In this document: one piece after another, positions 1 to 55,455 of the stretch
Layout: each line of letters begins with the position of its first letter
How positions within the stretch are numbered: the first letter of the stretch is position 1
Translations under genes and position numbers: made by a program
From: Candidatus Aerophobus profundus SCGC AAA252-L23
Lineage (GTDB): Bacteria > Aerophobota > Aerophobia > Aerophobales > Aerophobaceae
Length of the DNA stretch: 55,455 nt
Reading direction: 5' to 3'
Assembly (NCBI GenBank): GCA_000402295.1
Contig: AQRW01000190.1
Span: forward strand, 1 to 55,455
The notes under the pieces: generated by a model
The model's database searches: none
The model's input: only the letters and a program-made list of their open reading frames with translations
Told to the model about the DNA's origin: nothing

Positions 1-1140
1 GGTATTGTAGGAGAAGGAGAGGTTGCTATCGTGCAAATAGTGCGCGGTAAGCCCCCATCGATGGTTAAGGGAGCGCTATATCGTGAGCGAGAAAGAGTGA
101 GGTTTTCTGGAGAAAGAGAATTTATTAGCAATTTGGATGAGATTCCATTCCCGACATACGGAGGATTCAAACTGCAACAATACGGTCAAATCATGCAGTT
201 AGCTTCGTCCCGGGGCTGCCCTTACAAATGCATTTTTTGTGGAGTCCCCAGAATTCTGGGTAAGAGATGGCGTAAGAGGAGTGTGCGGGGCATGATGGAC
301 GAGCTTCAATATTGGTAAGGGAGGGGATACCGCAATTTCTATTTCAATGATAGTAATTTCGCTATCAACAAGACGAGGGTGCGCGATTTCTGTCAACAAA
401 TTACCGCACACAATCTAGATGCTTGCTTCACGGCTGATGGGTTGCGAGCTGATCATGTGGACCGCAAGCTTCTAGAGCAGATGCGACAGGCAGGATTTAC
501 CGCGCTTACCTTTGGTGTGGAGAGTGGCAGTAACAAAGTCCTACAGAACCTCAAGAAGGGGGAGACGTGTGAACAAATTGAGTCAGCCATAGCGGCCGCA
601 ACAGATTTGGGGTTTTATGTGACTCTTTTCTTCTTGATTGGTTCACCAGGGGAGGATGAACAGGATATCAGACAATCCTTCCGACTTGCTCGGAAATATG
701 AGGTAGAGAGGGTCTATTTCTTCAACCTGATGCCACTTCCTGGGACGGAGTTTTACCATTGGGCGGTCCAGCGAGGCTACTACATTGACGAAGCTGGAGG
801 AAGGTATTCGGAGAGTAATTTTGGTTTCTCAAATAAGGCGTTTCTAAGAACAGATGTGATGACAATAGACCAGCTGACCTGGTGGATAAAGCAGGCACGA
901 CGTGTCGAACGGCAAATACAATGGCGACACGACCTCCGACGAGATGTGCAAAGAGTCATGGGGAGAAAAATTCGCACCAACAACTTTTTTCTCAATGCTC
1001 TATCCTGGTATATAGTTTCCTCTCCTGGGTTTGCCGCTGTGCTTAGGTTGTTGGGACGCATCATCAATTTCGTTGCTTATACAGCCAGATCTTTTTGTAA
1101 TCTGGAACATTTGCCAGCGGGGGTGCAAGATGACCCCTGA
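1..1140 (+). pseudogene. B12-binding-domain radical SAM enzyme; 5' end lies off-window; interrupted by an in-frame TAA at 316-318
   Basis: Frame 1 is open from nt 1 (GIVGEGEVAIV...). The CxxxCxxC cluster motif SRGCPYKCIFC is present. After the TAA the same frame continues GRGYRNFYFNDSNF and GVESGSNKVL, which is radical SAM core. ORFs 31..318 and 379..1140 are in the same frame. Confidence 0.7.
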
Positions 1141-1867
1141 GATACTACGTGGTTGGGAGTATGCCCGTGCAGGTGACTACCACCGCAACTTGGATCCGAA
1201 TTGGTCCTATACTCCGACCTATTTGCGCAAAATGGCTTTTGTGCGGGAGTTTGTTGGATCACTATCAGATGATGTAAAGATTCTGGACGTTGGCTGTGGC
1301 GAAGGAGTTTTGGTTGAAGAGTTTCGCCGGAAAGGTAGGGAAATTGAGGGAATTGACCTGAACTACGAAAGCAAATTGGTGCAGCGTGGCGATGCCCGTC
1401 AGTTACCTTATCCTGACAGCTCTTTCAATGTGGTTCTGTTTCTGGATACGTTGGAGCACTTATCCTTTGAAGACCAGCCCAAGGCCCTTTCGGAAATATA
1501 CCGAGTTCTCAATCCGGGCAGCGATCTTCTCATGTCAGTTCCCAATCTCGCCCACTTAAATTCTCGTGTTCGTTTCCTCCTAAGAGGGTGTTTAGATCGA
1601 ACCGACATAGAAACAAACCATATAGGTGAGCGACCAATTCATGAATATGAGCGGCTACTGGAGCAACAAGGCTTTGTCATTATTGACGAGGTAGGTATAA
1701 CCTTAACGCTTTCCTTTGTCTACCGCCGAATAATTTGCCGGTCTCCTGCAAGATTCCGATGGCTACATGATGCTCTGGAACCCTTGGCAAGACTATTTCC
1801 AACGGTAGCAATGTTAACAATTTTTTCTTGCAAGAAGGGGAAGAAACCCTCTGTTCATGGGAAATGA
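1130..1867 (+). CDS. class I SAM-dependent methyltransferase
   Basis: Motif I is ILDVGCGEGVL, followed by LPYPDSSFNVVLFLDTLEHL and RVLNPGSDLLMSVP. The ATG at 1130 (MTPEILRG) overlaps the upstream gene end, so the ORF-track start at 1031 is probably too early. Confidence 0.8.
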   Translation: MTPEILRGWEYARAGDYHRNLDPNWSYTPTYLRKMAFVREFVGSLSDDVKILDVGCGEGVLVEEFRRKGREIEGIDLNYESKLVQRGDARQLPYPDSSFNVVLFLDTLEHLSFEDQPKALSEIYRVLNPGSDLLMSVPNLAHLNSRVRFLLRGCLDRTDIETNHIGERPIHEYERLLEQQGFVIIDEVGITLTLSFVYRRIICRSPARFRWLHDALEPLARLFPTVAMLTIFSCKKGKKPSVHGK

Positions 1868-3423
1868 ATACTCCAAGGAGGAAGCAGGTTATTAAACTTA
1901 GCAGGCATGCTGGAATATTTCAGATCTATACGCATCTTACAGAGCGTGAAAGGTTACTCCTGTTTGATCTAAGCCGGGGTTTAGATCAAAACCCAGTCGT
2001 CGTAGAGATTGGGAGTTATCTTGGTTCCAGTACCTGTTTCCTGGCAACTGGTGCCCGCTCAAATAATGGGAAGGTTTACGCTGTGGACACATGGACTAAC
2101 CTCGGTATGAGTGAGGGATCAAGAGATACTTGGGAGGAGTTTCTCTGTAACATCACACATCTTAAGAAGTGGATCGTTCCTTTGCGAGGATTGTCGGTGG
2201 AAGTAGCCCGACAATTCCGTGGCCAAATAAGTCTACTATTTGTAGATGGAGATCACTCTTATGAAGCAGTTCAAGCGGATTTGCAGACCTGGCTACCAAA
2301 GGTCAAAGATCACGGCCTTGTGGTTTTTCACGATTACAATTGGGCGGAAGGGGTACGCCAAGCGGTCAGGGAATGTGTTGTTCCTCTGCAAGTTGAGGGG
2401 GGGCATAGGCTAGACAGTATTTACTGGACACGGATTAGTCGCGACAGGAACGGGGTTGGTCGATCTGTCGTTCTCGCTTCGGTGATTGTACCTACCTATC
2501 GGCGTCCAGCGTATTTGAGGGATGTCTTAGTCTCGCTACTTAGGCAAGACTTTCCGCCCGAGCAATATGAAATTATCGTGGTAGATAATAAGCCCACCGG
2601 GGAAATTCGCGAGATTATTGAAGGACTTAAGCAAGAATGGGACCGACATGTAGGTTACGTAGAGGAGTCCAAGGTTGGTTTACACAACGCCCGTCACGCT
2701 GGAGCAAGGGCGGCACGAGGTGAGATCTTGGTCTACGTGGATGATGATGTCATCGTTCACCCGGATTGGCTTAGAGCGATATTGGAGCCCTTCCAGGAGC
2801 GGCTCGTGGCCGTAGTTGGCGGAGCAGTTTTGCCTAAGTGGGAAGCTGAACCCCCCGACTGGTTATCCCAGTCTATGCAAGGTTATTTAAGCCTACTCGA
2901 CCTGGGGAGGAACCGGCAAGAGCTAAAATACCCGGGGGGCGTTTATGGTTGCAACATGGCGATTAGGCGATCGGTGCTCTATGAAGTTGCCGGATTTAAC
3001 CCCGACGCAATGGGTGATCAGCGTTTGATTTGGTTCCGAGGGGATGGAGAAAGCGGGTTACACAAAAAGGTTTATGATGCTGGCTACAAAGTGGTTTACG
3101 AACCCCGTGCTTGGGTACACCATCGAATTCCTCCATCGCGGCTGAGGCCCGACTACTTCTGTTGGCGTGCTTATATCCAGGGGATTAGTGATTCCTACAC
3201 GTACCTGCGCGCAAATCGCTTATCCGGGGCCCAACTGCTACGACATGCTGGGCAATGCATGTTTGGGGGCGGCCGGGCCTATGCTCGTTTCATATGTGGT
3301 CCTGATTGGTCCATTCGATCGAGGATTAGAGTCTCTTATTGGTATGGACGAGCACAACATCAGCTACATGCCGTCTTAAGTCCTACGCTGCGATTCCACA
3401 TTTTGCAGGATAGCTATTTGTAA
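1864..3423 (+). CDS. fusion protein: N-terminal class I methyltransferase (Methyltransf_24-like) plus C-terminal GT2 glycosyltransferase
   Basis: N-terminal half: VVEIGSYLGSSTCFLA and LLFVDGDHSYEAVQADL...VVFHDY. C-terminal half: ASVIVPTYRRPAYL, YEIIVVDN, VYVDDDVIV (GT2 DxD region). The ATG at 1864 forms an ATGA overlap with the upstream stop. Confidence 0.75.
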   Translation: MNTPRRKQVIKLSRHAGIFQIYTHLTERERLLLFDLSRGLDQNPVVVEIGSYLGSSTCFLATGARSNNGKVYAVDTWTNLGMSEGSRDTWEEFLCNITHLKKWIVPLRGLSVEVARQFRGQISLLFVDGDHSYEAVQADLQTWLPKVKDHGLVVFHDYNWAEGVRQAVRECVVPLQVEGGHRLDSIYWTRISRDRNGVGRSVVLASVIVPTYRRPAYLRDVLVSLLRQDFPPEQYEIIVVDNKPTGEIREIIEGLKQEWDRHVGYVEESKVGLHNARHAGARAARGEILVYVDDDVIVHPDWLRAILEPFQERLVAVVGGAVLPKWEAEPPDWLSQSMQGYLSLLDLGRNRQELKYPGGVYGCNMAIRRSVLYEVAGFNPDAMGDQRLIWFRGDGESGLHKKVYDAGYKVVYEPRAWVHHRIPPSRLRPDYFCWRAYIQGISDSYTYLRANRLSGAQLLRHAGQCMFGGGRAYARFICGPDWSIRSRIRVSYWYGRAQHQLHAVLSPTLRFHILQDSYL

Positions 3424-3793
3424 TGAAAATTGTGGCTGTCTACGTTATTTTCCTTCTCTTAGGAACTGAGTTTCTATGTTGGATAGAGCCGCCGTAATAG
3501 GCTCTGGCATACAAATCAGACTGTGAAGATGAGAGGAGCAGTGAATTAGGCGAAGATTCCGTGAGTTATTTGAAACTTATGGCTAAGTGGTTACGAAGGT
3601 GTGTTGTCCCCGAGAATTGCACAAGATATTTGAACCAGACTTATGAAGATCCTAAATAAATCTGGCTTCGTTTTAGGAGGCGCTTGTTGGTAGATATTGG
3701 CTACGAGAGGACACTAGCCTGGGGCGACCAGCCTCTTGACGACGATCCTGTTAGGCTAAGGCGAGTGGGCCAATAGACCAGTGCCCGCCGAAA

Positions 3794-5001
3794 GTGGCCA
3801 TTTTGTATGCGGAACTCCGTAAGTTATTTGATCATCGGCGCATAGCTATATTTGAGCCGCACCCTGACTTAGTGAGCAATGGAACGCTAGCTTGCTTACT
3901 AGAGGCTCTACTCTGCATTGATGCTCGCGCGGATGTACCTATGCCTGACAGCGGGAACTTTCCACCAATAGATGGTATGGTGACAAGGTATCCGTTTCCC
4001 CGAGCATTCTCGATCTGGTCTGGTGGGATTCGCAGTACTTTGGGTGGCTGGCGGGACTACGCGCAGCGTGTACGGATCGACCGGATGTTCGCGGCGGGAG
4101 CCTACGACTTGATTATTGGTGTAGATAGCAAGGGTATTATTGTAGGTTATCAATATGGCCACCGCTACAAAGTGTCGTTGGTGTATCTATGTTTCGAGAT
4201 TTTCTTTGGTGATGAATTGTCGGTGAGGGCTGAAATCGAGCAAAAAGAACACGACCGTACGGCTAGTCAGGCCGGAGATCTGATAATTGTTTCAGACCGT
4301 TGGTGTGCGAGTTGTTAGCCAATGAAAATGGTCTTTGGCCGGAGAAGTTCGAATATTTGCCAGTTGCTCCTGGAGGTTCTCGTAGAATTGCAAGATCTGG
4401 TTATCTGCGCAGCAAGTTTGATCTCTCCGAGGAACAGGTTATTGTCCTGCACTCGGGAAGTTTTGGCAAATGCACGTATGTAGAGGAGCTTCTGGAGAGT
4501 GTTACCTCTTGGCCAAAGAACTTTGTTCTGGTGGTTCATACTCGGTACCGTCCCAGTGCGAATAACGAGTATATTAAAGCAGTTCGGAGACTGAACTCAC
4601 CTAATGTTTTTCTGTCAACTACACCGTTATCTGCGGCTCAATATGAGCAACTGGTGGCTTCGGCGGACATTGGTCTTGTACTCTACAAGTCGATGCTATC
4701 ATCACCCTACACACAGAAGAATATCCAAGCTATCGGTTTGTCTTCGGGAAAATTCTCTTTTTACATGGAATACGGTCTACCAACTATTTCAATCGGTCAG
4801 GAAAGTTATGCGAGGTTACTCATGAATTATGACTTTGGTGAAAACTTGAATGAGTTTGCTGAGATGCCAGTAGCCCTAAATCGTCTACGGGTGAACTTGA
4901 ATCACCACCGGGTGGAAGCACAACGGCTATTCGCTGAAAAACTTGATTTTGACCAGCATCGGCTCAGAGTCTCAGCTCGCCTATCGGAACTTCTGAAATG
5001 A
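3794..5001 (+). pseudogene. GT-B fold glycosyltransferase split into two overlapping ORFs (3794..4318 and 4300..5001) by a 1-nt frame change
   Basis: The N-terminal ORF (RIAIFEPHP..., DLIIGVDSKG, AGDLIIVSDRW) and the C-terminal ORF (VCELLANENG..., VIVLHSGSFG, SSGKFSFYMEYGLPTIS) together mirror the intact paralog at 7329..8453. Both frames are open only across 4267-4318. Confidence 0.55.
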
Positions 5002-5441
5002 CCGTAAGTGATAATCCGCAGATCAGTAAACAACTTGGTAACAAGGCAGTTGAATACATCTGCTCGGGTGAGACTTGTTTGGCCTACGTTATCCGGGCGA
5101 GTTTTCTCCCAGAGAAGACTACCTTTTTGACCCCACCTGAGTACAAGCAACAGGTTGGCTACGTTGTTTATCCAGCAGGTGGTCAAATCCCACGTCATCT
5201 GCATCGTCCGCTAGAGCGTCGCCTCGTGGGGACTTCGGAAGTAATCACTGTCCGTCGTGGACGCTGCGAGATTGATATTTACAACAACTGTCGAGAATTG
5301 ATTGCTACCCGCGAGCTTGAGATAGGTGATGTGGTACTCATAGTGGACGGTGGGCATGGACTGAGGATGATAGAAGATACCGTGCTTCTGGAGGTTAAGC
5401 AAGGTCCTTACACTGGTTTGGACGAGAAGGAGCGTTTCTGA
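4998..5441 (+). CDS. cupin-fold protein (WbuC-like, glycan-cluster associated)
   Basis: 147 aa with a beta-barrel-like pattern: GYVVYPAGGQIPRHLHRP...VRRGRCEIDIY...GDVVLIVDGGHGLRMIEDT. ATGA overlap with the upstream gene. It sits directly before the DegT aminotransferase. Confidence 0.5.
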   Translation: MTVSDNPQISKQLGNKAVEYICSGETCLAYVIRASFLPEKTTFLTPPEYKQQVGYVVYPAGGQIPRHLHRPLERRLVGTSEVITVRRGRCEIDIYNNCRELIATRELEIGDVVLIVDGGHGLRMIEDTVLLEVKQGPYTGLDEKERF

Positions 5442-5443
5442 AT

Positions 5444-6565
5444 ATGATACCGGTCAACCAGCCGCTGCTCACTGGTAACGAGAAAAAGTACCTGAGGCAA
5501 TGTGTTGAGACCGGCTGGGTTTCCTCTGAAGGACCGTTTGTTAAGCGACTAGAGGAGCAATTTGCCAGGCGGGTGGGTCGTAGGCACGGTATTGCTGTCA
5601 ATAGTGGGTCTGCCGCTCTGGATGCCGCCGCCGCCGCGTTGAGTATCGGACCCGGCGACGAAGTGATCCTGCCGACTTTCACCATCATTTCGTGTGCGGC
5701 GGCTGTCATACGGGCTCGGGCGACACCAGTCCTGGTCGACTGCGATCCACAAACATGGAATATGGATGTGGGTCTAATTCAGGATAGGATTACCTCCAGA
5801 ACCAAAGCGATCATGGTGGTCCATATTTATGGTTTACCTGTGGACATATATCCAGCGTTGGTGTTGGCTGAAAAGCACGGGCTGCACGTAATTGAAGATG
5901 CCGCCGAGATGCATGGGCAGACATACAAGGGGCGTCCTTGCGGTAGTTTCGGTGACATAAGTACGTTCAGTTTTTATCCCAACAAACTGATGACCACGGG
6001 CGAGGGGGGCATGATCGTCACTGACGATGATGGTCTGGCTGACCGCTGTCGTTCTCTACGTAATTTATGTTTCCAACCGCACAAACGTTTCGTGCATGAG
6101 GAACTAGGCTGGAATCTCCGGATGAGTAACCTCCAGGCCGCTGTGGGTGTGGCGCAGTTGGAACAACTGGACCAGTCCGTCGTTCGGAAGCGGCGTATGG
6201 GACATCGCTACACCGAGCTGTTGACGGACGTACCTGGCCTGCAACTTCCGTTGTCACGCACCGACTATGCTGAGAACATCTATTGGGTGTACGGCCTGGT
6301 ATTGAGAGACGAGGTGCCTGTTGAGGCTGGAGCGGTGATGCGGTGTTTGGGTGAACGTGAGGTCGGCAGTCGCCCGTTTTTCTGGCCTATGCACGAACAA
6401 CCTGTCTTCCGGAGAATGGGGTTGTTTGGCGGGGAGTCCTACCCGGTTTCGGAACGCCTCGCTCGGCGCGGGTTCTATATTCCGAGCGGTCTTGCCCTGA
6501 CAGATAGTCAGATGGACCGAGTAGTGGAGACTATCGAAAACGTGATGAGGGAGATCATGCATTGA
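5444..6565 (+). CDS. DegT/DnrJ/EryC1/StrS-family PLP-dependent sugar aminotransferase
   Basis: Family hallmarks: PLLTGNEKKYL, AVNSGSAALDAA, VIEDAAEMHG, and the PLP-lysine context SFYPNKLMTTGEGGMIVT. Confidence 0.9.
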   Translation: MIPVNQPLLTGNEKKYLRQCVETGWVSSEGPFVKRLEEQFARRVGRRHGIAVNSGSAALDAAAAALSIGPGDEVILPTFTIISCAAAVIRARATPVLVDCDPQTWNMDVGLIQDRITSRTKAIMVVHIYGLPVDIYPALVLAEKHGLHVIEDAAEMHGQTYKGRPCGSFGDISTFSFYPNKLMTTGEGGMIVTDDDGLADRCRSLRNLCFQPHKRFVHEELGWNLRMSNLQAAVGVAQLEQLDQSVVRKRRMGHRYTELLTDVPGLQLPLSRTDYAENIYWVYGLVLRDEVPVEAGAVMRCLGEREVGSRPFFWPMHEQPVFRRMGLFGGESYPVSERLARRGFYIPSGLALTDSQMDRVVETIENVMREIMH

Positions 6566-7332
6566 CAGTTTTTAGCAATTATGCGCAATATTACGATTTG
6601 CTTTACAAAGACAAGGATTACCTTAGTGAAACGCGATATCTCCATCAGTTGGTTCAGAGCTGTCTGCCAGGGGCAGATTCCATTCTCGAGTTAGGCTGTG
6701 GAACCGGTGCTTACACGGTTATGTTGGCAGAAATGGGGTATGCAGTCCATGGAGTGGATTTGAGCTCTGAGATGCTTGTGCACGCAGAAAATCGAATGGG
6801 TGCAGTGAGACCTGAGTTAGCCTCAAGGCTACAATTCTCACGAGGAGATATCCGTAAGATCAGGATTGAGAAGACTTTTGATGCGGTGATCTCGACCTTT
6901 CACGTGATGAGTTACCTGACTGCGAATGAGGATCTGCGGGCGGTGTTCGTCACCGCCAAAGCCCATTTGAAACCGGGGGGCATATTCGTTTTCGATTGTT
7001 GGTACGGGCCAGCAGTGCTGAGCACCGGCCCGGCAGTGCGAGTCAAGCGTATGGAGAACGAAGAAATACGGGTGACACGCATAGCCGATCCTGTAGTCCA
7101 CCCTAATGAAAATTATGTAGACGTAAAATACGAGCTATTTATCAAACACAAGGACAACAGCACAATTGAGGAAGTTCGTGAGCACCATCGTATGCGTTAC
7201 TTCTTTGTACCCGAGATTAGAGAGTTATTTGCTGGCGCAGAACTGGAAATGATCGCCGCGTACGGATGGATGACTCATCAGGAGCCCGGGCTTGACACCT
7301 GGAGCGTTTGTTTTCTGGGAAAGCGGTTATGA
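6562..7332 (+). CDS. class I SAM methyltransferase with TylM1/DesVI-like architecture (candidate amino-sugar N-methyltransferase)
   Basis: YYDLLYKDKDYLSETRYL, ILELGCGTGAYT, VHGVDLSSEML, FDAVISTFHVMSYL and KPGGIFVFDCWYGP are collinear with my recollection of the TylM1/DesVI layout. TTG start overlaps the DegT stop (TTGA). Confidence 0.6.
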   Translation: MTVFSNYAQYYDLLYKDKDYLSETRYLHQLVQSCLPGADSILELGCGTGAYTVMLAEMGYAVHGVDLSSEMLVHAENRMGAVRPELASRLQFSRGDIRKIRIEKTFDAVISTFHVMSYLTANEDLRAVFVTAKAHLKPGGIFVFDCWYGPAVLSTGPAVRVKRMENEEIRVTRIADPVVHPNENYVDVKYELFIKHKDNSTIEEVREHHRMRYFFVPEIRELFAGAELEMIAAYGWMTHQEPGLDTWSVCFLGKRL

Positions 7333-8453
7333 CAAAGGTTCTAGTAGTTGGTTTCGAGCCATACGATGAAAGGATGTACCCACACACGTACGATGTCCTG
7401 AGGGTAATTGAGAACCATTGTGAGTTGGTCTATTTTGGCGGCGATGATCGCGGCAGCATAGGACATGTTCTCGGCCTTATGATGCCTAGGTCTCTTCATC
7501 CGCGCGTCTGGGCGCGGTTCCTTAAACATTACCTGCTCAGCAGTTACAAAATCCATAGAATACAGAGAAACATCCAAAGACTACTGAATAGTGACATAGA
7601 TACTGTGATTGCCATAGATCATTCCGCTTTACACTACGTCTGCAAATTTCTGGGCGAAGATACACGCCTTGTTTTTTGGTCTCAGGATCTATTCTCAAAA
7701 GACCATCTTTGGTTGGATTCATTTTGGGTTCGAAGGCTAGTCAAGGAAAATCAAAAGGACATAAGCAAATGTGACTCAATAATTGTGCAGGATGGAAATC
7801 GGGCTGCAGTGCTTGATTCCATCTTGAGAAGTCATGATATTCCCAAGTTTTATCTCCCTGTCTCGGTACGAGCGGACGCGTTTTCGGAAAATCAAGCTAA
7901 AAGGAGGCAGTCGCGGACATTTCAGGGGCGTGTTACGGTGATGCAGCTGGGGACTATTCATCGACAGAGGTCTAGTGATGTAATATTGGAAGCCTATCAG
8001 AAAATGCCAGACGACGTCCTACTGATCTTCAAAGGGTCCATCTCTGCTGATATGTATCCGCTGATTGACAAAGCGGCAAAGAAACCCCGCGTGTACCCCA
8101 AGAAAACCACACTGAAACCAATGCGTGAGACTATTAGTAAAGCAGATATTGGCATCATAGCATGCCGGTTGAAGAACCTCAACAATTACTTCTTCTCGAG
8201 GGCATCAGGTCAATTGATCGAATATCTCAGACTAGGAATTCCGGTCATAGTACTGGATATAGAGGAACTCGGTGAATTTGTGCAACGGAACAAATGCGGA
8301 TTGTCTTTGCCAGCTGTCAGTCAATTACAGCAGGCGATCTCAAAGATCGTCGGAGATTATGGTGACTATTCAAGATGCTCGTACGGCACTTTTCGCAGAT
8401 ACTTTGATATGGATCTATACAGAGAGAGACTACTCAACGAGATATTGTCATGA
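7329..8453 (+). CDS. GT-B fold glycosyltransferase (paralog of the split gene at 3794..5001)
   Basis: KVLVVGFEP N-terminal strand. The C-terminal half SRASGQLIEYLRLGIPVIVLDIEELGEFV parallels SSGKFSFYMEYGLPTISIGQESYARLL in the split gene. ATG at 7329 overlaps the upstream TGA. Confidence 0.65.
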   Translation: MTKVLVVGFEPYDERMYPHTYDVLRVIENHCELVYFGGDDRGSIGHVLGLMMPRSLHPRVWARFLKHYLLSSYKIHRIQRNIQRLLNSDIDTVIAIDHSALHYVCKFLGEDTRLVFWSQDLFSKDHLWLDSFWVRRLVKENQKDISKCDSIIVQDGNRAAVLDSILRSHDIPKFYLPVSVRADAFSENQAKRRQSRTFQGRVTVMQLGTIHRQRSSDVILEAYQKMPDDVLLIFKGSISADMYPLIDKAAKKPRVYPKKTTLKPMRETISKADIGIIACRLKNLNNYFFSRASGQLIEYLRLGIPVIVLDIEELGEFVQRNKCGLSLPAVSQLQQAISKIVGDYGDYSRCSYGTFRRYFDMDLYRERLLNEILS

Positions 8454-8517
8454 AGATCGGATTGACAATGACTTACTCGCTACCTAACTCGGATACCAAG
8501 ATCTGAGATTCAATACT

Positions 8518-9311
8518 ATGCGGTATAATCATATCCATGGTCTTACGAAGCTTGTCAGGCGTGTCAAAAGAAGAACTGCTCGCTACCCTTTGCTACAATA
8601 TCTTGTCAACCAGAGATCCCGGCGCGAAGTACTAAAGTTCTACGGTCAGTTCATTAATCAAGGGGATTTGTGTTTCGATGTGGGGCAAATGTTGGAAATC
8701 GGACGGACGTGTTCCTTGCATTGGGTGCGCGGGTCGTTTGTGTTGAGCCTCAACCTAAGTGTTTAGCTATGCTGACCGAAAAATATCATAGGAATTCCCA
8801 AGTTATTGTGGTTCCAAAAGCAGTGGCGGCACAACCGGGCATCATGCCCCTTTATCTTTGTGAATCTGCAAGTACAATTGCTACTTTCTCTGAAAAGTGG
8901 AAGACTGGTAGATTTCGCGATTACAGCTGGGAGTCCATAGTGGATGTATCCGTGACAACCCTGGATATTCTGATGCAAAAGTTTGGAGTGCCCACATTTT
9001 GTAAGATAGATGTGGAAGGATTTGAATATCAGGCATTACAAGGTCTTTCTTCTTCAATTCCAATCCTCTCTTTTGAGTTCACAAAAGAGTTTATTAGTGA
9101 TGCTGAGCTCTGTATGGATTACCTGTCATCGTTGGGAGATGTTGAATTCAACTATGCATTAGGGGAGGCCCCGGTATTAGTCTTGTCTTGCTGGATTAAT
9201 GCAGATAAGTTGCTGAGTGGCTTGGGGCATATTGCAGACAACTTGTTATGGGGTGACGTATACGCGAGGTTTCATCCCTTACCAAGTGGGGCAAATGAAT
9301 CAACATGTTGA
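8518..9311 (+). pseudogene. FkbM-family methyltransferase, frameshifted at a GGGG run (8682-8685)
   Basis: ORF 8518.. ends its conserved part with FINQGDLCFDVG. ORF 8670.. continues in the next frame with GANVGNRTDVFLALGARVVCVEP. The canonical FkbM motif DVGANxG is restored only if one extra G is inserted. Confidence 0.75.
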
Positions 9312-10048
9312 TGGAAAAGTTGTTGTTCCCAATCCTCGACCTAGGAAAAACAATGTCAGGCCTAAAGAGCTATGTGCAATTCTGGCGTGATTGGCGTGTT
9401 TACTCAAATAAGACAAATAGTGAGCCACTGTTGATGGGGAATGCGTATCCTTGCCTGTACGATCGCACTGCCACCACTGCTTTCGATACCCATTATTTCT
9501 ATCAGGATATTTGGGCATTCAAAGCGATCAAAGCCTCTAATACACCAAATCATGTAGACGTGGGGTCCCGGGCTATTTTTGTTGGTATGCTGACCGCAAT
9601 TACCAGAGTGAGTTTTGTTGATATTCGTCCCCTAATTGTCAACTTAGAGAACCTCAATTCGATACCAGGCAATATCCTTGCCCTACCTTTCGGGGACAAC
9701 TCAATTGGTTCACTTTCTTGCTTGCATGTGGCTGAACACATAGGATTGGGCCGTTACGGTGATTCCCTGGATCCCCAGGGTACACAGAAGGGCACGCGGG
9801 AGCTGGCGCGTGCCCTTGCGCCGCAGGGCAATCTGTATTTCGCTGTTCCAGTTGGAAAACCGCGTGTCTGTTTTAATGCCCATCGTATTCATTCACCACA
9901 GCAAATCTTGGATTACTTCTACGACTTGAAACTCATTCATTTCTCGGGCATCGACGATGACGGTACATTTAGACAAGATATAGAGCCCAGTGATCTCGCC
10001 GGTGCCTCCTATGGCTGTGGCCTATTTCACTTCAAGAAGAAGCCATGA
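9305..10048 (+). CDS. SAM-dependent methyltransferase-fold protein (DUF268-like)
   Basis: HVDVGSRAIFVGML, LPFGDNSIGSLSCLHVAEHIGLGRYGD and GNLYFAVPVG resemble the DUF268-type methyltransferase fold. Translationally coupled with both neighbours. Confidence 0.5.
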   Translation: MLMEKLLFPILDLGKTMSGLKSYVQFWRDWRVYSNKTNSEPLLMGNAYPCLYDRTATTAFDTHYFYQDIWAFKAIKASNTPNHVDVGSRAIFVGMLTAITRVSFVDIRPLIVNLENLNSIPGNILALPFGDNSIGSLSCLHVAEHIGLGRYGDSLDPQGTQKGTRELARALAPQGNLYFAVPVGKPRVCFNAHRIHSPQQILDYFYDLKLIHFSGIDDDGTFRQDIEPSDLAGASYGCGLFHFKKKP

Positions 10049-10824
10049 GTGTTGACGTGTTCAATCTTCTGAGTTACCTAAAAAGTAAGGTAGTACCCCA
10101 GCTCCTTGAGCTTACGTTAGGTAAGGCAAACCAGTGTGGTCTGCAAAACAAGGCGAACCGCCATGCATGGTTAAAGAATACATTGGCGGGCATCCCCCCC
10201 GGACAGCGCATTCTGGATGCCGGTGCGGGCGAACAACAGTACAAGCGGTTTTGTGCCCACCTTGATTATGTGAGTCAGGATTTTGCCAGGTACGATGGAC
10301 GGGGCGATGGTGCTGGCTTACAAAAGGGAATTTGGGATCAGTCCCACCTGGATATTGTATGCGACATTACGAGTATTCCCGAACCCGATGGTTCGTTTGA
10401 TGTCACAATGTGTATTGAGGTGTTAGAGCACCTTCCCGATCCTATTCGTGCTCTGGGTGAACTGGCTCGTCTTCTTAAACGTGGTGGTATGCTGATTGTA
10501 ACTGCCCCCTTTTGTTCATTAACCCATTTTTCACCGTATTTCTACTACACTGGCTACAGCCGATATTTCTACGAATACTGGCTTAGCGAGTTGGGATTTC
10601 ACATTGAGGACATGCAGTGGAATGGTAACTATTTTGAGTACTTGGCCCAAGAGTTGAGACGTTTGCCTTCGAGTGGTAAGAAGTACAGCAGGATAAGCCC
10701 AAGTTGGTTTGAGCGAGGTGCGATGCACATCATACTGAGATTGCTGAGGCGACTATCTCGGCATGACCAAGGCTCTCAAAAACTGTTAGCGTACGGTTTG
10801 CACATTCGCGCCCGCAAAAAATGA
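10045..10824 (+). CDS. class I SAM-dependent methyltransferase
   Basis: ILDAGAGEQQY, DGSFDVTMCIEVLEHLPDP, LLKRGGMLIVTAPF. ATGA overlap with the upstream gene. Confidence 0.8.
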   Translation: MSVDVFNLLSYLKSKVVPQLLELTLGKANQCGLQNKANRHAWLKNTLAGIPPGQRILDAGAGEQQYKRFCAHLDYVSQDFARYDGRGDGAGLQKGIWDQSHLDIVCDITSIPEPDGSFDVTMCIEVLEHLPDPIRALGELARLLKRGGMLIVTAPFCSLTHFSPYFYYTGYSRYFYEYWLSELGFHIEDMQWNGNYFEYLAQELRRLPSSGKKYSRISPSWFERGAMHIILRLLRRLSRHDQGSQKLLAYGLHIRARKK

Positions 10825-10954
10825 AGTTGTTACGAGTTCTCTACTCCTGGAGCGGGGATATCTTGGATAAAGAGAGCGCAATCCGTACCCCGGCACCACA
10901 TTCCGGGTGCTCTTCTAAAGAAGCTATGCAGCCTTATGCGGAGGCGATACTTCG

Positions 10955-11977
10955 ATGAAAGTTCTTTATTGTGCACTTTGTTACGATTACGGATGTATAG
11001 ATCGAGGTCCAAGCTTTGAGGAAGTGAACCTGGGGGATACTCTACGGCATATGAAGGAGCTGGAAGTAATTGACTTTCACTTTGATATCATTGAACATCA
11101 AGGACGGGATGTCAACGCTGAGTTCATTTCCGTACTTGAAAAAGAGCGTCCAGAAATCACCTTTGTTGTCCTGCACAAAGATGAAATCAATCCTGAGGCG
11201 TTGGACAACGTTAGAGAACTCACGACGCTGGTCTCTTGGGGTTGCGATGATCACTGGAGATTCCGAACCGGATACATGCAGCGCTATGCGCCGCATTTTG
11301 ATTACTGCATCACCACCTGCAAGGACGCGATTCCGGATTACCGGGCGGCAGGACAGCCAAACGTAATCGTGAGTCAGTGGGGATGCAACCCACAGATTTA
11401 TCACCCCAGCCCTGAAGGGTATCTGTATGATCTATCCTTTGTTGGCCAGAATTACGGGCCACGGCAGGAGGTCATCAATTATCTATGGAAGCGAGGCTTA
11501 AACGTCGTGGTCTTTGGAAGGGGGTGGCCTCATCGGCGGCGATGGCTTTGGAAACGAGGCCTCTGGTTTACTCTATTTGGTTCGTCACCGGCTGGGGGGT
11601 ACGTTCCGTACCAGAAGGTTGTGGAGATCTACGGGCGTAGCAAGATCAACTTGTGCCTGAATAATAATGTGACAGGGATAGATAACATCAAGGGGAGAAA
11701 CTTCGAGGTGCCGGCTTGCCGTGGCTTCTTAATCACCGGTCCAGCACAGGGTTTAGGAGAGTACTTCGAGATTGGCAAAGAGATCGTTGTCTACCATAAT
11801 CCAGATGATCTGGCAGACAAAATTGTCTACTATCTCGAGCACAGTGAGGACCGTGAAACCATAGCTGAAGCCGGTTACAAACGAGTTATTCGAGATCACA
11901 CCTATGGGGGGCGTTTCCGTGAGATTTTCTCCAATATCAATCTGGAAGTCAAGGGGGCGGCGGTGTGGCGAGGGTAA
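10955..11977 (+). CDS. CgeB-like glycosyltransferase (Glyco_trans_1_2-type C-terminal domain)
   Basis: KINLCLNN...IKGRNFEVPACRGFLITG...EYFEIGKEIVVYHNPDDLADKIVYYLEHSEDRETIAEAGYKRV matches the CgeB-family pattern. Confidence 0.7.
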   Translation: MKVLYCALCYDYGCIDRGPSFEEVNLGDTLRHMKELEVIDFHFDIIEHQGRDVNAEFISVLEKERPEITFVVLHKDEINPEALDNVRELTTLVSWGCDDHWRFRTGYMQRYAPHFDYCITTCKDAIPDYRAAGQPNVIVSQWGCNPQIYHPSPEGYLYDLSFVGQNYGPRQEVINYLWKRGLNVVVFGRGWPHRRRWLWKRGLWFTLFGSSPAGGYVPYQKVVEIYGRSKINLCLNNNVTGIDNIKGRNFEVPACRGFLITGPAQGLGEYFEIGKEIVVYHNPDDLADKIVYYLEHSEDRETIAEAGYKRVIRDHTYGGRFREIFSNINLEVKGAAVWRG

Positions 11978-12963
11978 GTGTCCTCATGTCCGTGTACAAC
12001 GGTGAAACCTACCTGCAAGAAGCAATCAATTCCATCTTGCACCAACAGTTCACTGACTTCGAGTTTATTATCATCAATGATGGTTCTACGGATCGCAGTG
12101 CCGGCATAATACAATCGTATCATGATGCTCGAATTCGTTATTTTGAAAACGGTCAAAACATTGGCTTGATTGATTCGCTTAACCATGGACTGTCACTTGC
12201 CCGTAGCCCATATATTGCGCGCATGGATGCCGATGACGTCAGTCTGCCGGAACGCCTAGCTCGGCAGGTGGATTTCCTAAATGTGCATCCCGAAATTGGT
12301 GTCGTGGGCTCTGCGGTGCAGGTGATTGATGGCGCTGGAAACCCGTCCCATGTATGGCGATTCCCCACCGAACACGGGGTTATTGCATGGCGTCTGTTCT
12401 TCGCCGACCCTATTGCGCATCCAACGGTGATGATAAGGCGAGAAGTAGTGAGTCAGGTCGGCGGGTACAGTGCTGATATGGTACACGCGGAAGATTACGA
12501 TCTCTGGCGGCGCCTGAGCCACACGACATGTTTGTCTAATCTACCAGACGTGTTGTTGCGTCTTAGAAGGCACGAATCCTGTGTCACACGAGCGCACCAT
12601 ACCCAGCAGTGGAACAATAGTATCAGAATAAGCCACCTCATGATATCTGAAGTTTTGGGTGAGGATGTCCCGATGCGGCTGGTTCAACATCTGTGGGGCG
12701 AGCAATTCCAGAGTCTCAACGACGTGCGTCAGGTTGCGAACCTGATCTATAGACTGTATCAAGCCAGTGTTATTGACAATGCACTGTCAGCGGCTGAGAA
12801 ACGAGTAATCCGCAGGGACGCATGCAGGCGCTTGTTCGATCTGGGGCGTCAGCGAACAGGTGATGGGTACGCGTGGGAACTAATTGGCTTAGTTCCTCGG
12901 ATCGACCCTTTGGTTATCGGCAGAGTAGCAGCAGGTAGACTTCGCCGCATAGTCCGCGGGTAG
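11965..12963 (+). CDS. GT2 family glycosyltransferase
   Basis: VSVLMSVYNGETYLQEAINSIL, FEFIIINDGSTD, ARMDADDVSLPERL. Confidence 0.85.
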   Translation: MARVSVLMSVYNGETYLQEAINSILHQQFTDFEFIIINDGSTDRSAGIIQSYHDARIRYFENGQNIGLIDSLNHGLSLARSPYIARMDADDVSLPERLARQVDFLNVHPEIGVVGSAVQVIDGAGNPSHVWRFPTEHGVIAWRLFFADPIAHPTVMIRREVVSQVGGYSADMVHAEDYDLWRRLSHTTCLSNLPDVLLRLRRHESCVTRAHHTQQWNNSIRISHLMISEVLGEDVPMRLVQHLWGEQFQSLNDVRQVANLIYRLYQASVIDNALSAAEKRVIRRDACRRLFDLGRQRTGDGYAWELIGLVPRIDPLVIGRVAAGRLRRIVRG

Positions 12964-13160
12964 CTTTTTGCGAGGCGTACGAGGGACTTGCTACGGGTCT
13001 TCCTTGTTGGCGCGGTTGAACCCTCTGGGGGGGATTGAAAGTATCGCCGTCAGGTACTCTGGAGACAGCCTGACCGCTACCTGGTTATCACCGCGTCAGC
13101 CTATTAACATTGGCCGAGAACAGGAGATACAGCTTTGTTGGAAAGTGGGGATACCCAGTG

Positions 13161-14330
13161 ATGAGAAGAGTGCTTGTCCTATCCGGATACTTTCCTGACA
13201 CCACACGCCCCAGCCGAGGAATCTTCGTATTAGAGCAAGCGGAAAAACTGGCGAAGATTGCACATGTCACAGTCATTTCGCCGGTTGCTGTTCCGTTGCC
13301 CAGGAAGAAGTTCAGGCGCATTCGAGAAACCATTTCCCGTATTCCACACCATAGTAGTCTGAACGGGGTGAATTGCTTTAGACCTCGTTACTTTGACTTT
13401 CCCAGGTTGGGGAACTACCTGAATGCTTATGCGATATTCCTATCTGTGTGGCGGTGTATTTCCAGGAACAACATAGAAATAGACCTGATCCACGCTCATT
13501 TCGCACACGAAATGGGATATGTAGGGGTTCTGTTATCAAAGTGGCTGAGCAAACCGTTTATATTGACCGTGCATGGGTCCGATATCAACATTCGACCACA
13601 GTTTGTTCCAGATAGGAAGAGAATATCTGTTGCCCTAAGGAACTCAAATCGTGTGATCGCCGTCAGCAACGATTTGAAGGCAAAAGTCTTGACCATGGGG
13701 GTCCAGCCGGATAAGGTGGTGGTGATTGGTAATGGAGTGGATACCATGCAATTTAAGCCAATGGATAAATTTATGGCCAGAAGTCGCTTGGGATTTCCAG
13801 CAAGGGAGCCAGTTGTTCTTTCTGTGGCGAATCTAAATGAAGTGAAAGGAATTCATTACCTGATCAAAGCCTTCTCGCAATTGTGTGGTAGAAAGCAATG
13901 GTTACTTCTTGCGATTGTGGGAGCTGGCTCCATGAGACCCGAGCTTGAGGCGGAAGTCAAAAGTTTGGGGTTAGCTAATAGTACCTGTTTTGTTGGGGAG
14001 AGACCACATGACGAGATTCCGCTGTGGATGAATGCGTGTGACGTGTTTGTTCTCCCCAGTCTGAATGAGGGATTCGGCATTGTTTTGCTGGAGGCGTTGG
14101 CCTGTGGCAGACCAGTAGTTGCTACTAGAGTTGGGGGAATCCCAGAGCTCATCAAAGATGGTTCTGTGGGACTACTAGTGGAACCAGCAAATTCGAGGGC
14201 TTTAGCAGAAGCAATGCGCAACGCGATTACAATGAAATGGGATACAGAAAAGATGATTCGGTATGCTACAGATTACTCCTGGAGCAAAGCCGCCCAAAAG
14301 ATTTATGAGGAATATGAAAGCGTACTTTGA
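13161..14330 (+). CDS. GT4 family glycosyltransferase
   Basis: MRRVLVLSGYFP start at 13161. HAHFAHEMGY, and the C-terminal EX7E region PSLNEGFGIVLLEALACGRPVVATRVGGIPELI. Confidence 0.85.
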   Translation: MRRVLVLSGYFPDTTRPSRGIFVLEQAEKLAKIAHVTVISPVAVPLPRKKFRRIRETISRIPHHSSLNGVNCFRPRYFDFPRLGNYLNAYAIFLSVWRCISRNNIEIDLIHAHFAHEMGYVGVLLSKWLSKPFILTVHGSDINIRPQFVPDRKRISVALRNSNRVIAVSNDLKAKVLTMGVQPDKVVVIGNGVDTMQFKPMDKFMARSRLGFPAREPVVLSVANLNEVKGIHYLIKAFSQLCGRKQWLLLAIVGAGSMRPELEAEVKSLGLANSTCFVGERPHDEIPLWMNACDVFVLPSLNEGFGIVLLEALACGRPVVATRVGGIPELIKDGSVGLLVEPANSRALAEAMRNAITMKWDTEKMIRYATDYSWSKAAQKIYEEYESVL

Positions 14331-14596
14331 AAGACTCAGGAACGATAACCGGTTAATTGGTGTAGCCTGGGTGTTATTGGCTGTTTTCTTGTCCTTGTTG
14401 TCCATCTACGCTGTGGTGGACAATAAGCTACTTTTGGCCATGGTATTTGCAGTCCCCATTTCTCTCATTTTCTTTCTTCGCCCTCTGTGGGGATTGTACA
14501 TACTTGTTGCTTTGATTCCCTTTCAGCTTTTCCCGATGGCTTTCTTTGGTAGCTCGTACACCTTTTCGGTGTGTCAGGTGCTGGTTAAGCTTCTAT
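14175..14596. repeat. left copy of a 422-bp direct repeat (GT4 3' end plus wzy-like 5' end)
   Basis: Aligns without gaps to 15781..16202, offset exactly 1606 bp. About 28 mismatches by hand count, roughly 93 percent identity. Confidence 0.9.
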
Positions 14597-14703
14597 CACA
14601 AAATACGCTGAGGACCACGGGCGTAAAGCCTGTGGGTATCTACAGTTACGGGCAAATTGCATGCCGCGTGATGTATTTTTGGGTGCGATGGATCAATAAA
14701 TGA
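14314..14703 (+). pseudogene. truncated 5' copy of the Wzy/O-antigen-ligase-family gene
   Basis: MKAYFERLRNDNRLIG...VCQVLVKLL matches the first 94 codons of 15920..17578. It then diverges into unrelated sequence and stops at 14703. Confidence 0.8.
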
Positions 14704-14793
14704 CGCCGGCCTGTTGGGGGGCGGCGAAATAGTGTGCGACTAATTAGGGTTTACGTCACATAAGTAGAGGGAAACAAGGAAGGAGGTTGGTCT

Positions 14794-15690
14794 ATGAGCG
14801 CACTAAGCTATCCGAAATATGATGCAGCGAGCTCCAGTTGGGGTACCTCGACCCATGAATCGATGGGGACAGGCATGCATCGGCTTTTAGGCAGCGCGCT
14901 TCACGTTAGGCCCGTGGGAAGCTGGGTGCGTACCAGGGTCAAGGAGCTCCGCGCCTACCAAGCACTGCTAAGTTCACGGGAAATCCGAGATCAGACAAAG
15001 TTTGTCATATTTGCTCAGGGTAGGACTGGAAGTGACTTACTGCGTAGTCTAATTCAGTGCCATCCATCCATTTGTTGCGAGGAAGAAATCTTGGCCCGGG
15101 AGATTCTCTTACCAGCATCCTTTGTGCTTGGACGGGCTAAGCTATGCAGGAAGAGTGTTTACGGTTTTAAACTGAAGATCTATCAACTTACGAGAGGGCA
15201 GAAGTTGCACTACCCAGGCAGGTTCGTGAGCAATTTGGTGGGTGAGGGTTGGCGAATCGTGTACTTGAGTCGGTGGAATATGCTGCGGCAGGTGCTTTCG
15301 GGTATTGTTGCGGAGCACAGGAATGCTTATCAGTACCGATTGGCAGATGGTCCGCTCGTACTTGAACCCATCCGCGTGAACTGCGCTGGCGTAATTGCGA
15401 AGATGAGGGAACGAAAAAGCTATCTTAGGCTTGAGAGGAGAATACTGAAGGATATACCTTATTTCCCAATCGTGTATGAAAATGATCTCCTAAGGCCAGA
15501 GTGTCAGCAGAATACTCTGAACAAGCTGTTCGGCTATCTGGGAGTGCGGCCGGTGCCTGTGCACTCAGATTTGCTCAAGATCACACCTATGAGACTATCG
15601 GATTTCGTTGATAACTGGCGAGAGCTTGTACGGACTGTTAGGGGCACCGAGTTCGAAGAGTTTGTGAAGGGTGTGCTAGCAAAACGCTGA
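14794..15690 (+). CDS. sulfotransferase-like protein (Stf0-like P-loop pattern)
   Basis: A 5'-PSB-like motif FAQGRTGSDLL and a 3'-PB-like motif YLSRWNMLRQVLSGIVA. It is the only gene in the 1184-bp unique segment between the 422-bp repeats. Confidence 0.55.
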   Translation: MSALSYPKYDAASSSWGTSTHESMGTGMHRLLGSALHVRPVGSWVRTRVKELRAYQALLSSREIRDQTKFVIFAQGRTGSDLLRSLIQCHPSICCEEEILAREILLPASFVLGRAKLCRKSVYGFKLKIYQLTRGQKLHYPGRFVSNLVGEGWRIVYLSRWNMLRQVLSGIVAEHRNAYQYRLADGPLVLEPIRVNCAGVIAKMRERKSYLRLERRILKDIPYFPIVYENDLLRPECQQNTLNKLFGYLGVRPVPVHSDLLKITPMRLSDFVDNWRELVRTVRGTEFEEFVKGVLAKR

Positions 15691-15780
15691 AATTATGAGT
15701 CAAGTCTACCACTTTCGCTGGAAAAATTAAGCGTTGGTCTTGACATCAGTCATATTTCAAAGTGGTTTCTCAGCAGCCTC

Positions 15781-15936
15781 CTAGTGGAACCAGCAAATTC
15801 GAGGGCTTTAGCAGAAGCAATCCGCAAGGCAATTACAATGAAATGGGATACAGAAAAGATGATTCGATATGCTACAGATTACTCCTGGGGGAAAGCCGCC
15901 CAAAAGATTTATGAGGAATATGAAAGCTTACTTTGA
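15781..15936 (+). pseudogene. orphan 3' fragment of the GT4 gene
   Basis: Encodes LVEPANSRALAEAIRKAITMKWDTEKMIRYATDYSWGKAAQKIYEEYESLL*, equal to the last 51 codons of 13161..14330. No upstream coding continuation. Confidence 0.85.
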
Positions 15937-16202
15937 AGGACTCAGGAACGACAACCGGTTAATTGGTCTGGCCTGGGTGTCATTGGCTGTTTTCTTGTCC
16001 TTGCTGTCCATCTACGCTGTGGTGGACAATAAGCTACTTTTGGTCATGGTATTTGGAGTCCCCATTTCTCTCATCTTCTTTTTTCGCCCTCTATGGGGAT
16101 TGTACATACTCGTTGCTCTGATTCCCTTTCAACTTTTCCCAATGGCCTTCTTCGGTAGCCCATACACTTTCTCGGTGTGTCAGGTGCTGGTTAAGCTTCT
16201 AT
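15781..16202. repeat. right copy of the 422-bp direct repeat
   Basis: See 14175..14596. Confidence 0.9.
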
Positions 16203-17578
16203 TTGCAATTACCGTTTTGAGAGTGGTTGGGTCGCGCCGATTCTCTTTTGCTTCTTCCCCTCTCAATTTGTGGATTGTCCTTTTTATACTGGTAGCTTTC
16301 CTTTCGACATTGTACACGTCTGATATGAGAGAGCACCTGAAAGGAACTATTCCAAATGTGGTTGATTTGTTCTTACTGTATTTTGTGGTTACCAACAATA
16401 TCAGAACTAGAGACCAACTGCGGAAGTTGGTCAACATACTTGTCGGGGTCTCTGCCATTGTCGCTGCAATAGGCACATTACAGTATTTAGGGGGGTTGGG
16501 AGTGATCGAAAGGTATTTGCGATCAGATTTCGTTTCTCTTTTTGCTGGTCCCGGATATGCCCAATTGAGGGTTGGAGGCATGTTGAGACGGATTCGGTTA
16601 GGAGGATTTGACATCGTAACTTCAATTTTTGTTAATAGTTCTGACTATGGTGGTTTCTTGCTATATTTGTTTCCTGTTTGCTGTGCCTTGTCTTTAGCAG
16701 AAAAAACACCAAGGATGAAAGTTCTCTACGGTGTTGTCACTCTACTTTTTGCTTTTAACCTTATTGTTTGCCTTTCCCGAAGTGCTTGGCTGGGGCTGGC
16801 AGCGGCAGTTATTTTCCTTGGCTTCGTGAGCCTACGACGTAACAATAGATTAGCCGCGGCGGTCGTAGCCATTGTTCTACTCTCAGTGGTCATCGGAGGC
16901 ATCGTCGGATATTCTTCTTACATGGAGTTGTTGCCTTCTACCGTTCAAAGTCATGTTCTTGAGACAATCAGGGAAGGCACTGCAGCACGTTCTTACCAGG
17001 TGAGGGTTGGGTGGTGGCATGAATCACTCTTCAAAGTCTCCAAGATGCCCCTGTTGGGGACCACAACCCTGTTCAAAACTCACAACTTGTACATTGAAAT
17101 CTTGTTGTTGTTTGGCCTGGTGGGACTCTTGTTTTATCTGGTGATCATGGGGGTTACCCTTCATCAACTATTCCGTACTTTTACGTATAGTGATAACAAT
17201 TACTTGAAAGGGATTTCTATCGGTGTTTGTGCCAGCCTGATTGGTCTCTTGTTTCACTCACTTTTCTGGAACGATCTTTTTTTTGTTCCGCAGAATGATA
17301 TGCTATTTGCGCTTTTTTTGGGGTTGGCGGTGGTTACTGCTATGATAGGTGGAGGGAAAGAAAGTGAAAATGAGTTCACAACACCCAGATTTACCTTGGC
17401 CAGATTTAGGGTCGTTCGGGTTATTTTTGGTATTTCTCTCTTTGCCAGCCTGTTAATTGCGATCCTTAATTTTTCCGCCTTTGATATTTTTTCCTATGGA
17501 GCTTTCGCAGCGGTGATACTGCTTACTCCATTGGCGATTAGAAAAGTTAAATGCAAGTTGCAAGTGGAGCCCGAATGA
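15920..17578 (+). CDS. O-antigen polymerase/ligase family (Wzy_C-like) polytopic membrane protein
   Basis: More than 10 hydrophobic segments. Central LSRSAWLGLAAAVIFLGF region typical of the Wzy_C/O-antigen ligase family. Start MKAYFEG overlaps the GT4-fragment stop. Confidence 0.75.
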   Translation: MKAYFEGLRNDNRLIGLAWVSLAVFLSLLSIYAVVDNKLLLVMVFGVPISLIFFFRPLWGLYILVALIPFQLFPMAFFGSPYTFSVCQVLVKLLFAITVLRVVGSRRFSFASSPLNLWIVLFILVAFLSTLYTSDMREHLKGTIPNVVDLFLLYFVVTNNIRTRDQLRKLVNILVGVSAIVAAIGTLQYLGGLGVIERYLRSDFVSLFAGPGYAQLRVGGMLRRIRLGGFDIVTSIFVNSSDYGGFLLYLFPVCCALSLAEKTPRMKVLYGVVTLLFAFNLIVCLSRSAWLGLAAAVIFLGFVSLRRNNRLAAAVVAIVLLSVVIGGIVGYSSYMELLPSTVQSHVLETIREGTAARSYQVRVGWWHESLFKVSKMPLLGTTTLFKTHNLYIEILLLFGLVGLLFYLVIMGVTLHQLFRTFTYSDNNYLKGISIGVCASLIGLLFHSLFWNDLFFVPQNDMLFALFLGLAVVTAMIGGGKESENEFTTPRFTLARFRVVRVIFGISLFASLLIAILNFSAFDIFSYGAFAAVILLTPLAIRKVKCKLQVEPE

Positions 17579-17784
17579 GTAGCGAAAAAGCTGCTCAGGG
17601 AACTATGTTTGTCGGCGTGAAGGATGCGTGGGACGTAATGGTCGGGCCTGGAAAGTAGGCAATGATAGACTTTACTGCCTACACTATGAGTAATCATCGG
17701 TGTCGGGGAAATGGTGGATCGGGGAGCGATAGAGACAGTTGGAAACGGTGCGTTGTCTGTTGTGACTAGAATCAGGAATTAGAG

Positions 17785-19002
17785 ATGCTGGAGGGTGAGA
17801 CTATTCTGTGTTTATCTCCGAGTTCCTGGTTTTCACTGTGGCGCAACCGCCAACAAATCATGTCAAGATTAGCGAGACGGAATGTGGTTTTATTTGTTGA
17901 ACCACAACGTAATCCGCAGTATAGTTTTCTTGTTAACCTCAAGTGCAAGGCCTGCAATTTCCGCCGTGTTCATGTGAAACAGGTGGATCGGCGGCTCTAT
18001 GTGGTCGATGTTCCTCCTGCGCTGCCTTTCAGCGCAACGTTATCGGGGTGGATCGGTCCGTGGTTGCCTAAGCAGGTCAGTCGAGTGAATAATGCCGTAT
18101 TGTTGAGGTCAGTATCCCAGGCCATCAGGTATGTCGGTTGCGATAAGCCTATTCTTTGGCTTTATCTACCTTATCACGGTAGACTAGTCGGACATTTTGG
18201 TGAGAAGCTCGTGTGTTACCATATTTATGATGAACTTGCGGATTATCCTTCTAATAGAATTATCAAAACCTTCTTTGAGCATTGTGACCGAGAGCTTTGC
18301 AAAAAGGTCGATGTGATCTTTGCATCGTCGCTGGCTCAGACCTTGCGGCGCAGACTATTCAATCCACATACCTATTTTGTACCGAACGCTGCTGATTTCA
18401 CTCACTTTCAAAAAGCGCTCGATCCAAACTTGGAATTGCCCCTCAATGTCCGCGACATCCCGCAGCCCAGGATTGTCTACTGTGGATTTCTGGGTTTTCA
18501 AATAGATGTCGGCTTGCTTCTGAAAATCGCAACTGCCCAACGTGACTGGAGACTACTTCTCGTCGGCCCGGATCGACTAAAACACGACAAGGTCTACCAG
18601 ACATTGAGGCAATGCAAGAATGTGTATTTCTTAGGGGAGAAACCATTGCAAGAACTACCGGCTTATCTCAGGGCGTGCGATGTGGCGATTATGCCGTACG
18701 ACCTGAGTACACATGTGCTAACAAGTTATCCACTGAAGCTCCATGAGTACCTTGCAGCTGGCAAGCCTATTGTTTCGGTAAATATGCCGGAACTAGAGGC
18801 ATTTAAAGACGTGATCTACATCTCAAAAAGTGGGGGAGATTTCCTATCCAATATTGAATTGGCTTTAGAGGAGGACACACCCGAAAAAGTCCAAAAACGG
18901 GTTGAGGTGGCTCGAAGAAATACTTGGGATGACAGAGTGGAAGAAATGTCAAGGTTCATTATAAAAAGGCTTTCAGAAAAATCCTGTGGAATAGCTATCT
19001 GA
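17785..19002 (+). CDS. GT-B glycosyltransferase (GT1/GT4-like, TuaH-like)
   Basis: C-terminal YLRACDVAIMPYDLSTHVLTSYPLKLHEYLAAGKPIVS. 405 aa, a tandem paralog of the next gene. Confidence 0.7.
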   Translation: MLEGETILCLSPSSWFSLWRNRQQIMSRLARRNVVLFVEPQRNPQYSFLVNLKCKACNFRRVHVKQVDRRLYVVDVPPALPFSATLSGWIGPWLPKQVSRVNNAVLLRSVSQAIRYVGCDKPILWLYLPYHGRLVGHFGEKLVCYHIYDELADYPSNRIIKTFFEHCDRELCKKVDVIFASSLAQTLRRRLFNPHTYFVPNAADFTHFQKALDPNLELPLNVRDIPQPRIVYCGFLGFQIDVGLLLKIATAQRDWRLLLVGPDRLKHDKVYQTLRQCKNVYFLGEKPLQELPAYLRACDVAIMPYDLSTHVLTSYPLKLHEYLAAGKPIVSVNMPELEAFKDVIYISKSGGDFLSNIELALEEDTPEKVQKRVEVARRNTWDDRVEEMSRFIIKRLSEKSCGIAI

Positions 19003-19007
19003 AATCT

Positions 19008-20225
19008 ATGGGTGGAGAAACTTTTGATCTTATTGTCTACTTGGATGCTGACTGGGATACGCACGGGTCTCGTAATCGTCAGCATTTTCTGATTCGGGAA
19101 ATAGCTCATCAGGTTGAAGGTAAGGCAAAAGTCCTGGCTTTAGAAAGACCGATCTGTCCCATAACCGGTCCTTTCTTGCACCGCAGAAAATTCTTGAGTT
19201 GGGTGCCTTACCAAAGTGGGCTACGACAAGAAGGTACCGACTTATTTATCTATACGCCTTTCGTTCTATTGCATAATGTGCTGGCCAGCTTCGTTCCTGG
19301 ACTGACTGGCATAAACCGGAAACTTCTCAAATGGCAGATCGATTCCTTATTGCGGCGATTGGAATTCAAGCGAGATAATCTGATTGCCTGGATACACCAC
19401 CCCTACCAGTTGGAGGACGTCGGGTTGGTAAGAGAAAAGTTCTTGGTTTACGATTGCTACGATGATTACTTTAGTAATGTGGCTGGTCGACGGCTCATGG
19501 ACATGCGGAGGCGAGAAAAAGCCATCCTTGAATGTGCTAATATGGTGTTCGTGGCCTCACAAGAACTCCTCAAGAGGATGAGTGCCATGACAAAACAGAT
19601 ATTCTTATTGCCCAACGGAGCAGACGCCCGACTTTTTCATGAAGGTACGGACCCGGAAATCGCAGCTCCGGGTGAGATAGCCTCGTTGCCCCATCCAATC
19701 ATTGGTTTTGTAGGAAGAATAGCTCCGTGGCTAGATTTCAAGCTTCTTGCTGGGCTGGTAAAGCTTCATTCTGAATGGAGCTTCGTTTTCATAGGGAAAT
19801 GTGATACCGATAGAAAACTATCTAAGTGTCCTGAATACCAATTTTTGAAGAAGACGACTAATGTATATTTCTTGGGACCAAAACCACATAGGGAACTACG
19901 GGCCTATTTAAAGAAATTTGATGTGGGCATTATTCCATACCTTTTAGATGGTCAGGTTCCCTCCTCCTCGCCGCTCAAGTTATATGAGTACATGGCTGCA
20001 GGAAAACCTGTCGTGTCGGTAGATATACCTCATGTTTCCCGCTTCCAACCTCTTGTTCGTATTGCGAGTGGTGTTAGTGAGTGGGAGAAAGCCATACAGG
20101 ATGCCTTGTCTGATAACGATAATCTTGCTGAACAAAGACTCCAGGTAGCACGTGAAAATTCCTGGTCTGTTCGGGCCAAAGATGTGTTATGCATTCTTAA
20201 AGGTTTTTTGGGCGGTAACCCTTAA
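19008..20225 (+). CDS. GT-B glycosyltransferase (tandem paralog of 17785..19002)
   Basis: YLKKFDVGIIPYLLDGQVPSSSPLKLYEYMAAGKPVVS. Same length (405 aa) and collinear motifs. Confidence 0.7.
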   Translation: MGGETFDLIVYLDADWDTHGSRNRQHFLIREIAHQVEGKAKVLALERPICPITGPFLHRRKFLSWVPYQSGLRQEGTDLFIYTPFVLLHNVLASFVPGLTGINRKLLKWQIDSLLRRLEFKRDNLIAWIHHPYQLEDVGLVREKFLVYDCYDDYFSNVAGRRLMDMRRREKAILECANMVFVASQELLKRMSAMTKQIFLLPNGADARLFHEGTDPEIAAPGEIASLPHPIIGFVGRIAPWLDFKLLAGLVKLHSEWSFVFIGKCDTDRKLSKCPEYQFLKKTTNVYFLGPKPHRELRAYLKKFDVGIIPYLLDGQVPSSSPLKLYEYMAAGKPVVSVDIPHVSRFQPLVRIASGVSEWEKAIQDALSDNDNLAEQRLQVARENSWSVRAKDVLCILKGFLGGNP

Positions 20226-20230
20226 GATCT

Positions 20231-21217
20231 ATGAAGATTCTTTTTGTTCACCAGGGATTAATTTCATTTATTGCGAAAGACCTTGGGACACTACGCTTAA
20301 AACATGACGTAAAAGAGATTTGTTTTAGAGGCATTAAGGATATTCCTGCTGTCTGGGAAGGCACCGCTTGGTGCGATGTCACGTTTTCGTGGTTTGGTAA
20401 GTTGCATGCTTTCTTTACTGTCCTTTTCTCGAAGTTGCTGAGTAAAAAAACTATTGTCGTGGCTGGTGGTGATGACGTGGCTTACGATCCGGAAATAAAC
20501 TATGGTCTGTACTGCTCATGGTGGAAGAAGTGGTGTTCTTTATTCGTTTTTCGGTATGCTGATCTTATCCTGAATGTTTCGGAATTCAATCGAGGGGAAA
20601 CAATTAGGAATGCAGGGGTTGATTCGAATAAGGTGAAATTGCTCTATCACGGGTTTGATGATCAAAAGTGGCGAAAGATGGATGGGATATCGAAAGAATG
20701 CCTGGTTCTCACGGTAGGAAGGGTTACGGACGAGACCTTTCGTAAGAAAGGTCTCGAATTGTTCGTCCGCAGCGCGGCGTACTTGCCAGATGTACCATAT
20801 ATCTTAGTTGGCCCCTGGGAAGATAGGGCAATTGATAGACTGAAAGTCATTACTCCGTCCAATGTCGTCTTCGCCGGGGGTAGGTATGGTGAAAACTTGG
20901 TACAGATGTACAGCCGAGCGAAGGTGTATGTGCAGGTGTCGCGTCACGAAAGTTTCGGCTGTTCTCTGGCTGAAGCCATGCTTTGTGAGTGCATTCCGGT
21001 GGTATCCAGCCGAGCAGCAATTCCAGAAGTAGTAGGAGATTGTGGGTTTTATGTCGATACGTTGGAACCAGAGGCGATAAGTCAAAAAATCAAGGAGGCT
21101 CTGGATGCGCCAATTGAACTGGGCAAGAAGGCTCGGGAGAGAATCATCACTCATTTTCCCTTGGAGAGACGGAGAAAGGCGTTACTCGAGTTACTAGGCC
21201 TGATCGCGAAATCATGA
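20231..21217 (+). CDS. GT4 family glycosyltransferase
   Basis: VSRHESFGCSLAEAMLCECIPVVSSRAAIPEVVGDCGFYV (EX7E region). Confidence 0.8.
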   Translation: MKILFVHQGLISFIAKDLGTLRLKHDVKEICFRGIKDIPAVWEGTAWCDVTFSWFGKLHAFFTVLFSKLLSKKTIVVAGGDDVAYDPEINYGLYCSWWKKWCSLFVFRYADLILNVSEFNRGETIRNAGVDSNKVKLLYHGFDDQKWRKMDGISKECLVLTVGRVTDETFRKKGLELFVRSAAYLPDVPYILVGPWEDRAIDRLKVITPSNVVFAGGRYGENLVQMYSRAKVYVQVSRHESFGCSLAEAMLCECIPVVSSRAAIPEVVGDCGFYVDTLEPEAISQKIKEALDAPIELGKKARERIITHFPLERRRKALLELLGLIAKS

Positions 21218-22101
21218 TACCGAAAGCAACAAGAACCATGAGCAAGCATAGGTGTAGCCTTTGTGGCAGGCCAACGACTCGGTTGGGTACAAGTTCCTTT
21301 TATACTGCTAAAGGAGTCATAGAAACCGAAGTTTATCATTGTTGGCGATGTAACCTAGCTTTCAGAAACTTAAACTACGGCAACAAACAGGTGCAAAGCC
21401 ATTTTTACGTGGCCTCCTACGCTAACATAGACGGAGAGAGGAAATGGCTTGACCAACGAGGGGCATTCTATTCCTCTTGCCAAGAACTCCTTAGTAAATA
21501 CTTGGATGACCCTATGGTCAAACTTTTGGATGTGGGTTGTGGTTTGGGGCATTTCCTGGACGTATGCTGGGCGAAAGGTTGGCAGGTGAAAAGGATCGAG
21601 CTAAATGAGGAGCTTGTAGAATGGCATCGGAAAACCAAGCCATATCCTGTTGAGAGTGTAGATATCCTATATCTCGCTGAGGAAGAAGCGTATGATACGG
21701 TAACATTCATTGATAGTTTATACTATTGCGAAGATGTTTTCTCGGCACTTTGCAAGGCCAGGGGTTTACTCCGGCGCGGCGGTATTTTGTTCCTAAGGGT
21801 TGGCAACGGGAATATTTGGCGTGTGCTCTATTGGCTATCGCAGAGGATTCTTGGGAGAAACTCCAAGATTCCCTATATTATTGACGGAGATGCGAAGTGG
21901 GGTTTTTCAAAGAGAAGCATAAAAAAGTTACTCGCAAGATGTAGTTTTAAAATCATTTACCTTGGGGGAATGGAGAAAAGTAAGATCACAGGACAACTAG
22001 ATAAATACCTGTTTTATAAGATTACTCAAATCATAGAGAAGATGAGCTTTGGCCTGATTTCTCTTACCCCAGGATTAATTATAATAGCAAAAAAACAATG
22101 A
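21214..22101 (+). CDS. class I SAM methyltransferase with N-terminal Cys4 zinc ribbon
   Basis: CSLCGRPT...CWRCNLAF followed by LLDVGCGLGHFLD and GGILFLRVGNG. Same layout as 25567..26481. Confidence 0.75.
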   Translation: MIPKATRTMSKHRCSLCGRPTTRLGTSSFYTAKGVIETEVYHCWRCNLAFRNLNYGNKQVQSHFYVASYANIDGERKWLDQRGAFYSSCQELLSKYLDDPMVKLLDVGCGLGHFLDVCWAKGWQVKRIELNEELVEWHRKTKPYPVESVDILYLAEEEAYDTVTFIDSLYYCEDVFSALCKARGLLRRGGILFLRVGNGNIWRVLYWLSQRILGRNSKIPYIIDGDAKWGFSKRSIKKLLARCSFKIIYLGGMEKSKITGQLDKYLFYKITQIIEKMSFGLISLTPGLIIIAKKQ

Positions 22102-23249
22102 TGGAATTACTTTTCTGGCTATTTGTAGGAATTACTATTTACGTCTATTTTGGTTATCCGTTACTGTTAATCATAGTGGCTAAGATCAGTAACCAATCAG
22201 TAAGAAGAGCTAACATTACTCCGTCCGTGACTATGATTATTGCTGCTCATAACGAGGAAAAGTCAATTCATCGTAAGCTTCAAAATTCCCTAAATCTCGA
22301 TTATCCTAAGGATAAATTAGAAATCATAGTTGCCTCGGATGGCTCCACGGATAAGACAAACGTAATTGTTGGAAAGTTCAAAGACCAGAGAATTAGATTG
22401 GTCTATGACCCTATACAGAAAGGGAAATCCTCAATTCAAAAGAAAGCTGTGGAAAATGCTAATGGAGATGTTATAGTATTCACAGATGCACCTACGTTGC
22501 TGGATAGCAATGCTTTGTCAAAAATCGTTAGGCCCTTCTATGATAAAACGGTGGGATGCATCATGGGAAAAGCAAAGAATATAGATATATCTGAAACCTC
22601 TGTGTCCGAGGCTAATAATTTATATAATCTCTATGAGGAATTCCTCCAGAAGAAAGAGAGCCAAATTGGATCACTTGCAATGGGATCTGGCTGGCTGTTT
22701 GCTACCAGAAAAAACTTAATTGAGCCCTTAGACATCAATGTTGGAGATGATTTTGTTATTCCGTTGGGAGTTGTAGAAAAAGGATTCAAGGTTATTTATG
22801 AACGCAAGGCTATTTCATACGATAGGGGACACATTGAAACGAAAGCTATGTTTAGGGCAAAATACAGGGTTGTTACTAAAGACCTTAGAGGATTGTTTTC
22901 AAAAAAAGTGCTACTGAATCCAATACGGTTTCCTTTAGTTTCCTGGAGTCTAATCTCCCATAAGCTATTAAGGTGGCTCATTCCTTATTTTTTGATAGTA
23001 GTGCTCATTTCGAATTGTTTTCTGTTAAACATCATTTTTTACCAAATAACCTTTGCTCTTGAAGTCACTTTTTTGTTGTTATCCCTTGTCGGATGGATAT
23101 TACAAAATAAAGGAATAAAGGTTAAAGTCTTCTATATTCCTTTTTACTACTGCCTTGTCAATCTGGCGGCGCTAATTGGGGTAGCTGCTTCCTTTTTGGG
23201 CAAAAAAATGGGGCATTGGACACCCGACAGGTACACCTATTATGGGTAA
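22098..23249 (+). CDS. membrane-anchored GT2 glycosyltransferase (synthase-like topology)
   Basis: N-terminal TM helix, VTMIIAAHNEEKSI, EIIVASDGSTDKTN, VFTDAPT, and a C-terminal cluster of TM helices. Confidence 0.8.
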   Translation: MMELLFWLFVGITIYVYFGYPLLLIIVAKISNQSVRRANITPSVTMIIAAHNEEKSIHRKLQNSLNLDYPKDKLEIIVASDGSTDKTNVIVGKFKDQRIRLVYDPIQKGKSSIQKKAVENANGDVIVFTDAPTLLDSNALSKIVRPFYDKTVGCIMGKAKNIDISETSVSEANNLYNLYEEFLQKKESQIGSLAMGSGWLFATRKNLIEPLDINVGDDFVIPLGVVEKGFKVIYERKAISYDRGHIETKAMFRAKYRVVTKDLRGLFSKKVLLNPIRFPLVSWSLISHKLLRWLIPYFLIVVLISNCFLLNIIFYQITFALEVTFLLLSLVGWILQNKGIKVKVFYIPFYYCLVNLAALIGVAASFLGKKMGHWTPDRYTYYG

Positions 23250-24414
23250 GGTATTTGTGACAGACGCCGCAGATAGGATTTCCCTTGCGATAACCAGATC
23301 CTTGGGACGAAAGGGGATCGAAGTGACTGTGGGGGACAGCAGGAGGGTTTGCCTTTCTCGTTTCTCAAAATACTGCAAGGGATCTGTTCTCTATCCCTCT
23401 CCTAAGAGATATCCCCGAGAATTCCTCGGTTGGTTGAGAAATCACTTGAGAGATAATAAATATAATGTCCTTATCCCGGTAGATGATATACCCCTATTGA
23501 TTATTTCTAAAAACAAAGAGGAGCTTTCTCAATTTTGCAAGATTCCGGTAGCTGATTTTGAAACTATAATGAAAGCACGCAACAAGAAAAGGACTATCGA
23601 AATTGCTATGAAACACAATATTCCTTGTCCTAAAACATATTTTGTTGAACACCTTCATGAACTGAGACAACTCTCGAAAAATATTGATTTTCCTGTTGTG
23701 ATAAAGCCGCAAGAAAGTTCAGGGGCAAGGGGGTTGACTTACGTCAGAAATAGCGAGGAATTGCTTCCGAAGTATCTTGCGATTCACAAGCACTATGAGT
23801 TACCCTTGATACAAGAGCTTATTCCACCTGGTGCTCCGAAATACTGCTTTTCAACCGTATTTGATGGAAAATCTGAGGCAACGGCTGTGTTTACACAGGT
23901 TGCCTTTAGATGGTTTGGTGGGGCAACTACATTCTCGCTAGGAGTTGAGAGCGGCTTTGCTTCGATCATTGAGAGGTTGAGTGTCAAATTGTTAAAGGTA
24001 ATTGAGTGGCGGGGCGTAGCAGAGGTAGAATTTCTGATTGACCCCCGTGATAATACACCGAAACTCTTGGAAGTGAACCCCCGTTTTTGGTCCTGGGTTC
24101 AACTTGCAGTATCCTCAGGTGTGGATTTCCCATATCTATTGTATAGAATGACCATGGAGGAAGAAGTAATGCCTATAACCCAATGTCAAACTGGGGTCAA
24201 ATTCAAGTGGCTACTTCCTGGCGACATATTGGTTTTATTGGGTCTTGGGAATAGATTTAGGGCTAATTTGGCGAATACTCATTGCAAGAAAACTGTTTAT
24301 GCTATACTTTCCAAGGATGATCCAAAACCAGCCTCTGTTTTTATAATAAGCATGATAACATCTCTCCTACAGAGGAAAATCACCTGTGGACAAGGTCAAA
24401 GAATATTGGGGTAA
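23242..24414 (+). CDS. ATP-grasp domain enzyme (carboxylate-amine ligase-like)
   Basis: FPVVIKPQESSGARGL, WRGVAEVEFLIDPRDNTPKLLEVNPRFW. Confidence 0.8.
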   Translation: MGKVFVTDAADRISLAITRSLGRKGIEVTVGDSRRVCLSRFSKYCKGSVLYPSPKRYPREFLGWLRNHLRDNKYNVLIPVDDIPLLIISKNKEELSQFCKIPVADFETIMKARNKKRTIEIAMKHNIPCPKTYFVEHLHELRQLSKNIDFPVVIKPQESSGARGLTYVRNSEELLPKYLAIHKHYELPLIQELIPPGAPKYCFSTVFDGKSEATAVFTQVAFRWFGGATTFSLGVESGFASIIERLSVKLLKVIEWRGVAEVEFLIDPRDNTPKLLEVNPRFWSWVQLAVSSGVDFPYLLYRMTMEEEVMPITQCQTGVKFKWLLPGDILVLLGLGNRFRANLANTHCKKTVYAILSKDDPKPASVFIISMITSLLQRKITCGQGQRILG

Positions 24415-24468
24415 TAAAGGCCTTGTTGGGGGTGGACCCCGCAGGATTTTTGGCTAGAAAGGTTAGAG

Positions 24469-25344
24469 ATACTCAAAATTAAGCTGAAAACCTCACTTAT
24501 CAATATCCTCACCATTGATGTCGAGGATTGGTATGCGTCCAGTTTAGCTCTTCTTAACGGGCCAAACTCGGTATACGGGCAGCGGCCTGCTGGGAGTGTT
24601 GTAGGAAACGCGAGAAGAGTCCTCAAAATTCTGCAAGAATATAGTTGTGAGGCAACTTTTTTTGTGCTGGCGACGGTAGCAGAGCACTATCCGGACTTGG
24701 TTAGAGAAATTCATGATGCCGGTCACGAGATTGCTACCCACGGCTACGCTCATCGGCTGGTCTACCGAATGAGACCAGAAGAATTTGAGGAAGATCTGGT
24801 TAAGTCCCTGAAATTGATTGAGAATGTTATTGGGGAAAAGGTAGTTGGGCATCGGGCCGGATACTTCTCGATCACGAAACAGTCACTCTGGGCCCTGGAT
24901 ATTCTGGCCAAGCATGGCATCAAGTACGACTCGAGTATTTTTCCCATTCGCCGGAGACTTTATGGGATTCCTGACTTTCCCCGCTTTGTCTCTCAAGTAA
25001 GAAGTAAAGGGAGATACGGACTTCGGGAGGTTCCGCCCTCCACGGTTCGGATATGGGGTCAGAATGTTCCTATCGCCGGTGGCGGCTATCTTCGCGTTCT
25101 TCCGTATTGGGTAATCAAACAGGGAATCAGGAGGGTTAATGCCCAGGGACACCCCGCGGTGATCTACCTGCACCCTTATGAGCTTGATCCCCAGGATATT
25201 AAAGTGCCAGGCGTTTCGCTCGGGTGGGGAACACGGTTTACCCAGCTCAGTCAACGATTCAATCGCTCGACGTTTGAAGGGAAACTAAGAAAGCTTCTCC
25301 GGGACTTTAAATTTGGCTCGGTACGAGAGGTGCTGGATTTGTAG
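24469..25344 (+). CDS. polysaccharide deacetylase (DUF3473 / XrtA-associated type); start codon uncertain
   Basis: The conserved N-terminus NILTIDVEDWY (from 24505), ATFFVLATVAEHYP and GHEIATHGYAH lies upstream of the first canonical start (GTG 24664). The frame is open from 24418 with only ATA 24469, ATT 24478 and CTG 24484 as possible starts. Confidence 0.7.
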   Translation: MLKIKLKTSLINILTIDVEDWYASSLALLNGPNSVYGQRPAGSVVGNARRVLKILQEYSCEATFFVLATVAEHYPDLVREIHDAGHEIATHGYAHRLVYRMRPEEFEEDLVKSLKLIENVIGEKVVGHRAGYFSITKQSLWALDILAKHGIKYDSSIFPIRRRLYGIPDFPRFVSQVRSKGRYGLREVPPSTVRIWGQNVPIAGGGYLRVLPYWVIKQGIRRVNAQGHPAVIYLHPYELDPQDIKVPGVSLGWGTRFTQLSQRFNRSTFEGKLRKLLRDFKFGSVREVLDL

Positions 25345-25451
25345 TTAGTGAGTCATAAGGAAGAAAGGATATTTGAAGCACTAATATGTAAGCGACCGCC
25401 GTCGGAGAGTTTTGAGGTCCTTGCGTCATTGAGTCAAAAGCAATAAAAACC

Positions 25452-25486
25452 GAGATTGCCACGTCGCTTACGTTCCTCGCAATGAC
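25452..25486. repeat. REP-like element, family 1 (GAGATTGCCACGTCGC...CCTCGCAATGAC)
   Basis: Related copies at 29604..29632, 45819..45853 and 47008..47042, plus an inverted pair at 52073..52107 and 52131..52158. Confidence 0.8.
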
Positions 25487-25566
25487 ATCGGGCATGTCTA
25501 TCTCTCTCTGGATGACAGTGAGGGCGGAGTGGGAATGCCGAGGAGACAAGATTTTGAAAATGAGGA

Positions 25567-26481
25567 ATGAAGCTTAGACAAATAACATGTGACATCTGTG
25601 GAAGTGGTAATGTGGAGGTTGTGGGTAAACCGCCAGTCGAAGAAAGACTCAGAACGAGATTTCCCCAATTGAGTGAAACCTCGGTGGTCCGGTGTACCAA
25701 CTGTTGCTTCTACTTTGTCAGCCCAACGCCTTTCTTTAGCAAAAGCGAATTAAAGTTCATTTACGACCAGACCTATTTCAAAGCATCGGTCATGACTGAC
25801 TGGTGGAGAAAAAGGAGAGTCAGGGACAGAATTTGTCGGTTAGACGCTATCGAGCAAATGAGCTCACCGCAAGTGAGAAAGCTTTTGGATGTTGGTTGTG
25901 GGGAGGGCTGGGTTTTGTGGGAAGGCCAGAGGCGAGGATGGGAGGTGTGGGGTGTAGATGTATCAAATAATCTGGCGGATCCTCTAAAAAGTAAGTTTGG
26001 TGAAAGACTGGTCATTGGAAGGCTGCCAGAAGTGGGGTTTGCATCTGAATCCTTCGACGCGATCTATATGGATTCAGTTTTGGAACATGTTCCGTCCCCT
26101 ACCTCCATGATGAGGGAGTGTTACCGGATACTCCGTAGGGGGGGGTGCCTCTATGTTGGAGTTCCTAACGAAGACAGCCTGATGAACGAGGTGAAAAGGT
26201 TACTTTGCAGTGCAAAAGGATATGGGGCGTCGTCACGGTTGAATCCATTCAGGAACCCTTACCACATTGCTGGATTCAATAGAGGTTGCTTTACGAAAAT
26301 GGCTGAAAAACTGGGCTTCCGGGTTGAGAAAATTAGAATTTTCGGCGGACATTATGAGTTTTTGAAGTATAGGTCAGGTTGGACAGTTTTTGGCAAGTTG
26401 TTGTTTCATTCTACCGTACACGCGGTGGGCCTGTTGTTTGGGAAAGGGTTTTACATTCAGGCCTGGCTGATAAAGGAATGA
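25567..26481 (+). CDS. class I SAM methyltransferase with N-terminal zinc ribbon
   Basis: CDICGSG...CTNCCFYF, LLDVGCGEGWVLW, FDAIYMDSVLEHVPSP, GGCLYVGVPNE. Confidence 0.8.
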   Translation: MKLRQITCDICGSGNVEVVGKPPVEERLRTRFPQLSETSVVRCTNCCFYFVSPTPFFSKSELKFIYDQTYFKASVMTDWWRKRRVRDRICRLDAIEQMSSPQVRKLLDVGCGEGWVLWEGQRRGWEVWGVDVSNNLADPLKSKFGERLVIGRLPEVGFASESFDAIYMDSVLEHVPSPTSMMRECYRILRRGGCLYVGVPNEDSLMNEVKRLLCSAKGYGASSRLNPFRNPYHIAGFNRGCFTKMAEKLGFRVEKIRIFGGHYEFLKYRSGWTVFGKLLFHSTVHAVGLLFGKGFYIQAWLIKE

Positions 26482-26667
26482 TCTAACGTTAACAAATATG
26501 GTTGTGAGACCTACTCTCACAGTCTCTCTCCGCGATGGTTCCGATAAGAATTCTTATGTTAACCAAGCATACCTCTAATCCGCTCCAGATAAGACTTTCA
26601 TTTTGACTGTTTTTGTACATCTACAAATCCACATGGGAAGAAGTTTTATGATATGTCTGAAAAAGCG

Positions 26668-26793
26668 ATGAGTAGGCTATACAAGAATCCCCCGTTAATA
26701 GAGGCTGTATTCGAAATACGGTTTCCTGCTGAGTTGTTCATTGAGTGCCAAATAGATAGGTTCTACAAAAGAATTAGAAACGACTATCCTTAG
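26668..26793 (+). pseudogene. TIGR04255-family N-terminal fragment with a premature TAG
   Basis: MSRLYKNPPLIEAVFEIRFPAELFIECQIDRFYKRIRNDYP*. The paralogous copy at 29939.. has CAG where this copy has TAG (26791-26793). Confidence 0.65.
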
Positions 26794-26822
26794 ATATTTG
26801 TCCCCATAATTGTCGGGAAACC

Positions 26823-27047
26823 TCACAGTTCCTGCCATTTTTCCCGTGAGATGCCTATTTCCTTGATGATCTGTCGGACGAGACCTATGCTTATGTCTTT
26901 GCCTTTGTGGATGGGAAAAGGGATGATTCTTTTTTCCTCGAGATGAACCATTCTCACATGTTTTCCACCCGGTATGGGACCGACAAACCCAAGTTTTCTC
27001 AGCTTTCGGATTACCTCCGCGGGTTTAAGGGGTCGAAGTGGAGACAT
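26823..27047 (-). CDS. hicA: HicA-family toxin
   Basis: LKPAEVIRKLRKLGFVGPIPGGKHVRM...IPFPIHKGKDISIGLVRQIIKEIGISREKW. The ATG at 27047 is preceded by GAGGAAAG. Overlaps the hicB end. Confidence 0.75.
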   Translation of the reverse strand: MSPLRPLKPAEVIRKLRKLGFVGPIPGGKHVRMVHLEEKRIIPFPIHKGKDISIGLVRQIIKEIGISREKWQEL

Positions 27048-27294
27048 CTCTTTCCTCAATCTCTATTCCCGGGAGATGAGGTATCTCGAATCCCAATTGC
27101 AAAGCTAAGGTGACGTTACCTTCTATGGCATCCCTCAAATTCTCTCTTGCCTCTTCAAAGCAGTCGCCTTGGGCAAAGAATCCTGATGCCTCCGGTACTC
27201 TGGCAATCACTATTCCGTTTTCGTCTCGAAAATACTCAGCTTTTCTGAGGCATTCGTCAAGATAACGGGAGAGTGAGAAGATTCTTGCTTTCAT
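27025..27294 (-). CDS. hicB: HicB-like antitoxin
   Basis: MKARIFSL...VARVPEASGFFAQGDCFEEARENLRDAIEG pattern. Located directly upstream of hicA. Confidence 0.6.
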   Translation of the reverse strand: MKARIFSLSRYLDECLRKAEYFRDENGIVIARVPEASGFFAQGDCFEEARENLRDAIEGNVTLALQLGFEIPHLPGIEIEERDVSTSTP

Positions 27295-27330
27295 GATTTC
27301 ACCTGTGAGTCCTATCTTCACCCATAAGGA

Positions 27331-27358
27331 AGTATAATAACCGGTGCGGAGATGTCAA
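27331..27358 (-). promoter_or_regulatory. sigma70-like promoter TTGACA-16-TATACT for the hicBA operon
   Basis: Minus strand: TTGACA (27358-27353), a 16-nt spacer, TATACT (27336-27331), about 37 nt upstream of the ATG at 27294. Confidence 0.55.
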
Positions 27359-27370
27359 GAATTTAACATG

Positions 27371-27437
27371 TGTCAAGGGACACCATCTCTTACGAGGTTA
27401 GGGGACACCAACCTTTACGAATTATTATTCAAAAGAA
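27371..27437. repeat. dispersed about 67-bp repeat (TGTCAAGNGACACCATCTCTTACGAGGTT..GGACACCAAC.TTTACGAATTATTA.TCAAAAGAA)
   Basis: Other copies at 40302..40368 (near-identical), 43122..43213 (expanded, three sub-repeats) and 31088..31124 (partial). It contains two 17-nt direct sub-repeats: GACACCATCTCTTACGA and GACACCAACCTTTACGA. Confidence 0.8.
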
Positions 27438-27467
27438 GATCTTTGCTGTGGGATTTTATGGGGCTTT

Positions 27468-27498
27468 CTCCGATAAATCGGACCACTACAATATGGGG
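27468..27498. repeat. REP-like hairpin, family 3 (TCCGATAAATCGGACCNCTACAATATGGGG)
   Basis: Copies at 43292..43320 and 52510..52540. The stem is TCCGAT/ATCGGA. Confidence 0.75.
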
Positions 27499-27536
27499 GT
27501 TTTTCGCCAGCGTTCTATCTTGGTCCGTTAAGAGTG

Positions 27537-27872
27537 TTAAAGAAATTCGATGTGATTTTCCATTTCTTGCTGACTAAGAAGCTGGGCAACGAGTTCAATC
27601 ATACGAATACACTGTCCTACAGACAAACGCAAGGGATGAGCGTATAAGATCCCTCTATGTTTCCTTCCCTCTTGATTCCAGCGATGAGCTATTTTGAGCA
27701 AATCTGTATCATGAGTAACAATTACTGCTCCCAATCTGGAAGCACGCTGTAGATGATATTCATCGCTTTTCCCTAAATCTTCCCTATCTCGTGCTGATAC
27801 AACCTGCAGATTCCTTCTTCTAAGACCCTCCACAATGCCCGCCTCAATATTTTCATCGCAATAGATTTTCAT
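27537..27872 (-). CDS. DUF5615-family PIN-like (Mut7-C-like) putative toxin
   Basis: MKIYCDENIEAGIVEGLRRRNLQVVSA...VIVTHDTDLL. Overlaps the stop of the upstream DUF433 gene. Confidence 0.65.
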   Translation of the reverse strand: MKIYCDENIEAGIVEGLRRRNLQVVSARDREDLGKSDEYHLQRASRLGAVIVTHDTDLLKIAHRWNQEGRKHRGILYAHPLRLSVGQCIRMIELVAQLLSQQEMENHIEFL

Positions 27873-28189
27873 TCCTCAGACTTGGTCTTTAATTTAGATG
27901 GGTAAAGATTTCTCAGTTCTTTCAGGAAGATCTCCTCTTTTTTGTATGCGTTATCCAGCTCCAATTTGTTTTCATAGTAGTAGGAAAGAGCATCATGAAT
28001 TTGAGCCAGAGTTAAGTGAGGGAACTGTTGTATCATCTCATCCGGTGTCATCCCCCCGAATTCGTATCGAATAGCAATATCCATAACCTTGGTGCGTGTT
28101 CCCGCAATTACGGGAGTTTCCTTCCTAATTCCGGGATCAACGGTCACATAGGGATGTTTCAATTCACTTGGCCTGACATTGGTAGACAT
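27869..28189 (-). CDS. DUF433 domain protein (putative antitoxin partner)
   Basis: HPYVTVDPGIRKETPVIAGTRTKVMDIAIRYEFGGMTPDEMIQQFPHLTLAQIHDALSYYYEN is the classic DUF433 pattern. Confidence 0.75.
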   Translation of the reverse strand: MSTNVRPSELKHPYVTVDPGIRKETPVIAGTRTKVMDIAIRYEFGGMTPDEMIQQFPHLTLAQIHDALSYYYENKLELDNAYKKEEIFLKELRNLYPSKLKTKSEE

Positions 28190-28224
28190 CTCTGCCTCCT
28201 TACTCTTTATTGACAGTGTTCAGA

Positions 28225-28414
28225 CATTGTAATAATCGAAGATTTCAAGACCTTGTGTAGTGAGTTTGATAACTCTATTTGCCTTATCTTAACTTTCTTT
28301 GATGAAGGGTAGATGTTTCTCTTTCGTTGTCTCAACTATCGTTCTGGGTTTTTGCGTTGCTTGGTATTGTATACTTTCTTTGCCAGATGTCCAATCTTGC
28401 CAAAAAGGGACGGT
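28225..28414. repeat. 190-bp cassette shared with 40901..41090; carries a minus-strand TTGGAC-17-TACAAT promoter
   Basis: Gap-free alignment by eye to 40901..41090. The -35 is at 28394-28389 and the -10 at 28371-28366 (minus strand). In the second copy they are at 41070-41065 and 41047-41042. Confidence 0.8.
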
Positions 28415-28536
28415 GGAAATGGTAAACTGAATTCCTGGTACTATGGTAAACAGAAATCCTATATGGATGGTAAACAGAAATCCCATTTCGGAAGAGCTCC
28501 TGTATAGTTTTAGAAAACTCTACAGGAGAGGAAATG
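28414..28536 (+). mobile_element. solo left end of the IS21-family element (no transposase)
   Basis: Matches 35638..35808 from the terminal TGGAAATGGTAAACTG through the istA ATG, but with 3 rather than 5 of the 24-bp phased GGTAAACAGAAATCC repeats (at 28421, 28445, 28469). Similarity ends right after the ATG. Confidence 0.8.
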
Positions 28537-28552
28537 GACAAGGAGGAGTGAA

Positions 28553-28765
28553 ATGAAATATAGAGTAGTCATTGAACAAGACGAAGACGGTGTATTTGTT
28601 GCTGAGGTTCCATCTTTGCCTGGGTGCATCTCACAAGGGACTACGAGAGCGGAGGCACTCAAGAATATTCAAGAAGCAATAGAAGCGTATGTGGAAAGCT
28701 TGAAAGCACACGATGAGCCTGTTCCTCCATCAATAAGCGAGGAAGTAGTCGAGGTGGCGGGGTGA
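28553..28765 (+). CDS. hicB: HicB-family antitoxin (UPF0150-type)
   Basis: MKYRVVIEQDEDGVFVAEVPSLPGCISQGTTRAEALKNIQEAIEAYVESL. Strong SD (AAGGAGGAG). Confidence 0.8.
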   Translation: MKYRVVIEQDEDGVFVAEVPSLPGCISQGTTRAEALKNIQEAIEAYVESLKAHDEPVPPSISEEVVEVAG

Positions 28766-28935
28766 GTGTTCTTCCTCGTGTCTCAGGCCGAGAAGTTGTT
28801 GCGGCTTTGGATAGACGTGGCTATGAAAAAGTTATACCTCCCACCCCTACAGGGATTGTGTCCCACTTCGGGGTCACCTCGCCCTGTTATTACTCCTTCT
28901 CAGAAATGTTATTCCCAAAACGCACCCTTTTGTGA
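28762..28935 (+). pseudogene. hicA remnant (only the first 22 or so codons are HicA-like)
   Basis: A GTGA overlap with the hicB stop. VSVLPRVSGREVVAALDRRGYEKV matches a HicA N-terminus, then the sequence becomes unrelated. Confidence 0.55.
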
Positions 28936-29087
28936 TAATTCTCTTCACCAATGAACTGGCCAAGAGGCTTTTCACCATCGTTGTAGCGCGGCGCCGAAGA
29001 ATTTGCGATTTTGCAGAGGTGGGAGAGGTTGTCGGAGACTTCCTCCGACCAGTTCTCAAGGCTGTGTCTTCGGGTATGTTGACCAAC

Positions 29088-29487
29088 CTCTCAAGTGAGA
29101 GGTAAGGGGAGACACGGACTCTGGGAGGTCTCTCCCTCCATGCTTCGGATATGGGGCCAGAATGTTCCTATCGCCGGGGGCGGTTATCTCCGGATCCTTC
29201 CCTATTGGGTAATCAAACGGGGAATCAGGAAGGCTAATACCGAGGGGCACCCGGCGGTGATCTACCTGCATCCTTATGAGCTTGATCCCCAGGATATTGA
29301 AGTTCCCGGTGTCTCGCCCGAGTGGGGGACACGGTTTACTCAGTTCAGTCAGCGATTCAATTGCTCAACGTTTGAGGGCAAGCTGCGAAGGCTTCACGGG
29401 GACTTTGAATTTGGCTTGGTCCGAGAGATACTGAATTTGTAGTTGGCCAGTTATGAAGAACATGAGGATATTCGAAGCACTAATATC
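29088..29487. repeat. second copy of the deacetylase 3' block (partner 24989..25387)
   Basis: Contains ORF 29095..29442, whose product aligns with the last 115 aa of the deacetylase at 24469..25344 (IWGQNVPIAGGGYLR, HPAVIYLHPYELDPQDI). The downstream GAAGCACTAATAT motif is also shared. Confidence 0.85.
29095..29442 (+). pseudogene. C-terminal fragment of a DUF3473 polysaccharide deacetylase
   Basis: See the repeat at 29088..29487. There is no N-terminal catalytic region upstream. Confidence 0.85.
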
Positions 29488-29673
29488 GAAATAATGGGTG
29501 TGGTCGAGTCTTTGAGTTTATCACGTCTATTCCGTCTGTTCAGTCGTTCGGTCGAAGACCGAGACAACCAATGACCAGTAACTAATCACCAGTGACAGAA
29601 ACCGAGATTGCCAGGTCGTTTGCACGTTCTTGGGAGGCTAAAGCCTCCCCTACACGGGGTATACGGACTTGGT

Positions 29674-30088
29674 GGTTTCGATAAGAATTCTGTGTTAACC
29701 AAGCATATCTCTAATCCGCTCCAGGTATGGCTTTCATTCCGGCTGTTTTTGTACACCTACAAATCCACGTGGGAAGAAGTTTATGGTGCACCCCAATATT
29801 GATCACAGTATTGTTTCTTACTGAGATGCGGAGGAGGAATAATCCCCACCTCTTACTTGCTGAAAAGCAAAAATGCATACTTCAACCTGGTAATCTTGAT
29901 TCCAAAAACATATCAATTATGATATGCCTGAAAAAGCGATGAGTAAACTATACAAGAATCCCCCGTTAATAGATGCTGTATTCGAAATACGGTTTCCTGC
30001 TGAGTTGTCCATTGAGTGCCAAAGAGACAGATTCTACGAAAGAATTAGAAACGACTATCCTCAGATATTTGTCCCCATAGTTGTCGGA
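29674..30088. repeat. second copy of the TIGR04255-5' block (partner 26537..26817), with an extra segment of about 135 bp
   Basis: Shared: GATAAGAATTC..GTTAACCAAGCATA.CTCTAATCCGCTCCAG... through ...TTGTCGG. 29772..29905 has no counterpart in copy 1. Confidence 0.8.
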
Positions 30089-30106
30089 GAATCTCTTTCT
30101 TTATAA
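29939..30106 (+). pseudogene. TIGR04255-family N-terminal fragment (55 aa)
   Basis: MSKLYKNPPLIDAVFEIRFPAELSIECQRDRFYERIRNDYPQIFVPIVVGE. My recollection is that full-length family members are several-fold longer. Confidence 0.6.
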
Positions 30107-30173
30107 AGCTATGACTAGCATTCTACCGCGAAGTACTGTGTAGAAATATTCAAATAAGGCCAACGTCGAACAC

Positions 30174-30587
30174 ATGGTCGAAGTATTGGACGACTTGAGA
30201 GGAAAACAGAAGCTGGCGGATAGAGGTATGAAGTTTCTCAAAGAAGGAATAGAGTTTCTCGAACTCGTAAAAAGAGGAAAGCATTATACCAAGACCCTCC
30301 AACTAGACGAGCGTGCTATGGAATCCTGTTCAGCATTTGGAATGGCTCTTAGAGCACTTAATCATCTGTATAGCGTAAATGAGACCGTGGAACAGGTGGC
30401 ACATCCAAATATTGATGATTTCTTCGATGATATCAATGGGATGTTAATTAAAATTACAAAGGACGGTAGCGTGTCTCCAGAGAGACTGGATTTTCTCCGA
30501 GCATTCTTTGGAGCTATTCGGGACATTATAATACAGGAGAATTTGCGGCCGCCCGAAAGTGTGTTAATTAAGCAAGGGCTGGTTTAG
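30174..30587 (+). CDS. hypothetical protein (probably all-helical), first gene of an orphan three-ORF cassette
   Basis: 137-aa ORF with no recognisable motif. Tightly packed with the next ORF (2-nt gap). Confidence 0.4.
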   Translation: MVEVLDDLRGKQKLADRGMKFLKEGIEFLELVKRGKHYTKTLQLDERAMESCSAFGMALRALNHLYSVNETVEQVAHPNIDDFFDDINGMLIKITKDGSVSPERLDFLRAFFGAIRDIIIQENLRPPESVLIKQGLV

Positions 30588-30589
30588 GT

Positions 30590-30832
30590 ATGGAAGAGAT
30601 CGTAGGTGCACGAATTCAAGACGTTGTCAGGGACAAATTGTTTGGACTTGAAAGGTTACTCAAGGAATGTGAACCGGAGATGTCACTGCAAGGAGCCTTG
30701 GCCTTCTTGGATGCAACGAAAATGATTCTGAAGATTACGGAGGTTTACTACGAAGAGAGAGTTAAGAAAATAATGCAGATTAGAGATCAAAGCATTTGCG
30801 CAAAAAGACGACTTGCCGAAATCATTCGTTGA
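30590..30832 (+). CDS. hypothetical protein; possibly the N-terminal part of a frameshifted gene continuing in 30813..31166
   Basis: 80-aa ORF. The overlap with the next ORF lies at an A5 run (GCAAAAAGACG). Confidence 0.35.
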   Translation: MEEIVGARIQDVVRDKLFGLERLLKECEPEMSLQGALAFLDATKMILKITEVYYEERVKKIMQIRDQSICAKRRLAEIIR

Positions 30833-31166
30833 GAACGTACTCAAAGATATTAGGCAAAGCAAGCGACCTGATTCTTTTGTTTTCGTCTTATATCCCTGGA
30901 CGGAATTTCAGTCTCTTTTGTTGCCATCCTTAGTAGGACACGAAATTGGACATTTGAAAGAATCCAAAGAAAATCTGTGTGAGCTCTTCTTGCCAGAAAC
31001 CTTACATAAACCGAGCGTAGAAGCGCTGGTGCGGCGTCTGGCCCAAGAACCTCTGTATTCCAGTCAATCAACCACCCAATCACATACCTCAAGGGACACC
31101 ATCTCTTGCGAAGTTAGTGGACACTTCATCACCAAAACCTTGCTTTGTACCTTATCTTTGCTATAA
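30813..31166 (+). CDS. hypothetical protein with an HExxH motif (VGHEIGH), C-terminally replaced by repeat sequence
   Basis: Has a zinc-metallopeptidase-like HEIGH. From about 31088 the ORF runs into the dispersed TGTCAAG-type repeat, so the C-terminus is probably not native. Confidence 0.35.
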   Translation: MPKSFVENVLKDIRQSKRPDSFVFVLYPWTEFQSLLLPSLVGHEIGHLKESKENLCELFLPETLHKPSVEALVRRLAQEPLYSSQSTTQSHTSRDTISCEVSGHFITKTLLCTLSLL

Positions 31167-31321
31167 TCAAGAGACTCTTGACCAAGAAATCAGGTCAACA
31201 AAATAGAGACCAAATAAACTAAGCTAATTAAGGAGATAAGAAGCTACCATCTCCCGCCATGAGCTGTTGAAGAAGCAGAAATCGGTATAACATAAGAGAT
31301 GGTCTATACCAGGAGGCAAAG

Positions 31322-31585
31322 ATGATACAAATTGAGTTTGATATGATTGCCTTTAAGGAAGGGGCGAGTTACGTTGCTTATTGTCCTGAACTTGATATTT
31401 CAAGTTGTGGAAACACTGTGGAGCAGGCCAAGGAAATGCTCAAGAGCGCTATAAGGCTATTTCTCGAAGAAGCAGAGAAGATAGGTACCCTTAAAGACAT
31501 ACTTGAGGAAGCTAACTACAAGAAAGACACAAGCGGTAAATGGCTACCACCAAGACTTGTAGCAACAGAGCTGATAAGTCTGTGA
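31322..31585 (+). CDS. hicB: HicB-like antitoxin
   Basis: FKEGASYVAYCPELDISSCGNTVEQAKEMLKSAIRLFLEEAEKIG. Confidence 0.6.
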   Translation: MIQIEFDMIAFKEGASYVAYCPELDISSCGNTVEQAKEMLKSAIRLFLEEAEKIGTLKDILEEANYKKDTSGKWLPPRLVATELISL

Positions 31586-31588
31586 TAA

Positions 31589-31822
31589 ATGCCTAAGATA
31601 TTTCCAATTCCAGCAATTAGACTAAGAAAGATATTTGAAGAGGCTGGATTTAATTGTGTTAGAATTGAAGGTGACCATTATGTTTATACGAAAAAAGGAC
31701 TTATCAGACCTATTGTTATACCTAATTGGCCAGAGGTACCGGTATTCATAATCAGAAATAATATAAGAACCGCAGGAATTAGCAGGGAACATTATTTCCA
31801 ACTCCTAAAAAGGGTAAAATGA
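31589..31822 (+). CDS. hicA: HicA-like toxin
   Basis: IRLRKIFEEAGFNCVRIEGDHYVYTK...IVIPNW. Located 3 nt downstream of hicB. Confidence 0.6.
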   Translation: MPKIFPIPAIRLRKIFEEAGFNCVRIEGDHYVYTKKGLIRPIVIPNWPEVPVFIIRNNIRTAGISREHYFQLLKRVK

Positions 31823-31890
31823 AAAAACATTGGTAGAAGTGGAGCGACAAAGCAATTCTTCTGTCACTGCAAACAGACCAACACTTCTCT

Positions 31891-31943
31891 AGCCGCAACC
31901 TAAAGGTTGCGCTTGTTCTTCGCAGGCTAAAGCCTGCGGCTAC
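31891..31943. repeat. REP-like hairpins, family 2 (GC-stem with a CTAAAG/TTTTAA loop)
   Basis: GCCGCAACCTAAAGGTTGCGC and CGCAGGCTAAAGCCTGCGG. Related hairpins at 29632..29650, 45778..45799, 47428..47484 and 55256..55348. Confidence 0.75.
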
Positions 31944-32079
31944 CGCTCCCTAACCCTTGCTTTTTAATAAAGCTCACCGGTTACTTTGCGATGAAGTAAA
32001 GATCTACTCACCAACCAAAATCGTCAATTAATGTTCAGCTCCACATTACTATTCTATAGTTTAGTTAATACTCTGTACT

Positions 32080-32526
32080 TTGTACAGAATTTGCCTTGGC
32101 TACCAGATTCACAAGAAAATCCAGGTTGCTTCAGTTGGCAGACGCCCAGTTTATCGCAAATCAAAGTACAAGTTCCAGGCTGTATTAGTGAGGATTGAGC
32201 AGGAGAAAATAGCCATTAGAAAAAAGCGCAAGCACACTCGTTACGTAATTATCCATAATGTCTTAGGCCTTAGTGGGGCTAGAAGTGCCTTTGAGTTTTA
32301 CCACCAAAGACAAACAATAGAGAATTTCTTCAAAGAATCAAAGAACCCCTTTCATGCCGGGAAGATGCCTTCTCAGAGGTTTCGGGCTAATGAGGCTTAT
32401 CTTTGCTTTGTCTCTATCGCCTATAACATCTTTTCCATTTTTAAAAAAACTATCTGCCAAAGATATGACCAGGATGCTCTCTGGAAACTTTTAGCCATAG
32501 AACCATCTCTCAGGCAATCCGAATAG
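32080..32526 (+). pseudogene. C-terminal fragment of a DDE transposase (IS4/IS1380-like)
   Basis: YHQRQTIENFFKESK...FRANEAYLCFVSIAYNIFSIFK resembles the E-containing C-terminal DDE block. No N-terminal D-D region is present. Confidence 0.5.
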
Positions 32527-32698
32527 AAGAAAAAGAGGAAAGAGTTTTCCCTTTGCATATGAGTCAGGAATATAGATACAAAGCCGAACTAAATCTGATA
32601 CTTAGAAATCTAAGATACGCAATCATTTTAGGTAGAATACTGAAGAATAGCGGAATTACCTGATATACAAATAAAGTGCAATATTTTCGTGATTTCCG

Positions 32699-32917
32699 TT
32701 AAACTGCTACTTTGACTTTCCCAATCATGAGGTTTTCTTCCTGAGGAATTTCTTGGCTATCTTCCTTTAAGGCTACAAGGTGAGTCTCAATAGCTTCTCT
32801 AACACTCACCAGGGCTTGCTCGACGGTATCTCCTTGAGAGTAGCATCCAGGAAGAGAGGGCACTTCCACCCAATAACCACCCTCTCCGGCGGAATGTAAA
32901 ATCACGGTATACTCCAT
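32699..32917 (-). CDS. hicB: HicB-family antitoxin (UPF0150-type)
   Basis: MEYTVILHSAGEGGYWVEVPSLPGCYSQGDTVEQALVSVREAIETHL. Confidence 0.8.
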   Translation of the reverse strand: MEYTVILHSAGEGGYWVEVPSLPGCYSQGDTVEQALVSVREAIETHLVALKEDSQEIPQEENLMIGKVKVAV

Positions 32918-32928
32918 TTTTTATCCTC

Positions 32929-33153
32929 CTATAATAATCCGATGAATTCTCTCTCTGTTAAACCAGTTTTTCCGATGGCATTTTTAAGAAGACCTATTTT
33001 GATTTCACCTTTGGCAGGAATAGTGATTATTAATCCATTTGGCATTTTGATATTGACATGGTCACCCTTACCGCCTCTTTGAACACCCCCAGCTCTTACA
33101 AAGACCCTGATGGCTTCTTTTCCTTTAATACCTCTTAGTCTTTGTGCACTCAA
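32929..33153 (-). CDS. hicA: HicA-family toxin
   Basis: GKEAIRVFVRAGGVQRGGKGDHVNIKMPNGLIITIP...IGLLKNAIGKTGLTEREF. Confidence 0.7.
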   Translation of the reverse strand: MSAQRLRGIKGKEAIRVFVRAGGVQRGGKGDHVNIKMPNGLIITIPAKGEIKIGLLKNAIGKTGLTEREFIGLL

Positions 33154-33442
33154 TTTTCTTGATTACCTCTTTCTTACTTAGTGATATTGGCAATATCTTT
33201 TTACTCCTCCTCGGGGTTCAACTTTTGGCTCAGAAAAGAGTTTAACAACAGGGCTGGGAATGTCAAGGAAGGTGTGGTGGTCAGGGGCTTATCGTGGCTG
33301 GTTTCTGGTGGAGCGAGCGAAGGCTGGATGATTTTGTCTATTGTTACTTAATGCATTATCTCTCACCTTCTTTCTCTGGCTTGCTGCCGGCTGGTTATCA
33401 TCGGAATCTACTTTCAATTTCTCAGTGTCATACTTGGGGTCA

Positions 33443-33470
33443 TTGACAATACGCAATATTTTACTATGAT
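33443..33470 (+). promoter_or_regulatory. sigma70-like promoter TTGACA-16-TATGAT upstream of abiEi
   Basis: TTGACA at 33443-33448 and TATGAT at 33465-33470, about 70 nt before the ATG at 33542. Confidence 0.55.
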
Positions 33471-33541
33471 GTTGCCAAATAACATAAAAAGGTGAATAAC
33501 CGAAAGGTTTAAATATTGCCAGTTATAGATGAAAGGTAAAA

Positions 33542-34240
33542 ATGAAATACTTGGAGGATTTTTACAGAAAATTGGGGAAATGGAAAGGTAGCTTAGTGAA
33601 AACCGAGATGTTGAAAGAACAGAATGCAAAGGAATACTTGAACAGGTTAGCAAGAACTGACTTAGTTGAGAGAATAAGCTGGGGATGGTACTGGATTTCT
33701 GTAGAAATAAAAGATGAATTGGATTTCCTGGCTAAAGACAAAAACCTTAAGGTGATAGCCGCCCAAACAGCAGCATCTTTTTGGAATGCTGATTTTGTCC
33801 ACAGGGATATTTACGTTGTAAAGGTGATTGACAGATCTTTTGCCAAGGCATTGCAGCAATTCAGTAAGAAGAAGAATCTGAAGATCAAAGTAGAATATGT
33901 CAAAGGTAAAATAAAATATGTGAAAATGGGAAGATTAAATGTTGAAAGAATGGAAGACAGCATTATAGATTGCTTACAAAACTGGGCTTTTATCGATGCC
34001 TTTGCTACTTTGTATGCTAACAGGGAAAAGATTGATTTTGAGAGTTTAGCCAGGGAAAATTATTGGAAAAGGATCCCGAAAACTTCTGTCAGGATTGGGC
34101 AGGTTTTAGGTTACGGCTGTTGCCAATTGGATAAGGTAGCTCGAAAAACAGTGTTTTCTGTCAGAAAAGCCGGCCTAAAAGATGGATTCATAAGAGAAGA
34201 GGTGGATGAGGCAATCGAAAAGGTAGTTGAATATAGCTAA
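33542..34240 (+). CDS. AbiEi-like antitoxin/transcriptional regulator (type IV TA)
   Basis: An N-terminal wHTH-like region (EYLNRLARTDLVERISWGWYWI). Overlaps and precedes an AbiEii-type nucleotidyltransferase. Confidence 0.5.
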   Translation: MKYLEDFYRKLGKWKGSLVKTEMLKEQNAKEYLNRLARTDLVERISWGWYWISVEIKDELDFLAKDKNLKVIAAQTAASFWNADFVHRDIYVVKVIDRSFAKALQQFSKKKNLKIKVEYVKGKIKYVKMGRLNVERMEDSIIDCLQNWAFIDAFATLYANREKIDFESLARENYWKRIPKTSVRIGQVLGYGCCQLDKVARKTVFSVRKAGLKDGFIREEVDEAIEKVVEYS

Positions 34241-34994
34241 GCACATCAGGATAATGCAGGAAAGAGAAAGAGAGATAGCGGAGCCGATAGAGTTCCTTTC
34301 AGACAAATCTCAAAACTTTGAGAATCCAAAACTTGTTACGATAGGCGGTTATGCACTACGAGCCTTTACTCCTTTGGCACGATATACCAGAGATTGTGAT
34401 TTTGTTTTAAGAAAAGAGAATGAATGGAAACTGGACAGAATAAAAAAGTTGATGTCAAAACACATGAGCATAGTCAGCCTGGAAAAACACAAGGATTACG
34501 GATTTATGAGATGCGTCAAGCCAGTAAGGGTAGGTGGCAGGCTTGTTAAAGTTTCTCTTGATTTTATGGAAGGAAAAGTTGTGGGTAGAAGTGAAAAAGA
34601 GCAAGTGGTAATTGATGAAGGTTTTACAAATGACAGCAAGAAGCAAAAGATTGAAATAGCGGGAACAAAGTTTGAGATTTACATTCCCAGTTACAGGGAC
34701 TATTTCATTTTGAAGATTGTGAGTGGGAGAGCGAGCGATACAAGAGATATAGCCACATTGGTCTGGCAAAAAGGGATTCCGGATCAAATAAGGAATAGGG
34801 CAAAACAGATAGTACCTTTTCCCGAGATATTTGATGAGAATCTGAGGAAAGCAATAGCAGATATTTCTGACAGAAGGTTTGTTGATTCGTGGCGTGGGAC
34901 TTTTATTAGCAAAGATTTTAGTGAAGATGACAAAGAAAAGGTGTTACAGAAGCTTGGGGAATTACTGCGGGAGTTTATGAACCTGCAAACTTAG
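34227..34994 (+). CDS. AbiEii/AbiGii-family nucleotidyltransferase toxin
   Basis: TIGGYALRAFTPLARYTRDCDFVL matches the GGxAL...R.T.D.DF nucleotidyltransferase signature of the family. Confidence 0.6.
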   Translation: MNIAKHIRIMQEREREIAEPIEFLSDKSQNFENPKLVTIGGYALRAFTPLARYTRDCDFVLRKENEWKLDRIKKLMSKHMSIVSLEKHKDYGFMRCVKPVRVGGRLVKVSLDFMEGKVVGRSEKEQVVIDEGFTNDSKKQKIEIAGTKFEIYIPSYRDYFILKIVSGRASDTRDIATLVWQKGIPDQIRNRAKQIVPFPEIFDENLRKAIADISDRRFVDSWRGTFISKDFSEDDKEKVLQKLGELLREFMNLQT

Positions 34995-35510
34995 CCCTGT
35001 CCTGTCGCAAGCTGAGGAGTTAATATGGCAAACCCATGTATAAATGCAGGAAATCAAGTCCTATTGAGTACAAAATAAAGGCCCATACTTATAAGAGAAT
35101 CCAGTTTTGGAAGAATCTAGTAGTTAGTTTCCAAAATAACCTGATATTTCTCCAAATACATATTCCGGTGAAACTTACCACCTGTTCCGGTTTAAATTTA
35201 CCACTGATTCACCTTTCACATTCCCCTCTGGTTATCTTAGCAAAAGTGGTAACTTTGGGTCAGATTATAGTGAAACCAAACTTAGCGGGAGAGATGCTAT
35301 GGCGAAGAGGTAAGGGGGTATTCAGTGGAATAAAAAGATGACTTAAACTGTCACTTTGACTTTCCCAATCATAAGGTTTTCCCCCTCAAATTTCTTCCCT
35401 ATCGATTACCAAAATTACCAGAAAATCCCACCTCTTTGGAATGAAGATGATGTTACCAGAACTCACTAGTTATCTTTAGACATGGTTTCATCTTGGATTG
35501 CCCTCTTTGG

Positions 35511-35637
35511 TTACAAAAACTCAATTGTATTGGTCATGTCCTTTTGCGATCGAGCTTCAACCAACGACTTAATCCTTCGGATACATTCGCCAGTGGATAA
35601 TCTTTGTTGATGTACATAGATTATGCCGTAGTGCTTT
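35511..35637 (-). pseudogene. 3' part of a DUF5615 PIN-like toxin gene severed by the IS21 insertion
   Basis: Encodes HYGIIYVHQQRLSTGECIRRIKSLVEARSQKDMTNTIEFL*, collinear with HRGILYAHPLRLSVGQCIRMIELVAQLLSQQEMENHIEFL* of the intact paralog at 27537..27872. Confidence 0.85.
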
Positions 35638-35805
35638 TGGAAATGGTAAACTGAATTACTGGTACTATGGTAAACAGAAATCCCATGGTAGTGGTAAATA
35701 GAATTCCCATGGTAATGGTAAGCAGAAATCCTATATGGATGGTAAACAGAATTCCCATCTCGGAAGAACTCCTGTATAGTTTTAGAAAACTTTACAGGAG
35801 AGGAA

Positions 35806-37365
35806 ATGATAAGAGAAAAAATGTACGAAAAAGTTCAACTTTTGAAAAGACTGGGATATCCCAGATCAAAGATAAGCTCTGATCTGGAAATAGACCCCAG
35901 GACCGCGGCCAAGTATTACGTTATGGATGAAAGGCAGTTCAAGACTTACCGCAGAGAGCACATGTTTCGGGATAAGGTGCTGGAAGAATATAAGGAAGAT
36001 ATCCTCAAAGTGTACAAGGTAAATGAATTTCACAGGCTTAATATGAGTGCCGTATATGATTATCTGGAAGAGAAATATGGCCCTCTTGCGGCCAATGAAC
36101 AAACCTTGCGCAACTACATAGATTATCTTATTAAGACAGACAAGTTAAGGTTGAATGAGAAGATAAGACTCTATTGCGAAGTTCCGGAACTTCCCTTTGG
36201 AAAACAGATGCAGCTTGATTTTGGCCAGTACCGGTGCAAAAGTGGACTTAAGCTCTATATATTTGCCTCTTTGCTTTCGGCAAGTCGCTATAAGTACGTC
36301 AATTTTCAGGACCATCCCTTCAGGACAAAGGAGGTTATTGGTCATCTGCTTAATTGTTTTGATTATTTCAGAGGAGTACCTGAGGAGATGGTTATTGATC
36401 AGGATAACTTAATGGTAGTGAGCGAGAATGCCGGGGACATAATCTACACCGATGATTTTAAGTATTTTATCGAGGAGCAAAAGATAAGAATGTATGTGTG
36501 CCGGGCAGCAGATCCTGAAACAAAAGGAAAAATTGAGAACCTCATTAAATTTGTAAAAAGCAATTTGCTCTCGATAAGGGATTTTAAGAGTGCAGATGAG
36601 GCAAATGAAAGTGGGTTTAAATGGCTCAAAAGAAGGGCAAACGGGAAGATATCCCAGGCTACCAAGCAGATACCGGCACTTCTGATTGATGAGGAAAGAG
36701 AACACCTTAGATCTGTAGGGAACTCCCTATTCAGGAAAGGCTCCCTTATAGGCAGAGAAAAGAGGAATGCAAACGAGAAAGCTTGTATATCAGTAGAAGC
36801 CTCGAGCTATCAGCTGCCTTTAAAATATCAGAACAAAACCGTTGAGATCTACCTCACCAAACACAAGCTTTTCGTCTTTGATCTCTACACAGCAAAGGAG
36901 ATTATTGAGTATGAGCTTTCTCCTATTCCCGGAAGAATATTCTCTAAGAGAGAACACCGAAGGGAGAGGGAGAAAACAGCCCAGGAGCTGAAAACGCTTG
37001 TTTCTGAGATGTTTGAATCAAAGAGCTGGAAGAGCTTTACCATGAGGAATTTTAAAGCCTTTTCCCGGTATGTCAGAGACCAATGTCTGGAGGCGAAAAG
37101 ATACTTTCTGGTCAAGGATATTGACCTTGATATTCTGGAGCAAGCTCTCAAATATTGCCTCAAGAATGATACGCTAAGTTTTTCCCACTTGAATGATACC
37201 TATGCCTATTTTAAGCATGAGTCTGAGGGACCCAATGATATCCTCAAGGAAATACAAACACTGGACCGCAAGTACCAAGGTGCGCATGAACCTTTAGAGG
37301 TCAATGAGAGAAGTTTATCTGTGTATAAAGAGCTCATCGGGATAAGCAAAGGAGCAGTTACATGA
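35806..37365 (+). CDS. istA: IS21-family transposase IstA
   Basis: 519 aa. N-terminal HTH, DDE-region pattern (QMQLDFGQY..., VIDQDNLMV, PETKGKIENLIKFVK). Overlaps istB by ATGA. Confidence 0.85.
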   Translation: MIREKMYEKVQLLKRLGYPRSKISSDLEIDPRTAAKYYVMDERQFKTYRREHMFRDKVLEEYKEDILKVYKVNEFHRLNMSAVYDYLEEKYGPLAANEQTLRNYIDYLIKTDKLRLNEKIRLYCEVPELPFGKQMQLDFGQYRCKSGLKLYIFASLLSASRYKYVNFQDHPFRTKEVIGHLLNCFDYFRGVPEEMVIDQDNLMVVSENAGDIIYTDDFKYFIEEQKIRMYVCRAADPETKGKIENLIKFVKSNLLSIRDFKSADEANESGFKWLKRRANGKISQATKQIPALLIDEEREHLRSVGNSLFRKGSLIGREKRNANEKACISVEASSYQLPLKYQNKTVEIYLTKHKLFVFDLYTAKEIIEYELSPIPGRIFSKREHRREREKTAQELKTLVSEMFESKSWKSFTMRNFKAFSRYVRDQCLEAKRYFLVKDIDLDILEQALKYCLKNDTLSFSHLNDTYAYFKHESEGPNDILKEIQTLDRKYQGAHEPLEVNERSLSVYKELIGISKGAVT

Positions 37366-38105
37366 AAGCCTATGAAGAGACTCTGAGCTTTTTAAGCACC
37401 CTGAATCTGAAAGGAATAGCCAATAATCTTGATGAAATGATACATGATGCAGAGATAAGCAAAACCTCCTATATTACCTTTCTCAACACCCTATTTACCA
37501 CTGAGATATCTTATAGAGTTAAACGCCGTGTGCAGAGAAACATGGTGGCAGCTCATTTTCCCGTGATAAAGAGAATTTCGGATTTTGAGTTTGGCCGGGT
37601 CAAGGGAATAGGAAAATCAGAAGCGGTAAATCTTCTTGACTGTGCTTGGATAGATAACAAAGAGAATCTCTTATTCTTTGGTCCCCCTGGTGTAGGGAAA
37701 ACGCACTTAGCCATATCCTTTGCGGTGGCTGCTGTAGAAAAAGGATATAGTGTTTGTTTTGAGAAAATTGCCAACCTCATCAAGCTTTTGAGAACGGCAG
37801 AGATCCAGAAAAAATCTGAATACCGGATCAGAAGAATAATGAAGTCAAGCCTAGCCGTAATTGACGAGATCGGATACACTTCGATTGAGAGACGAGAGGC
37901 CAATTTGTTTTTCAACCTGATTAGTGAAATGTATGAAAAATTATCCATTATCATTACTTCCAATAAAAGTTTTGAGAACTGGGCTGAGATGATGGGTGAC
38001 AGTGTCATGACCACAGCGTTGCTGGACAGACTATTGCATCACGCTAGGATTTTCAATATAGATGGAGAATCCTACAGAATAAAAAATCAGAAAAAGGAGG
38101 TGTGA
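37362..38105 (+). CDS. istB: IS21-family helper ATPase IstB
   Basis: Walker A FFGPPGVGKTHLA, Walker B LAVIDEIGY, ALLDRLLHH. Confidence 0.9.
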   Translation: MKAYEETLSFLSTLNLKGIANNLDEMIHDAEISKTSYITFLNTLFTTEISYRVKRRVQRNMVAAHFPVIKRISDFEFGRVKGIGKSEAVNLLDCAWIDNKENLLFFGPPGVGKTHLAISFAVAAVEKGYSVCFEKIANLIKLLRTAEIQKKSEYRIRRIMKSSLAVIDEIGYTSIERREANLFFNLISEMYEKLSIIITSNKSFENWAEMMGDSVMTTALLDRLLHHARIFNIDGESYRIKNQKKEV

Positions 38106-38194
38106 TCATTTCTAACTTCTTGAGAAATGGGAAATCTGTTTACCGGAACACTGGGAAATGTACTTACCGAAGGGGTGGGAAAAGTACTTGACAT

Positions 38195-38422
38195 TTACAG
38201 CTTTAGCTCATGTTCTTTTGCCAGAGCAAGAAAGTCATCGTCGTGCGTAAATATGGTCAACTTCTTTTCTGAGGCAAACTTCAATTGAGCTTTGTCAGTA
38301 AGTCCTAGGTTTCCGACATCTTTGGCCGAGATAGCCTTCACACCCCGACGCCTTAAACCCTGGGCAATTGCCACATTTGCACTTTCATTGGTGTAGATGC
38401 AGATTGTTTCCTGCTTACTCAT
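38195..38422 (-). pseudogene. 5' part of the IS21-disrupted DUF5615 PIN-like toxin gene
   Basis: MSKQETICIYTNESANVAIAQGLRRRGVKAISA...IFTHDDDFL. The last codons and the stop (CTG TAA) are supplied by the IS end. Confidence 0.85.
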
Positions 38423-38712
38423 TTATCTTTAAGTTGATACTGTTTCCTTAGTTTCTCCACTTGGGCTTTCCGTTGTCTAATTTCTCGGTCCAACTCTTCT
38501 CTATGTTCATAGTAATAGGATAGAACATCGTGTACCTGGGACAAATCCAGATATGGATGAGCATCAATAATCTCATCGGGCGTATAACCTAAGTACTCGT
38601 ACTCAATAACTAGGTCGATCACCCTTGTTCTGGTTCCGGAGATAACGGGGCTTCCTCCACATATGCTCTTATCCCGGATAATATAGGGATGTGTAGTCAC
38701 TGTTTTGCTCAT
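38419..38712 (-). CDS. DUF433 domain protein (partner of the disrupted DUF5615 gene)
   Basis: HPYIIRDKSICGGSPVISGTRTRVIDLVIEYEYLGYTPDEIIDAHPYLDLSQVHDVLSYYYEH. Confidence 0.75.
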   Translation of the reverse strand: MSKTVTTHPYIIRDKSICGGSPVISGTRTRVIDLVIEYEYLGYTPDEIIDAHPYLDLSQVHDVLSYYYEHREELDREIRQRKAQVEKLRKQYQLKDK

Positions 38713-39042
38713 TTTATGACCTCTCCAGGATTGTATTAGCAAATTCCAAGCACAAAACTCGAAACTATTCTATACTTACCTTGCTGTCCCTAAGTTTTTG
38801 CAAAAGCTTTCTTATGCTCCTTCTTACTTGTTCCCACGCCTTCTGCTCATCAAGAAACTTCTTGGCCGGTTTGGAATATTCTACTTTCCACTTCTCACCT
38901 CTATTTCTTATCCACCAAAGACTGTAGTGACCAGCAGGGAGATGTCAAGGGGAAGGAAAGGAGGAATAGTGACCACGGTGGCGTGTTTGAGGCAGTTGTG
39001 GAAAATAGATGAGATATGTATGCGCGGTAGGCCCGTAGAGCA

Positions 39043-39210
39043 TTAGTATATCTCATTGTGACTGCCCATATCTATCAGGAGTACTTCCTTGTGGCCCTTC
39101 GCGAATTTGAAGACAACCCGGGTCCAGAATTTCTTCCTTAGCCTACGATTATTCTTGATATTCCTTCGGTAACTTCTTTTGAACCCCTCGTCCCAAACGA
39201 GTTTAACCAC
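39043..39210 (-). pseudogene. RelE/YafQ-like toxin remnant with an apparent internal deletion (55 aa)
   Basis: VVKLVWDEGFKRSYRRNIKNNRRLRKKFWTRV fused to VFKFAKGHKEVLLIDMGSHNEIY*. The central region of the fold is missing. The upstream antitoxin-like frame (...ARRAKQAMADYRRGNVERGSVKELHQDLESG*) contains stops. Confidence 0.45.
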
Positions 39211-39602
39211 TTTCTAAGTCCTGGTGTAATTCCTTTACGCTTCCCCTTTCTACGTTCCCCCTGCGGTAGTCAGCCATTGCTTGCTTGGCTCGGCGGGCAA
39301 TCTGCTTTCTTCTTGCCTCAACCAATTGTTTCTCAATAATCTTGAGCTACATATTCTTTATCTGTTGCCGGAAGCTTACCTTATTTGGTTTCTCGCAATA
39401 CCTTTGGCTGAATAATACTCTGTGCTCCGCCCGAGTCAATTGTCAGTTTGTTCCTCAAAGCACCCTTGCATAGTCTTTGAAATATCTTCTTGCGCCAACA
39501 GCCTCACCTACCAAGGTAGCGATGTTAAGTTTTCGTTGCGTCGGAGTGTGTTTACCTTTTTGGTAGTTACATGATAATCGGATAGCCATAGTCTTCGCCA
39601 GT

Positions 39603-39872
39603 TTATCTTATGAGTTTTCTCAAAGTCTGATAAAAACCTTCCCTGGAATTTACCAGAACAATCTCAATTTGGTTCTTATTTTCGCGAACCCGATAAGCAA
39701 TCCGATACGCCGCTCTTTTGTGTGCAAAATGGTAAGATCTGATTCCTCGTAACGGACCTCTTAGTTCCTCATAGTGATGTGGATCTTCGGCTAACTTTAA
39801 AGCTTCCTATTTAATCTTCTGTTGCAAAGGTGGACTAAACTTCCTGTATCGTCTGTGAGCGGAGGGAGTCAT
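39603..39872 (-). pseudogene. RelE/ParE-family toxin with an in-frame TAG (39807-39809)
   Basis: MTPSAHRRYRKFSPPLQQKIK*EALKLAEDPHHYEELRGPLRGIRSYHFAHKRAAYRIAYRVRENKNQIEIVLVNSREGFY. Confidence 0.7.
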
Positions 39873-39888
39873 CAATACCTGATACCGT

Positions 39889-40083
39889 TTACCACTTTTC
39901 AATTGGTATTCCTTTGCCTTGATCTAACTCTTCAAGGGATTTGCCAATAGTTGCATAAGCCTTCTTGTTTAGAATAATCTCCAGGGTTTCAATCTCAGCG
40001 GAACTAAGTCCTTTTAGCAAATAGGATAGCCGTTCTAAATTGACTAGGTCATATTTGTTCATTTGCTTTAAGGCTTCAGACAT
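39889..40083 (-). CDS. putative antitoxin of the relE-like pseudogene
   Basis: An intact 64-aa ORF ending 17 nt upstream of the relE-like start. There is no strong family motif, so the call rests on position. Confidence 0.4.
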   Translation of the reverse strand: MSEALKQMNKYDLVNLERLSYLLKGLSSAEIETLEIILNKKAYATIGKSLEELDQGKGIPIEKW

Positions 40084-40249
40084 CTTTTCTACCTCCTCAT
40101 AATTTGCTGGTCTCGTGGATGTCGTGTGTCTGGCGTGAGGTCAAAATCGGTTGAGTCGACTGGGCGGTTGAGGCCAGACGTTCAGCCCATACCTCTTATT
40201 CCCTTTACCAGAGCCATTATGACAAAAATAAGGAAAAAGGTCAAGGGCT

Positions 40250-40299
40250 TATCTCGTGCTGATACAACCTGCAGATTCCTTCTTCTAAGACCCTCCACA
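40250..40299. repeat. 50-bp exact fragment of the DUF5615 gene (identical to 27785..27834)
   Basis: TATCTCGTGCTGATACAACCTGCAGATTCCTTCTTCTAAGACCCTCCACA occurs at both places. Here it is fused directly to the TGTCAAG-type repeat. Confidence 0.85.
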
Positions 40300-40402
40300 G
40301 ATGTCAAGTGACACCATCTCTTGCGAGGTTGGTGGACACCAACTTTTACGAATTATTACTCAAAAGAAAATCTTTACTGTAGGGTTTTTGGGTCCCCGAT
40401 GA

Positions 40403-40612
40403 TCAGGCATAAATAAGTCTTCCCTTAGGGGTGGGGATTTCTCTGCCCAGACTTCTTGCTGTCTCTATCCACTGGGCAATTACTATTTGGGCATTACCAA
40501 TAGCCGCCTGGTAGGTAGGTCCATCTGCCATGCAGCCCGGTAGTTCGGGAACCTCGGCTACAAATGCTCCATCTTCTTCACTCCAATAGATTATTACCTC
40601 ATATTTATACAT
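40403..40612 (-). CDS. hicB: HicB-family antitoxin (UPF0150-type)
   Basis: MYKYEVIIYWSEEDGAFVAEVPELPGCMADGPTYQAAIGNAQIVIAQWIE. Confidence 0.8.
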   Translation of the reverse strand: MYKYEVIIYWSEEDGAFVAEVPELPGCMADGPTYQAAIGNAQIVIAQWIETARSLGREIPTPKGRLIYA

Positions 40613-40865
40613 CCTTAGCCCCCTCGCAAAGTCTATATTTCACTATTATGCTTCTTATTTGTTTTACCTGGTAGGTCTTTGCTTTCCCATTGCTCAACGG
40701 TTGAATATTTATGATTTCCGGGATTCCTTCCCGAGTGAGTATATAATGATCTCCCTTGATCCGCTCAACAAAGCCCAAATTTAGAAGGGTTTTCCTCAGT
40801 CCACTGAAATCAATATTCTTGTCCGAGAGACCCGTTAATATCTTTTCTAAGGTTTTTCCCCTCAA
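40605..40865 (-). CDS. hicA: HicA-like toxin
   Basis: LRKTLLNLGFVERIKGDHYILTREG. Overlaps the downstream hicB. Confidence 0.55.
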   Translation of the reverse strand: MRGKTLEKILTGLSDKNIDFSGLRKTLLNLGFVERIKGDHYILTREGIPEIINIQPLSNGKAKTYQVKQIRSIIVKYRLCEGAKDV

Positions 40866-40900
40866 ATTTCCTCCACGGCTGCTTGTCTTTTGGTCTATAA

Positions 40901-41090
40901 CATTGTGACAATTGAAGATTCCCAGATCTTGTGTAGTGAGTTTGACAACTCTATTTGCCTTAGGTTAACTTTCTCTGATGAGGGGTAGATGTTTCTCTTT
41001 CGTTGTCTCAACTATCGTTCTGGGTTTTTGCTTTGCTTGGTATTGTATACTTTCTTTGCCAGATGTCCAATCTTGCCAAAAAGGGACGGT
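40901..41090. repeat. second copy of the 190-bp promoter/leader cassette
   Basis: See 28225..28414. Confidence 0.8.
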
Positions 41091-41233
41091 TTTATTCTTC
41101 CGCCACTCCTGATGTGGGTCTTCGTCATTCGAGTGACTTATTTTAGGGAGGGTAAGGCCTCTTTACGCTTACGAGCGGAGCAGTCAACTGCGAGATGTCT
41201 TCTTGTTCCTTTGTCACGAGAACTCAATCGCAT

Positions 41234-41457
41234 TTATGATTCTCCCAACCATTGTTCTTTTCTGATATTCGCCTGTCTCAGGACTCTAATCAATAGATCC
41301 ACACTGATTTCTTTTCTGTGCGGATTTGTGGAACGGTAAGCCTCAGATCTTCTTTTACCATATACAGGTGTTTGCCACCCGCATAGGGCCCTTCAAATCC
41401 AAATTTCCTAAGCTTATTTATCAGTTCATTGTAAGATAAAGGGCTTAGTTTGGGCAT
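41234..41457 (-). pseudogene. hicA toxin gene with a 1-nt frameshift (length 224 nt)
   Basis: MPKLSPLSYNELINKLRKFGFEGPYAGGKHLYMVKEDLRLTVP, then the frame shifts to TNPHRKEISVDLLIRVLRQANIRKEQWLGES*. The junction is near plus-strand GG 41330-41331. Confidence 0.7.
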
Positions 41458-41706
41458 TTACAGGGCCTCGACCTTGACATCCTCTACGGCTAAATGTCCC
41501 AACTGGGGAATAGAAAGCTCCTTTTTTATGCTTACTACCAACCAGCCTTCTATTATTTCCTTCAGATTGTCTCGACACTGCTCAAGAGTTTTTCCGGTGG
41601 CCCACACGCCTTTCAATTCACGGACTTCCCCGTAGTAAGGCTCCTGATCATCTATTACTTCATATTTTGCCCTTCTTAATGCCTGCTCGATATATTCAGT
41701 CAGCAT
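41458..41706 (-). CDS. hicB: HicB-like antitoxin
   Basis: YYGEVRELKGVWATGKTLEQCRDNLKEIIEGWL. Directly upstream of the frameshifted hicA. Confidence 0.6.
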   Translation of the reverse strand: MLTEYIEQALRRAKYEVIDDQEPYYGEVRELKGVWATGKTLEQCRDNLKEIIEGWLVVSIKKELSIPQLGHLAVEDVKVEAL

Positions 41707-42410
41707 AAACGGTACCTCCTGTTTTCCTTTGTGCGAGCTTATTTAGTATATTTCATGGTCAACGGGGTTTTGCTCTTATCGGGGTTCTTACGCACCGTGG
41801 AGACTTGCTCTTTCACCTTTCAGTTCTATCTTCATCCATCAAGAACTACAACGACCGGGGCGGGAGATGTCAAGAACTGGTGACAGAGGTTACCGGCCAC
41901 CAGCTCAAGGCACCCTTTCATACCAGGAAGGAAAGACTAAGCTTCTGTTTAAGTACAGCTAATTAGTGTCCGATCCATGGGGTTACATCTCCACCTTCCC
42001 AGTTTTCCTCTTTACTGTGGCATTTCTTGGTCCATTATGATCGGGTATAAATGAGTCTTCGTGTCCTGGTAGGCCGGCTTAGTGCATTGTGTGAATCTGC
42101 CTTGAAAAAGCCAGGAAGATTAAGTAGAAGATATTGTTGATGCCCACAGGTGTAAAGGTTAAAGCATCTTCCTCCACCGATAGTGTCCCCACCAAATTTT
42201 CCATCTGCCCAATTGGTATGGTTCTGATTCTTTGTTTCCTTTTGGTTTCCTGCCGGCTGGTTATCAGTTGTTCCAGGGAAAATATAGCCGGAGGAGAGAC
42301 ACTGTCAAGGAGAAAGGGATGCGAGCTGAGCAAGGTGGCTGTCGGAACAGTAAGAGGAGTGCAGAAAGTATGACATAATTACTTTGCATTGACATGATTT
42401 GATGCGTACC

Positions 42411-42439
42411 TTGACAATGTAGTCACAATGTGGTAACAT
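42411..42439 (+). promoter_or_regulatory. sigma70-like promoter TTGACA-17-TAACAT with an ACAATGT/ACATTGT operator-like repeat, upstream of brnTA
   Basis: TTGACA at 42411-42416 and TAACAT at 42434-42439. ACAATGT occurs twice directly and once inverted (ACAATGTggtaACATTGT) across the spacer and -10 region. Confidence 0.5.
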
Positions 42440-42460
42440 TGTAGTGGTGGAGGAAAGGAA

Positions 42461-42745
42461 ATTTTAGCGCATATTCATGCCTTTGATTGGGATGAAAAGA
42501 ACGAAAGCCATATAGTCAGACATGGAGTTGCTCTTCTTGAAGTTGAAGAGGCCATTTTGTTTGATAAGCCATTCTACCAAAGGAGTAGAGAGGATAAATA
42601 TGTGGCTTATGCTGTTACAGAAGAAGGCAGATTCTTGTTTATAGTCTTTGCCATTAAAGGCCCTGACCGGATAAGAATTATCACTGCAAGAGATATGGCT
42701 GACAAGGAAAAGCGTTATTATAGAAAGCGAAGAGGAGCGAGATAA
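42461..42745 (+). CDS. brnT: BrnT-family (DUF497) toxin; apparently no canonical start, candidate ATT start
   Basis: The conserved N-terminus HAFDWDEKNESHIVRHGVALLEVEEAILFD lies upstream of the first ATG/GTG/TTG (42557). The frame opens at 42437. ATT at 42461 sits 7 nt after GGAGG. The C-terminus has RIRIITARDMADKEKRYY. Confidence 0.6.
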   Translation: MLAHIHAFDWDEKNESHIVRHGVALLEVEEAILFDKPFYQRSREDKYVAYAVTEEGRFLFIVFAIKGPDRIRIITARDMADKEKRYYRKRRGAR

Positions 42746-42746
42746 G

Positions 42747-43082
42747 ATGAAAAACAAGATGCCTAAGTTTAAATCCGAAGAAGAAGAGAGACGTTTTTGG
42801 CAAACTCACAGCTCACTCGATTACCCAGAAGAGTTTACTGATGTGAAAGAGCTGCTAGAGTTCGATCCTGTCCTCTTAAAGAAAGCTGCTAAGAGGAGAG
42901 CACAGAGAAAACGTCACCTTACTTTGAGGATGGACCAACAGCAAATTGATTTAGCTAAAGTTATTGCTGAATACAGAGGACTTGGATATCAGACCTTGAT
43001 GAGAATGTGGGTCATTGAAGGCATCCACAAAGAGATTGAGGAACACCCGGCTCTAAAGAAACGACTTGCCTCACAAAAGTAA
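42747..43082 (+). CDS. brnA: BrnA-family antitoxin
   Basis: FKSEEEERRFWQTHSSLDY at the N-terminus and a RHH-like C-terminus (LTLRMDQQQIDLAKVIAEYRGLGYQTLMRMW). Confidence 0.7.
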   Translation: MKNKMPKFKSEEEERRFWQTHSSLDYPEEFTDVKELLEFDPVLLKKAAKRRAQRKRHLTLRMDQQQIDLAKVIAEYRGLGYQTLMRMWVIEGIHKEIEEHPALKKRLASQK

Positions 43083-43552
43083 GCCCAGAACATTCCCCAG
43101 CTACCGTAGAAAAGAGACAGGTGTCAAGTGACACGTATCCTTACAAATGTCAAATGACAGCATCTCTTACGAGGTTGGGAACACCAACTCTTACGAATTA
43201 TTGCTCAAAGGAAAATTTCGGTATTCTTATGCTTCCTGGTATGACAAGACAGCCAGAGAGAGGTATACTATAGTTCGGTTACATTTAAGGGTCCGATAAA
43301 TCGAACCGCTACAATATGGGGCTTTCTCAGCGGTACGCTAGAGAAGGGGAGTTTAAAAGCTCCCCTTCCTGTTTAGGGCTACCAATCAAGGCCAGAACCT
43401 CGCAATGACAAAAAAGGAAACGTTATGATGAGCTGGTGGAATCAAAAAGTAGACAAGAAAGGCAGAAAGCATATAATACTACAAGTCACTAGCCAAGTGT
43501 GATTAGCCAGGAAAGAAATGAAAAAGGGGATTAAGGAAAGAATAAGATTCTT

Positions 43553-43700
43553 TGGGTCCCTGGTGATCAGGCATAAATAAGTCTTCCCTCAGGGGTGGGG
43601 ATTTCTCTGTCCAAACTTCTTGCTGTCTCTATCCACTGAAATCAATATTTTTGTCCGAGAGACCTGTTAATATCTTTATCTAAGGGTTTTTCTACCTTAC
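43553..43700. other. hicAB deletion scar (hicB 3' end fused to hicA 5' end)
   Basis: 43553-43640 matches 40385-40475 (hicB 3' end and flank). 43638-43700 matches 40795-40860 (hicA 5' region). The roughly 320 bp between them is missing. Confidence 0.75.
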
Positions 43701-43798
43701 TTAAACAAAGGGAAAGGGAAAAAGAAGGGCTAAGAATAACCATCCGTTGCCAGAGGTGGAGACATGATAGAGAAGCAAGAATCAAATGAGAAGCGATC

Positions 43799-45700
43799 AT
43801 GAAGAGATGGGTGATGAACCTTTTAGGGGCAGTCCTAAAGAGGACCAATAGGAAGAGGGTCGTCTTCTTCCTGCTCGTTGATGGGGCACTCTTAGGTTTC
43901 TCTCTTTACCTTTCCTTCTGGCTGAGGTTCGCGGGAAGAATTCCTCAGGGCTACTTCAGTGAGTTCTGCACTTATGTTCCTTTATTTGTGGCGGTGAGCA
44001 TATTCTTCCTTTACCGGGAAGGGCTCTACCGGGCCAGTTGGTCCTACATCAGATTAGGGGAAATGGTTAAGCTTGGCCGAGCCTTAACCTACAGCTTCCT
44101 GACCCTGGGGGCCTTTATTCTCTTAATGAGGCACATTCCTCTCTTTTCCGGGTTCCCCCGTTCCGTTTTGCTGATCAACTTGTCGGTGAGCATTCTTCTG
44201 GTAGGAGTTTTTCGTCTCAGCAAGAGAATATACTTTGAGATTCTGCGGAAAAAGCTACCCCGGGAGCCAGCCAAGCAAGAAAGGGCTTTGGTGGTGGGGG
44301 CGGGAGATGCCGGTGAGCAAATCGTTCGACACCTGCTCAACAGGAGTTCTCAGTATCTGCCGGTAGGTCTGGTGGATGATGATTTAGCTCTCCAAGGTAC
44401 CTGCATTCACGGAGTAAAGGTGCTGGGGAAACGAGAGGATATTCCCGAACTGGTCAGGGAATACCAGGTTGATAATCTGCTCATTGCCCTGCCCTCAGCC
44501 GCTTCCAGGAGTATTCGAGAAATTGTCGGGGTGGCAAGGAAAGCGGGAATATCCCAGATCCGAATTCTTCCCAGCTTGAGCGAACTCATCTCTGGTAAGG
44601 TAACTCTTGCTCAGTTGAGAGAAGTGCAACTAAAAGACCTCTTGGCCCGAGAGCCGGTAGAGATTAACATTGAGAGAATATCCAGTTATCTCAAGGATAC
44701 GGTAGTGATGGTAACGGGAGCAGCGGGCTCCGTTGGTTCAGAATTATGCCGACAAATTCTGCGCTTTTCTCCCCGGAGACTGATTTTAGTGGATCAGGAT
44801 GAAACAGCTCTTTTCCATATTCAGCGCCATCTCAAAGAGGTAGCTCAGGGTGAATTGATTACCCGAATAGCTGATGTGAGGTGTCCAGAGAAGATAGAGC
44901 GGATTATTGCTCAATCGAAGACCGAGATTATCTTCCATGCGGCCGCTTACAAGCATGTACCGATGATGGAGGATGCCCCCGATGAGGCGGTTAAAAACAA
45001 TATCATGGGAGTGCTGTCTACCGGAAAAGCAGCTATAAGCCAGGGAGTGGAGAAGTTTGTTTTCATCTCTACGGACAAGGCGGTTAATCCCGTTTCGGTG
45101 ATGGGGATGAGTAAACGACTGGGGGAGCTGGTAGCTACCCTGCTTAACCAGGAGGGAAAGACCTGCTTTTGTGCGGTGAGATTTGGCAACGTACTGGGTA
45201 GTAGGGGCAGTGTAGTACCTCTCTTTGAAGAGCAGATAAGGAAAGGTGGTCCAGTGACGGTGACTAATCTCAAGGCCGAAAGATACTTTATGATTACTTC
45301 TGAGGCGGCCCTGCTGGTTTTGGATGCCGGAGCTCTGGGTAAGGGAGGAGAGATATTTGCTCTGGATATGGGCAAACCAGTGAAGATTATTGATTTAGCC
45401 AGGGAGATGATTAAGCTGTCCGGCCTTAAGCCCGATGTAGACATTCCGATTACTTTTAGTGGTCTTCGTCCGGGAGAAAAGCTCTCGGAGATGGTGTTTA
45501 CTCCGGAAGAGAAGGCCGTATTGACCGAGCATCCCAAGATTCTTAAGATTGAGATGGACAGTCTCTGGCCGGATGATCACTTCCAGAAGCAGTTGGTGAG
45601 GCTAAAGGACCTGGCCGAGCAAGGGGCCGATGGAGAGATTGTCGAGCTGATGCGGAAACTCTGTGAGGAAAGCTTTAAGAGGATAAATCCGAAGCACTAA
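43799..45700 (+). CDS. membrane-anchored polysaccharide biosynthesis protein CapD/WbpM/PglF family (NDP-sugar 4,6-dehydratase/epimerase)
   Basis: Four N-terminal TM segments, two Rossmann motifs (VVGAGDAGEQI, VMVTGAAGSVGSEL), FHAAAYKHVPMME, STDKAVNP. Confidence 0.9.
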   Translation: MKRWVMNLLGAVLKRTNRKRVVFFLLVDGALLGFSLYLSFWLRFAGRIPQGYFSEFCTYVPLFVAVSIFFLYREGLYRASWSYIRLGEMVKLGRALTYSFLTLGAFILLMRHIPLFSGFPRSVLLINLSVSILLVGVFRLSKRIYFEILRKKLPREPAKQERALVVGAGDAGEQIVRHLLNRSSQYLPVGLVDDDLALQGTCIHGVKVLGKREDIPELVREYQVDNLLIALPSAASRSIREIVGVARKAGISQIRILPSLSELISGKVTLAQLREVQLKDLLAREPVEINIERISSYLKDTVVMVTGAAGSVGSELCRQILRFSPRRLILVDQDETALFHIQRHLKEVAQGELITRIADVRCPEKIERIIAQSKTEIIFHAAAYKHVPMMEDAPDEAVKNNIMGVLSTGKAAISQGVEKFVFISTDKAVNPVSVMGMSKRLGELVATLLNQEGKTCFCAVRFGNVLGSRGSVVPLFEEQIRKGGPVTVTNLKAERYFMITSEAALLVLDAGALGKGGEIFALDMGKPVKIIDLAREMIKLSGLKPDVDIPITFSGLRPGEKLSEMVFTPEEKAVLTEHPKILKIEMDSLWPDDHFQKQLVRLKDLAEQGADGEIVELMRKLCEESFKRINPKH

Positions 45701-45874
45701 TATCTAAATTTGAAACGATGACTGTCAAGAAGTCCGTTTAGTCTTTGGGTCCTTGAGTTATCGAGTTAAAAGCAATGGGGAGGCTAAAGCGTCTCCTACT
45801 CAAGGAGGAGTGTTGTTGCGAGATTGCCACGTCGCTGCGCTCCTCGCAATAAGCCTGCAAAAAAAGAGTTATCA

Positions 45875-46282
45875 ATGTTGCTAAGAATAGCACACTTATG
45901 GAATTGGTGGGGAACGGGGGGATGGTTGGGTTTTATTTTTGTTATTTCGTCCCTACCGGTCTCTTCTTTTACCCAGATAAAGGAGAAGTACAGTAATTCC
46001 TTAATTACCCTTATATTCTCTGATCCGGTAGGGCACAGTGGGATGTTTGCTATCCTGGGATTTCTACTCGGCTATAGCCTGGGCAGAACCTTTGCTGAGT
46101 GGGGAATTGTGAAAGTTATTCTCGGAATCTTCTCCTTGGGGTTGGTGCTCGGTTTGGCGACGGAGCTGTATCAAATGCTGCTTATTTCCGGACGTAGCTT
46201 TGAATGGGCGGATTTAGGATGGGATGCTGTGGGTCTGGCGGTGGCTTGCGGAATTTTCGTAGTGGTCAAAAGATACGCTTGA
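45875..46282 (+). CDS. VanZ-family membrane protein
   Basis: DPVGHSGMFAILGF, ATELYQMLLISGRSFEWADLGWDAVG. The longer ORF-track start (45824) reads through a REP element. Confidence 0.7.
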   Translation: MLLRIAHLWNWWGTGGWLGFIFVISSLPVSSFTQIKEKYSNSLITLIFSDPVGHSGMFAILGFLLGYSLGRTFAEWGIVKVILGIFSLGLVLGLATELYQMLLISGRSFEWADLGWDAVGLAVACGIFVVVKRYA

Positions 46283-46372
46283 TCGCTGATGAATCGTGCA
46301 TGGTGGGGTAGGACGGTGAGGACCGAGAAAAGTTAACTGACAGATGCAAAAGTTGCTTGCCAAGAGAGGGAA

Positions 46373-47008
46373 ATGAAGGCTGAGGAAGGGGTTAGAGAGC
46401 CGTGGCTGAAGAGACCTTTTGATTTTGTCGTCTCTACCCTGGGATTGTTGTTTTTTTTGCCGGTCTGGACCCTTATTTCCCTGGCAATTTGGGTTGATGA
46501 TGGTCGGCCTCTTTTTTTTAGTCAGGAACGGGCTGGGAAAGGGAGGAGAACCTTTCAAGTGTTAAAGTTTCGTACCATGAAATATCAGGATGGATTAGGT
46601 TATGTCGATGTGGACCTGGAAGAGGATCCCCGGGTTACCAGGGTAGGGAAGGTACTCCGGGGTACGGCAATGGATGAACTTCCCGAGCTGATCAATATTC
46701 TCAAAGGAGAGATGAGCTTTGTGGGACCCCGGGCTCTGCCGTTTGTCATTGAAGATGAGGAACAATGGCGCTATAAGACTTTGGCCGAGGTACCCGGCTA
46801 TGAGTTGCGCAGTCGGGTTCGTCCCGGGCTGACCGGACTGGCCCAGATTTATGCGCCCAAGGATGCCTCCCGGCGTTGGAAGTTTCGTTACGACAATCTT
46901 TATGTTAGGAATATGAGTTTTTTCTTTGATCTGAAGTTGATGTTTATTTCTTTATGGACCACGCTGAAAGGGAAGTGGGAGTATCGGGGGAAGAAGACGC
47001 AAAGGTAG
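46373..47008 (+). CDS. initiating sugar phosphotransferase (small bacterial sugar transferase, PglC/WbaP C-terminal type)
   Basis: KRPFDFVVSTLGLLFFLPVW, GRPLFFSQERAGKGRRTFQVLKFRTM, DELPELINILKGEMSFVGPRA. Confidence 0.9.
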   Translation: MKAEEGVREPWLKRPFDFVVSTLGLLFFLPVWTLISLAIWVDDGRPLFFSQERAGKGRRTFQVLKFRTMKYQDGLGYVDVDLEEDPRVTRVGKVLRGTAMDELPELINILKGEMSFVGPRALPFVIEDEEQWRYKTLAEVPGYELRSRVRPGLTGLAQIYAPKDASRRWKFRYDNLYVRNMSFFFDLKLMFISLWTTLKGKWEYRGKKTQR

Positions 47009-47088
47009 AGATGGCCACGTCACTGTGTTCCTCGCAATGACAACGGTGCTTCTGGCAACGATATGACGGAGTCAGCGGAACGTAAGCT

Positions 47089-47328
47089 GGGGTTTGCGGA
47101 TGTCTTGCCGGGATCTTAAAACCCATCTCTCCTCATGTCCTACGCCACACCTTCTCAGTCAACTGCATCAAGAAAGGAATCTCCACCAGAGCTCTGAAAA
47201 GCCTGTTGGGCCACGACAGGTTGACAACTACGGAAATTTACCGTAAGTTATTATCAGAGGACGTGAGGAGGGAATTCTCTAACAGGCCATACATTGAACT
47301 TAAGTATCATGGTAAATCTCAAAAATAG
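47089..47328 (+). pseudogene. C-terminal fragment of a tyrosine recombinase/integrase
   Basis: ISPHVLRHTFSVNCIKKGISTRALKSLLGHDRLTTTEIYRKL carries the HxLRH, LGH and catalytic-Y region. There is no start codon or N-terminal domain. The stop is at 47326-47328. Confidence 0.75.
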
Positions 47329-47518
47329 GGTAGTGTCAAACGTTTTATGAAAGAATTCCGGGAGAACATTATAGATAAAGAAAAAAAGGGATCATGTAGG
47401 GGGAGGAAATTATCCTGAATGAAAAGTGGTAGCCGCAGCTTTTAAGCTGCGCAAATAAACGCAGGCTAAAGCCTGCGCCTACCAATTACCAAAAGAATAG
47501 ATTATGTTTGACACTACT
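47329..47518. mobile_element. MITE-like non-coding element, copy 1 (about 190 bp) with terminal inverted repeats GTAGTGTCAAAC
   Basis: Left end GGTAGTGTCAAAC, right end GTTTGACACTACT. The interior is shared with 55157..55382 and includes family-2 REP hairpins. Confidence 0.65.
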
Positions 47519-47542
47519 TTTCCAGAAAGAAAGAGAACAAAA

Positions 47543-48520
47543 ATGGGGAAAACAAAAACACTAAAACATTATCTCAAGCTAAGTGAATTCAAATTACAGT
47601 GGAGTATGTTTGCAGTTCTTGCCATAATACTTATAGTATTTATAATTGGGAATCCCAGAGTTTTTCTTGGTTCTAATATTTACTATTCCTTTATGTCCAC
47701 CATTCCCTTTATGGCTATCCTGGCTTTAGCTTTAACACCCGTAGTTATTTGTAAAGAAATGGATCTTTCCTTTCCTTCAATAATGGGATTTTCTGCCTGG
47801 GTATTCGTAAGTTTATGTGCCTCAACCGGAAATCCCACTCTGGCTCTGGTGATTTCTTTGATTACAGGTTTACTGGCCGGACTTTTAAATGGTATATTAG
47901 TGGTGAAAGTTGGTATTCCTTCATTGATAGCAACTATAGGAACAATGTTTTTCTGGAGAGGATTGATTATGGTCTGCAGTGGAGGGATAGGAAAAACGCT
48001 GGTACCTATCAAGGATACAATCCTATTAAAGAGTTTAGTGGGTAGAATAGGAGGTGTTGTTCCAGCTCAGGCTTTATGGACTGTTGGAATAGCCTTTCTT
48101 TTCTGGTTAGTTTTGAATCGACATAAATTTGGTGCTCATATATTTTTTACCGGAGATAATCTAGAAAGTGCCAGAATGATGGGTATACCCGTAAATAAGG
48201 TGAAAATGCTCGTCTTTGCCCAATTAGGATTTTTTTCTGCTTTTGCTGGAATACTGATTAGTCTAGAAGTGTTATATTTTTGGCCCACCACGGGAGCAGG
48301 ATACCTTCTTAGAACAATGGCTTCGGTTTTTCTAGGAGGAACTTCAGTTTTTGGAGGGATGGGGACTATCTTTGGAACCTTCGTTGGATGCATTATCATA
48401 GGATCTTTAGAGGCGGGAATTATTTCTCTAGGACTTATGGGATTTTGGACCCAGCTAGTTTATGGTTTGGTCATAGTTGTTTCTGTTGCAATTCATTCGA
48501 TTTTGAGAAGAAAAACCTGA
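47543..48520 (+). CDS. sugar ABC transporter permease (BPD_transp_2 / RbsC-FrcC type), tandem paralog 1
   Basis: Polytopic. GIPSLIATIGTMFFWRG, GDNLESARMMGIPVNKVK, FLGGTSVFGGMGTIFGT. The start is moved to MGKTKTL because the ORF-track ATG (47504) lies inside the MITE inverted repeat. Confidence 0.8.
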   Translation: MGKTKTLKHYLKLSEFKLQWSMFAVLAIILIVFIIGNPRVFLGSNIYYSFMSTIPFMAILALALTPVVICKEMDLSFPSIMGFSAWVFVSLCASTGNPTLALVISLITGLLAGLLNGILVVKVGIPSLIATIGTMFFWRGLIMVCSGGIGKTLVPIKDTILLKSLVGRIGGVVPAQALWTVGIAFLFWLVLNRHKFGAHIFFTGDNLESARMMGIPVNKVKMLVFAQLGFFSAFAGILISLEVLYFWPTTGAGYLLRTMASVFLGGTSVFGGMGTIFGTFVGCIIIGSLEAGIISLGLMGFWTQLVYGLVIVVSVAIHSILRRKT

Positions 48521-48640
48521 ATAAGTTCATGGTTCGTTGACCAGAAGACGGGTAGCGAATAGAGAATAGGAAAACTGTCGTGGCCGGTCTGCTGTGGGCA
48601 GGAGTCTAACCACAAAAAAGCTAAAAGAGAAAAAATAAAA

Positions 48641-49603
48641 ATGCTAAAACGTTATCTCAAGCTAAGTGAATTCAAATTACAGTGGAGTATGTTTGCAGTT
48701 CTGGTAGCACTCTTTATGTTGTTTATTATTGGAGATCCCAGAACTTTTCTCGCTCCCGACATTTACTATTCTTTTATGTCCACCATTCCCTTTATGGCTA
48801 TCCTGGCTTTAGCTTTAACACCTGTAGTTATTTGTAAAGAAATAGATCTTTCCTTTCCTTCAATAATGGGATTTTCTGGATGGATATGTCTGGTTGTATT
48901 TACCTCAACCGGAAATATTACCTTGGCTGTAGTAAGCTCTTTGATTACAGGTTTACTGGCCGGACTTTTGAATGGTATATTAGTGGTGAAAGTTGGTATT
49001 CCTTCATTAATAGTAACTATAGGAACAATGTTTTTCTGGAGAGGATTGGTTATGGTTCTGAGCAAAGCAAAGGGAGGATCGCTAGTAGCTGCCAAAGAAA
49101 CAATTTTATTTCAGAGTTTAGTGGGTAGAATAGGAGGTGTTGTTCCAGCTCAGGCTTTATGGACTGTTGGACTAGCCTTTCTTTTCTGGTTAGTTTTGAA
49201 TCGTCATAAATTTGGTGCTCATATATTTTTTACCGGAGATAATCTAGAAAGTGCCAGAATGATGGGTATACCCGTAAATAAGGTGAAAATGCTCGTCTTT
49301 GCCCAATTAGGATTCTTTTCTGCTTTTGCTGGAATAGTAGCTAGTTTCGAAATGTTATATTATTGGTCCACGCTGGGAGAAGTGTATCTTCTCAAAACAA
49401 TGGCCTCAGTTTTTCTAGGAGGGACCTCAGTTTTTGGAGGGATGGGGACTATCTTTGGAACCTTTATTGGATGTATTATCATAGGATCTTTGGAGACTGG
49501 AATTATTTCTATAGGACTTACAGGATTTTGGACCCAGTTAGTTTATGGTTTGGTCATAGTTATTTCTGTGGGAATTCATTCCGTTTTGAGAAGAAAAACC
49601 TGA
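48641..49603 (+). CDS. sugar ABC transporter permease, tandem paralog 2
   Basis: Same motifs as paralog 1. Long nucleotide stretches are identical, interspersed with diverged patches. Confidence 0.85.
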   Translation: MLKRYLKLSEFKLQWSMFAVLVALFMLFIIGDPRTFLAPDIYYSFMSTIPFMAILALALTPVVICKEIDLSFPSIMGFSGWICLVVFTSTGNITLAVVSSLITGLLAGLLNGILVVKVGIPSLIVTIGTMFFWRGLVMVLSKAKGGSLVAAKETILFQSLVGRIGGVVPAQALWTVGLAFLFWLVLNRHKFGAHIFFTGDNLESARMMGIPVNKVKMLVFAQLGFFSAFAGIVASFEMLYYWSTLGEVYLLKTMASVFLGGTSVFGGMGTIFGTFIGCIIIGSLETGIISIGLTGFWTQLVYGLVIVISVGIHSVLRRKT

Positions 49604-49657
49604 CTAATAAATAGCGTATAGCTTTTAATCTATCCGCTGATAATGAGGAGGAATTTA

Positions 49658-50425
49658 ATGGAGGTAAAGAATGAGAAATTAGTACGGATGGTAAATATCT
49701 CTAAATATTTCGGAGAAGTTGCTGCCTTAAAAGAAGAAAATTTTGAGGTGGGATATAATGAAGTTGTTGGCTTAATAGGTGATAATGGTGCCGGTAAATC
49801 AACATTGATAAAAATCCTCACCGGAGTTCACCCGCCAGGTAAAGGAAAAATATATTTTCAAGGAGAGGAAATAACATACCATTCCGTGGAAAGAGCTCGT
49901 GAATTGGGTATTGAAACTGTTTACCAGGAAAGAGCATTAGGAGAGCAGCAAACATTATGGAGAAATATTTTTATGGGTAGAGAAATAACAACTCGTTTAG
50001 GTTTCCTCCAAGTAAAAAAGGCAAAAAAAGAAACTGAGAAGATATTAAAAGAAGTAATAGGATTTACAGCCGTAGGACTTACACCTGATTCAATTGTTGG
50101 AAGATTATCCGGGGGAGAAAAGCAAGGCGTGGCAATAGCCAGAGCTTTGCATTTCCAGGCGAAGTTGATTATTTTGGACGAACCTACTATGGGTTTGTCA
50201 CTTTCAGAGACAAAAAAAGTACTGAATTTTGTAAAAGAGATAAAAGAGCAGGGAAAATCTTGTATTTTTATAACGCATAATATATATCACGTATATCCGG
50301 TTGCAGATAGATTTGTTGTTTTAGATAGAGGAAGGACGGTAGGAGAATTTATAAAGAAAGATATATCCCTGGAAAAACTTGTTAATAAATTATACCTCGT
50401 AGCGAGAACAGGAGAAATAAGTTAA
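49658..50425 (+). CDS. ABC transporter ATP-binding protein (single NBD, FrcA-like size)
   Basis: Walker A GDNGAGKST, signature LSGGEKQ, Walker B LIILDEPT. The ATG at 49658 is preceded by AGGAGG. Confidence 0.9.
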   Translation: MEVKNEKLVRMVNISKYFGEVAALKEENFEVGYNEVVGLIGDNGAGKSTLIKILTGVHPPGKGKIYFQGEEITYHSVERARELGIETVYQERALGEQQTLWRNIFMGREITTRLGFLQVKKAKKETEKILKEVIGFTAVGLTPDSIVGRLSGGEKQGVAIARALHFQAKLIILDEPTMGLSLSETKKVLNFVKEIKEQGKSCIFITHNIYHVYPVADRFVVLDRGRTVGEFIKKDISLEKLVNKLYLVARTGEIS

Positions 50426-50501
50426 AAGGAAGTAAGCTGACCTCAATAAGGATGTTGTCAGCTATTGGTTTGACCAAGAGAAAAATGAGGACTTGACTTC
50501 A

Positions 50502-51521
50502 ATGTTTAAGAAAATTTTCGTAATGGGCGCAGGTATGTTTGGCTTTGTTCTGGCGCGGTATTTAGCCCAAAAATACCGCGAGAATAAAATTATGCTGTAT
50601 GATTGCAAGCAATCTTTATTGGAGTATTTGAGAGAAAAGAGGAGCCATCCCCTTCATTTTCCGGAATTTCCTCTTCCTTCTAACGTATGCCCCAGTAAAG
50701 ATTTGCGGCAAATTTTAGCTATGTCAGAAATTATCCTCCTGGCAGTGCCCACCCAGGCCGTGAGGCAAGCAGCTAAAAAGATAAATTCTTATCTCACTCA
50801 TCCCCTGGTTATAGTAAACGTGGCTAAGGGATTAGAGATGAACTCGGGAAAAAGAATCTCCGAGATTATCCAGGAAGAAATCAACGGAGAATATGTTTAC
50901 GCCGTTCTTTCCGGAGGTACCATAGCGGGAGAAATGATCAAGGGTAGTCCGGTAGCCATGGAGGTTGCCTGCCAAAATGAAGAAATTTCCCGGGAGCTTC
51001 AAGTAATTTTCTCCAGTAATAAACTGAGAGTTTACCGCAACGAGGATATCATCGGCGTAGAATTGGCCGGAGCCTTGAAGAATCCTCTATCTATCGCTTC
51101 TGGTATAGCTCAGGGACTGGGTTTTGGATTTAGTACTACCAGTGCCCTGGTATCCAGAGGAAGTCTAGAAATTAAAAGAATGGCTTTGAGTCTCGGTGCT
51201 CAAGAAAAAACCTATTCTCTGGGCGGCCAGGCGGCCATGGGAGATATAATGACCAGTTGTTTCGGCCCTACGCGAAACCGACAATTTGGAGAGTTAATCG
51301 CCAAGGAAAACTCGGTGACCAAGGCCCTGGAAGTTATGAAAAGAGAGGGAAAATTAGTGGAGGGTTATTTCACCAGTAAAGCAGTCAATCACTTGGCTTT
51401 AAAGGCAGGTATTGAAATGCCTGTTCAGCAGCAAGTTTTTCAGATTCTCTATCAAAGACGAAAGCCCCGGGAAGCCCTGGAAAACCTTATGTTAAGAAAA
51501 CTCAAACCCATATCTAAGTAA
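50502..51521 (+). CDS. gpsA: NAD(P)H-dependent glycerol-3-phosphate dehydrogenase
   Basis: KIFVMGAGMFGFVLA, NVAKGLE, GVELAGALKNPLSIASGIAQGLGFG, MGDIMTSCFGPTRNRQFGE. Confidence 0.8.
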   Translation: MFKKIFVMGAGMFGFVLARYLAQKYRENKIMLYDCKQSLLEYLREKRSHPLHFPEFPLPSNVCPSKDLRQILAMSEIILLAVPTQAVRQAAKKINSYLTHPLVIVNVAKGLEMNSGKRISEIIQEEINGEYVYAVLSGGTIAGEMIKGSPVAMEVACQNEEISRELQVIFSSNKLRVYRNEDIIGVELAGALKNPLSIASGIAQGLGFGFSTTSALVSRGSLEIKRMALSLGAQEKTYSLGGQAAMGDIMTSCFGPTRNRQFGELIAKENSVTKALEVMKREGKLVEGYFTSKAVNHLALKAGIEMPVQQQVFQILYQRRKPREALENLMLRKLKPISK

Positions 51522-51601
51522 TAATTCTTGTTTTCGGTTGAACTTGTTCCAAAATACGGCGGGATCCTACAGTGGCCGGACTATAATGGTGAGACTTAAC
51601 C

Positions 51602-52006
51602 TTGAAGATAGTGATTGATACGGGTATTTTGGTGGCCAGTCTCTGGGAAGGAAAGTCGCGAGTGGTGATGGATCTCTGGGAAAAAGGAGAGCTGACCCTC
51701 TGTGTCTCCAGGGCTATTCTGAAAGAATATCTATATATATTGCCTCGGTTTAGTCTTTTCCGGAGAGAAACAGAAGAACTGCTAAGATTGTTGGAAGCAA
51801 AAAAGAATATAGAGATGGTCAGCCCTTCCCAGAGAATAAAGGTTATCAAGGATGACCCGGCGGACGATAAGTTTTTGGAGTGCGCTCTAGAAGGCGGGGC
51901 GGAATATATTATCTCTGCCGACAAACACCTGGCTAACTTGAGAGAGTACCAGGGAGTAAAAATAGTCCCTTCCGGGCGCTTCTTAAGAGAAATAGGCCAT
52001 AAATAA
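51602..52006 (+). CDS. PIN-domain protein (TIGR00305-like putative toxin), no obvious antitoxin
   Basis: VIDTGILVASL, DDPADDKFLECALEGGAEYIISADKHL. TTG or GTG start. The larger antisense ORF 51514..52014 is judged a shadow. Confidence 0.7.
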   Translation: MKIVIDTGILVASLWEGKSRVVMDLWEKGELTLCVSRAILKEYLYILPRFSLFRRETEELLRLLEAKKNIEMVSPSQRIKVIKDDPADDKFLECALEGGAEYIISADKHLANLREYQGVKIVPSGRFLREIGHK

Positions 52007-52752
52007 GACCGCATACCTTTTGGGTTAAGATACTAGTAGTTAGTTTCCAAAATAACCTGATATTTCTCCACTGTCATTGCGAGCCTGCCGAAAGCAGGCG
52101 TGGCAATCCCCAAGAGAACAGGTTTTCCATGAGATTGCTTCACTTTTCTCGCAATGACAAATCGTTGTAAGGTTGTTTAGGAAACGTACTACTAGAAGGG
52201 TGGGCAACAGGGTTGGTTAAAGAAAGTAGCCGCCGGATAGTGAGGATAAAACCCTTTTAGTTTGTAGGCAGCTCTTCCCATCAAAAATAATTCTACTTGC
52301 TTAGTCAAATCCTCTTTTTTAGTCAACCTGAGATAATCTTCCAGTGATATTCTCTCTTTGATTCCCAATTGCTTGAATCGATGAAAATAGACCATCTGGT
52401 AAACCATTACCTTCTCGCCAAATATTTCCTGGCTGATTCATCCAAGGAGACTGCTGATAAAGTGGTTTTTTGTAGAGGTTTCATTTATGAAACTTGCTTT
52501 AATAAAGAGTCCGATAAATCGGACCGCTACAATATTGGGGTTTCTCAGCAGTCTCCAAGACATTGGTTATAAATTACGAGACTTCCGGAGAAAAATCAAG
52601 GGACGTACTGTTGACAAAATACTACTCATTAATACATTAATAGTTTAATATAGTGATTTCTTCTCCCAAGGGAGAAAAAAGGCTTGGGAAAAGACAGACC
52701 AGATAGGGGGAAGAAAATCCATATATCTGAGGAAAAGGGGATAACACAAAAA

Positions 52753-55116
52753 ATGGTGAAGAATGAGCGTACTCAACGATTAAAGGGACGGCTATTACAT
52801 ACCCGTCCCGAGGTTGAGAGCGAAAGAGCCCGGCTGCTTACCCAAAGTTACCGAGAAACTGAGGGACAACCAACGGTGTTCCGGAGAGCCTTAGCTCTCC
52901 GGAAGATATTGGGGGAAATGTCTATATCTATTAGAGAAGATGAGCTCATTGTGGGTCATCGATCTAACAAACCTCGCAGTGGTCCTCAGTTTCCGGAAAT
53001 GTCCATTGAGTGGATAATTAAGGAACTGGATCGGTTCGAGGCCCGACCAGTTGATAGATTCCTTACCTCCGATGAAGTAAAAAAAGAACTACGGGAAATT
53101 CTGCCCTGGTGGAAAGGAAAAACCGTATGTGATTATGCCTGGCACAATATTCCGGAAGATACTAAGCGTCTAATTGGCAGCCATATCTTTGCAATCGACA
53201 ATAATCTGCTCAATGGGCTGGGACACATTTTGCCCAATTATCAAAAGGCCATTAGTCTGGGTTTCCGTGCTCTAAAAGAACAGGCCCTCTCTCATCTTAA
53301 ACGCCTGGAGTATTTATCAGGGGATGATTTTGAGAAGAGGCATTTTTGGAAGGCGGTGATTATTGTTCTGGAGGCGGCCATTACTTTTGCCCACCGTTAC
53401 GCTGACTTAGCCCGAGAGCTGGCTGACCGCGAAGAGGAGCCCTTACGAAAAAAGGAACTTCTGGAGATATCCCGAATCTGCCGGCGCGTTCCCGCTCATC
53501 CGCCCAGTAGCTTTCGGGAGGCAGTACAAATTTTTTGGTTCCTGCAGTGTATTTGTTTTATTGAATCAGACGGAATGTCCATATCTCCGGGGAGATTCGA
53601 TCAATATATGTATCCCTATTACCAAAAAGATCTCAAAAGAGGTATTCTCACCCGGGGAGAAGCCCGGGAAATACTGGAGTGTCTCTGGATCAAATTCAGC
53701 GAATTAGTAGAGCTGTTCCCGGAAGACTGGGCCTATACGGCCAGTGGCTTTCCTATGGGTCAGAACTTAATTGTAGGAGGACAAACACCCGATGGCCGGG
53801 ATGCTACTAATGAACTTTCCTATCTTTGCCTGGAAGCCGGGGCCAGGATGCAGTTGCCTCAGCCAAACCTATCGGTAAGATTCCATCAGAACTCACCGCT
53901 AAAGTTTCGCCGAAAGGCTGCCGAAGTAATTCGATTGGGCTACGGGCAACCGGCCTGCTTTAACGATGAGATTATCATTCCCGCTCTACTTCGAAGGGGC
54001 ATTCCTTTAAAGGATGCTCGGGATTACGCCGTGGTGGGTTGTGTGGAAATTGCTGTTTCCGGAAAGACAGAAGCCTACTCCAACCCGGCCAACTTAAATC
54101 TTCCCAGAGTGCTGGAAATAACCCTGAACAATGGTCAAGATGTATTTTCTCAGGAAAAAATTGGCCTATCCACCGGTGATCCTCGAGAATTTAGAACTTT
54201 TGAGCAACTATGGGATGCTTTCCGAAAGCAAATGGAGTTATTCGTTTATCATATGGTGGTAGCCAGCAATGCCATTGAGAAAGCCCACGCTGAGCTTGTA
54301 CCCACCCCATTCCTGTCGGTCCTGATCTCAGATTGCCTGGAGAAAGGAAAAGACGTGATTGACGGAGGAGCAATTTACAATTTTTCCAGTCCGCAAGGGA
54401 TAGGTATTGCTAATGTGGCTGATTCTCTGGCGGTAATCAAGAAACTTGTTTTCGAAGAAAAGAAAATTACTATGGTTGAATTGCTGCAAGTCCTCAAAGT
54501 CAATTTTCAGGATCAGGAAAAGCTGAGGCAGATCTTGATAAATAAAGTGCCTAAATACGGCAATGACGATGATTATGTGGATTCGTTAGCTCGAAGGGTC
54601 AGTATACTCTACGGAAAAGAAGTAGAGAAGTACCATAATCCTCGCGGAGGGCAGTTTCAGCCCGGACTTTACTCGGTCTCCATTAATGTACCCATGGGGA
54701 AGCACGTGGGGGCCACCCCTGATGGTCGGAAGGCTCATACCCCCATATCAGATGGAGTCTCGCCGGTACATGGTCTGGATGTCAACGGACCTACGGCAAC
54801 CTGCAAATCGGTCTCTAAGTTAGAGCACATATTGTTTTCCAATGGTACTTTACTTAATCTGAAGTTTCACCCGGAGAACCTGGGGAGTTCTGAAGGAGTG
54901 ATAAAGTTGGTCTTTCTTATGGAGTCGTTTTTTAATCTGGGGGGAATGCATATACAGTTCAACGTGGTCTCGGCCGATACTCTGAGGAAAGCCCAAAAAT
55001 ATCCGGAGAAATACCGAAGTTTGGTAGTTCGAGTTGCTGGTTACAGTGCATATTTCACTGAACTTTATCAGGATCTGCAGGACGACATCATTGCTCGAAC
55101 AGAACATAGATTATAG
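52753..55116 (+). CDS. glycyl radical enzyme, PFL2 family (pyruvate formate-lyase-like/dehydratase-lyase type); substrate not determinable
   Basis: N-terminal ERTQRLK...ERARLLTQSY, catalytic Cys context VVGCVEIA, C-terminal glycyl radical motif VVRVAGYSAYF. Confidence 0.9.
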   Translation: MVKNERTQRLKGRLLHTRPEVESERARLLTQSYRETEGQPTVFRRALALRKILGEMSISIREDELIVGHRSNKPRSGPQFPEMSIEWIIKELDRFEARPVDRFLTSDEVKKELREILPWWKGKTVCDYAWHNIPEDTKRLIGSHIFAIDNNLLNGLGHILPNYQKAISLGFRALKEQALSHLKRLEYLSGDDFEKRHFWKAVIIVLEAAITFAHRYADLARELADREEEPLRKKELLEISRICRRVPAHPPSSFREAVQIFWFLQCICFIESDGMSISPGRFDQYMYPYYQKDLKRGILTRGEAREILECLWIKFSELVELFPEDWAYTASGFPMGQNLIVGGQTPDGRDATNELSYLCLEAGARMQLPQPNLSVRFHQNSPLKFRRKAAEVIRLGYGQPACFNDEIIIPALLRRGIPLKDARDYAVVGCVEIAVSGKTEAYSNPANLNLPRVLEITLNNGQDVFSQEKIGLSTGDPREFRTFEQLWDAFRKQMELFVYHMVVASNAIEKAHAELVPTPFLSVLISDCLEKGKDVIDGGAIYNFSSPQGIGIANVADSLAVIKKLVFEEKKITMVELLQVLKVNFQDQEKLRQILINKVPKYGNDDDYVDSLARRVSILYGKEVEKYHNPRGGQFQPGLYSVSINVPMGKHVGATPDGRKAHTPISDGVSPVHGLDVNGPTATCKSVSKLEHILFSNGTLLNLKFHPENLGSSEGVIKLVFLMESFFNLGGMHIQFNVVSADTLRKAQKYPEKYRSLVVRVAGYSAYFTELYQDLQDDIIARTEHRL

Positions 55117-55156
55117 GCGACTATTCAGCTTGTCCCCATTTTCCATTAAAAATAAT

Positions 55157-55382
55157 GGTAGTGTCAAAAATCTTATAAAAGAATTCCGGGAGAACATTAT
55201 AGATAAAGAAAAAAAGGGATCATGTAGGGGGAGGAAATTATCCTGAATGAAAAGTGGTAGCCGCAAGTTTTAACTTGCGCAAAGAGGTTACGGTAGCCGC
55301 AAGTTTTAAGCTGCGCAAATAAACGCAGGCTAAAGCCTGCGCCTACCAATTACCAAAAGAATAGATTATGTTTGACACTACT
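55157..55382. mobile_element. MITE-like element, copy 2 (about 226 bp, one extra hairpin unit)
   Basis: GGTAGTGTCAAAA...ATGTTTGACACTACT. The interior is nearly identical to copy 1, with a duplicated GGTAGCCGCAAGTTTTAACTTGCGC hairpin. Confidence 0.65.
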
Positions 55383-55455
55383 AACGTGCTTATAAAGGAA
55401 AAGGTTATGCTTCGCTTTTAGTGGATGAGTGCTTAAAAGATGCTAAAAAGGAAAA

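Follow-up and report, generated by a model that had tools for sequence, protein, structure and literature searches.

Polysaccharide loci that share genes with the region studied here come from several lineages. The Brocadiaceae loci L008-L010 run Wzc, Ugd, methyltransferase (MT), Wzx, FkbM, Wzy, four glycosyltransferases (GTs) and MT, and a further locus, L011, runs Wza, Wzc, Wzy_C-TPR, Wzx, Wzy, GTs, MTs, GT2, DegT and dehydratase. In a Desulfocapsa MAG (locus L001), a Wzt-like ATPase lies immediately upstream of an ORF in which a Methyltransf_24 (MT24)-GT2 homologue is fused to a radical SAM domain. An unusually methylated O-glycan decorates the S-layer of the anammox bacterium Kuenenia stuttgartiensis (PMC5088730).

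We analysed a window of 55,455 nucleotides that is an entire contig of the uncultured bacterium Candidatus Aerophobus profundus and begins inside a radical SAM gene. A sequence-only reading had presented positions 1-26481 as a single pathway whose product leaves the cell by an unclear route. It fairly describes a glycan locus with an unusual wealth of modification enzymes, but the single pathway is not supported, given mosaic affinities, damaged genes and the nearby contig edge. With moderate confidence, we regard 1-26481 as a cell-surface glycan biosynthesis region that was recombined from two or more ordinary modules and has partly decayed. The features are as follows.

1..1140, +, B12-binding-type radical SAM pseudogene, 5' end cut by contig start (Pfam Radical_SAM on both fragments)
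1130..1867, +, class-I SAM MT (Methyltransf_23/11; Methyltransf_23, 71.6 bits)
1864..3423, +, bifunctional protein: Methyltransf_24 (TylF-like O-methyltransferase; N-terminal half, 92.4 bits), then GT2 (110 bits)
3794..5001, +, GT-B-type GT, frameshifted (ORFs 3794..4318 and 4300..5001)
4998..5441, +, small cupin, weakly WbuC-like (NCBIfam TIGR04366, 27.4 bits against a cut-off of 42)
5444..6565, +, DegT-family nucleotide-sugar aminotransferase, nearest GDP-perosamine synthase (Pfam, 366 bits)
6562..7332, +, MT, N,N-dimethyltransferase-like (Methyltransf_25, 72.7 bits)
7308..8453, +, probable GT-B GT, weak (Glyco_trans_1_4, 24.3 bits against a cut-off of 27)
8518..9311, +, FkbM-family MT, frameshifted (FkbM/Methyltransf_21, 54.1 bits over 8670..9311)
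9305..10048, +, DUF268 protein, MT-like (DUF268, 39.2 bits; MT motifs visible by eye)
10045..10824, +, class-I SAM MT (Methyltransf_11, 50 bits)
10955..11977, +, Glyco_trans_1_2 GT (Pfam)
11965..12963, +, GT2 GT (Pfam)
13110..14330, +, GT4 GT (Pfam)
14172..16202, +, sulfotransferase cassette, bracketed by a 425-bp direct duplication
14794..15690, +, sulfotransferase, divergent Sulfotransfer_3/NodH-like (homologues, profile, predicted structure)
15869..17578, +, Wzy_C-family membrane protein, about 14 hydrophobic segments (Pfam)
17785..21217, +, three GT1/GT4-type GTs (Pfam; synteny with Brocadiaceae loci, 45-62% amino acid identity)
21214..22101, +, class-I SAM MT (Methyltransf_23, 43 bits)
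22098..23249, +, membrane GT2, one N-terminal and three C-terminal hydrophobic segments, GC 37%
23242..24414, +, ATP-grasp ligase (Pfam, NCBIfam)
24478..25344, +, XrtA-system-type polysaccharide deacetylase (Polysacc_deac_1 and DUF3473)
25567..26481, +, class-I SAM MT (Methyltransf_11, 68.9 bits)
26482..43798, no strand, 17-kb toxin-antitoxin/IS island (HicAB, DUF433/DUF5615, AbiEii and CopG-type pairs; gene fragments)
35806..38105, within the island, IS21 element
43799..47008, +, initiation module (dehydratase, VanZ-like protein, Bac_transf)
43799..45700, +, PglF/CapD-like 4,6-dehydratase
46373..47008, +, small Bac_transf phosphoglycosyltransferase

Domain identities, disruptions, duplications and synteny within 1-26481 rest on tool results. 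All genes there are co-directional on the + strand, with short gaps or overlaps, many of 4 nt; this tight one-strand packing would equally fit a single functional locus. Promoter and terminator scans gave chance-level results.

Modification enzymes, precursor genes and glycosyltransferases

Profile searches with Pfam and NCBIfam recovered the domains proposed earlier: MTs, radical SAM, ATP-grasp, deacetylase and GTs. All eight proposed MT regions matched Pfam class-I SAM MT-type models; 9305..10048 passes threshold only as DUF268, its Methyltransf_11 score of 17.5 bits being under the cut-off of 21.2. Fusion proteins of 750-765 aa (MT+MT24+GT2) begin with a domain homologous to the product of 1130..1867, which by eye shares motifs with the N-termini of P0204 and P0205. 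The neighbouring protein, from 1864..3423, has an MT domain matching PDB 6g7d and an MT24+GT2 architecture that occurs widely (1405 representatives at E<1e-30), and the last MT, 25567..26481, is 41% identical to the terminal MT of the Brocadiaceae loci. The radical SAM gene was rightly called B12-type, in that its best NCBIfam matches (HpnJ, MJ_0865 and PhpK-type) are all B12-binding radical SAM families, although all score far under their cut-offs.

At least one 'methyltransferase', 6562..7332, is probably a nucleotide-aminosugar N-methyltransferase rather than a polymer O-methyltransferase. It resembles the nucleotide-aminosugar N,N-dimethyltransferases DesVI, TylM1 and CalS10 (DesVI, 3bxo: E = 1.2e-22, residues 6-225), and its start overlaps by 4 nt the stop of the aminotransferase, which itself matches PDB 3bn1/3dr4 over its full length (E = 4e-87). 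The cupin, for which a sequence search found no PDB match, adjoins the aminotransferase in a Nanoarchaeia MAG locus (L002) too, and a cupin also lies at the cut end of the Desulfocapsa locus. Together, cupin, perosamine-synthase-like aminotransferase and DesVI-like enzyme would yield an N-methylated amino-dideoxyhexose nucleotide sugar.

About ten GTs had been proposed; we counted ten, with 3794..5001 and 7308..8453 weak and the other eight over Pfam thresholds. The N-terminal part of the membrane GT2 resembles PgaC, IcaA and NodC, with the PgaC and NodC matches covering residues 28-162 only, at about 55-62 bits against cut-offs of 422-550. Direct reading of its sequence revealed no canonical QxxRW motif. 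That this protein acts in export as a synthase is not supported.

The ATP-grasp and deacetylase assignments held in Pfam. Against TIGR03006, the deacetylase scored 272.1 bits (cut-off 276.2) over profile positions 1-271. Sequence reading found none of the start codons ATG, GTG and TTG ahead of its conserved N-terminus; the ATT at 24478 might serve instead. A 3' fragment of the gene is duplicated at 29088-29486.

The proposed sulfotransferase-like gene, 14794..15690, had no Pfam or NCBIfam match of its own, and its identity was confirmed through homologues (37-50% identity) bearing PF13469 and through structure-model matches. Residues G76, R77, G79 and S80 show no variation and T78 almost none; together they make up a GRTGS loop that we read as a putative PAPS-binding loop. 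A profile matches NodH (PDB 9vki), and the structure model (pLDDT 87) returned Stf0 and other sulfotransferases as top Foldseek hits, at modest TM-scores of 0.47-0.57.

Export genes and a mosaic layout

The earlier report of no recognisable Wzx, Wzz or Wzm/Wzt exporter agrees with our searches. Pfam detected no Wzx, Wzz/Wzc, Wza or Wzm/Wzt among the window ORFs of at least 100 aa that were searched, and no remnants of such genes turned up in the window when relatives' Wzx, Wzc, Wza and Wzt served as tblastn queries (Wzm was covered by Pfam alone). The sole tblastn match to an exporter query was the nucleotide-binding domain of an unrelated import-type ABC ATPase (49643..50425). Homologues of the Wzy_C protein, a probable polymerase, adjoin Wzx and Wzc in L008-L011. 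Because relatives' exporter genes adjoin matching genes and the window is the whole contig, exporter absence most simply reflects the contig edge and rearrangement, not biology.

By tblastn, 1-7332 was placed with the Desulfocapsa (53-58%) and Nanoarchaeia (39-51%) MAG loci, 15869-21217 and 25567-26481 with the Brocadiaceae loci (41-62%), and 22098-23249 with L011 (45.5% identity to its GT2 homologue). Per-gene GC ranges from 37% to 55%. With boundaries drawn from only a few comparable loci, module A (1 to about 14330) would comprise the B12-type radical SAM gene, the MT and MT24-GT2 unit, the precursor cassette and further MTs and GTs. Module B (15778-26481) would be the distal part of a Wzx/Wzy-type locus, with Wzy, three GTs and an MT, together with a low-GC insert (MT, membrane GT2, ATP-grasp), the XrtA-type deacetylase and the last MT. 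Such a mosaic, with its differing nearest relatives, goes part of the way towards several unrelated small operons.

Between the modules, 14172-14596 and 15778-16202 form a direct duplication (425 bp, 93% identity) whose first copy has left a truncated ORF of 146 aa (14263..14703) that repeats the Wzy N-terminus; other short-read assemblies break inside the copies. As part of the overall mosaic reading, and at the same moderate confidence, the sulfotransferase cassette was inserted here with that duplication. The 17-kb island parts the glycan locus from the initiation genes; in L011 a homologous dehydratase lies directly 3' of the Wzy/GT/MT/GT2/DegT block. The initiation genes would have been split off module B by toxin-antitoxin and IS material.

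Damaged genes and alternative explanations

Four genes are damaged: radical SAM (nonsense), one GT (frameshift), the FkbM MT (frameshift) and the deacetylase (start missing). An in-frame TAA at 316-318, downstream of the CPYKCIFC cluster motif, interrupts the radical SAM ORF and makes it a pseudogene; the codon aligns to Tyr in 77%-identity relatives and to His in the Desulfocapsa locus. Three-frame translation put the GT-B frameshift near 4296-4305, and the C-terminal ORF 4300..5001 matches a GT of 399 aa in the Nanoarchaeia locus across residues 198-388 of the latter. The length of 8518..9311 is not a multiple of 3, and one frame holds 9 stops; a 1-nt deletion near 8674 falls within the DVGANVG motif, apparently G5 to G4 as judged from the motif expected, and the gene is a predicted pseudogene or non-functional. 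In all, about 4 of 26 genes are inactivated, the deacetylase possibly so, and a fifth ORF is the truncated duplicate. The GT-B and FkbM splits recur in a separate assembly (L007), and both frameshifts lie in stretches 100% identical in Logan assemblies SRR3952011 and SRR3952014, which may share culture, enrichment or even reads with the deposited contig; the TAA lies outside Logan assembly coverage.

It is improbable that these apparent pseudogenes are sequencing or assembly errors in a fully intact locus. The data do contain homopolymer errors or heterogeneity, as a G8 tract at 26138-26145 in the last MT is G9 in another assembly, shifting the frame. However, neither frameshift lies in a long homopolymer (one in a G4 run, the other in none), both fall in identical stretches of separately assembled runs, the radical SAM nonsense codon is a substitution rather than an indel, and gene fragments abound across the rest of the contig. 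One intact pathway to one polysaccharide that is sulfated, amidated and heavily methylated, exported unusually by a GT2 synthase-exporter or Wzy alone, would suit the single strand with short gaps or overlaps, the eight genuine MT-type domains and a membrane GT2 with four hydrophobic segments and a PgaC/IcaA/NodC-like N-terminal part. Yet we find it quite unlikely in view of the four disrupted genes, the mosaic affinities and GC, relatives whose Wzy and GT2 homologues sit in standard Wzx/Wzc/Wza loci, a contig ending within its first gene, and PgaC/NodC matches that are partial and far under cut-offs, with QxxRW not seen.

The Wzy_C domain is common to WaaL and PglL enzymes, and the region could instead serve protein O-glycosylation (for example, of an S-layer), with the Wzy_C protein as a PglL-like oligosaccharyltransferase or ligase and the ten transferases building a long methylated oligosaccharide. 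In its favour, the initiation genes are of PglF and PglC types, the right module's nearest named relatives are anammox Brocadiaceae, and the Kuenenia S-layer O-glycan is methylated. This too seems unlikely: the Wzy_C homologues adjoin Wza and the Wzc tyrosine-kinase co-polymerase, which point to polysaccharide export, no S-layer gene or glycosylation target was found in the window, and an anammox source is not supported; the closest named GpsA relative is from Ca. Aerophobetes (60%). There is very little to commend a small-molecule pathway, aminoglycoside-like or glycolipid, served by the radical SAM, aminotransferase, N-methyltransferase and ATP-grasp genes. B12 radical SAM methylases are familiar mainly from antibiotic biosynthesis and the N-methyltransferase's nearest solved relatives are antibiotic sugar enzymes, but the cassette lies among GTs in the Desulfocapsa and Nanoarchaeia loci, beside the Wzt-like ATPase in the former, the contig carries ten GTs, Wzy and a phosphoglycosyltransferase, and aglycone-forming genes (PKS, NRPS, cyclitol) were not found.

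Predicted pathway and product

For the recombined, partly decayed surface-glycan region that we favour, we infer substrates, step order, export route and expression; at 40-60% sequence similarity, substrates cannot be read off with certainty. A lipid-linked oligosaccharide would be begun on undecaprenyl phosphate and extended by up to about ten transferases. It would receive O-methyl groups at several positions and possibly sulfate, and could lose N-acetyl groups and be re-acylated by the ATP-grasp ligase, before being flipped, Wzy-polymerised and exported, with Wzx, Wzc and Wza encoded elsewhere. Given the damaged genes, some of the encoded chemistry may go unexpressed; the ATT-start gene or the split genes might retain part of their function. 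With the radical SAM gene, one GT and the FkbM MT inactivated, and possibly the deacetylase as well, the glycan made today is probably a simpler one than the full set of genes implies.

Gene content and gene damage in the glycan region

All credible genes between positions 1 and 26481 are encoded on the plus strand and either overlap by 4 nt or are separated by short gaps. The sequence-only reading had listed eight methyltransferase (MT) domains, a B12-type radical SAM gene, a sulfotransferase-like gene, an ATP-grasp ligase, a deacetylase and about ten glycosyltransferases (GTs), and this inventory was borne out by profile searches. Taking a Pfam MT-family model above its gathering threshold as the criterion for a class-I SAM MT, seven of the eight MT regions passed a Methyltransf_* model; the exception, 9305..10048, has its Pfam match through DUF268, with Methyltransf_11 below threshold. 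In the window sequence seven of these reading frames are intact and that of the FkbM MT is frameshifted. Ten GTs could be counted (eight above Pfam thresholds, two weak), and 23242..24414 matched ATP-grasp models.

Methyltransferase, sulfotransferase and ligase genes, 1 to 26481
1130..1867, plus strand: MT (Pfam Methyltransf_23/11)
1864..3423, plus strand: MT in the N-terminal half (Pfam Methyltransf_24, MT24), GT2 behind it
6562..7332, plus strand: MT (Pfam Methyltransf_25/12/11)
8670..9311, plus strand: FkbM MT (Pfam)
9305..10048, plus strand: MT-like (DUF268 only, 39.2 bits against 25)
10045..10824, plus strand: MT (Pfam Methyltransf_11/23)
14794..15690, plus strand: sulfotransferase-like gene (homologues, motif, fold)
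21214..22101, plus strand: MT (Pfam Methyltransf_11/23)
23242..24414, plus strand: ATP-grasp ligase (Pfam/NCBIfam)
25567..26481, plus strand: MT (Pfam Methyltransf_11/23)

The sulfotransferase-like gene matched no Pfam or NCBIfam family of its own at E <= 0.01, but other lines agree with the assignment. Its homologues (37–50%) carry PF13469 and bear the JGI name NodH. In all 21 homologues compared, G76, R77, G79 and S80 do not vary, and T78 hardly does, giving a GRTGS loop that we read as a putative PAPS-binding loop. The family profile found the NodH structure 9vki (E = 4e-4), and an AlphaFold model (pLDDT 87) had Stf0 (E = 8e-6) and other sulfotransferases as best Foldseek matches, with modest TM-scores of 0.47–0.57.

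The deacetylase matched the XrtA-system model TIGR03006 end to end at 272.1 bits, 4 bits below the curated cut-off of 276.2. The resemblance to XrtA/PEP-CTERM exopolysaccharide loci lies in this match; the window ORFs that were scanned included neither an exosortase nor a PEP-CTERM gene, and an ATP-grasp ligase adjoins the deacetylase here, whereas the partner of XrtA-type deacetylases is FemAB-type. By inference only, the ligase and the deacetylase could remove the N-acetyl group of an amino sugar and re-acylate it.

Four genes in the region are damaged. The radical SAM ORF is truncated by the contig start and interrupted by a TAA at 316–318; this well-aligned site holds Tyr in two relatives at 67–77% and His in the Desulfocapsa homologue, and the TAA would be a single-base nonsense change if it came from Tyr. 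One GT-B GT is split into two ORFs (3794..4318 and 4300..5001), the second aligning to residues 198–388 of a 399-aa homologue. In the FkbM MT one G appears to have been lost near 8674, within the DVGANVG motif, a frameshift that explains why the span 8518..9311 assigned to this gene by the sequence-only reading is not a multiple of three. The deacetylase frame is open from 24418 and its family profile begins at codon 24502, with no ATG, GTG or TTG found upstream of the profile start; a candidate ATT start at 24478 would give the N-terminus MKLKTSLINILTIDVEDWY.

Separate assemblies of runs SRR3952011 and SRR3952014 yielded contigs that match positions 2706–14204 and 16173–24760 at 100% identity and have the same genes split. 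The sole assembly difference is the tract at 26138–26145, which is G8 in the window and G9 in a SRR3952011 contig (L005). The G9 allele breaks the MT at 25567..26481 into 200 and 99 aa, and G8 keeps the frame. Phase variation, heterogeneity within the population or a homopolymer error could each account for this difference. Because there is one G8/G9 difference only, and by our own estimate about 0.7 G8 tracts are expected by chance in 55 kb, phase variation is noted here without being claimed.

Mosaic structure and the downstream stretch

The glycan region falls into two modules, A (1 to about 14330), with six MT-type domains, and B (15778–26481), with two. In tblastn searches against fetched loci, the radical SAM, MT24–GT2, cupin, aminotransferase and next MT genes matched a Desulfocapsa MAG (L001, 53–58%) and a Nanoarchaeia-labelled MAG (L002, 39–51%); the Wzy gene, the three GTs behind it and the last MT matched Brocadiaceae loci (L008–L010, 41–62%); and the membrane GT2 matched L011 (GCA_964345005, 45.5%). 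Among the genes, GC content is lowest in the membrane GT2 (37%) and highest in the aminotransferase (55%). None of the few loci compared has as many MTs (three in the Brocadiaceae locus, two in L011), and the high count is the outcome of module joining.

At the junction between the modules, an ungapped 425-bp direct duplication (14172–14596 and 15778–16202, 93%) encloses the sulfotransferase gene. Its first copy yields a truncated 146-aa duplicate of the Wzy N-terminus (14263..14703), and the short-read assemblies end within the repeat copies. The duplication resembles a scar of the kind that inserting a cassette, or unequal recombination, would leave.

Further duplications lie beyond module B. 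The 3' end of the deacetylase gene (24990–25387) recurs at 29088–29486, and the sequence behind the last MT (26536–26824) recurs at 29673–30095, with 84–92% identity; these second copies at 29088–30095, 3–4 kb downstream, are without the MT gene. ORF 29095..29442 is a DUF3473 fragment, and both copies of the repeat 26646–26824/29917–30095 encode a short N-terminal fragment, YKNPPLI(E/D)AVFEIRFPAEL. From 26.5 to 43.8 kb the contig holds HicAB, DUF433/DUF5615, AbiEii and CopG-type toxin–antitoxin genes, gene fragments and an IS21 element, with initiation genes (a PglF-like 4,6-dehydratase and a small phosphoglycosyltransferase) downstream.

Features downstream of module B
26823–27321 and 32699–33153: HicA/HicB pairs, Pfam-confirmed
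27537–28189 and 38195–38742: DUF433/DUF5615 (partner 38195..38422 outside the scan)
28553–28765 and 31589–31822: HicA or HicB matches
34227–34994: AbiEii
35806..37365: IS21 transposase gene
37362..38105: istB
40403–40865 and 41290–41706: HicAB-like pairs, by eye only
42747–43082: CopG-type antitoxin
46373..47008: Bac_transf initiating phosphoglycosyltransferase (Pfam 185 bits), 20 kb downstream

Toxin–antitoxin content is very dense across 26823–43100. A 24-nt tandem repeat (TGGTAAACAGAAATCC...) occupies 35638–35808, directly upstream of the IS21 transposase gene, and an isolated second block of it lies at 28414–28536; a 191-bp repeat at 28224–28414 occurs again at 40900–41090.

Elsewhere on the contig, adjacent BPD_transp_2 permease genes (47549–48524 and 48632–49607) share 88% DNA identity, suggesting that one arose from the other by tandem duplication not long ago. 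A roughly 200-bp intergenic element with GC-rich hairpins occurs at 47321–47518, upstream of the ABC permease operon, and at 55148–55382, downstream of the pyruvate formate-lyase gene (82–98% identity). The latter gene, at the contig end (52684–55116), encodes a full-length pyruvate formate-lyase or glycyl-radical enzyme of 810 aa and points to an anaerobic lifestyle; no activase is visible between it and the contig end. GpsA, also encoded on the window, matches metagenome proteins at 95% and 80%; its closest named relative, at 60%, is from Candidatus Aerophobetes. Scans for integration sites and riboswitches found no tRNA genes or Rfam families in the window, promoter and terminator scans for operon definition gave counts at chance level, and no HIP1 sites occur in the 55 kb. 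A cyanobacterial origin, suspected because toxin–antitoxin genes and repeats are so numerous, was rejected on the lack of HIP1 sites and on the GpsA relatives. An anammox origin, to which matches in Brocadiaceae and Scalindua had pointed, is not established, since those identities reach only 41–62% and GpsA disagrees. A plasmid origin was considered and rejected, positions 1–25000 having no megablast match in PLSDB.

Export and relation to known polysaccharide loci

The earlier remark that no flippase or exporter is recognisable stands for the window. Pfam searches of the submitted ORFs found no Wzx, Wzc/Wzz, Wza or ABC-2 exporter, and tblastn of the window with the relatives' Wzx, Wzc, Wza and Wzt found no remnant (Wzm was covered by Pfam only). 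The single ABC system (47504–50425) has BPD_transp_2 permeases and is import-type. The Wzy-type polymerase matched Wzy_C (36.2 bits, cut-off 31.7) and has about 14 hydrophobic segments. The membrane GT2 (22098..23249), previously put forward as an export candidate, finds no support as a processive synthase of the PgaC/NodC/cellulose-synthase-like type: QxxRW was not seen on direct reading, and instead of a full-length match the synthase models cover its N-terminal 130 residues only, far below their cut-offs.

Module B follows Wzx/Wzy loci closely. In L008–L011, as here, the Wzy_C gene comes first, then three or four GT1/GT4 genes, then an MT gene as the last of the series, with 41–62% amino-acid identity. 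The Brocadiaceae order is Wzc, UDP-glucose dehydrogenase, MT, Wzx, FkbM MT, Wzy homologue, four GTs, MT and toxin–antitoxin genes, and DUF433/DUF5615 genes stand at the downstream border both there (L008, 17665–18284) and here. L011 reads Wza, Wzc, Wzy_C-TPR, Wzx, Wzy homologue, GTs, two MTs, membrane GT2, DegT and dehydratase; the resemblance extends there to the membrane GT2, DegT and PglF-like dehydratase genes that follow, with the dehydratase homologue directly behind the Wzy/GT/MT/GT2/DegT block. The window departs from these loci in lacking Wzx, Wzc and Wza, in carrying module A and the sulfotransferase cassette at the place of the relatives' Wzx, in having six extra MT-type domains, and in the displacement of its dehydratase and phosphoglycosyltransferase by 17 kb. 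Wzx and Wzc (together with Wza in L011) flank the Wzy homologue in the relatives, and module B is therefore derived from a standard Wzx/Wzy system.

Module A, in turn, resembles parts of ABC-transporter-type systems. In E. coli O8/O9a, ABC-transporter-dependent O-polysaccharide synthesis uses the methylating terminator WbdD and a Wzt carbohydrate-binding domain. Multi-domain MT–GT proteins are common to both, large MT/GT fusions dominating our homologue list, and L001 has a Wzt-like ABC ATPase (3' part, with a long C-terminal extension) directly upstream of its radical SAM–MT24–GT2 ORF. By contrast, the window has no Wzt and, by Pfam, no Wzm-type permease, and no WbdD-like kinase domain was seen; a link of the region's MT–GT proteins to chain termination would be conjectural. 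The ABC link of module A is only suggestive, because two other radical SAM homologues (67–78%, metagenome scan) have GTs or an aminotransferase upstream and no exporters. The absence of exporter genes from the window is most simply put down to rearrangement and the contig end: the window is the complete deposited contig, so DNA past both ends is unreadable, and a 'missing exporter' in a contig-sized window gives no basis for a biological reading.

A proposed radical SAM–MT–GT2 unit and a possible aminosugar cassette

The radical SAM gene retains the cluster motif CPYKCIFC, and Pfam Radical_SAM matches both of its fragments. Its predicted B12-binding type comes only from its best NCBIfam relatives, all of them B12-binding families; the start of the contig corresponds to residue 126 in the homologue from L001, and the N-terminal cobalamin-binding domain would lie off the contig. 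In L001 (877–3831, DYDL01000205.1), one 985-aa ORF combines B12-type radical SAM, Methyltransf_24 and GT2, and in a different 1001-aa protein (P0214) GT2 and MT24 are joined to a radical SAM domain at the C-terminus. The MT, MT24 and GT2 domains probably form one functional unit, since 750–765-aa MT+MT24+GT2 proteins, a widespread architecture (1405 representatives at E<1e-30), have as their N-terminal domain the counterpart of the MT at 1130..1867. Structurally, the MT24 domain had a PDB sequence match to 6g7d alone, which we take to be the mycobacterial MeT1 1-O-methyltransferase. This match and dense glycan O-methylation recall the mycobacterial MMP/MGLP pathways; however, the match spans only about 57 residues, and MMP clusters are small and cytoplasmic, without Wzy or lipid-carrier initiation.

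Behind this unit lies an apparent sugar-precursor cassette. The aminotransferase is closest to GDP-perosamine synthase of Caulobacter (E = 4e-87), and the DegT gene is overlapped by 4 nt by the MT at 6562..7332. This MT matched PDB 3bxo (E = 1.2e-22, residues 6–225) and 3pfg (E = 1.9e-16) and is most like the nucleotide-aminosugar N,N-dimethyltransferases DesVI, TylM1 and CalS10. Together these genes suggest a putative N-methylated 4-amino-4,6-dideoxyhexose precursor, from which it follows that at least one of the eight MTs would act on a nucleotide sugar and not on the polymer. An aminotransferase followed by an overlapping DesVI/TylM1-like MT is shared with the desosamine/mycaminose and Per pathways; unlike in the DesVI/TylM1 pathways, the setting is a surface-glycan locus and not a macrolide cluster, and no nucleotide-sugar 4,6-dehydratase adjoins in the window. 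For the cupin as an FdtA/Tyl1a-type 3,4-ketoisomerase, PDB searches gave no sequence match, and its single-sequence AlphaFold model (pLDDT 43) was too poor to search. L002 keeps the cupin–aminotransferase–MT trio, with a short-chain dehydrogenase or dehydratase upstream.

Genes matching parts of module A occur in the Desulfocapsa MAG, the Nanoarchaeia-labelled MAG and metagenome contigs. L002 (JAVZDD010000011.1, labelled Candidatus Nanoarchaeia archaeon) has the cupin–aminotransferase–MT cassette alongside separate MT24 and GT2 genes (39–51%); for this DPANN-attributed contig, either the glycan module moved between domains of life or the contig was wrongly binned. We regard as rather improbable the full reading that module A is a conserved cross-phylum cassette in which the radical SAM enzyme and the double MT–GT2 protein would work together to introduce a radical modification, C-methylation for instance, into a lipid-linked glycan bearing an N-methylated perosamine-like sugar as well. 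To our knowledge, and in the literature searched, neither chemistry has been described for bacterial surface polysaccharides. The radical SAM member of this genome's cassette is already inactivated.

Methylated surface glycans do exist in the group of module B's nearest named relatives: the S-layer O-glycan of Kuenenia stuttgartiensis is extensively methylated, with no genetic locus defined in that work (PMC5088730). The region described here is a clear case of modification genes piling up via cassette insertion, with a sulfotransferase gene caught between 425-bp duplicated ends, and it illustrates the decay of such glycan loci. In principle, little here is novel: glycan loci are known hotspots of mosaicism, and decoration with methyl, sulfate or acyl groups is familiar. 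Most interesting are the recurrent radical SAM/MT/GT2 fusion in relatives and the possible N-methyl-perosamine cassette: both the radical SAM–MT–GT2 unit and a surface glycan containing a perosamine-type sugar with N-methylation are testable enzyme ideas, better studied in intact relatives.

Follow-up and report, generated by a model that had tools for sequence, protein, structure and literature searches.

A large glycan-biosynthesis operon of Candidatus Aerophobus profundus SCGC AAA252-L23 probably carries a fixed recombination scar that was made with DNA from a diverged relative. In the window (the whole stretch of 55,455 nt that was analysed), a segment with a sulfotransferase-like gene lies between a GT4 glycosyltransferase gene and a wzy gene, and the junction of these two genes is found on either side of the segment as a direct repeat. 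Our reading is supported by the substitution pattern between the repeat copies, whose differences are mostly synonymous.

A duplicated gene junction

The two repeat copies align without gaps over 422 nt at an offset of 1606 nt. A preliminary description, made from the sequence by eye, had counted about 28 mismatches (roughly 93% identity), and recomputation gave precisely 28 in 422 nt (93.4%). If the repeat is taken to start at 14172 instead, it has 29 mismatches in 425 nt. Both ends are sharp, as identity falls to background level directly beyond them, and a repeat of this length is beyond the reach of chance. The longest run identical between the copies is 41 nt, and the final 31 nt of the repeat are the same in both. 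A gene-conversion patch inside the repeat was considered and discarded because, by our own estimate, an identical run of 41 nt is the chance expectation for 28 differences in 422 nt.

Each copy comprises the final 156 nt of GT4 and the initial 283 nt of wzy. The stop codon of GT4 is found at 14330 and the wzy starts at 14314 (left) and 15920 (right); the two genes share 17 nt, and GAGGA, the ribosome-binding site of wzy, sits within the 3' end of GT4. The list of open reading frames and the alignment agree that GT4 is whole and wzy is a fragment on the left of the insert, while a GT4 stub and a whole wzy are found on the right, as had been proposed. The insert and one repeat copy thus form a contiguous unit of 1606 nt and the repeats are direct, which is the topology of a Campbell product. 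The features of the region are listed in Table 1.

Table 1. Position of the features in and around the duplicated GT4/wzy junction
Feature	Position	Strand	Evidence and remarks
GT2 glycosyltransferase gene	11965..12963	+	PF00535, E 6e-34; 55% identical to first gene of L011
Intact GT4 glycosyltransferase gene, 389 aa	13161..14330	+	PF00534 and PF13439; 59% full-length identity to P0056 / L011
Left repeat copy	14175..14596	+	GT4 3' end, 17-nt overlap, wzy 5' end; gapless alignment, offset 1606
Truncated wzy ORF	14314..14703	+	94 wzy codons and 35 insert-derived codons; ORF list, alignment to Wzy relatives
Unique insert, 1184 nt	14597..15780	+	blastn/tblastx, repeat scan, promoter/terminator scan
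Sulfotransferase-like gene, 298 aa	14794..15690	+	Own GGAGG ribosome-binding site; oriented as the operon
Right repeat copy	15781..16202	+	Gapless alignment; Logan contig L001 joins the insert to five right-copy variants
GT4 3' stub	15781..15936	+	Last 52 codons and stop, frame intact, no 5' part
Intact Wzy-type polymerase/ligase-family gene, 552 aa	15920..17578	+	PF04932; ribosome-binding site in GT4 stub
Conserved block of three glycosyltransferase genes	17785..21217	+	Downstream of wzy; tblastn against L007, L012, L060, L061

The GT2 gene lies upstream of the repeat, and the order GT2-GT4-wzy is conserved in a distant relative (L011; 55%, 59% and 45% identity, respectively). That locus has an 11-nt overlap of GT4 with wzy and lacks a sulfotransferase gene. 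This supports the view of the preliminary description that the sulfotransferase segment is an insertion into the GT4/wzy junction. The search for an empty junction in relatives, which that description had suggested, turned up an uninterrupted junction in this distant relative only. In protein searches, cluster look-ups, and genome and metagenome contigs, the closest relatives did not exceed 50% identity for the sulfotransferase, 58% for Wzy and 59% for GT4, and the collections searched yielded no donor and no empty site in a close relative.

The exact sequence of the GT4 protein is already on record in the protein collection. The intact wzy gene encodes a multi-pass membrane protein of the Wzy_C family (36.2 bits against PF04932, with a cut-off of 31.7), and its relatives are full-length proteins of 551-589 aa, 44-58% identical to the 552-aa protein and co-linear with it. 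As a member of the polymerase/ligase family, it may play either role. The truncated wzy ORF matches no Pfam family and is absent from the proteins called in the collection; however, it retains the ribosome-binding site of wzy and is therefore probably translated into a small membrane peptide.

The sulfotransferase segment

The sulfotransferase-like gene is the sole ORF of the unique DNA, as previously claimed. Thirty-four homologues were examined, some of them labelled ‘LPS sulfotransferase NodH’ or carrying a precomputed PF13469 assignment. Residues G76, R77, (T78), G79 and S80, which make up a GRTGS loop, as well as R160 and S169 show little or no variation across the 34 proteins; the product has, in other words, a P-loop-like 5'-phosphosulfate-binding motif and the Arg/Ser pair of 3'-phosphate binding. 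An AlphaFold2 model of the protein (pLDDT 87.9) found its best fold matches in the PDB with 1tex Stf0 (E 1e-5, TM 0.47-0.57), SULT7A1, 3rnl, TPST and HS 3-OST. The predicted fold is that of a sulfotransferase, with moderate similarity to known structures. The score against PF13469 was 15.8 bits (E 0.017), under the cut-off of 27 and restricted to the P-loop region, and no match was obtained in NCBIfam.

The best named matches in the analysis belong to Brocadiaceae and Scalindua, with 41-46% protein identity and shared gene order, and would by themselves suggest a kinship with anammox planctomycetes. Homologues of the gene are common in related glycan loci, where they are located beside wzy or just upstream of the glycosyltransferase block that follows wzy. 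Elsewhere, wzy or sulfotransferase homologues are found directly upstream of orthologues of the 17785-21217 block. The term ‘cargo’, used in the preliminary description, is therefore too strong for a gene whose homologues are regular members of such loci. The proposal that the insert be looked for in other contexts had a mixed outcome: sulfotransferase homologues were found in related glycan loci, while the segment as a whole (14597-15780) was matched neither elsewhere in the window nor in any fetched locus. Its flanks (14597-14793 and 15691-15780) gave chance matches only, both in the window and in all fetched loci, using blastn and tblastx. The possibility that the gene formerly stood downstream of wzy or just upstream of the glycosyltransferase block in this lineage was also entertained, and the flank searches lent it no support.

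The GC content of the insert (0.50) is not an outlier in the range of the cluster (0.37-0.52), and composition thus provides no independent sign of foreign origin. A scan of the insert for promoters and terminators was negative, and so were an Rfam search and the search for transposases, terminal inverted repeats and attC-like sites. Inverted repeats of at least 30 nt were absent, and shorter ones occurred at chance level only. There were no phage or viral matches and two plasmid hits only, at 36% identity. The features expected of a transposon, an insertion sequence (IS), an integron cassette or phage cargo were thus not found, which supports the view that the segment was added without a dedicated mobile element.

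Origin of the duplicated junction

When the repeat copies were compared codon by codon, the wzy part showed 14 synonymous and 7 non-synonymous differences (dS 0.25, dN/dS 0.14). The GT4 part, with 6 substitutions only, was uninformative (dN/dS 0.35). In simulations in which one copy was neutral since the duplication, seven or fewer non-synonymous changes were obtained at P = 0.003-0.05; when both copies were under selection, the simulations fitted the data (P = 0.2-0.8). The test is based on 21 substitutions and its significance is moderate. Polarisation with outgroups at 45-59% identity assigned 3-4 derived amino-acid changes to the intact wzy and 2 to the wzy fragment; hence, there is no excess in the dead copies, and at a position where the intact GT4 carries Met, the GT4 stub still shows the ancestral Ile. 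Neither dead copy contains indels or stop codons in the alignment of the 422-nt repeat. A duplication in situ is expected to give a dN/dS of about 0.5 or more, with derived changes mainly in the dead copy; in this small sample the values found are different. The preliminary description had named such a pattern as one that would weaken its integration model, and its claim of homeologous junction copies gains strength from the pattern actually seen. Neither of the two findings that it held to speak against an insertion (long reads with a single copy of the junction, or relatives in which the sulfotransferase gene separates GT4 from wzy but no duplication flanks it) was encountered.

A second partial duplication is found in the locus, around 10 kb downstream (24990-25387 / 29088-29486, 84% identical). 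Its dN/dS is 0.21, the frame and the stop codon of the stub are retained, and it carries the same selection signature as the 422-nt repeat. A 10-kb self-comparison of 44 GTDB loci with sulfotransferase homologues detected no comparable flanking repeats, aside from two incidental, more distant matches.

The reading that we favour is as follows. The ancestral gene order would have been GT2-GT4-wzy, with the 17-nt overlap and with the wzy ribosome-binding site within GT4. The junction copies would be orthologous versions that diverged by around 7% under purifying selection in separate lineages, and we infer from this that at least one of them, probably together with the sulfotransferase segment, was acquired from a related strain whose DNA recombined homologously inside the junction. 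As a result, a 1.2-kb segment would have come to lie between GT4 and wzy, with the 422-nt junction on either side. Because GT4 and wzy overlap, only an insertion accompanied by a second copy of the junction spares both genes; the duplicated junction would thus let the insertion survive, with GT4, wzy and the translation signals of wzy all intact. Oriented as the operon and provided with a ribosome-binding site of its own, the sulfotransferase gene would be co-transcribed and its product would sulfate the glycan in a further, PAPS-dependent step. Import may have involved a circle that entered through one Campbell-type crossover, or linear DNA of which one end was joined homologously and the other illegitimately. 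Any import model requires two illegitimate junctions, 14596/14597 and 15780/15781.

The strict Campbell route, advanced in the preliminary description, is a special case of this reading, and our estimate for it concerns the choice between a circle and linear one-ended import: we consider the circle rather unlikely. It would involve a non-replicating molecule of 1606 nt, made of a junction copy diverged by around 7% and the 1184-nt segment, and one crossover in the resident junction. The topology is exactly that of insertion-duplication, with both neighbour genes restored; the repeats are homeologous, and strand exchange could make use of identical stretches as long as 41 nt. Furthermore, the present structure could release such a circle, so that a donor with a like structure might supply one. 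The topology thus fits, but it does not establish the specific route, as linear import gives the same product. A circle also requires two prior illegitimate joins or a donor already so structured, and the model therefore leaves the origin of the arrangement unexplained. In addition, there is no sign of a circle, a replicon function or an uptake system, the 44 other loci are devoid of close flanking repeats of this kind, and the homology of the second duplication is discontinuous, which a simple circle does not account for. A speculation, to which we give even less credit than to the strict Campbell route, is that the repeat-insert-repeat unit is a self-addressed, excisable gene cassette that moves between strains by single crossovers. 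If so, recombination between the copies would free a 1.6-kb circle and restore an intact GT4-wzy junction; the circle could enter any relative sharing the junction by one crossover; sulfation could be switched off or passed between strains without any mobile-element gene; and one inter-strain hop would have left its mark in the 7% divergence of the copies.

Explanations without import must also be weighed. In a duplicative insertion in situ, a replication or repair event would switch template at nt 283 of wzy, copy the sulfotransferase segment from another place and return 422 nt back; alternatively, a tandem duplication would be followed by an insertion at the joint. In either form the copies would be identical at the outset and would have diverged by 7% since. 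One event would make both illegitimate junctions, with no need for a donor relative or a circle, and the native character of the sulfotransferase family in this type of locus and the non-foreign composition of the insert are in keeping with such an origin. However, the dN/dS of 0.14 that separates the intact wzy from the dead one is improbable if the latter was always neutral, the dead copies show no excess of derived changes, and both remnants are still free of indels and stop codons at a dS of 0.25. Identical repeats of 422 nt, 1.2 kb apart, would also have been prone to loss by recombination. Selection on the wzy fragment itself would likewise yield a low dN/dS after a local duplication. 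Altogether, we regard an origin in situ as unlikely. Derivation from ancestral paralogous GT4-wzy modules trimmed by deletions was rejected as unparsimonious, since it would take two precise deletions and since either end of the homology is sharp. An assembly artefact is highly improbable. In one form of it, the contig would have been walked once around a graph loop, the true state being a one-junction chromosome accompanied by a separate circle or by a second strain; in the other, sequences of two strains would have been joined into a chimera. In favour of an artefact, the window probably derives from a sample of the enrichment or metagenome type. Independent data came from Logan assemblies of four runs (SRR3952011-14; k=31 graph), whose contigs show 100% identity with the window across more than 30 kb, the sole variant being one difference in homopolymer length. 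The contigs end where both repeat copies share at least 30 nt, as a k=31 graph breaks there: the left flank ends at 14204, the spacer runs from 14567 or 14591 to 15810 or 15889, and the right flank starts at 16173. Hence, independent contigs show junction sequence at either border of the spacer, and the spacer is joined to five right-copy variants. Across the last 31 nt of the repeat, the link between left-copy variants and spacer is provided solely by the deposited contig, and the identity of these nucleotides makes the k=31 graph unable to tell the integrated structure from a chromosome plus a circle. On the other hand, the lack of strain variation over more than 30 kb argues against a two-strain chimera, ordinary reads phase the repeat copies as no identical stretch exceeds 41 nt, and a 1.6-kb circle without a replication gene would not be expected to persist over four runs.

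Comparison with known systems

In Campbell-type (insertion-duplication) integration, known from integrative plasmids and laboratory insertion-duplication mutagenesis, a circle enters by a single homologous crossover. As in such products, direct repeats of the homology segment flank the insert, and a segment that spans a gene junction restores both neighbour genes. Unlike in them, no vector, replicon or circle is evident and the repeats are 7% diverged.

Galactose-initiated O-antigen clusters of Salmonella groups B1, D1, D2 and D3 contain gene remnants and a partial wzy duplication at recombination junctions (PMC3715488). The resemblance lies in a polysaccharide locus rebuilt by recombination between diverged versions, with non-functional wzy remnants beside intact genes and a new mix of glycan-modifying functions (PMC3715488). 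The Salmonella junctions, however, often harbor IS or H-repeat remnants, and their gene remnants are decayed (PMC3715488), whereas no mobile-element trace is found here, and the two remnants are indel-free and jointly make up an exact direct repeat of 422 nt that encloses one gene.

Two experimental systems in other bacteria offer possible routes. In homology-facilitated illegitimate recombination, homology anchors one end of a linear DNA, and the other end is joined illegitimately (PMC3240628); in transformation-triggered merodiploidy, alternative pairing and interchromatid integration lead to non-allelic joining (PMC3784515). Both can add foreign DNA and make duplications without mobile-element functions, as we propose for our locus, where the event is read from the sequence. 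The merodiploid duplications, moreover, are 100-900 kb long and have IS copies at their borders (PMC3784515), unlike the 422-nt repeat. A further parallel is provided by a tandem paralog cluster in the genomes of one species, where each evolutionary unit runs from the 3' end of one ORF through the intergenic region into the 5' end of the following one (PMC2568036). There too the gene junction recombines, and not the gene; however, the segments described are exchanged among tandem paralogues, while a single gene was inserted here.

The arrangement illustrates how a modifying enzyme can be slotted between overlapping, translationally linked glycan genes with damage to neither, as the insertion carries its own copy of the junction, and how the substitution pattern in leftover fragments can tell import from a relative from local duplication. 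The presence of the sulfotransferase gene also predicts a sulfated surface or matrix glycan in the organism. Rather than representing a new class of mechanism, the locus is a clean example of a known route by which such clusters are rebuilt.

A duplicated GT4/wzy junction

The GT4/wzy junction is present twice, as a left and a right copy on either side of an insert. A repeat scan and a base-by-base comparison align the copies without gaps at an offset of 1606 nt, with 28 mismatches in 422 positions (93.4% identity); extension by three bases at the 5' side gives 29 in 425, and identity drops to background immediately beyond both repeat ends. The coordinates, mismatch count and gene assignments of the preliminary description were all reproduced. 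GT4 shares its final 17 nt with wzy and also contains the wzy ribosome-binding site (GAGGA). Neither of the dead partial copies, the GT4 stub and the wzy fragment, contains an indel or a stop codon.

Features of the duplicated junctions and their surroundings
Feature	Coordinates	Remarks
Intact GT4 glycosyltransferase gene	13161-14330	Pfam PF00534 and PF13439; 3' end within left copy
Left copy	14175-14596	
Truncated wzy		First 283 nt in left copy; reads into insert, stop at 14703
Insert	14597-15780	1184 nt
Insert ORF	14794-15690	Sole ORF in insert; preceded by GGAGG
Right copy	15781-16202	
GT4 stub		156 nt, within right copy
Intact wzy	15920-17578	552 aa; PF04932 above threshold; 5' start within right copy
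Three-glycosyltransferase block	17785-21217	Downstream of wzy
Polysaccharide deacetylase gene, 3' end	24990-25387	Recurs at 29088-29486, 4.1 kb downstream (84% identity)
Methyltransferase gene	25567-26481	
Second repeated segment	26536-26824	Recurs at 29673-30095 (89-92% identity)

The window is a complete deposited contig, and the same proteins are present on Logan contigs of four runs (SRR3952011-14), which are identical to it across more than 30 kb except for one G8/G9 homopolymer difference. Two left-flank Logan contigs end at 14204, 30 nt inside the repeat; two right-flank contigs begin at 16173, 30 nt short of the repeat end; and three insert contigs extend from 14567 or 14591 to 15810 or 15889. 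These are precisely the positions where a k=31 graph would break if the insert were flanked on each side by junction sequence. One insert contig covers the first 109 nt of the right copy, with the right-copy base at each of the five variant positions there. The two copies do not differ over the final 31 nt of the repeat; taken by itself, the k=31 graph therefore fits an integrated structure and a chromosome plus a 1.6-kb circle equally well, and the link across this stretch rests on the deposited contig. An assembly artefact of this kind is, however, hardly credible: the longest identical run between the copies is at most 41 nt, so that ordinary reads would phase them; no strain variation was seen among the independent contigs; and a circle devoid of a replication function would not persist.

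The predicted sulfotransferase and its gene neighbourhoods

Pfam and NCBIfam searches of the insert protein gave nothing above threshold (PF13469 scored 15.8 bits, the cut-off being 27). A protein search detected 34 homologues at 30-50% identity, several of them named 'LPS sulfotransferase NodH' or harboring PF13469. The GRTGS loop is invariant in their alignment, and so are R160 and S169; we take these to be the phosphosulfate-binding and 3'-phosphate-binding elements expected in PAPS-dependent sulfotransferases. The top PDB matches of an AlphaFold2 model (pLDDT 87.9) are trehalose sulfotransferase Stf0, SULT7A1, a bacterial sulfotransferase, TPST and heparan-sulfate 3-O-sulfotransferases. 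Homologue names, motif residues and modelled fold thus justify the original label 'sulfotransferase-like', and the gene context makes a carbohydrate the likely substrate.

No close relatives were found in the collections searched, the best matches reaching 58% identity with wzy, 59% with GT4 and 50% with the sulfotransferase. A 4.2-kb metagenome contig (L011) encodes GT2, GT4 and wzy products 55%, 59% and 45% identical to those of the window; its GT4 runs directly into wzy, with an 11-nt overlap and nothing in between, which indicates that an uninterrupted, overlapping junction is the older state. Sulfotransferase homologues lie directly 3' of an unrelated Wzy_C gene in three loci (L058, L059 and L062), and directly upstream of orthologues of the three-glycosyltransferase block, which in the window follows wzy, in a Scalindua MAG (L012) and in two metagenome contigs, L060 and L061. 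In the latter two, homologues form tandem arrays of three to four sulfotransferase genes (L060 273-3652, L061 3-2291), three of them homologous to that of the window, directly upstream of orthologues of the window genes GT_19008, GT_20231 and GT2b. Such arrays suggest that the glycans of these relatives may be multiply sulfated. The gene had been described as cargo; since its homologues occur regularly in related loci, it is better viewed as a familiar module than as an exotic acquisition. Comparable flanking repeats were found in none of the 44 species-representative loci with a homologue. No terminal inverted repeats, recombinase, RNA family or phage link was found for the insert, and only two plasmid matches were detected, at 36% identity.

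Differences among related loci were also observed. Two Brocadiaceae B188-type loci (L007 and L008) match except at about 2700-4200, where genes for a '23S rRNA intervening sequence protein' (PF05635, 121 aa) number two and three, respectively. Across L007-L010, an RfbT-like methyltransferase gene upstream of wzy encodes 274, 318 or 245 aa.

A second duplication and other repeats

Where the glycan cluster ends, the 3' part of a polysaccharide deacetylase gene and a second segment recur downstream. The first copy holds the methyltransferase gene and toxin-antitoxin genes, which are missing from the second. Over 117 codons the deacetylase stub is still in frame, and its stop codon is intact (dN/dS 0.21 and dS 0.46 against the intact gene). 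Hence, diverged orthologues appear to have left two or more remnants in the locus, a pattern that supports repeated recombination with relatives as the general process. The differing dS values suggest that the two duplications were separate events.

The methyltransferase gene contains a poly-G tract (26138-26145), G8 in the window. In L004, an independent contig from SRR3952011, the tract is G9 and the gene is broken into parts of 200 and 99 aa. Either an error in sequencing or phase variation of the tract could account for the difference.

Between the two parts of the polysaccharide region, positions 26500-43700 are repeat-rich and gene-poor, with many repeat families of 40-190 nt (84-100% identity), HicB-like and DUF433/DUF5615 toxin-antitoxin genes and a DDE transposase fragment (32080-32526). 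DUF433/DUF5615/PIN genes also come after the related cluster of Brocadiaceae B188 (L007). Gene sizes and arrangement make 35806-37365 (integrase-core domain) and 37362-38105 possibly an IS21-like pair. Just upstream lies a 24-nt tandem repeat (35638-35782; units like TGGTAAACAGAAATCCCATGGTAG), a partial copy of which, with the same downstream sequence, is found at 28414-28536. An intergenic repeat of about 200 nt (47321-47518 and 55149-55382, 92-98% identity, 7.8 kb apart) includes a GC-rich hairpin (GCAGCTTTTAAGCTGCG...GCAGGCTAAAGCCTGC); one copy precedes permease genes and the other follows a pyruvate formate-lyase-like gene. The tandem genes 47504-48520, which encodes a BPD_transp_2 ABC permease domain, and 48641-49603 have in common at least 300 nt at 84% identity.

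Origin of the duplicated junction

Where the repeat codes for wzy only (264 nt), the copies show 14 synonymous and seven non-synonymous differences (dS 0.25, dN 0.036, dN/dS 0.14), 12 of the 21 at third codon positions. Had the insertion arisen in place by duplication, the left wzy fragment would have been dead from the start, and the expected dN/dS would lie roughly midway between 1 and the ratio of the live gene. In simulations conditioned on 21 differences (transition bias 2-8), seven or fewer non-synonymous changes occurred at only P = 0.003-0.05 with one copy neutral throughout, while the observed value was typical with both copies under purifying selection. Duplicative insertion in place is hence quite improbable. 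Polarisation by distant outgroup proteins assigns three to four derived residues to the intact wzy and two to the fragment, and a widely conserved Ile, retained in the GT4 stub, is Met in the intact GT4, in weak agreement with divergence under selection. The GT4 part (dN/dS 0.35) has six differences, too few to be informative. With moderate confidence, given the small sample, the distant outgroups and possible selection on the fragment peptide itself, most of the 7% divergence would have arisen while both copies belonged to working genes in different lineages. The structure would then have been made, or later remade, by recombination with a relative's DNA.

A scar of homeologous recombination that brought in a diverged junction, probably together with the sulfotransferase segment, is thus the reading to which we give slightly better than even odds, whatever its route. 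The preliminary description proposed Campbell-type integration, in which a circle bearing the homeologous junction and the insert enters by one crossover. The product topology does match; however, linear import would yield the same product, with one end homologous and the other joined illegitimately so as to overlap the allelic position by 422 nt. Linear import also fits the second duplication better, and a circle merely shifts the problem of illegitimate joining to the donor: every route requires two such joins at some time, 14596|14597 and 15780|15781. We therefore consider the strict Campbell route, a special case of the homeologous scar, rather unlikely. More complex histories take up the remaining probability. 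The selective filter is clear: GT4 and wzy overlap and have translation signals in common, so that both stay intact only when an insertion supplies the junction twice. Being diverged, the repeats should also be lost by recombination far less readily than identical copies.

The case is real and well preserved, and its interest is modest unless read-level data reveal active excision and reintegration. Routes free of mobile-element genes are established both for DNA gain, by one-ended homologous plus illegitimate integration (PMC3240628), and for duplications, by transformation (PMC3784515). In Salmonella O-antigen clusters, recombination junctions carry leftover pieces of genes, wzy among them, and a partial wzy duplication has also been documented there (PMC3715488). 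The window locus likewise carries gene remnants and is an unusually tidy example of a type of event already known, here in a lineage that has received little study.

Follow-up and report, generated by a model that had tools for sequence, protein, structure and literature searches.

Gene organisation of the locus

The locus lies in a window of 55,455 nucleotides (the whole stretch of DNA analysed), in a Candidatus Aerophobetes MAG of 190 contigs at 70% completeness. It consists of two sets of direct repeats, X–Y and X'–Y', on either side of a TA block (Table 1). Self-alignment places X (24990-25387) against X' (29088-29486) at 84.0% identity over 399 columns with 1 gap (E 1e-108), and identity begins 9 nt further upstream, at 24981/29079, at CTCTCAAGT. 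The alignment of Y with Y' falls into two collinear pieces: a left one (26536-26650 versus 29673-29785, 88.7%) and a right one (26646-26819 versus 29917-30091, 93.1%), with exact runs of 34 nt (26704-26737 and 29975-30008) and 26 nt; copy 2 (29673-30091) holds 131 nt (29786-29916) beyond copy 1. A preliminary description had proposed two diverged direct-repeat sets flanking the TA block, in the same order and orientation, and the self-alignment bears this out very nearly at the positions it gave. Its family calls also hold, X and X' matching TIGR03006/DUF3473 and Y and Y' matching positions 2-42 of TIGR04255, as does a TAG in copy 1 (26791-26793) where copy 2 has CAG (30062-30064).

Table 1. 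Features of the two repeat sets and of the DNA between and around them.
Feature	Position	Strand	Remarks
TIGR03006-like polysaccharide deacetylase	24496..25344	+	Polysacc_deac_1 and DUF3473; intact, 282 codons
Block X	24990..25387	+	last 118 deacetylase codons and 43 nt downstream
Short dispersed repeat, REP-like	25417..25487		counterpart at 29586-29659
Class I SAM methyltransferase	25567..26481	+	N-terminal zinc ribbon; set 1 only
Y-left, copy 1	26536..26645	+	110 nt, non-coding
Y-right, copy 1	26646..26825	+	TIGR04255 start and ~56 codons; ends at hicA stop codon
hicA	26823-27059	-	Pfam HicA_toxin; first cargo module, with hicB
hicB	27025-27321	-	Pfam UPF0150/HicB; pairs with hicA
DUF5615 (PIN-like)	27537-27872	-	paired with DUF433
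DUF433	27869-28189	-	paired with DUF5615
190-bp cassette	28224-28414		94% match to 40900-41090
IS21 left-end fragment	28414-28536		follows the 190-bp cassette
Second hicB	28553-28765	+	followed by the hicA stub
hicA stub	ends 28831	+	23 codons, then 247 nt of filler to 29078
Block X'	29079..29486	+	putative displaced 3' remnant of a second deacetylase allele; frame open to the same stop, 29440-29442
Y-left, copy 2	29673..29785	+	nucleotide self-alignment with copy 1
Native TIGR04255 upstream (promoter) region	29786..29916	+	80-88% to loci L113-L129; lost from copy 1
Y-right, copy 2	29917..30114	+	TIGR04255 codons 1 to ~63; TAA at 30104-30106
Block W	30115..30832	+	orphan ORFs of 137 and 80 aa, after truncated TIGR04255

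The gene content between the sets is as first described: hicBA, the DUF433/DUF5615 pair, the 190-bp cassette, the IS21 end, and a hicB followed by a hicA stub. The stub is real, as two other contigs (L107, L108) have an intact 75-aa hicA after an identical hicB and their likeness to the window ends at 28831. Exact repeats of 49-58 nt are common to the cassette/IS21-end stretch and to 40983-41090. The methyltransferase is confined to set 1, as reported, and its G8 tract at 26138-26145 is a G9 in a contig of another run. Exact-protein look-ups returned no record of the methyltransferase, hicA, DUF5615 or DUF433. The REP-like repeat has further copies on many contigs and in genomes of relatives. 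When 40 related genomes were searched at the DNA level, only dispersed repeats and TA cassettes were recovered, and neither X nor Y. No RNA family of Rfam matches within the window. A minus-strand mini-ORF in Y-left was rejected as a gene: its copies share 68% amino-acid against 89% nucleotide identity, and it has no homologs elsewhere.

The deacetylase gene and block X'

In the intact deacetylase gene, CTT stands where the canonical ATG would be; the N-termini of homologs read MINxLTIDVEDWY, and that of the window reads LINILTIDVEDWY. Homologs P0002-P0012 cover 24496-25341 in a single frame (tblastn). The gene scores 272 bits against TIGR03006, below the cut-off of 276.2, and a profile search of the 70%-complete MAG gave no match to Exosortase_EpsH; on these two grounds its product is best called TIGR03006-like, rather than a member of the XrtA-system TIGR03006.

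Block X' opens at 29079, sharply, behind unrelated DNA, and the same junction is present in two further contigs (L104, L105). Across the coding part, X and X' differ at 16/9/29 sites by codon position, with dN 0.10, dS 0.46 and a pairwise dN/dS of 0.21-0.27. When replacements were polarised with 12 outgroups, 8 were assigned to X, 14 to X', and 2 remained ambiguous; had X' been neutral since the split, at least 8 of 22 on X would have a probability of 0.0009-0.02. Both copies are equidistant from the outgroups (58-66 versus 57-65 identities of 117). The divergence of X' thus arose mostly under purifying selection, and X' is therefore what is left, at the 3' end, of a second, once-functional and diverged deacetylase allele, rather than a fragment copy that decayed.

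Among 5.8 billion proteins, where the deacetylase nearest to either copy is 69% identical, and among metagenome contigs, there was neither a donor nor an empty site, and no intact allele of the X' type; the search for a donor or undisplaced state yielded partial module matches only (L112, L130). The order's 30 other genomes hold neither a donor nor the undisplaced state, and the deacetylase gene occurs in one of the 30, at 51% identity. Species-representative genomes offer deacetylases of 50-52% identity at best, too remote for synteny. The nearer metagenomic deacetylases (63-69%) are followed by PHP, ATP-grasp, VanZ, GT4, DegT and CapD genes, and never by TIGR04255 or the methyltransferase of set 1. 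The X' ORF, read from a GTG start, is not on record in an exact-protein look-up.

The TIGR04255 fragments

Y and Y' cover only profile positions 2-42 of TIGR04255, of which a full-length match would be ~250 residues; the genome has an intact paralog at C153:20339-21001. Seventeen full-length metagenome TIGR04255 genes align with copy 2 from 29788 to 30114 (codon ~63), so the extra 131 bases of copy 2 are native, and copy 1 has lost them. The loss falls between TTATG microrepeats, and a promoter-like site is predicted at 29896-29923. As a small mobile insert (MITE), the 131-nt segment was rejected: it has no further copies in the genome and occurs in native TIGR04255 loci. Y-left is absent from those loci.

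Both fragments had been described as ending at the same point, with truncation therefore preceding duplication. The likeness of Y to Y' stops at 26819-26825/30091-30097, exactly at the hicA stop codon, while copy 2 goes on matching full-length genes to 30114, so that Y' holds ~15-20 more coding bases at its 3' end; an AAA has become TAA in copy 2 at 30104-30106. With unequal 3' ends, and with internal DNA kept in Y' that Y has lost, the argument for truncation before duplication fails. Rather, Y is a derived, shortened form of a Y'-like sequence, since it is without the 131 nt of native upstream DNA, carries the TAG and has the shorter 3' end. Coding changes between the two fall 4/3/5 by codon position, a near-neutral look. 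The two truncations lie only ~20 nt apart, a mild coincidence that counts against the model proposed below.

Divergence of the two repeat blocks

Fourfold-degenerate sites differ between X and X' at 21 of 49 (43%), and the non-coding tail at 9 of 43 bases; Y and Y' differ at 22 of 283 (7.8%). The contrast between 43% and 7.8% (Fisher p=6e-9) rules out a duplication in the simple sense: the X and Y blocks differ in age, and a single simple duplication is excluded. The duplication of the preliminary description, for which divergence had been suggested as a check, was thus not one event. A recent duplication is expected to show uniform neutral divergence along the unit, whereas X/X' and Y/Y' differ in this, and neutral evolution of the dead copy, against which stand the dN/dS and the 8:14 replacements given above. 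Were donor and recipient simply two strains, Y would be as diverged as the silent sites of X; the observed values are 7.8% and 43%, a point against the displacement model proposed below.

Junctions in independent contigs

Comparison with related contigs, also suggested earlier, gave a divided answer: the junctions are present in independent contigs, but an empty site lacking the cargo is found in no relative compared, so that 'insertion' stays an inference. Every junction is covered, by L102 (16173-26733), L130 (26525-27706) and L104/L105 (28414-30004), and that between Y' and W by L110, L111 and L112. L110 and L111 are 100% identical to the window over the Y'-W junction; L112 matches 29837-30646 at 96.9% with the same junction. 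The Y-hicA junction stands in the JGI contig L130 at 99.6%. Elsewhere the modules are rearranged, L112 having Y'-W without X', and L130 having Y-hicA behind unrelated DNA (its first 90 nt give no window match scoring above shuffled sequence). The per-run contigs end at 26733/30004 and 29979, where a k=31 graph must branch; because they end at these forced branch points, all four runs hold both Y and Y'.

No independent contig spans 27706-28414, and look-ups of the proteins of that stretch gave no record from any per-run assembly. This one stretch contains exact repeats of 50 nt (27785-27834 = 40250-40299) and 58 nt (28357-28414 = 41033-41090), and the MAG is fragmented and incomplete, as noted above; these points would suit an assembly artefact, in which two places or two strains were falsely joined within 27706-28414 and the sets do not flank one insertion. 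We think this improbable, as the partners of these repeats share one contig with them and keep their order, so that a swap would not carry set 2 into a different genome; two per-run assemblies (L104, L105) confirm that X' is truncated behind hicB; and all four runs contain Y and Y'. All pieces would then lie on one molecule across this stretch.

Origin of the repeat sets

The arrangement can probably, though by no means surely, be explained by DNA from a diverged relative (deacetylase, methyltransferase, Y and TA block) having been joined by homology at one end and illegitimately at the other. Set 2 (X'-REP-Y') would be the older border, at which a locus for sugar-polymer biosynthesis met an accessory TA/defence island, originally in the order full deacetylase gene, spacer, Y-left, native promoter and TIGR04255; block W would later have cut TIGR04255 at ~codon 63. 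Incoming DNA may have brought its own deacetylase allele, the methyltransferase, the shortened Y and the TA block (26820-29078), pairing by homology within the glycan genes at its left end and joining illegitimately at its right, midway through the resident deacetylase (29078/29079). The resident 3' third (X') and downstream border (Y') would so have been shifted 4.1 kb downstream to become pseudogenes. This route is named homology-facilitated illegitimate recombination, or 3' displacement; the same picture would be expected from one crossover with a fragment that had circularised. The locus shows what such a displacement leaves behind: downstream of an intact gene lies a 3' fragment that points the same way, begins abruptly at a non-homologous 5' edge and stems from a functional, diverged allele. 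We infer both that set 2 is the resident copy and that this was the route. The model assumes a glycan-gene allele much older than its flank, which is common at such glycan loci.

An in-situ, tandem-like segmental duplication of the DNA between the middle of the deacetylase gene and codon ~56 of TIGR04255, its copies on either side of the TA block, seems unlikely. The sets are indeed collinear and in direct orientation, and a neutral X' is compatible with the codon-position counts alone (estimated chi-square p ~0.2). By itself, however, a duplication does not yield 43% against 7.8%; it would need later gene conversion between Y and Y', which the exact 34- and 26-nt runs could support, or replacement of the copy-1 deacetylase and methyltransferase by a diverged allele, and in all at least two extra events. 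The dN/dS is 0.21-0.27 where at least 0.5 would be expected for an X' neutral throughout, and the partition of replacements speaks against a long neutral phase.

Campbell-type integration of a circle bearing an X..Y-homologous fragment and the TA block, through one crossover in homology, would also give repeat, cargo and repeat, the picture of the preliminary description, and would leave the same traces as the displacement proposed above; it accords with the direct repeats and their sharp outer and inner edges at 26820-26825 and 29078/29079, and the 34-nt identical core could serve for crossover or excision. It is nonetheless rather improbable. The region 26820-29078 holds no integrase, replication gene or att site, its sole mobile-element trace being the IS21 end fragment, and the recombinase and att sites at the cargo edges that mark site-specific integration are not there. 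The Y-hicA junction stands behind unrelated DNA in another strain (L130) and so predates any circle, and the contigs show neither a circular nor an empty form.

The same pattern recurs nearby on the contig. The sulfotransferase repeats at 14172-16202, to which the preliminary description had likened this locus, have also diverged under purifying selection (dN/dS 0.14-0.32), and a recombination route, not transposition, fits both. A bolder reading, to which we give little credence, would make the 3' deacetylase end a recurrent anchor at which the lineage stacks accessory cassettes, the old border being pushed downstream each time; it would resemble an integron or an Rhs orphan array, though no dedicated recombinase would be involved. 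Segments guarded by TA genes might also loop out reversibly through the diverged repeats (X/X', Y/Y' and those of 50-58 nt shared with 40.2-41.1 kb).

In an annotation, 29095-29442 and the two TIGR04255 ORFs are to be entered as relics, not genes. The locus gives a clean and datable view of how recombination between diverged relatives rebuilds surface-polysaccharide loci and the TA islands next to them, here in Aerophobetes, a candidate phylum for which metagenomes are the only source. A further caution is that cargo flanked by repeats may be neither a duplication nor the insertion of a mobile element. No new question arises from the locus.

Comparison with known systems

Such loci are known to be rebuilt in this way; the finding is ordinary in kind, and its mechanism is not new. 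In O-antigen and capsule gene clusters, recombination junctions carry gene remnants. As there, the sugar-polymer locus here is variable, a swapped segment has a partial copy of a gene at its edge, and inner alleles are far more diverged than the flank; unlike those clusters, the present locus comes from an uncultured Candidatus Aerophobetes MAG, its junction abuts a TA/IS island splitting the locus, and there is no serotype series.

Natural transformation can produce merodiploids and tandem duplications (Johnston 2013, PMC3784515). Exogenous DNA that pairs at alternative homologous sites can leave a junction flanked by partial duplications, much as here; those duplications are identical at birth and unstable, whereas the present copies differ by 8-16% and are unequal in age. 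For a tandem paralog cluster, Tsuru & Kobayashi 2008 (PMC2568036) take the unit of evolution to be an ORF 3' end, the intergenic DNA and the next ORF 5' end. The repeated unit here is likewise the 3' part of a gene, a spacer and the 5' part of the next; their tandem paralogous lipoprotein genes stay functional, whereas the second unit here consists of dead fragments.

For Rhs and T6SS effector-immunity arrays, displacement of 3' (C-terminal) ends has been proposed to occur via homology-facilitated illegitimate recombination (Kirchberger 2017, PMC5361080, citing Jackson 2009, PMC2935791, and de Vries & Wackernagel 2002, PMC122324). As in those arrays, the incoming module would be anchored by homology in a conserved upstream part, and the old 3' end is a downstream orphan that keeps its orientation, has a sharply cut, illegitimate 5' edge and stems from a functional allele. 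The displaced gene here, in contrast, is a polysaccharide deacetylase and not a toxin, the cargo consists of TA cassettes and not effector-immunity pairs, and there is a single displaced remnant, for which a selective logic such as retained immunity is not evident.

Repeat sets and intervening genes

Self-comparison of the contig recovers two collinear direct repeat sets, X and Y in set 1 and X' and Y' in set 2, with the same order and orientation (Table). The feature noted in the preliminary description is therefore real and its coordinates were essentially right, as were the gene content given for the DNA between the sets and the confinement of the methyltransferase to set 1; its interpretation holds only in part. 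Neither X nor Y occurs again in the 2.3-Mb, 190-contig assembly, of which the window is the complete contig C190. RpoC shares 78-85% identity with proteins labelled Candidatus Aerophobetes bacterium, placing the host among the uncultured members of this candidate phylum. In copy 2 of Y, the two pieces are set apart by an additional 131 bases (29786-29916). A 247-nt stretch of unassigned filler (28832-29078) connects the hicA stub to X'. The same sequence follows hicB in the ENA contig L109, with 99% identity up to 29058, suggesting that this junction predates X' or travels with it.

Repeat blocks, associated genes and independent metagenome contigs matched to the window
Feature	Source	Position	Content or match
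X		24990-25387	Last 118 codons of TIGR03006-like deacetylase + 43 nt downstream; 84.0% to X' 29088-29486 (399 columns, one gap, E 1e-108)
Zinc-ribbon SAM methyltransferase		25567-26481	Set 1 only
Y		26536-26819	First codons of TIGR04255 gene + upstream DNA
Y-left		26536-26650	88.7% to 29673-29785
Y-right		26646-26819	93.1% to 29917-30091
Cargo between sets		26820-29078	hicA/hicB, DUF5615/DUF433, 190-bp cassette, IS21-end fragment, hicB, hicA stub
L102	Logan, SRR3952011	16173-26733	99.99% (one indel)
L103	Logan, SRR3952012	23515-26145	100%
L104	Logan, SRR3952012	28414-30004	100%
L105	Logan, SRR3952014	28450-30004	100%
L110	Logan, SRR3952012	29979-35144	100%
L111	Logan, SRR3952013	29979-32309	100%
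L130	JGI sample 3300028620	26525-27706	99.6%
L112	JGI contig Ga0315548_1079627	29837-30646	96.9%

Unequal age of X and Y

The coding parts of X and X' differ at 54 of 351 nt (16/9/29 by codon position; dN 0.10, dS 0.46, NG86), and the 43-nt tail after the stop codon at 9 positions. Comparing the copies' divergence with that of a recent duplication, as was initially proposed, gives 43% for X/X' at fourfold-degenerate sites (21/49) against 7.8% for Y/Y' (22 of 283 aligned bases; p=6e-9, Fisher's test). In the coding part of Y, changes fall 4/3/5 by codon position and look near-neutral. X and Y are not of one age; the one simple duplication first suggested, followed by decay, cannot explain why the block with one copy under selection has five times the silent-site divergence of the other. 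Alleles of O-antigen and capsule loci are much older than their flanks, and the gap between X and Y is expected if this condition, assumed here, applies to these glycan-gene alleles.

The 24 amino-acid differences between X and X' were polarised with 12 homologs (63-69% identity), placing 8 derived replacements on X and 14 on X', with 2 ambiguous; outgroup distance is equal for both. If X' had evolved neutrally ever since the two diverged, X would be expected to hold about 0.1-0.17 of the replacements, and at least 8 of 22 on X has p=0.0009-0.02. For most of the time since it separated from X, X' was thus a functional gene. Its surplus of ~6 replacements, some of which alter invariant R, S and T residues, is consistent with a short recent neutral phase, which we infer at roughly 0.02-0.06 substitutions per site. 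This is of the same order as half of the Y/Y' divergence, so the event that cut X' may also mark the onset of that divergence.

Origin of the Y segments

Scanning metagenomes with the Y' peptide gave 43 loci, 17 of which (L113-L129) carry TIGR04255 genes. Unless cut off by a contig end they are full-length, at ~235-240 aa, with one of 330 aa. These match the window at 80-88% DNA identity from ~29788 to 30111-30114. The 131 bases absent from copy 1 are thus the native sequence upstream of TIGR04255. A promoter-like site (TTGATT-16-TATGAT) lies within them, and their loss is bounded by TTATG microrepeats. Copy 2 matches the native gene as far as codon ~63 and has TAA in place of AAA at 30104-30106; likeness between Y and Y' ends at 26819-26825/30091-30097, exactly at the hicA stop codon. 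Y is a derived form, shortened from a Y'-like sequence. The fragments, once thought to share an end point, end differently, and with this falls the inference that truncation preceded duplication.

Y-left (110 nt) is absent from the native loci in the L113-L129 alignment and has no recognisable content. Three unrelated sequences abut its left edge at almost the same position: the terminator of the methyltransferase (26520-26536), the spacer of short dispersed repeat (29660-29673) and DNA of unassigned origin (L130:80-100). This edge is a recurrent breakpoint.

The neighbours of TIGR04255 genes in relatives are defence-type: a Tsp45I restriction-modification pair in addition to a DUF4062-STAND NTPase. 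This places Y' in an accessory island rather than the glycan pathway and may indicate that this uncharacterised family functions in defence islands. Loci L117 and L124 hold relatives of the Y' gene adjoining these genes. The host assembly also has an intact 246-aa paralog on a different contig (C153:20339-21001), with 55-60% identity to Y and Y'.

Independent contigs over the junctions

Logan contigs end at 26733/30004 and start at 29979, which are forced k=31 graph branch points around a 34-nt identical core (26704-26737 = 29975-30008), so both Y copies co-occur in every run. L130 runs through the Y core and on across the boundary with hicA; nothing in the window is related to its first 90 nt. 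L112 covers Y' and the following orphan-ORF block (W, 30115-30832); upstream, in place of X', it has a dispersed repeat followed by a piece resembling 42037-42346, so island modules are shuffled between strains. In L112:1-551, from a 97%-identical relative, that piece is 93% identical to the window.

None of the matched metagenome contigs crosses 27706-28414, a stretch in which exact repeats of 50 and 58 nt have partners elsewhere on the same contig, at 40250-40299 and 41033-41090. With a further exact repeat of 49 nt, these direct repeats pair 27785-27834 with 40250-40299 and 28307-28414 with 40983-41090, in the same order and 12.5 kb apart; they might confuse assembly or allow 27835-40299 to loop out.

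The glycan locus

The nearest deacetylases lie inside glycan clusters, followed by PHP, ATP-grasp, VanZ, GT4, DegT and CapD-type genes; in the window CapD (43799-45700) and VanZ (45824-46282) resume past the TA/IS island. The deacetylase is found in 1 of 30 other genomes of the order, at 51% identity, and the 70%-complete MAG has no exosortase. This makes the locus an accessory one, and the label 'XrtA-system' is not to be read literally.

In its start region (24484-24500), the intact deacetylase has CTT at the position of the homologs' ATG (MINxLTIDVEDWY in homologs, LINILTIDVEDWY in the window), with no ATG, GTG or TTG before 24664. It must either use a rare start codon (CTG 24484, ATT 24478 or ATC 24499) or be poorly translated. 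The methyltransferase poly-G tract (26138-26145) is G8 in the window, in frame (304 aa), and G9 in L102, with a frameshift (200 + 99 aa); L103 ends exactly at the tract. Either a homopolymer error or phase variation by strand slippage in a glycan-modifying enzyme may account for this.

A proposed recombination model

The data are best explained by recombination with DNA from a diverged relative. Incoming DNA, a linear fragment or a circle, would pair homologously on the glycan side and be joined illegitimately at 29078/29079, displacing the resident deacetylase 3' end and its downstream border; either copy could be the resident. Y and Y' may have been partly homogenised by gene conversion.

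Other repeats occur on the contig. Diverged direct repeats lie near its end (47321-47518 and 55148-55382, 92.6% and 97.8%, 7.8 kb apart), and the contig also carries two tandem paralogs (47549-48524 and 48632-49607) that share 88% identity. The repeats flanking the sulfotransferase segment (14172-16202) likewise diverged under purifying selection (dN/dS 0.14-0.32).

The same model, recombination with displacement of the resident 3' end, has been put forward for the orphan arrays of T6SS and Rhs loci (PMC5361080); the repeat sets are a known type of recombination scar, in a phylum about which little is known.

Follow-up and report, generated by a model that had tools for sequence, protein, structure and literature searches.

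How a 17.3-kb interval packed with toxin-antitoxin (TA) genes and IS remains came to lie amid genes of polysaccharide synthesis is the question raised by this locus of Candidatus Aerophobus profundus SCGC AAA252-L23. The whole stretch of 55,455 nucleotides that was analyzed is referred to as the window. The interval (26482-43798) has glycan genes on both sides, all on the same strand, and contains about ten recognisable TA modules of the HicAB, DUF433/DUF5615, AbiE and BrnTA types, one complete IS21 element, a solo IS21 end, a transposase fragment and three deletion/duplication scars. Profile searches thus bear out this part of a first-pass annotation that had been made from the sequence alone and had further proposed that one biosynthesis locus is split in two here. 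We think it probable that a single polysaccharide locus consists here of two transcription units, and that TA modules and IS elements piled up piecemeal in the space separating them.

The left glycan block (1-26481, plus strand) encodes, according to Pfam and NCBIfam, among others a radical SAM protein, methyltransferases, GT2/GT4 glycosyltransferases, a DegT aminotransferase (5444-6565), a Wzy-like polymerase (15869-17578; Wzy_C, 36.2 bits), an ATP-grasp protein (23242-24414), a DUF3473 deacetylase (24496-25344, full-length frame by tblastn) and a methyltransferase (25567-26481) that ends at the interval edge. When the N-terminally short ORF of the deacetylase was used as query, it scored 235.9 bits against TIGR03006, the deacetylase family of XrtA/PEP-CTERM-associated EPS loci (cut-off 276.2), and an exosortase gene was not found in the window. 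On the other side of the interval and likewise on the plus strand, the trio of initiation and precursor genes (43799-47008) comprises, in sequence, a CapD/PglF-like dehydratase (43799-45700; Polysacc_synt_2, PF02719, 359.8 bits; PF13727, 54.1 bits), a VanZ protein (45824-46282; profile search) and a small phosphoglycosyl transferase (PGT; 46373-47008; Bac_transf, 185.5 bits). With an N-terminal membrane/CoA_binding_3 part followed by Polysacc_synt_2, the first of these has the predicted domain composition of the PglF/CapD membrane-bound UDP-sugar 4,6-dehydratases. Polymerase, multiple GT2/GT4 glycosyltransferases and initiating PGT together mark the locus, as judged from its predicted proteins, as a Wzy-dependent polysaccharide locus. 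With O-antigen/EPS loci that have a PglF-PglE-PglC-type precursor and initiation module it shares GT2/GT4, Wzy_C, DegT, a small Bac_transf PGT and a Polysacc_synt_2 dehydratase anchored in the membrane, and IS interruptions are common in such Wzy-dependent loci (e.g. PMC9769513). The present locus differs from these in that the initiation genes are 17 kb away from the rest and permuted in order, that the deacetylase has no canonical start codon, and that neither a Wzx flippase nor a chain-length regulator was found among the window ORFs scanned, the contig beginning inside the locus so that these genes may be off contig.

The interval opens with an apparently intact hicA/hicB pair (26823-27321, minus strand; PF07927, 54.9 bits; PF21748, 47.9 bits) and an intact DUF5615 (PIN-like) toxin with its DUF433 antitoxin (27537-28189, minus; profile search). 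At 28224-28536, repeat comparison identified a 190-bp upstream cassette, which has a second copy at 40900-41090 (94%), and then the solo IS21 left end (28414-28536), about 90% identical to 35686-35808. A hicB (HicB_lk_antitox, 49.5 bits) with a decayed toxin fragment occupies 28553-28935 (plus); the 57-aa ORF there had no family match in the profile search, and by our own reading of its sequence it is probably HicA-like. Three tightly packed ORFs at 30174-31166 (plus) gave zero matches in Pfam, NCBIfam and PADLOC. At 31322-31822 (plus), hicA (HicA_toxin, 33 bits) is preceded by an ORF that has no family match and is presumably HicB-like, given its position. It is followed by a DDE transposase fragment (32080-32526, plus) with about 92% identical copies on three further contigs (C82, C87 and C80), a hicA/hicB pair (32699-33153, minus; profile search) and an AbiEi-like/AbiEii pair (33542-34994, plus; PF08843, 34.2 bits; weak PADLOC matches to AbiEi and AbiEii), which is a type IV TA system of the abortive-infection kind. 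Profile searches further detected a hicA/hicB pair at 40403-40865 (minus), a truncated hicA of 55 aa together with a UPF0150-type hicB at 41290-41706 (minus) and brnT with brnA, a CopG-type antitoxin, at 42557-43082 (plus), where brnT covers only profile positions 37-77 when counted from the first canonical start.

Several events can be read from this arrangement. The complete element at 35638-38199 (plus) is an IS21-family member with istA (35806-37365), istB (37362-38105; IstB_IS21, 258.9 bits), TG-initiated, multiply repeated termini and a 5-bp target duplication (GCTTT), the rve match of IstA being weak (24.4 bits, below cut-off). It sits within a DUF5615 toxin gene, the N-terminal part of which lies with its DUF433 antitoxin at 38195-38742 (minus) and the remainder at 35511-35637; when the flanks are joined, an ORF of 114 aa is restored that runs collinear with the intact paralog. 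A segmental duplication reaches from the left block into the interval. Copy A (24990-26824, plus) contains the 3' part of the deacetylase gene, a REP-like element, the methyltransferase gene and a TIGR04255 5' fragment (26653-26793), and copy B (29088-30106, plus) contains a 3' fragment of the deacetylase gene (29095-29442; DUF3473, 95.4 bits) and another TIGR04255 5' fragment (29924-30106). Here 24990-25387 matches 29088-29486 at 84% and 26536-26824 matches 29673-30095 at 89-92%, so that the duplicated glycan fragment reported by the first-pass annotation is confirmed. The same annotation had let the left block end with the methyltransferase at 25567, but this gene, which is present only in copy A and missing from copy B, is not the natural end of the block. 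The TA scar at the right edge (43551-43690, minus) is also real. In the repeat comparison its sequence matches 40387-40474 joined to 40795-40857 at 92-94%, so that it is a copy of hicAB from which about 320 bp have been lost internally, and the pair at 40403-40865 is its source. The TA paralogs, in turn, are mutually only 30-49% identical and too divergent for recent in-place duplicates. Because of the nested IS21, the duplications, the hicAB scar and the divergent paralogs, growth of the interval in several steps is supported, as had been suggested.

As alternative to stepwise growth, it could be considered that a mobile genomic island, or a cassette array like that of an integron, was inserted once, since the interval contains many small cassettes with a dispersed repeat of 70-140 bp (27365-27505, 31081-31124, 40296-40388 and 43142-43328) in between and since a tyrosine recombinase remnant lies downstream. 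This remnant (47104-47250, plus; Phage_integrase, model positions 120-168 of 172, 42.5 and 45 bits) is C-terminal, is the sole PF00589 match on the contig and is found 3.3 kb past the right edge of the interval, just after the PGT gene. The earlier statement that no integrase or tRNA bounds the interval hence holds for the interval and its edges, where neither PF00589 nor a tRNA or tmRNA gene was found and an Rfam search gave no match, but an integrase remnant is present in its close surroundings. No repeat family connects the left edge to the right one. The composition is also genome-like (GC 0.419 versus 0.433 in the genome; tetranucleotide r 0.94 versus the rest of the genome), and it is the glycan flanks that are GC-rich (0.47 and 0.49), the trio being in the top 3.6% of 3.2-kb windows. 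These results argue against a site-specifically integrated island, for which integrase, tRNA/att repeats and deviating composition are all lacking. Sedentary chromosomal integrons and integrase-less attC clusters consist of arrays of many small TA cassettes separated by repeated elements, and their TA cassettes are believed to make the array resistant to deletion. The interval resembles them in its array of small TA cassettes with repeats in between. It differs in having no integron integrase, in cassettes that lie on both strands, and in a dispersed repeat that is built of direct sub-repeats instead of attC-like palindromes, as judged from the repeat comparison, and that has copies on other contigs as well; an integron array is likewise improbable. 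As the nested and duplicated structure requires several events, and as homologous loci already have 0-3 TA genes between the same blocks, a single insertion is extremely unlikely.

Five of the eight HicA (PF07927) matches in the whole 2.3-Mb assembly fall into these 17.3 kb, which represent 0.75% of it (binomial P ~1e-9). With this significant clustering of TA and abortive-infection genes, the interval can be classed as a putative TA-rich variable hotspot or defence island, for which the hicAB-rich structural-variant hotspots of ANME-1 archaea are an example (PMC13385816). Common to both are a clustering of diverse TA operons (hicAB and others of type II/IV), insertions, partial deletions, orphan genes and mobile-element debris, together with a content that differs between related genomes. 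In contrast to those hotspots, the cluster here lies within a polysaccharide locus, between assembly and initiation units, and is without restriction-modification or another large defence system; two of four homologous loci likewise have TA genes between these units. We regard it as a clear but fairly ordinary case of selfish genes accumulating in a variable surface-sugar locus.

Most relevant for the proposal of one locus in two halves is synteny. The block with the deacetylase and the VanZ/PGT/DegT/CapD block adjoin each other on one strand in each of four independent homologous loci, the distance between the blocks being 0.04-6 kb in L189/L187, L190 and L192, while L191 stops before CapD. 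L189/L187 has deacetylase (63%), PHP, ATP-grasp (46%), VanZ (41%) and further genes, and then AbiE, a WecA-like PGT, BrnTA, HicB, DegT and CapD (55%). L190 has deacetylase (68%), PHP, ATP-grasp (47%), VanZ, PGT, a CopG antitoxin, DegT and CapD (58%), and L191 has deacetylase (65%), VanZ, PGT, two small ORFs and DegT. In L192, deacetylase (57%) is followed by FemAB-like and formyltransferase genes, a Bac_transf PGT, an epimerase, DegT, CapD and VanZ. In order-level relatives, GT2, PGT, DegT and PglF lie side by side. Against the one-locus reading, the comparison loci mostly have WecA-type PGTs, are only 46-68% identical to the window genes and possibly do not come from close organismal relatives, and of 30 genomes of relatives that were searched a single one has the deacetylase. 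Three of the four loci have 0-3 TA genes between the blocks, which are present in L187/L189 and L190 and are not orthologous to those of the window, so that the content at this position varies among related loci as in other hotspots. The core idea of one locus in two halves is in this way supported, and the first-pass interpretation as a whole is supported in part.

The genes needed to start the pathway had been placed exclusively beyond 43799, and indeed PGT, 4,6-dehydratase and flippase families were absent from all left-block ORFs scanned, but the trio does more than passively flank the interval. In all comparison loci that have a Bac_transf PGT of their own, these genes stand in another order than here, and the 86-88% identical relatives L185 and L186 have VanZ-PGT-CapD instead of CapD-VanZ-PGT. 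The right block was thus rearranged in this lineage, and accretion is not the whole history; the trio may have been relocated to its present site rather than split off in place. It could also be that nothing was split, and that the trio is a self-contained, mobile cassette which landed next to a TA/IS hotspot that already lay downstream of an unrelated glycosyltransferase cluster. Apart from the permuted order, this would fit the REP-like elements at the trio junctions, the recombinase remnant directly downstream and the trio's own conserved 53-nt leader (43684-43736, plus), which shares 98% identity with the region preceding vanZ in L186. In L185 the trio lies between an upstream URO-D gene and a convergent UDP-sugar dehydrogenase gene, and no left-block genes adjoin. 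Between these nearest organismal relatives and the source assembly, the trio is 86-88%, URO-D 86% and the sugar dehydrogenase 92% identical, and the source orthologs are found on contig C99 (URO-D, truncated at the end which in L185 is turned towards the trio) and contig C91 (sugar dehydrogenase). The 3' fragment of a PGT gene on C71 suggests that copies formerly existed at other sites, and two further Bac_transf PGTs exist in the genome (C171 and C175). Independent modules would have to be reconciled, however, with the contiguity of both blocks on the same strand in four homologous loci, and with a left block that has no PGT or 4,6-dehydratase, yet a DegT that needs a 4-keto sugar. It is unlikely that the trio landed by chance 17 kb downstream of, and on the same strand as, a locus that lacks just these functions, and we consider this explanation improbable, albeit not negligible. 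The different context of the trio in the nearest relatives, the non-orthologous TA genes and the position of the DegT ortholog of CapD's neighbor elsewhere (60% identical), which is on C91 and outside the window, also speak against the piecemeal pile-up between two units of one locus, as does the source being a MAG contig.

The assembly is such a MAG, with 190 contigs and a completeness of about 70%, and the region is rich in repeats, so that the contig could join different places or strains at repeats and the adjacency of the halves would not be real. An exact 378-bp repeat (47141-47518), into which the recombinase remnant falls, is shared with the start of C91, the contig with the DegT and sugar dehydrogenase genes that neighbor CapD in relatives, and represents either an unresolved assembly fork or a recent duplication. 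A fork there would be to the right of the trio, however, and not at the island edges. Within 26-44 kb the longest exact repeat has 50 bp and the remaining repeats are 84-95% identical, exact matches to other contigs do not exceed 63 bp, and the nested IS21 with its clean target duplication and the ordered duplication resemble real sequence. An artefact is thus very unlikely.

The piecemeal pile-up in the gap, which we prefer, would separate an upstream unit for assembly and modification (glycosyltransferases, Wzy, methyltransferases, ATP-grasp, deacetylase) from a downstream unit for precursor synthesis and initiation (PglF-like dehydratase, VanZ, PglC-like PGT). As the downstream unit would be served by a leader and a promoter of its own, insertions into the gap would be tolerated; a promoter-like site is present at 43450-43477. 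TA modules may be hard to lose, as a clean deletion would free the toxin, so that they would accumulate and decay mainly via toxin inactivation. Local duplications and deletions, as well as the shift of capD to a place before vanZ-PGT, could be driven by the dispersed REP-like repeats and the IS copies, and the cluster may in addition act as an abortive-infection defence patch beside a phage-receptor locus. It is doubtful, and in our opinion quite unlikely, that the assembly-initiation gap of such polysaccharide loci is a conserved TA landing pad across distant lineages, with modules kept for a function to the locus. If this were true, the TA modules would not be inert selfish passengers, but might guard the initiation genes against deletion, and abortive-infection defence might be coupled to the synthesis of a phage-receptor glycan.

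All sizeable open reading frames at 1-26481 lie on the plus strand, and this left block carries a B12/radical-SAM fragment, several SAM methyltransferases, GT2 and GT4 glycosyltransferases and a WbuC-like cupin, together with a DegT/LegC-type aminotransferase (5444-6565). Further along come Wzy_C (15869-17578), ATP-grasp (23242-24414) and a polysaccharide deacetylase of DUF3473/XrtA type, and the last gene before the island at 26482-43798 is a methyltransferase (25567-26481). The deacetylase frame is homologous and open from 24496 (region 24481-24664), but the start methionine of its homologs aligns to CTT and the first ATG/GTG/TTG codon is found at 24664, which could reflect a non-canonical start or early decay. 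The left-block frames yielded no match to a phosphoglycosyl transferase (PGT), 4,6-dehydratase or flippase family, and the whole window contains no flippase, which together with the deacetylase start makes it doubtful that the pathway is intact. Beyond the island follow, from 43799 on the plus strand, a CapD/PglF-like dehydratase of 633 aa (Polysacc_synt_2, 359.8 bits, with an N-terminal CoA_binding_3 region), VanZ and a Bac_transf PGT of 211 aa, and 3' of this trio ABC permeases, gpsA and a pyruvate formate-lyase-like enzyme. These family matches agree with the first-pass annotation in its account of both flanks. The source genome is a metagenome-assembled genome (MAG) of 2.31 Mb in 190 contigs with a completeness of about 70% and a GC content of 43.4%, and as the window is the whole of one contig of it (C190), all conclusions on adjacency are conditional on the assembly.

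The view that both blocks belong to one locus finds favourable support in synteny, as homologs of both sides occur together in four independent contigs, which were taken from a large protein collection as those with the best available homologs of both sides. In JAUWZM010000001.1 (L189/L187), a single plus-strand run begins with glycosyltransferases, methyltransferases, a deacetylase (63% identity), PHP, ATP-grasp (46%) and VanZ (41%), continues with UDP-glucose dehydrogenase, an epimerase, a methyltransferase, VanZ, AbiEi/AbiEii and a WecA-type PGT, and ends with BrnA/BrnT and HicB (these on the minus strand), DegT and CapD (55%), before housekeeping genes follow. The second contig, L190, carries a deacetylase (68%), PHP, ATP-grasp (47%), VanZ, PGT, a CopG-type antitoxin, DegT and CapD (58%), and the third, L191, glycosyltransferases, radical SAM, a methyltransferase, a deacetylase (65%), VanZ, PGT, two small frames and DegT. 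The fourth, L192, has Wzy, glycosyltransferases, a deacetylase (57%), a FemAB-like protein, a formyltransferase, a Bac_transf PGT, an epimerase, DegT, CapD and VanZ, with zero toxin-antitoxin (TA) genes. The distance between the blocks is 0.04-6 kb in L189/L187, L190 and L192, and L191 ends before CapD; in two order-level relatives, GT2, PGT, DegT and PglF are likewise contiguous. As the four loci keep both sides together, the genes at the inner ends of the window's two halves therefore represent one locus type.

Little could be learned from most species representatives of the same genus and order, as the locus occurs only sporadically. CapD, methyltransferase and deacetylase are all absent from the same-genus genome, and among the searched genomes of relatives only G014 has the deacetylase (51% identity). 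Scans of metagenome and genome collections with CapD gave nothing above 47% identity, and an exact search with the window's CapD retrieved no other contig. Composition was rejected as proof of a common origin of the flanks: both are richer in GC (0.469 and 0.490) than the island (0.419), but their tetranucleotide correlation is just 0.59 and the trio is short.

The island itself contains six HicA/HicB-type pairs, with the toxin truncated or decayed in two of them, two DUF433/DUF5615 pairs, one of which has its toxin interrupted by an insertion sequence (IS), and one pair each of AbiEi/AbiEii and BrnT/BrnA. It further holds a complete IS21 (istA, istB), a solo IS21 end, a DDE transposase fragment, one DUF3473 fragment and two 5' fragments of TIGR04255. 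Five of the eight HicA-profile matches of the assembly lie within this 0.75% of its length, and as the binomial probability is about 1e-9, this clustering is far beyond chance. Searches of 26482-43798 detected neither an integrase domain nor a tRNA, as had been noticed from the sequence alone, and Rfam families gave zero matches across the window. Small frames at 39043-40083 and three tightly packed plus-strand frames at 30174-31166 match no family in Pfam, NCBIfam or PADLOC; the latter group occupies the position that a hicAB pair holds at the first copy of a duplicated segment described below. Short repeats are dispersed genome-wide, among them an element of 55-60 bp on at least 12 contigs and one of about 230 bp (80-84% identity) on at least five contigs and twice in the window, and such families are found in the window at 31890-31948, 47322-47518 and 55148-55384.

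Several nested events indicate how the island has grown. The IS21 at 35638-38199 ends in repeated termini that start with TG and is flanked by a target duplication of 5 bp (GCTTT), and joining its flanks restores a DUF5615 frame of 114 aa that is collinear with the intact paralog at 27537-27872; hence the toxin gene predates the arrival of IS21. One segment, in which a REP-like element accompanies the 3' end of the deacetylase and the 5' fragment of TIGR04255, is present twice with 84-92% identity, at 24990-26824 and 29088-30095, and a TA block separates the two copies. Because both stop at the same point of TIGR04255, truncation of this gene preceded the duplication. Only the first copy carries the methyltransferase (25567-26481), so the left block did not originally end with this gene. 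The hicAB scar at 43551-43690 matches, with 92-94% identity, the 3' end of hicB (40387-40474) fused to the 5' part of hicA (40795-40857); like this scar, a 190-bp upstream cassette and a dispersed repeat of 70-140 bp mark further local events. TA proteins of the same family share just 30-49% identity within the island; the modules were acquired separately and did not arise by recent tandem copying. In composition the island is native (GC 0.419; tetranucleotide r of 0.94 against the rest of the genome). Neither the insertion of a single foreign island nor an integron-like array fits this structure and composition, and the stepwise accretion proposed at first reading is supported. From established TA biology, addictive modules would be expected to resist clean deletion, so that they would pile up and decay toxin-first, and we infer such an addiction-driven accumulation for the island.

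TA genes also lie between the two blocks in two of the four comparison loci, and their number across these loci ranges from none to three. They are not orthologous to those of the window, as the AbiE of L187 gave no match to the window's and its BrnT and HicB are only 37% and 34% identical, which points to repeated independent colonisation of the gap rather than inheritance.

The right block has undergone a rearrangement of its own. The window order with capD before vanZ-PGT (43737-45841) is derived: in L185 and L186, contigs from close organismal relatives (JGI samples 3300029811 and 3300029813), the order is VanZ-PGT-CapD (CapD 88% and 86% identical, respectively), and CapD is placed after PGT in the more distant loci too. 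REP-like elements (GAGATTGCCACGTC...CTCGCAAT) at the junctions of the permuted trio suggest that the three genes were circularly permuted as a unit by way of these repeats. A leader of 53 nt (43684-43736), 98% identical to L186, stands 5' of vanZ there and 5' of capD in the window, and may serve the initiation unit as a conserved regulatory element; for comparison, identity to the sister contig L185 is about 88% over the vanZ-PGT DNA. Given this leader and a promoter-like site at 43450-43477, which is a consensus match only, the trio is probably still expressible on its own.

As an alternative to modules accumulating within one locus, the trio could have been relocated beside an already existing hotspot. 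Besides the derived gene order, this would be compatible with the context in L185, where the trio is flanked by a URO-D-family gene and, on the other side, a convergent UDP-sugar dehydrogenase. The URO-D ortholog of the source genome (86%) is on contig C99 (5198-5990), truncated after about residue 244, at the end that in L185 is turned towards the trio, and the dehydrogenase ortholog (92%) is on contig C91, adjoining a DegT. A C-terminal tyrosine-recombinase remnant (47104-47250; 42.5-45 bits) directly 3' of PGT, and the 378-bp stretch in which it lies (47141-47518), which also begins C91 (1-378, 100% identical), point in the same direction. In view of the four contigs, we nevertheless regard this relocation as a real but rather unlikely alternative and favour accumulation within one locus.

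That repeat is either an assembly fork or a very recent duplication. In reality, PGT could therefore be followed by the ABC permease, as in the assembly, by the genes of C91, or by one or the other depending on the strain. The C91 DegT is 60% identical to the CapD-adjacent DegT of L187 and L190, and the window's own DegT only 34%. A REP-like hairpin is found at the URO-D break on C99, and contig C71 (3676-3870) carries a 3' fragment of a Bac_transf PGT with 62-83% amino acid identity to that of L185, apparently the remnant of a further copy. The ABC transporter genes at 47504-50425 have a very low GC3 (0.27-0.30), and their permease shares 75% identity with one from G028, a genome of another family, but only 38% with that of the same-genus genome, a pattern suggestive of horizontal transfer or of faulty binning.

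Variable hotspots rich in TA modules, in which hicAB is inserted or deleted and orphan genes occur, are already known, for example from ANME-1 archaea (PMC13385816), and capsule and O-antigen loci are commonly interrupted by IS elements (for example PMC9769513). The island is of the same hicAB-rich variable type as the ANME-1 hotspots and is a clear further case of this kind; more unusual is that TA genes apparently recur in the gap between these two blocks in some of the distant homologous loci. The island provides a well-resolved case, from an uncultured lineage, of addiction modules and IS elements accumulating stepwise where a surface-glycan locus has a tolerated gap. For annotation it is a warning that glycan pathways in MAGs can seem incomplete when the initiation genes are displaced by tens of kb or onto other contigs. 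If the presence of TA genes between the blocks is non-random, it would tie TA and abortive-infection biology to receptor-glycan variation.

Follow-up and report, generated by a model that had tools for sequence, protein, structure and literature searches.

Genes and features of the two loci

Two toxin–antitoxin (TA) operons of unrelated families lie on the minus strand of the window (the whole stretch of DNA that was analysed, 55,455 nt), each preceded by a copy of the same non-coding repeat. At locus A, a DUF433 antitoxin gene is followed by a DUF5615/PIN_10 toxin gene; at locus B, a hicA toxin gene is followed by a short hicB-like antitoxin gene. These genes and the sequences around them are, in window coordinates:

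27537–27872, minus strand: DUF5615/PIN_10 toxin gene of locus A (Pfam PF18480, PF18478)
27869–28189, minus strand: DUF433 (COG2442) antitoxin gene of locus A (Pfam PF04255, E = 5e-15)
28224–28250, minus strand: 27-nt patch of copy A (D-type), TCTTGAAATCTTCGATTATTACAATGT, 22/27 identical with copy B
28251–28414, minus strand: distal upstream module of copy A, 164 nt, of the DUF433/DUF5615 operon; 157/164 identical to 40927–41090
28366–28393, minus strand: σ70-like promoter candidate TGGACA-16-TACAAT of copy A (consensus scan)
28414–28536, plus strand: solo IS21-family left end cutting the upstream homology of copy A, about 90% identical to 35686–35808
40250–40299, minus strand: 50-nt DUF5615 relic (nucleotides 39–88 of the ORF), 3' of hicAB and the repeat R1, 100% identical to 27785–27834
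40297–40392, minus strand: dispersed repeat R1 directly 3' of hicB, the downstream junction of the swapped-in block
40403–40612, minus strand: short hicB-like (UPF0150) antitoxin gene of locus B (Pfam PF15919, PF21748)
40605–40865, minus strand: hicA toxin gene of locus B (Pfam PF07927, 26.5 bits, slightly below the 27-bit cut-off)
40900–40926, minus strand: 27-nt patch of copy B (H-type), TCTGGGAATCTTCAATTGTCACAATGT, crossover zone; from GGAATC on, it is the native hicAB leader of contig L007
40927–41090, minus strand: distal upstream module of copy B, now 5' of hicAB; same layout in contigs L006 and L015
41042–41069, minus strand: σ70-like promoter candidate TGGACA-16-TACAAT of copy B (consensus scan)
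41091–41170, minus strand: native distal continuation (the “empty site” for the IS21 insertion of copy A), matching contigs L011 and L015

A whole-genome search aligned copy A (28224–28414) with copy B (40900–41090) gap-free over 191 nt, with 12 mismatches (93.7% identity, E = 8.5e-79), which bears out the original prediction of a gap-free pair of about 190 bp. The minus-strand start codons, ATG at 28189 for locus A and TTG at 40865 for locus B, lie 34 nt downstream of the repeat in both cases, where about 35 nt had been predicted, and Pfam confirmed that the two operons belong to unrelated families. HicA of locus B has homologues by the hundreds. A further DUF433 antitoxin gene is found at 38419–38742.

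The source organism is a bacterium, as indicated by the presence of sigma-70 genes and the absence of TFB, and its named protein relatives are metagenome-assembled genomes (MAGs) of Nitrospirota/Thermodesulfovibrionales. Its own 2.3-Mb, 70%-complete MAG contains exactly two copies of the repeat. None was detected in 60 relatives, sister species included; two core words, a 20-mer over the −35 hexamer and a 23-mer in the leader, had no match in the reference genomes of other species, and blastn against plasmid and phage collections found no match to the repeat. Six related metagenome contigs carry it as well, which together with the window makes eight copies. All eight precede TA operons in a consistent orientation, the property that had been named beforehand as the test of the prediction.

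Upstream segments and TA cassettes reassort among strains

Identity is uneven along the repeat, 157 of 164 positions agreeing in the distal part against 22 of 27 in the proximal 27 nt, and the repeat is a composite, with a distal module of 164 nt and a patch of 27 nt. Fourteen loci, namely window A and B and the metagenome contigs L005, L006, L007 and L011–L019, were tallied according to their upstream sequence and their TA cassette:

Module of about 164 nt with DUF433: 5 loci (window A, L005, L011, L013, L014)
Module of about 164 nt with hicAB: 3 loci (window B, L006, L015)
R1 promoter with DUF433: 4 loci (L016–L019)
R1 promoter with hicAB: 1 locus (L007)
Other upstream sequence with DUF433: 1 locus (L012)

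Across these loci, the two TA families are found behind at least three types of upstream sequence. The hicAB genes of L007 are 99% identical to those of locus B, and the match to the window is limited to 40302–40926, which takes in the genes, the patch and, between them, the 34-nt ribosome-binding region. On the 5' side of the patch of L007, the end of R1 supplies TTGACA, followed by 17 nt and CATACT, in a promoter-like site that stops 3 nt before the patch. The near-identical DUF433/DUF5615 operons of L016–L019 match the window up to 28250 and have the same succession of R1, promoter and patch upstream. The R1-associated promoter-like site of these sister strains can be written TTGACA-17-C/TATACT, about 3 nt before the patch. 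In L012, a third, unrelated upstream sequence is joined at the ribosome-binding site (−15). This sequence (L012 1–60) contains a perfect 8-nt inverted repeat, ATATTCAC-ctcata-GTGAATAT, just 5' of the ribosome-binding site, a layout more typical of a TA operator than that of the window copies.

Over 332 sites, L013, which has the module of about 164 nt, differs at one site from L012 and at three from L016, which has R1 upstream, against 13 from window A. DUF433 alleles do not track the upstream type, and reassortment has therefore been repeated; judged from these alleles, the exchange of cassettes and upstream segments is both repeated and recent. A first model, in which the repeat was native to DUF433 and had been captured once by hicAB, was revised because DUF433 lies behind other segments in L016–L019 and L012, and it is also contradicted by the independence of DUF433 alleles from upstream type. 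As the comparison of these loci establishes, this TA/IS island, scrambled by recombination, has at least three upstream segments that can replace one another, and the repeat is one of them. The idea of a portable module serving different TA families holds insofar as one segment precedes two families and segments and cassettes reassort, but the module is portable only by recombination within one population.

Other repeats of the island

R1 is a dispersed repeat (consensus ...ATAATTCGTAAAAGTTSGTGTCCMCTAACCTCGTAAGAGATGGTGTCAYTTGACA) with about 10 copies genome-wide. In the window it occupies 27366–27462, 40297–40392, 43143–43237 and 31081–31124; five copies are found in L007, and it also occurs in L021–L027. 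It is kept at 76–88% identity in seven other genomes, from six other genera of the order. Its end gives a TTGACA −35 hexamer to hicAB (L007), DUF433/DUF5615 (L016–L019 and L025), CopG/MazF-like genes (L024) and hicB/hicA (window 27321), and it is found in non-TA contexts too. Judged from these occurrences, it is R1, and not the 164-nt module, that represents the dispersed and more widespread TA-associated upstream element. RNAalifold indicated no RNA structure and no covariation for R1; a hairpin with compensatory changes noticed by eye was rejected by count (76.7% paired, versus 75.6% in shuffled sequences).

A second short interspersed repeat, R2, consists of a hairpin-like TCCGATAAATCGGA followed by CTACAATATGGGG. 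It lies at 27469–27518 and at more than 25 other sites of the genome (for example 43287–43334 and 52505–52552), is REP-like in look and is very abundant for a genome of 2.3 Mb. Another common upstream stretch, before operons of the same family in this case, is shared by the two hicB-first operons (start codons at 27321 and 41706): 27297–27361 and 41811–41876 are 82% identical over about 65 nt. On the downstream side, an 84-nt element lies 3' of DUF5615 in L005, L011, L012, L013, L016, L017 and L018, and occurs in the window at 47031–47114, outside the island. The DUF5615 gene of the window has R2 and R1 downstream where most related contigs have the 84-nt element, which makes this another interchangeable flank.

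Gene replacement at locus B

Locus B retains a piece of the operon found at locus A. The sequence 40250–40299, 3' of hicAB and R1, is 100% identical over 50 nt to 27785–27834, within the DUF5615 ORF of locus A. Contig L006 shows a hicAB block within the own flanks of locus A: its order is the DUF5615 body (234 nt), R1, hicB, a deleted hicA, a B-type repeat and an IS21 end reaching the junction at window position 28541, and the DUF5615 relic continues there through the rest of the gene. The DUF5615 fragment at locus B and the block of L006 within the flanks of A together imply that genes were replaced at locus B. A segment made of the patch, DUF433 and the first 38 nt of DUF5615 gave way to one made of the patch, hicA, hicB and R1, with a left crossover inside the patch and an illegitimate right junction. 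The downstream side of L015 has neither R1 nor the DUF5615 relic.

The hicA gene of L006 lacks 166 internal nucleotides, a private deletion that falls at a 6-nt microhomology (L006 618–623; window 40689–40854 missing); hicB beside it is intact, which fits a decay of TA operons in the island that begins with the toxin. A second hicAB relic lies at 43551–43690, where the 3' end of hicB is fused to the 5' end of hicA at 93–94% identity to locus B; it has no repeat upstream and is located at the edge of the island, beside a CapD-like gene.

As traced through these junctions, the repeat came to precede two TA families because one cassette replaced another at a short stretch common to both. We consider it likely that the 191-nt repeat is the promoter-bearing upstream region of the DUF433/DUF5615 (VapBC-like) operon and that it reached hicAB by a gene swap in a hypervariable TA island. 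The main role of the repeats today would be to provide substrates for homologous recombination and gene conversion.

A promoter-like site and its possible regulation

A promoter scan gives TGGACA-16-TACAAT a score of 10/12 in both copies, at 28393..28366 and 41069..41042. This is the site originally described as TTGGAC-17-TACAAT; it is indeed present in both copies, but promoter-like sites in these upstream regions are no commoner than in shuffled sequence. The upstream region of both operons thus resembles a type II TA promoter in having a σ70-type site 5' of the first gene and in operon orientation, as a consensus match only, and the 191-nt segment is probably promoter-bearing. An imperfect inverted repeat, GCAAGAT-tggac-ATCTGGC, flanks the −35 hexamer at 41076..41058, a further likeness to type II TA promoter/operator regions, although such repeats occur here at chance frequency, and operator-like inverted repeats were dropped as a signal for that reason.

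At locus B, hicAB seems to have lost its R1-associated promoter, in which case it would be transcribed from the DUF433-type region. The best candidate is the predicted TGGACA-16-TACAAT, and the leader would then be about 170 nt long and unstructured. Alternatively, transcription of hicAB might come by read-through from the hicB-hicA' operon that lies upstream on the same strand.

The arrangement of locus A, with a DUF433 antitoxin gene first and a PIN-like toxin gene second, is that of vapBC10 (PIN-COG2442/DUF433) of Synechocystis, whose DUF433-type antitoxin, VapB10, activates its own promoter region and binds an inverted repeat there (PMC3834315). The two systems differ in that vapBC10 transcripts start 45 bp from the ATG (PMC3834315), versus a predicted leader of about 170 nt in the window, and in that the same region also precedes hicAB here. 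By analogy, the repeat module might carry an operator for DUF433, and hicAB might be controlled by DUF433 in trans.

A stronger version of this idea would make the module and the patch a selected plug-and-play regulatory unit, in which a regulator acting in trans, such as DUF433, would have its operator and co-regulate different TA families, and which selection would maintain. Besides the VapB10 precedent and the inverted repeat around the −35, it could account for the promoter hexamers being invariant in all seven copies that cover the site and for the junction of the module with hicAB in at least two distinguishable recombinants. The 69-aa HicB of locus B would also suit external control: in Pfam it matches only the N-terminal part of a HicB-like model, together with UPF0150, from which we infer that it has no DNA-binding domain. 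Nevertheless, we find such a unit unlikely. The inverted repeats do not exceed chance. When the window is compared with L011, the module (about 95%) is no better conserved than the coding DNA next to it (97%). The module occurs within a single species-level population, and the internal deletion of hicA in L006 suggests decay over maintenance.

The 27-nt patch as a junction

The patch reads TCTTGGAATCTTC[G/A]ATT[A/G]T[T/C]ACAATGT on the minus strand and heads the proximal leader of both operons. It is also found without the distal module, 5' of DUF433 in L016–L019 and 5' of hicAB in L007. Its three variable positions track the downstream cassette in all loci except L015, the patch of which is a hybrid (CGATT|GTCAC) that switches from D-type to H-type at another point than in window B; the crossover therefore took place at a different point inside the patch.

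With four upstream-by-cassette combinations and breakpoints falling in one 27-nt stretch, the patch could be more than shared homology, namely a site favoured for, or dedicated to, recombination or regulation. Its more explicit form, in which the patch and the interchangeable upstream modules make up a dedicated junction for plugging TA cassettes behind promoters, as a recombination hotspot or site or as a shared operator that puts hicAB under DUF433 in trans, seems to us improbable.

Less probable still is a role for the patch as the core of a site-specific exchange system resembling integrons, by which TA cassettes and promoters would be swapped. In its favour, breakpoints flank a single short conserved core, all four combinations occur, and the patch contains two crossover points. 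However, the patch has two copies in the genome and was not found 3' of R1 in other genera, an inverted-repeat search detected no attC-like imperfect palindrome in the module, R1 has no consensus hairpin, and other junctions lie elsewhere (between R1 and DUF5615, at −15 in L012, and in the hicA deletion). In addition, a fixed cleavage site would fit the variable crossover points within the patch less well than homologous exchange does.

The distal edge is an IS21 insertion

The other end of the 191-nt repeat, interpreted here as a promoter-bearing region left in place during a gene swap, has a different origin. Copy A adjoins, at 28414, a 123-nt solo left end of an IS21-family element. A full IS21-family copy occupies about 35638–38199, and the left end belongs to this istA/istB element. 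Its assignment to the IS21 family relies on IstB (IstB_IS21, E = 5.5e-77), IstA (rve, E = 3.6e-5, under the Pfam cut-off) and terminal repeats; the 24-nt phased terminal repeats of 35638–35782 are reproduced at 28414–28486. Among the ORFs of the 25–44 kb region searched with Pfam, IS21 istA/istB are the only mobility genes identified.

The IS end is present in window A, L014 and L006; window B, L011 and L015 have empty sites. L011 carries a DUF433/DUF5615 operon and the repeat without the IS end, and matches 41170–40900 of the window over 271 nt, and the homology of L015 to locus B reaches 41123. Since homology runs on in the IS-free L011 and L015, the distal limit at 190 nt is an IS insertion in one lineage, and since IS-free copies exist (window B, L011, L015), the IS end is a later insertion. 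Homology thus has three different distal limits (28414, 41123 and 41170), and, as read from the empty sites, the apparent size of the repeat is set by the IS21 insertion. A discrete 190-bp cassette, as originally envisaged, does not survive these observations, since an IS21 insertion makes one of its edges and a recombination joint the other, within a 27-nt patch that is also found without the rest.

For the same reasons, the original suggestion that the repeat is the terminal part of a mobile unit is largely refuted. We give very little credit to its being part of a non-autonomous transposable element or an outer IS segment with an outward promoter, even though copy A adjoins an IS21 end and dispersed repeats abound in the island. 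The IS end arrived later, no inverted repeats of at least 8 nt were found in either copy or their flanks, and, set against the criteria for MITEs, the repeat has no terminal inverted repeats, no target duplications, only two copies and variable ends, in addition to the absence of plasmid or phage matches.

The module is a poor candidate for an RNA or protein gene

A regulatory RNA or small RNA, which had also been proposed, finds no support in the results. Rfam gave no match at the gathering threshold in the whole window and none at E ≤ 1 in 40850–41300. Predicted folds are not more stable than those of shuffled sequences (z = −0.29 for leader A, +0.07 for leader B and +0.59 for the plus strand), and copies A and B adopt different minimum-free-energy folds. 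RNAalifold on seven leader copies gave −13.4 kcal/mol with a covariation term of −0.69 kcal/mol and double changes in 0 of 24 predicted pairs, a test of little power because these copies are at least 92% identical.

Opposite the leader, the plus strand has an ORF of 43–44 aa (40978–41112 and 28302–28430) with a hydrophobic core in most copies and a superficial likeness to type I toxins. It has three different C-termini among the copies, its differences are all non-synonymous, no homologue was found among 5.8 billion proteins, and a reading of the sequence 5' of its ATG revealed no Shine–Dalgarno motif. The ORF is probably spurious. It is highly improbable that the module is a gene for a small RNA, an antisense RNA or this hydrophobic peptide, there being also no stable fold on either strand.

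Equally remote is an assembly artefact, in which the two copies or chimeric contigs would stem from mis-joins at repeats. The MAG and the short contigs are short-read assemblies, in which exact repeats of 50 and 56 nt could mislead an assembler, but independent samples show both arrangements again, together with SNPs of their own, a private hicA deletion and a different number of IS repeats; chimeric contigs are unlikely because exact shared runs in the patch do not exceed about 13 nt and contigs such as L006 carry private differences.

Relation to known systems and significance

TA systems are known for a modular, “mix-and-match” evolution, in which mobile two-gene modules cluster in islands and are shuffled by recombination; Makarova et al. 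in 2009 are said to have described this modular evolution and the mosaic TA/defence islands. The present island has the same clustered two-gene modules, recombination, decaying toxins and IS insertions, and what we observe belongs to this known recombination-driven evolution and is not a new class of element. It differs from the usual mix-and-match in that the exchange is between an upstream or promoter segment and a whole cassette, not between toxin and antitoxin. Also particular to it is the base-resolution record of exchange across co-occurring strains, joined at one 27-nt stretch.

Short repeated DNAs such as Correia/CREE, ERIC and REP/BIME-type elements can supply promoter hexamers to downstream genes. 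R1, the end of which supplies a TTGACA −35, resembles such promoter-bearing dispersed repeats, whereas the 164-nt module departs from them in its two copies, its lack of inverted termini and its variable limits. In integron cassette arrays, small cassettes, many of them TA systems, have a short repeat at their borders and are exchanged as cassettes. Small TA cassettes, a short border repeat and cassette-level exchange are also seen here; unlike in integrons, there is no attC-like imperfect palindrome, and junctions fall at several unrelated positions.

The two loci thus offer a natural, base-resolved case in which TA cassettes of different families are swapped behind one upstream region and different upstream regions are placed before one cassette. 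They show that a striking non-coding repeat common to unrelated operons can arise incidentally, from cassette replacement and IS insertion, which calls for caution when new regulatory RNAs are sought through repeats. Should the DUF433-type region contain an operator for the antitoxin, the swap would also make TA families regulate one another.
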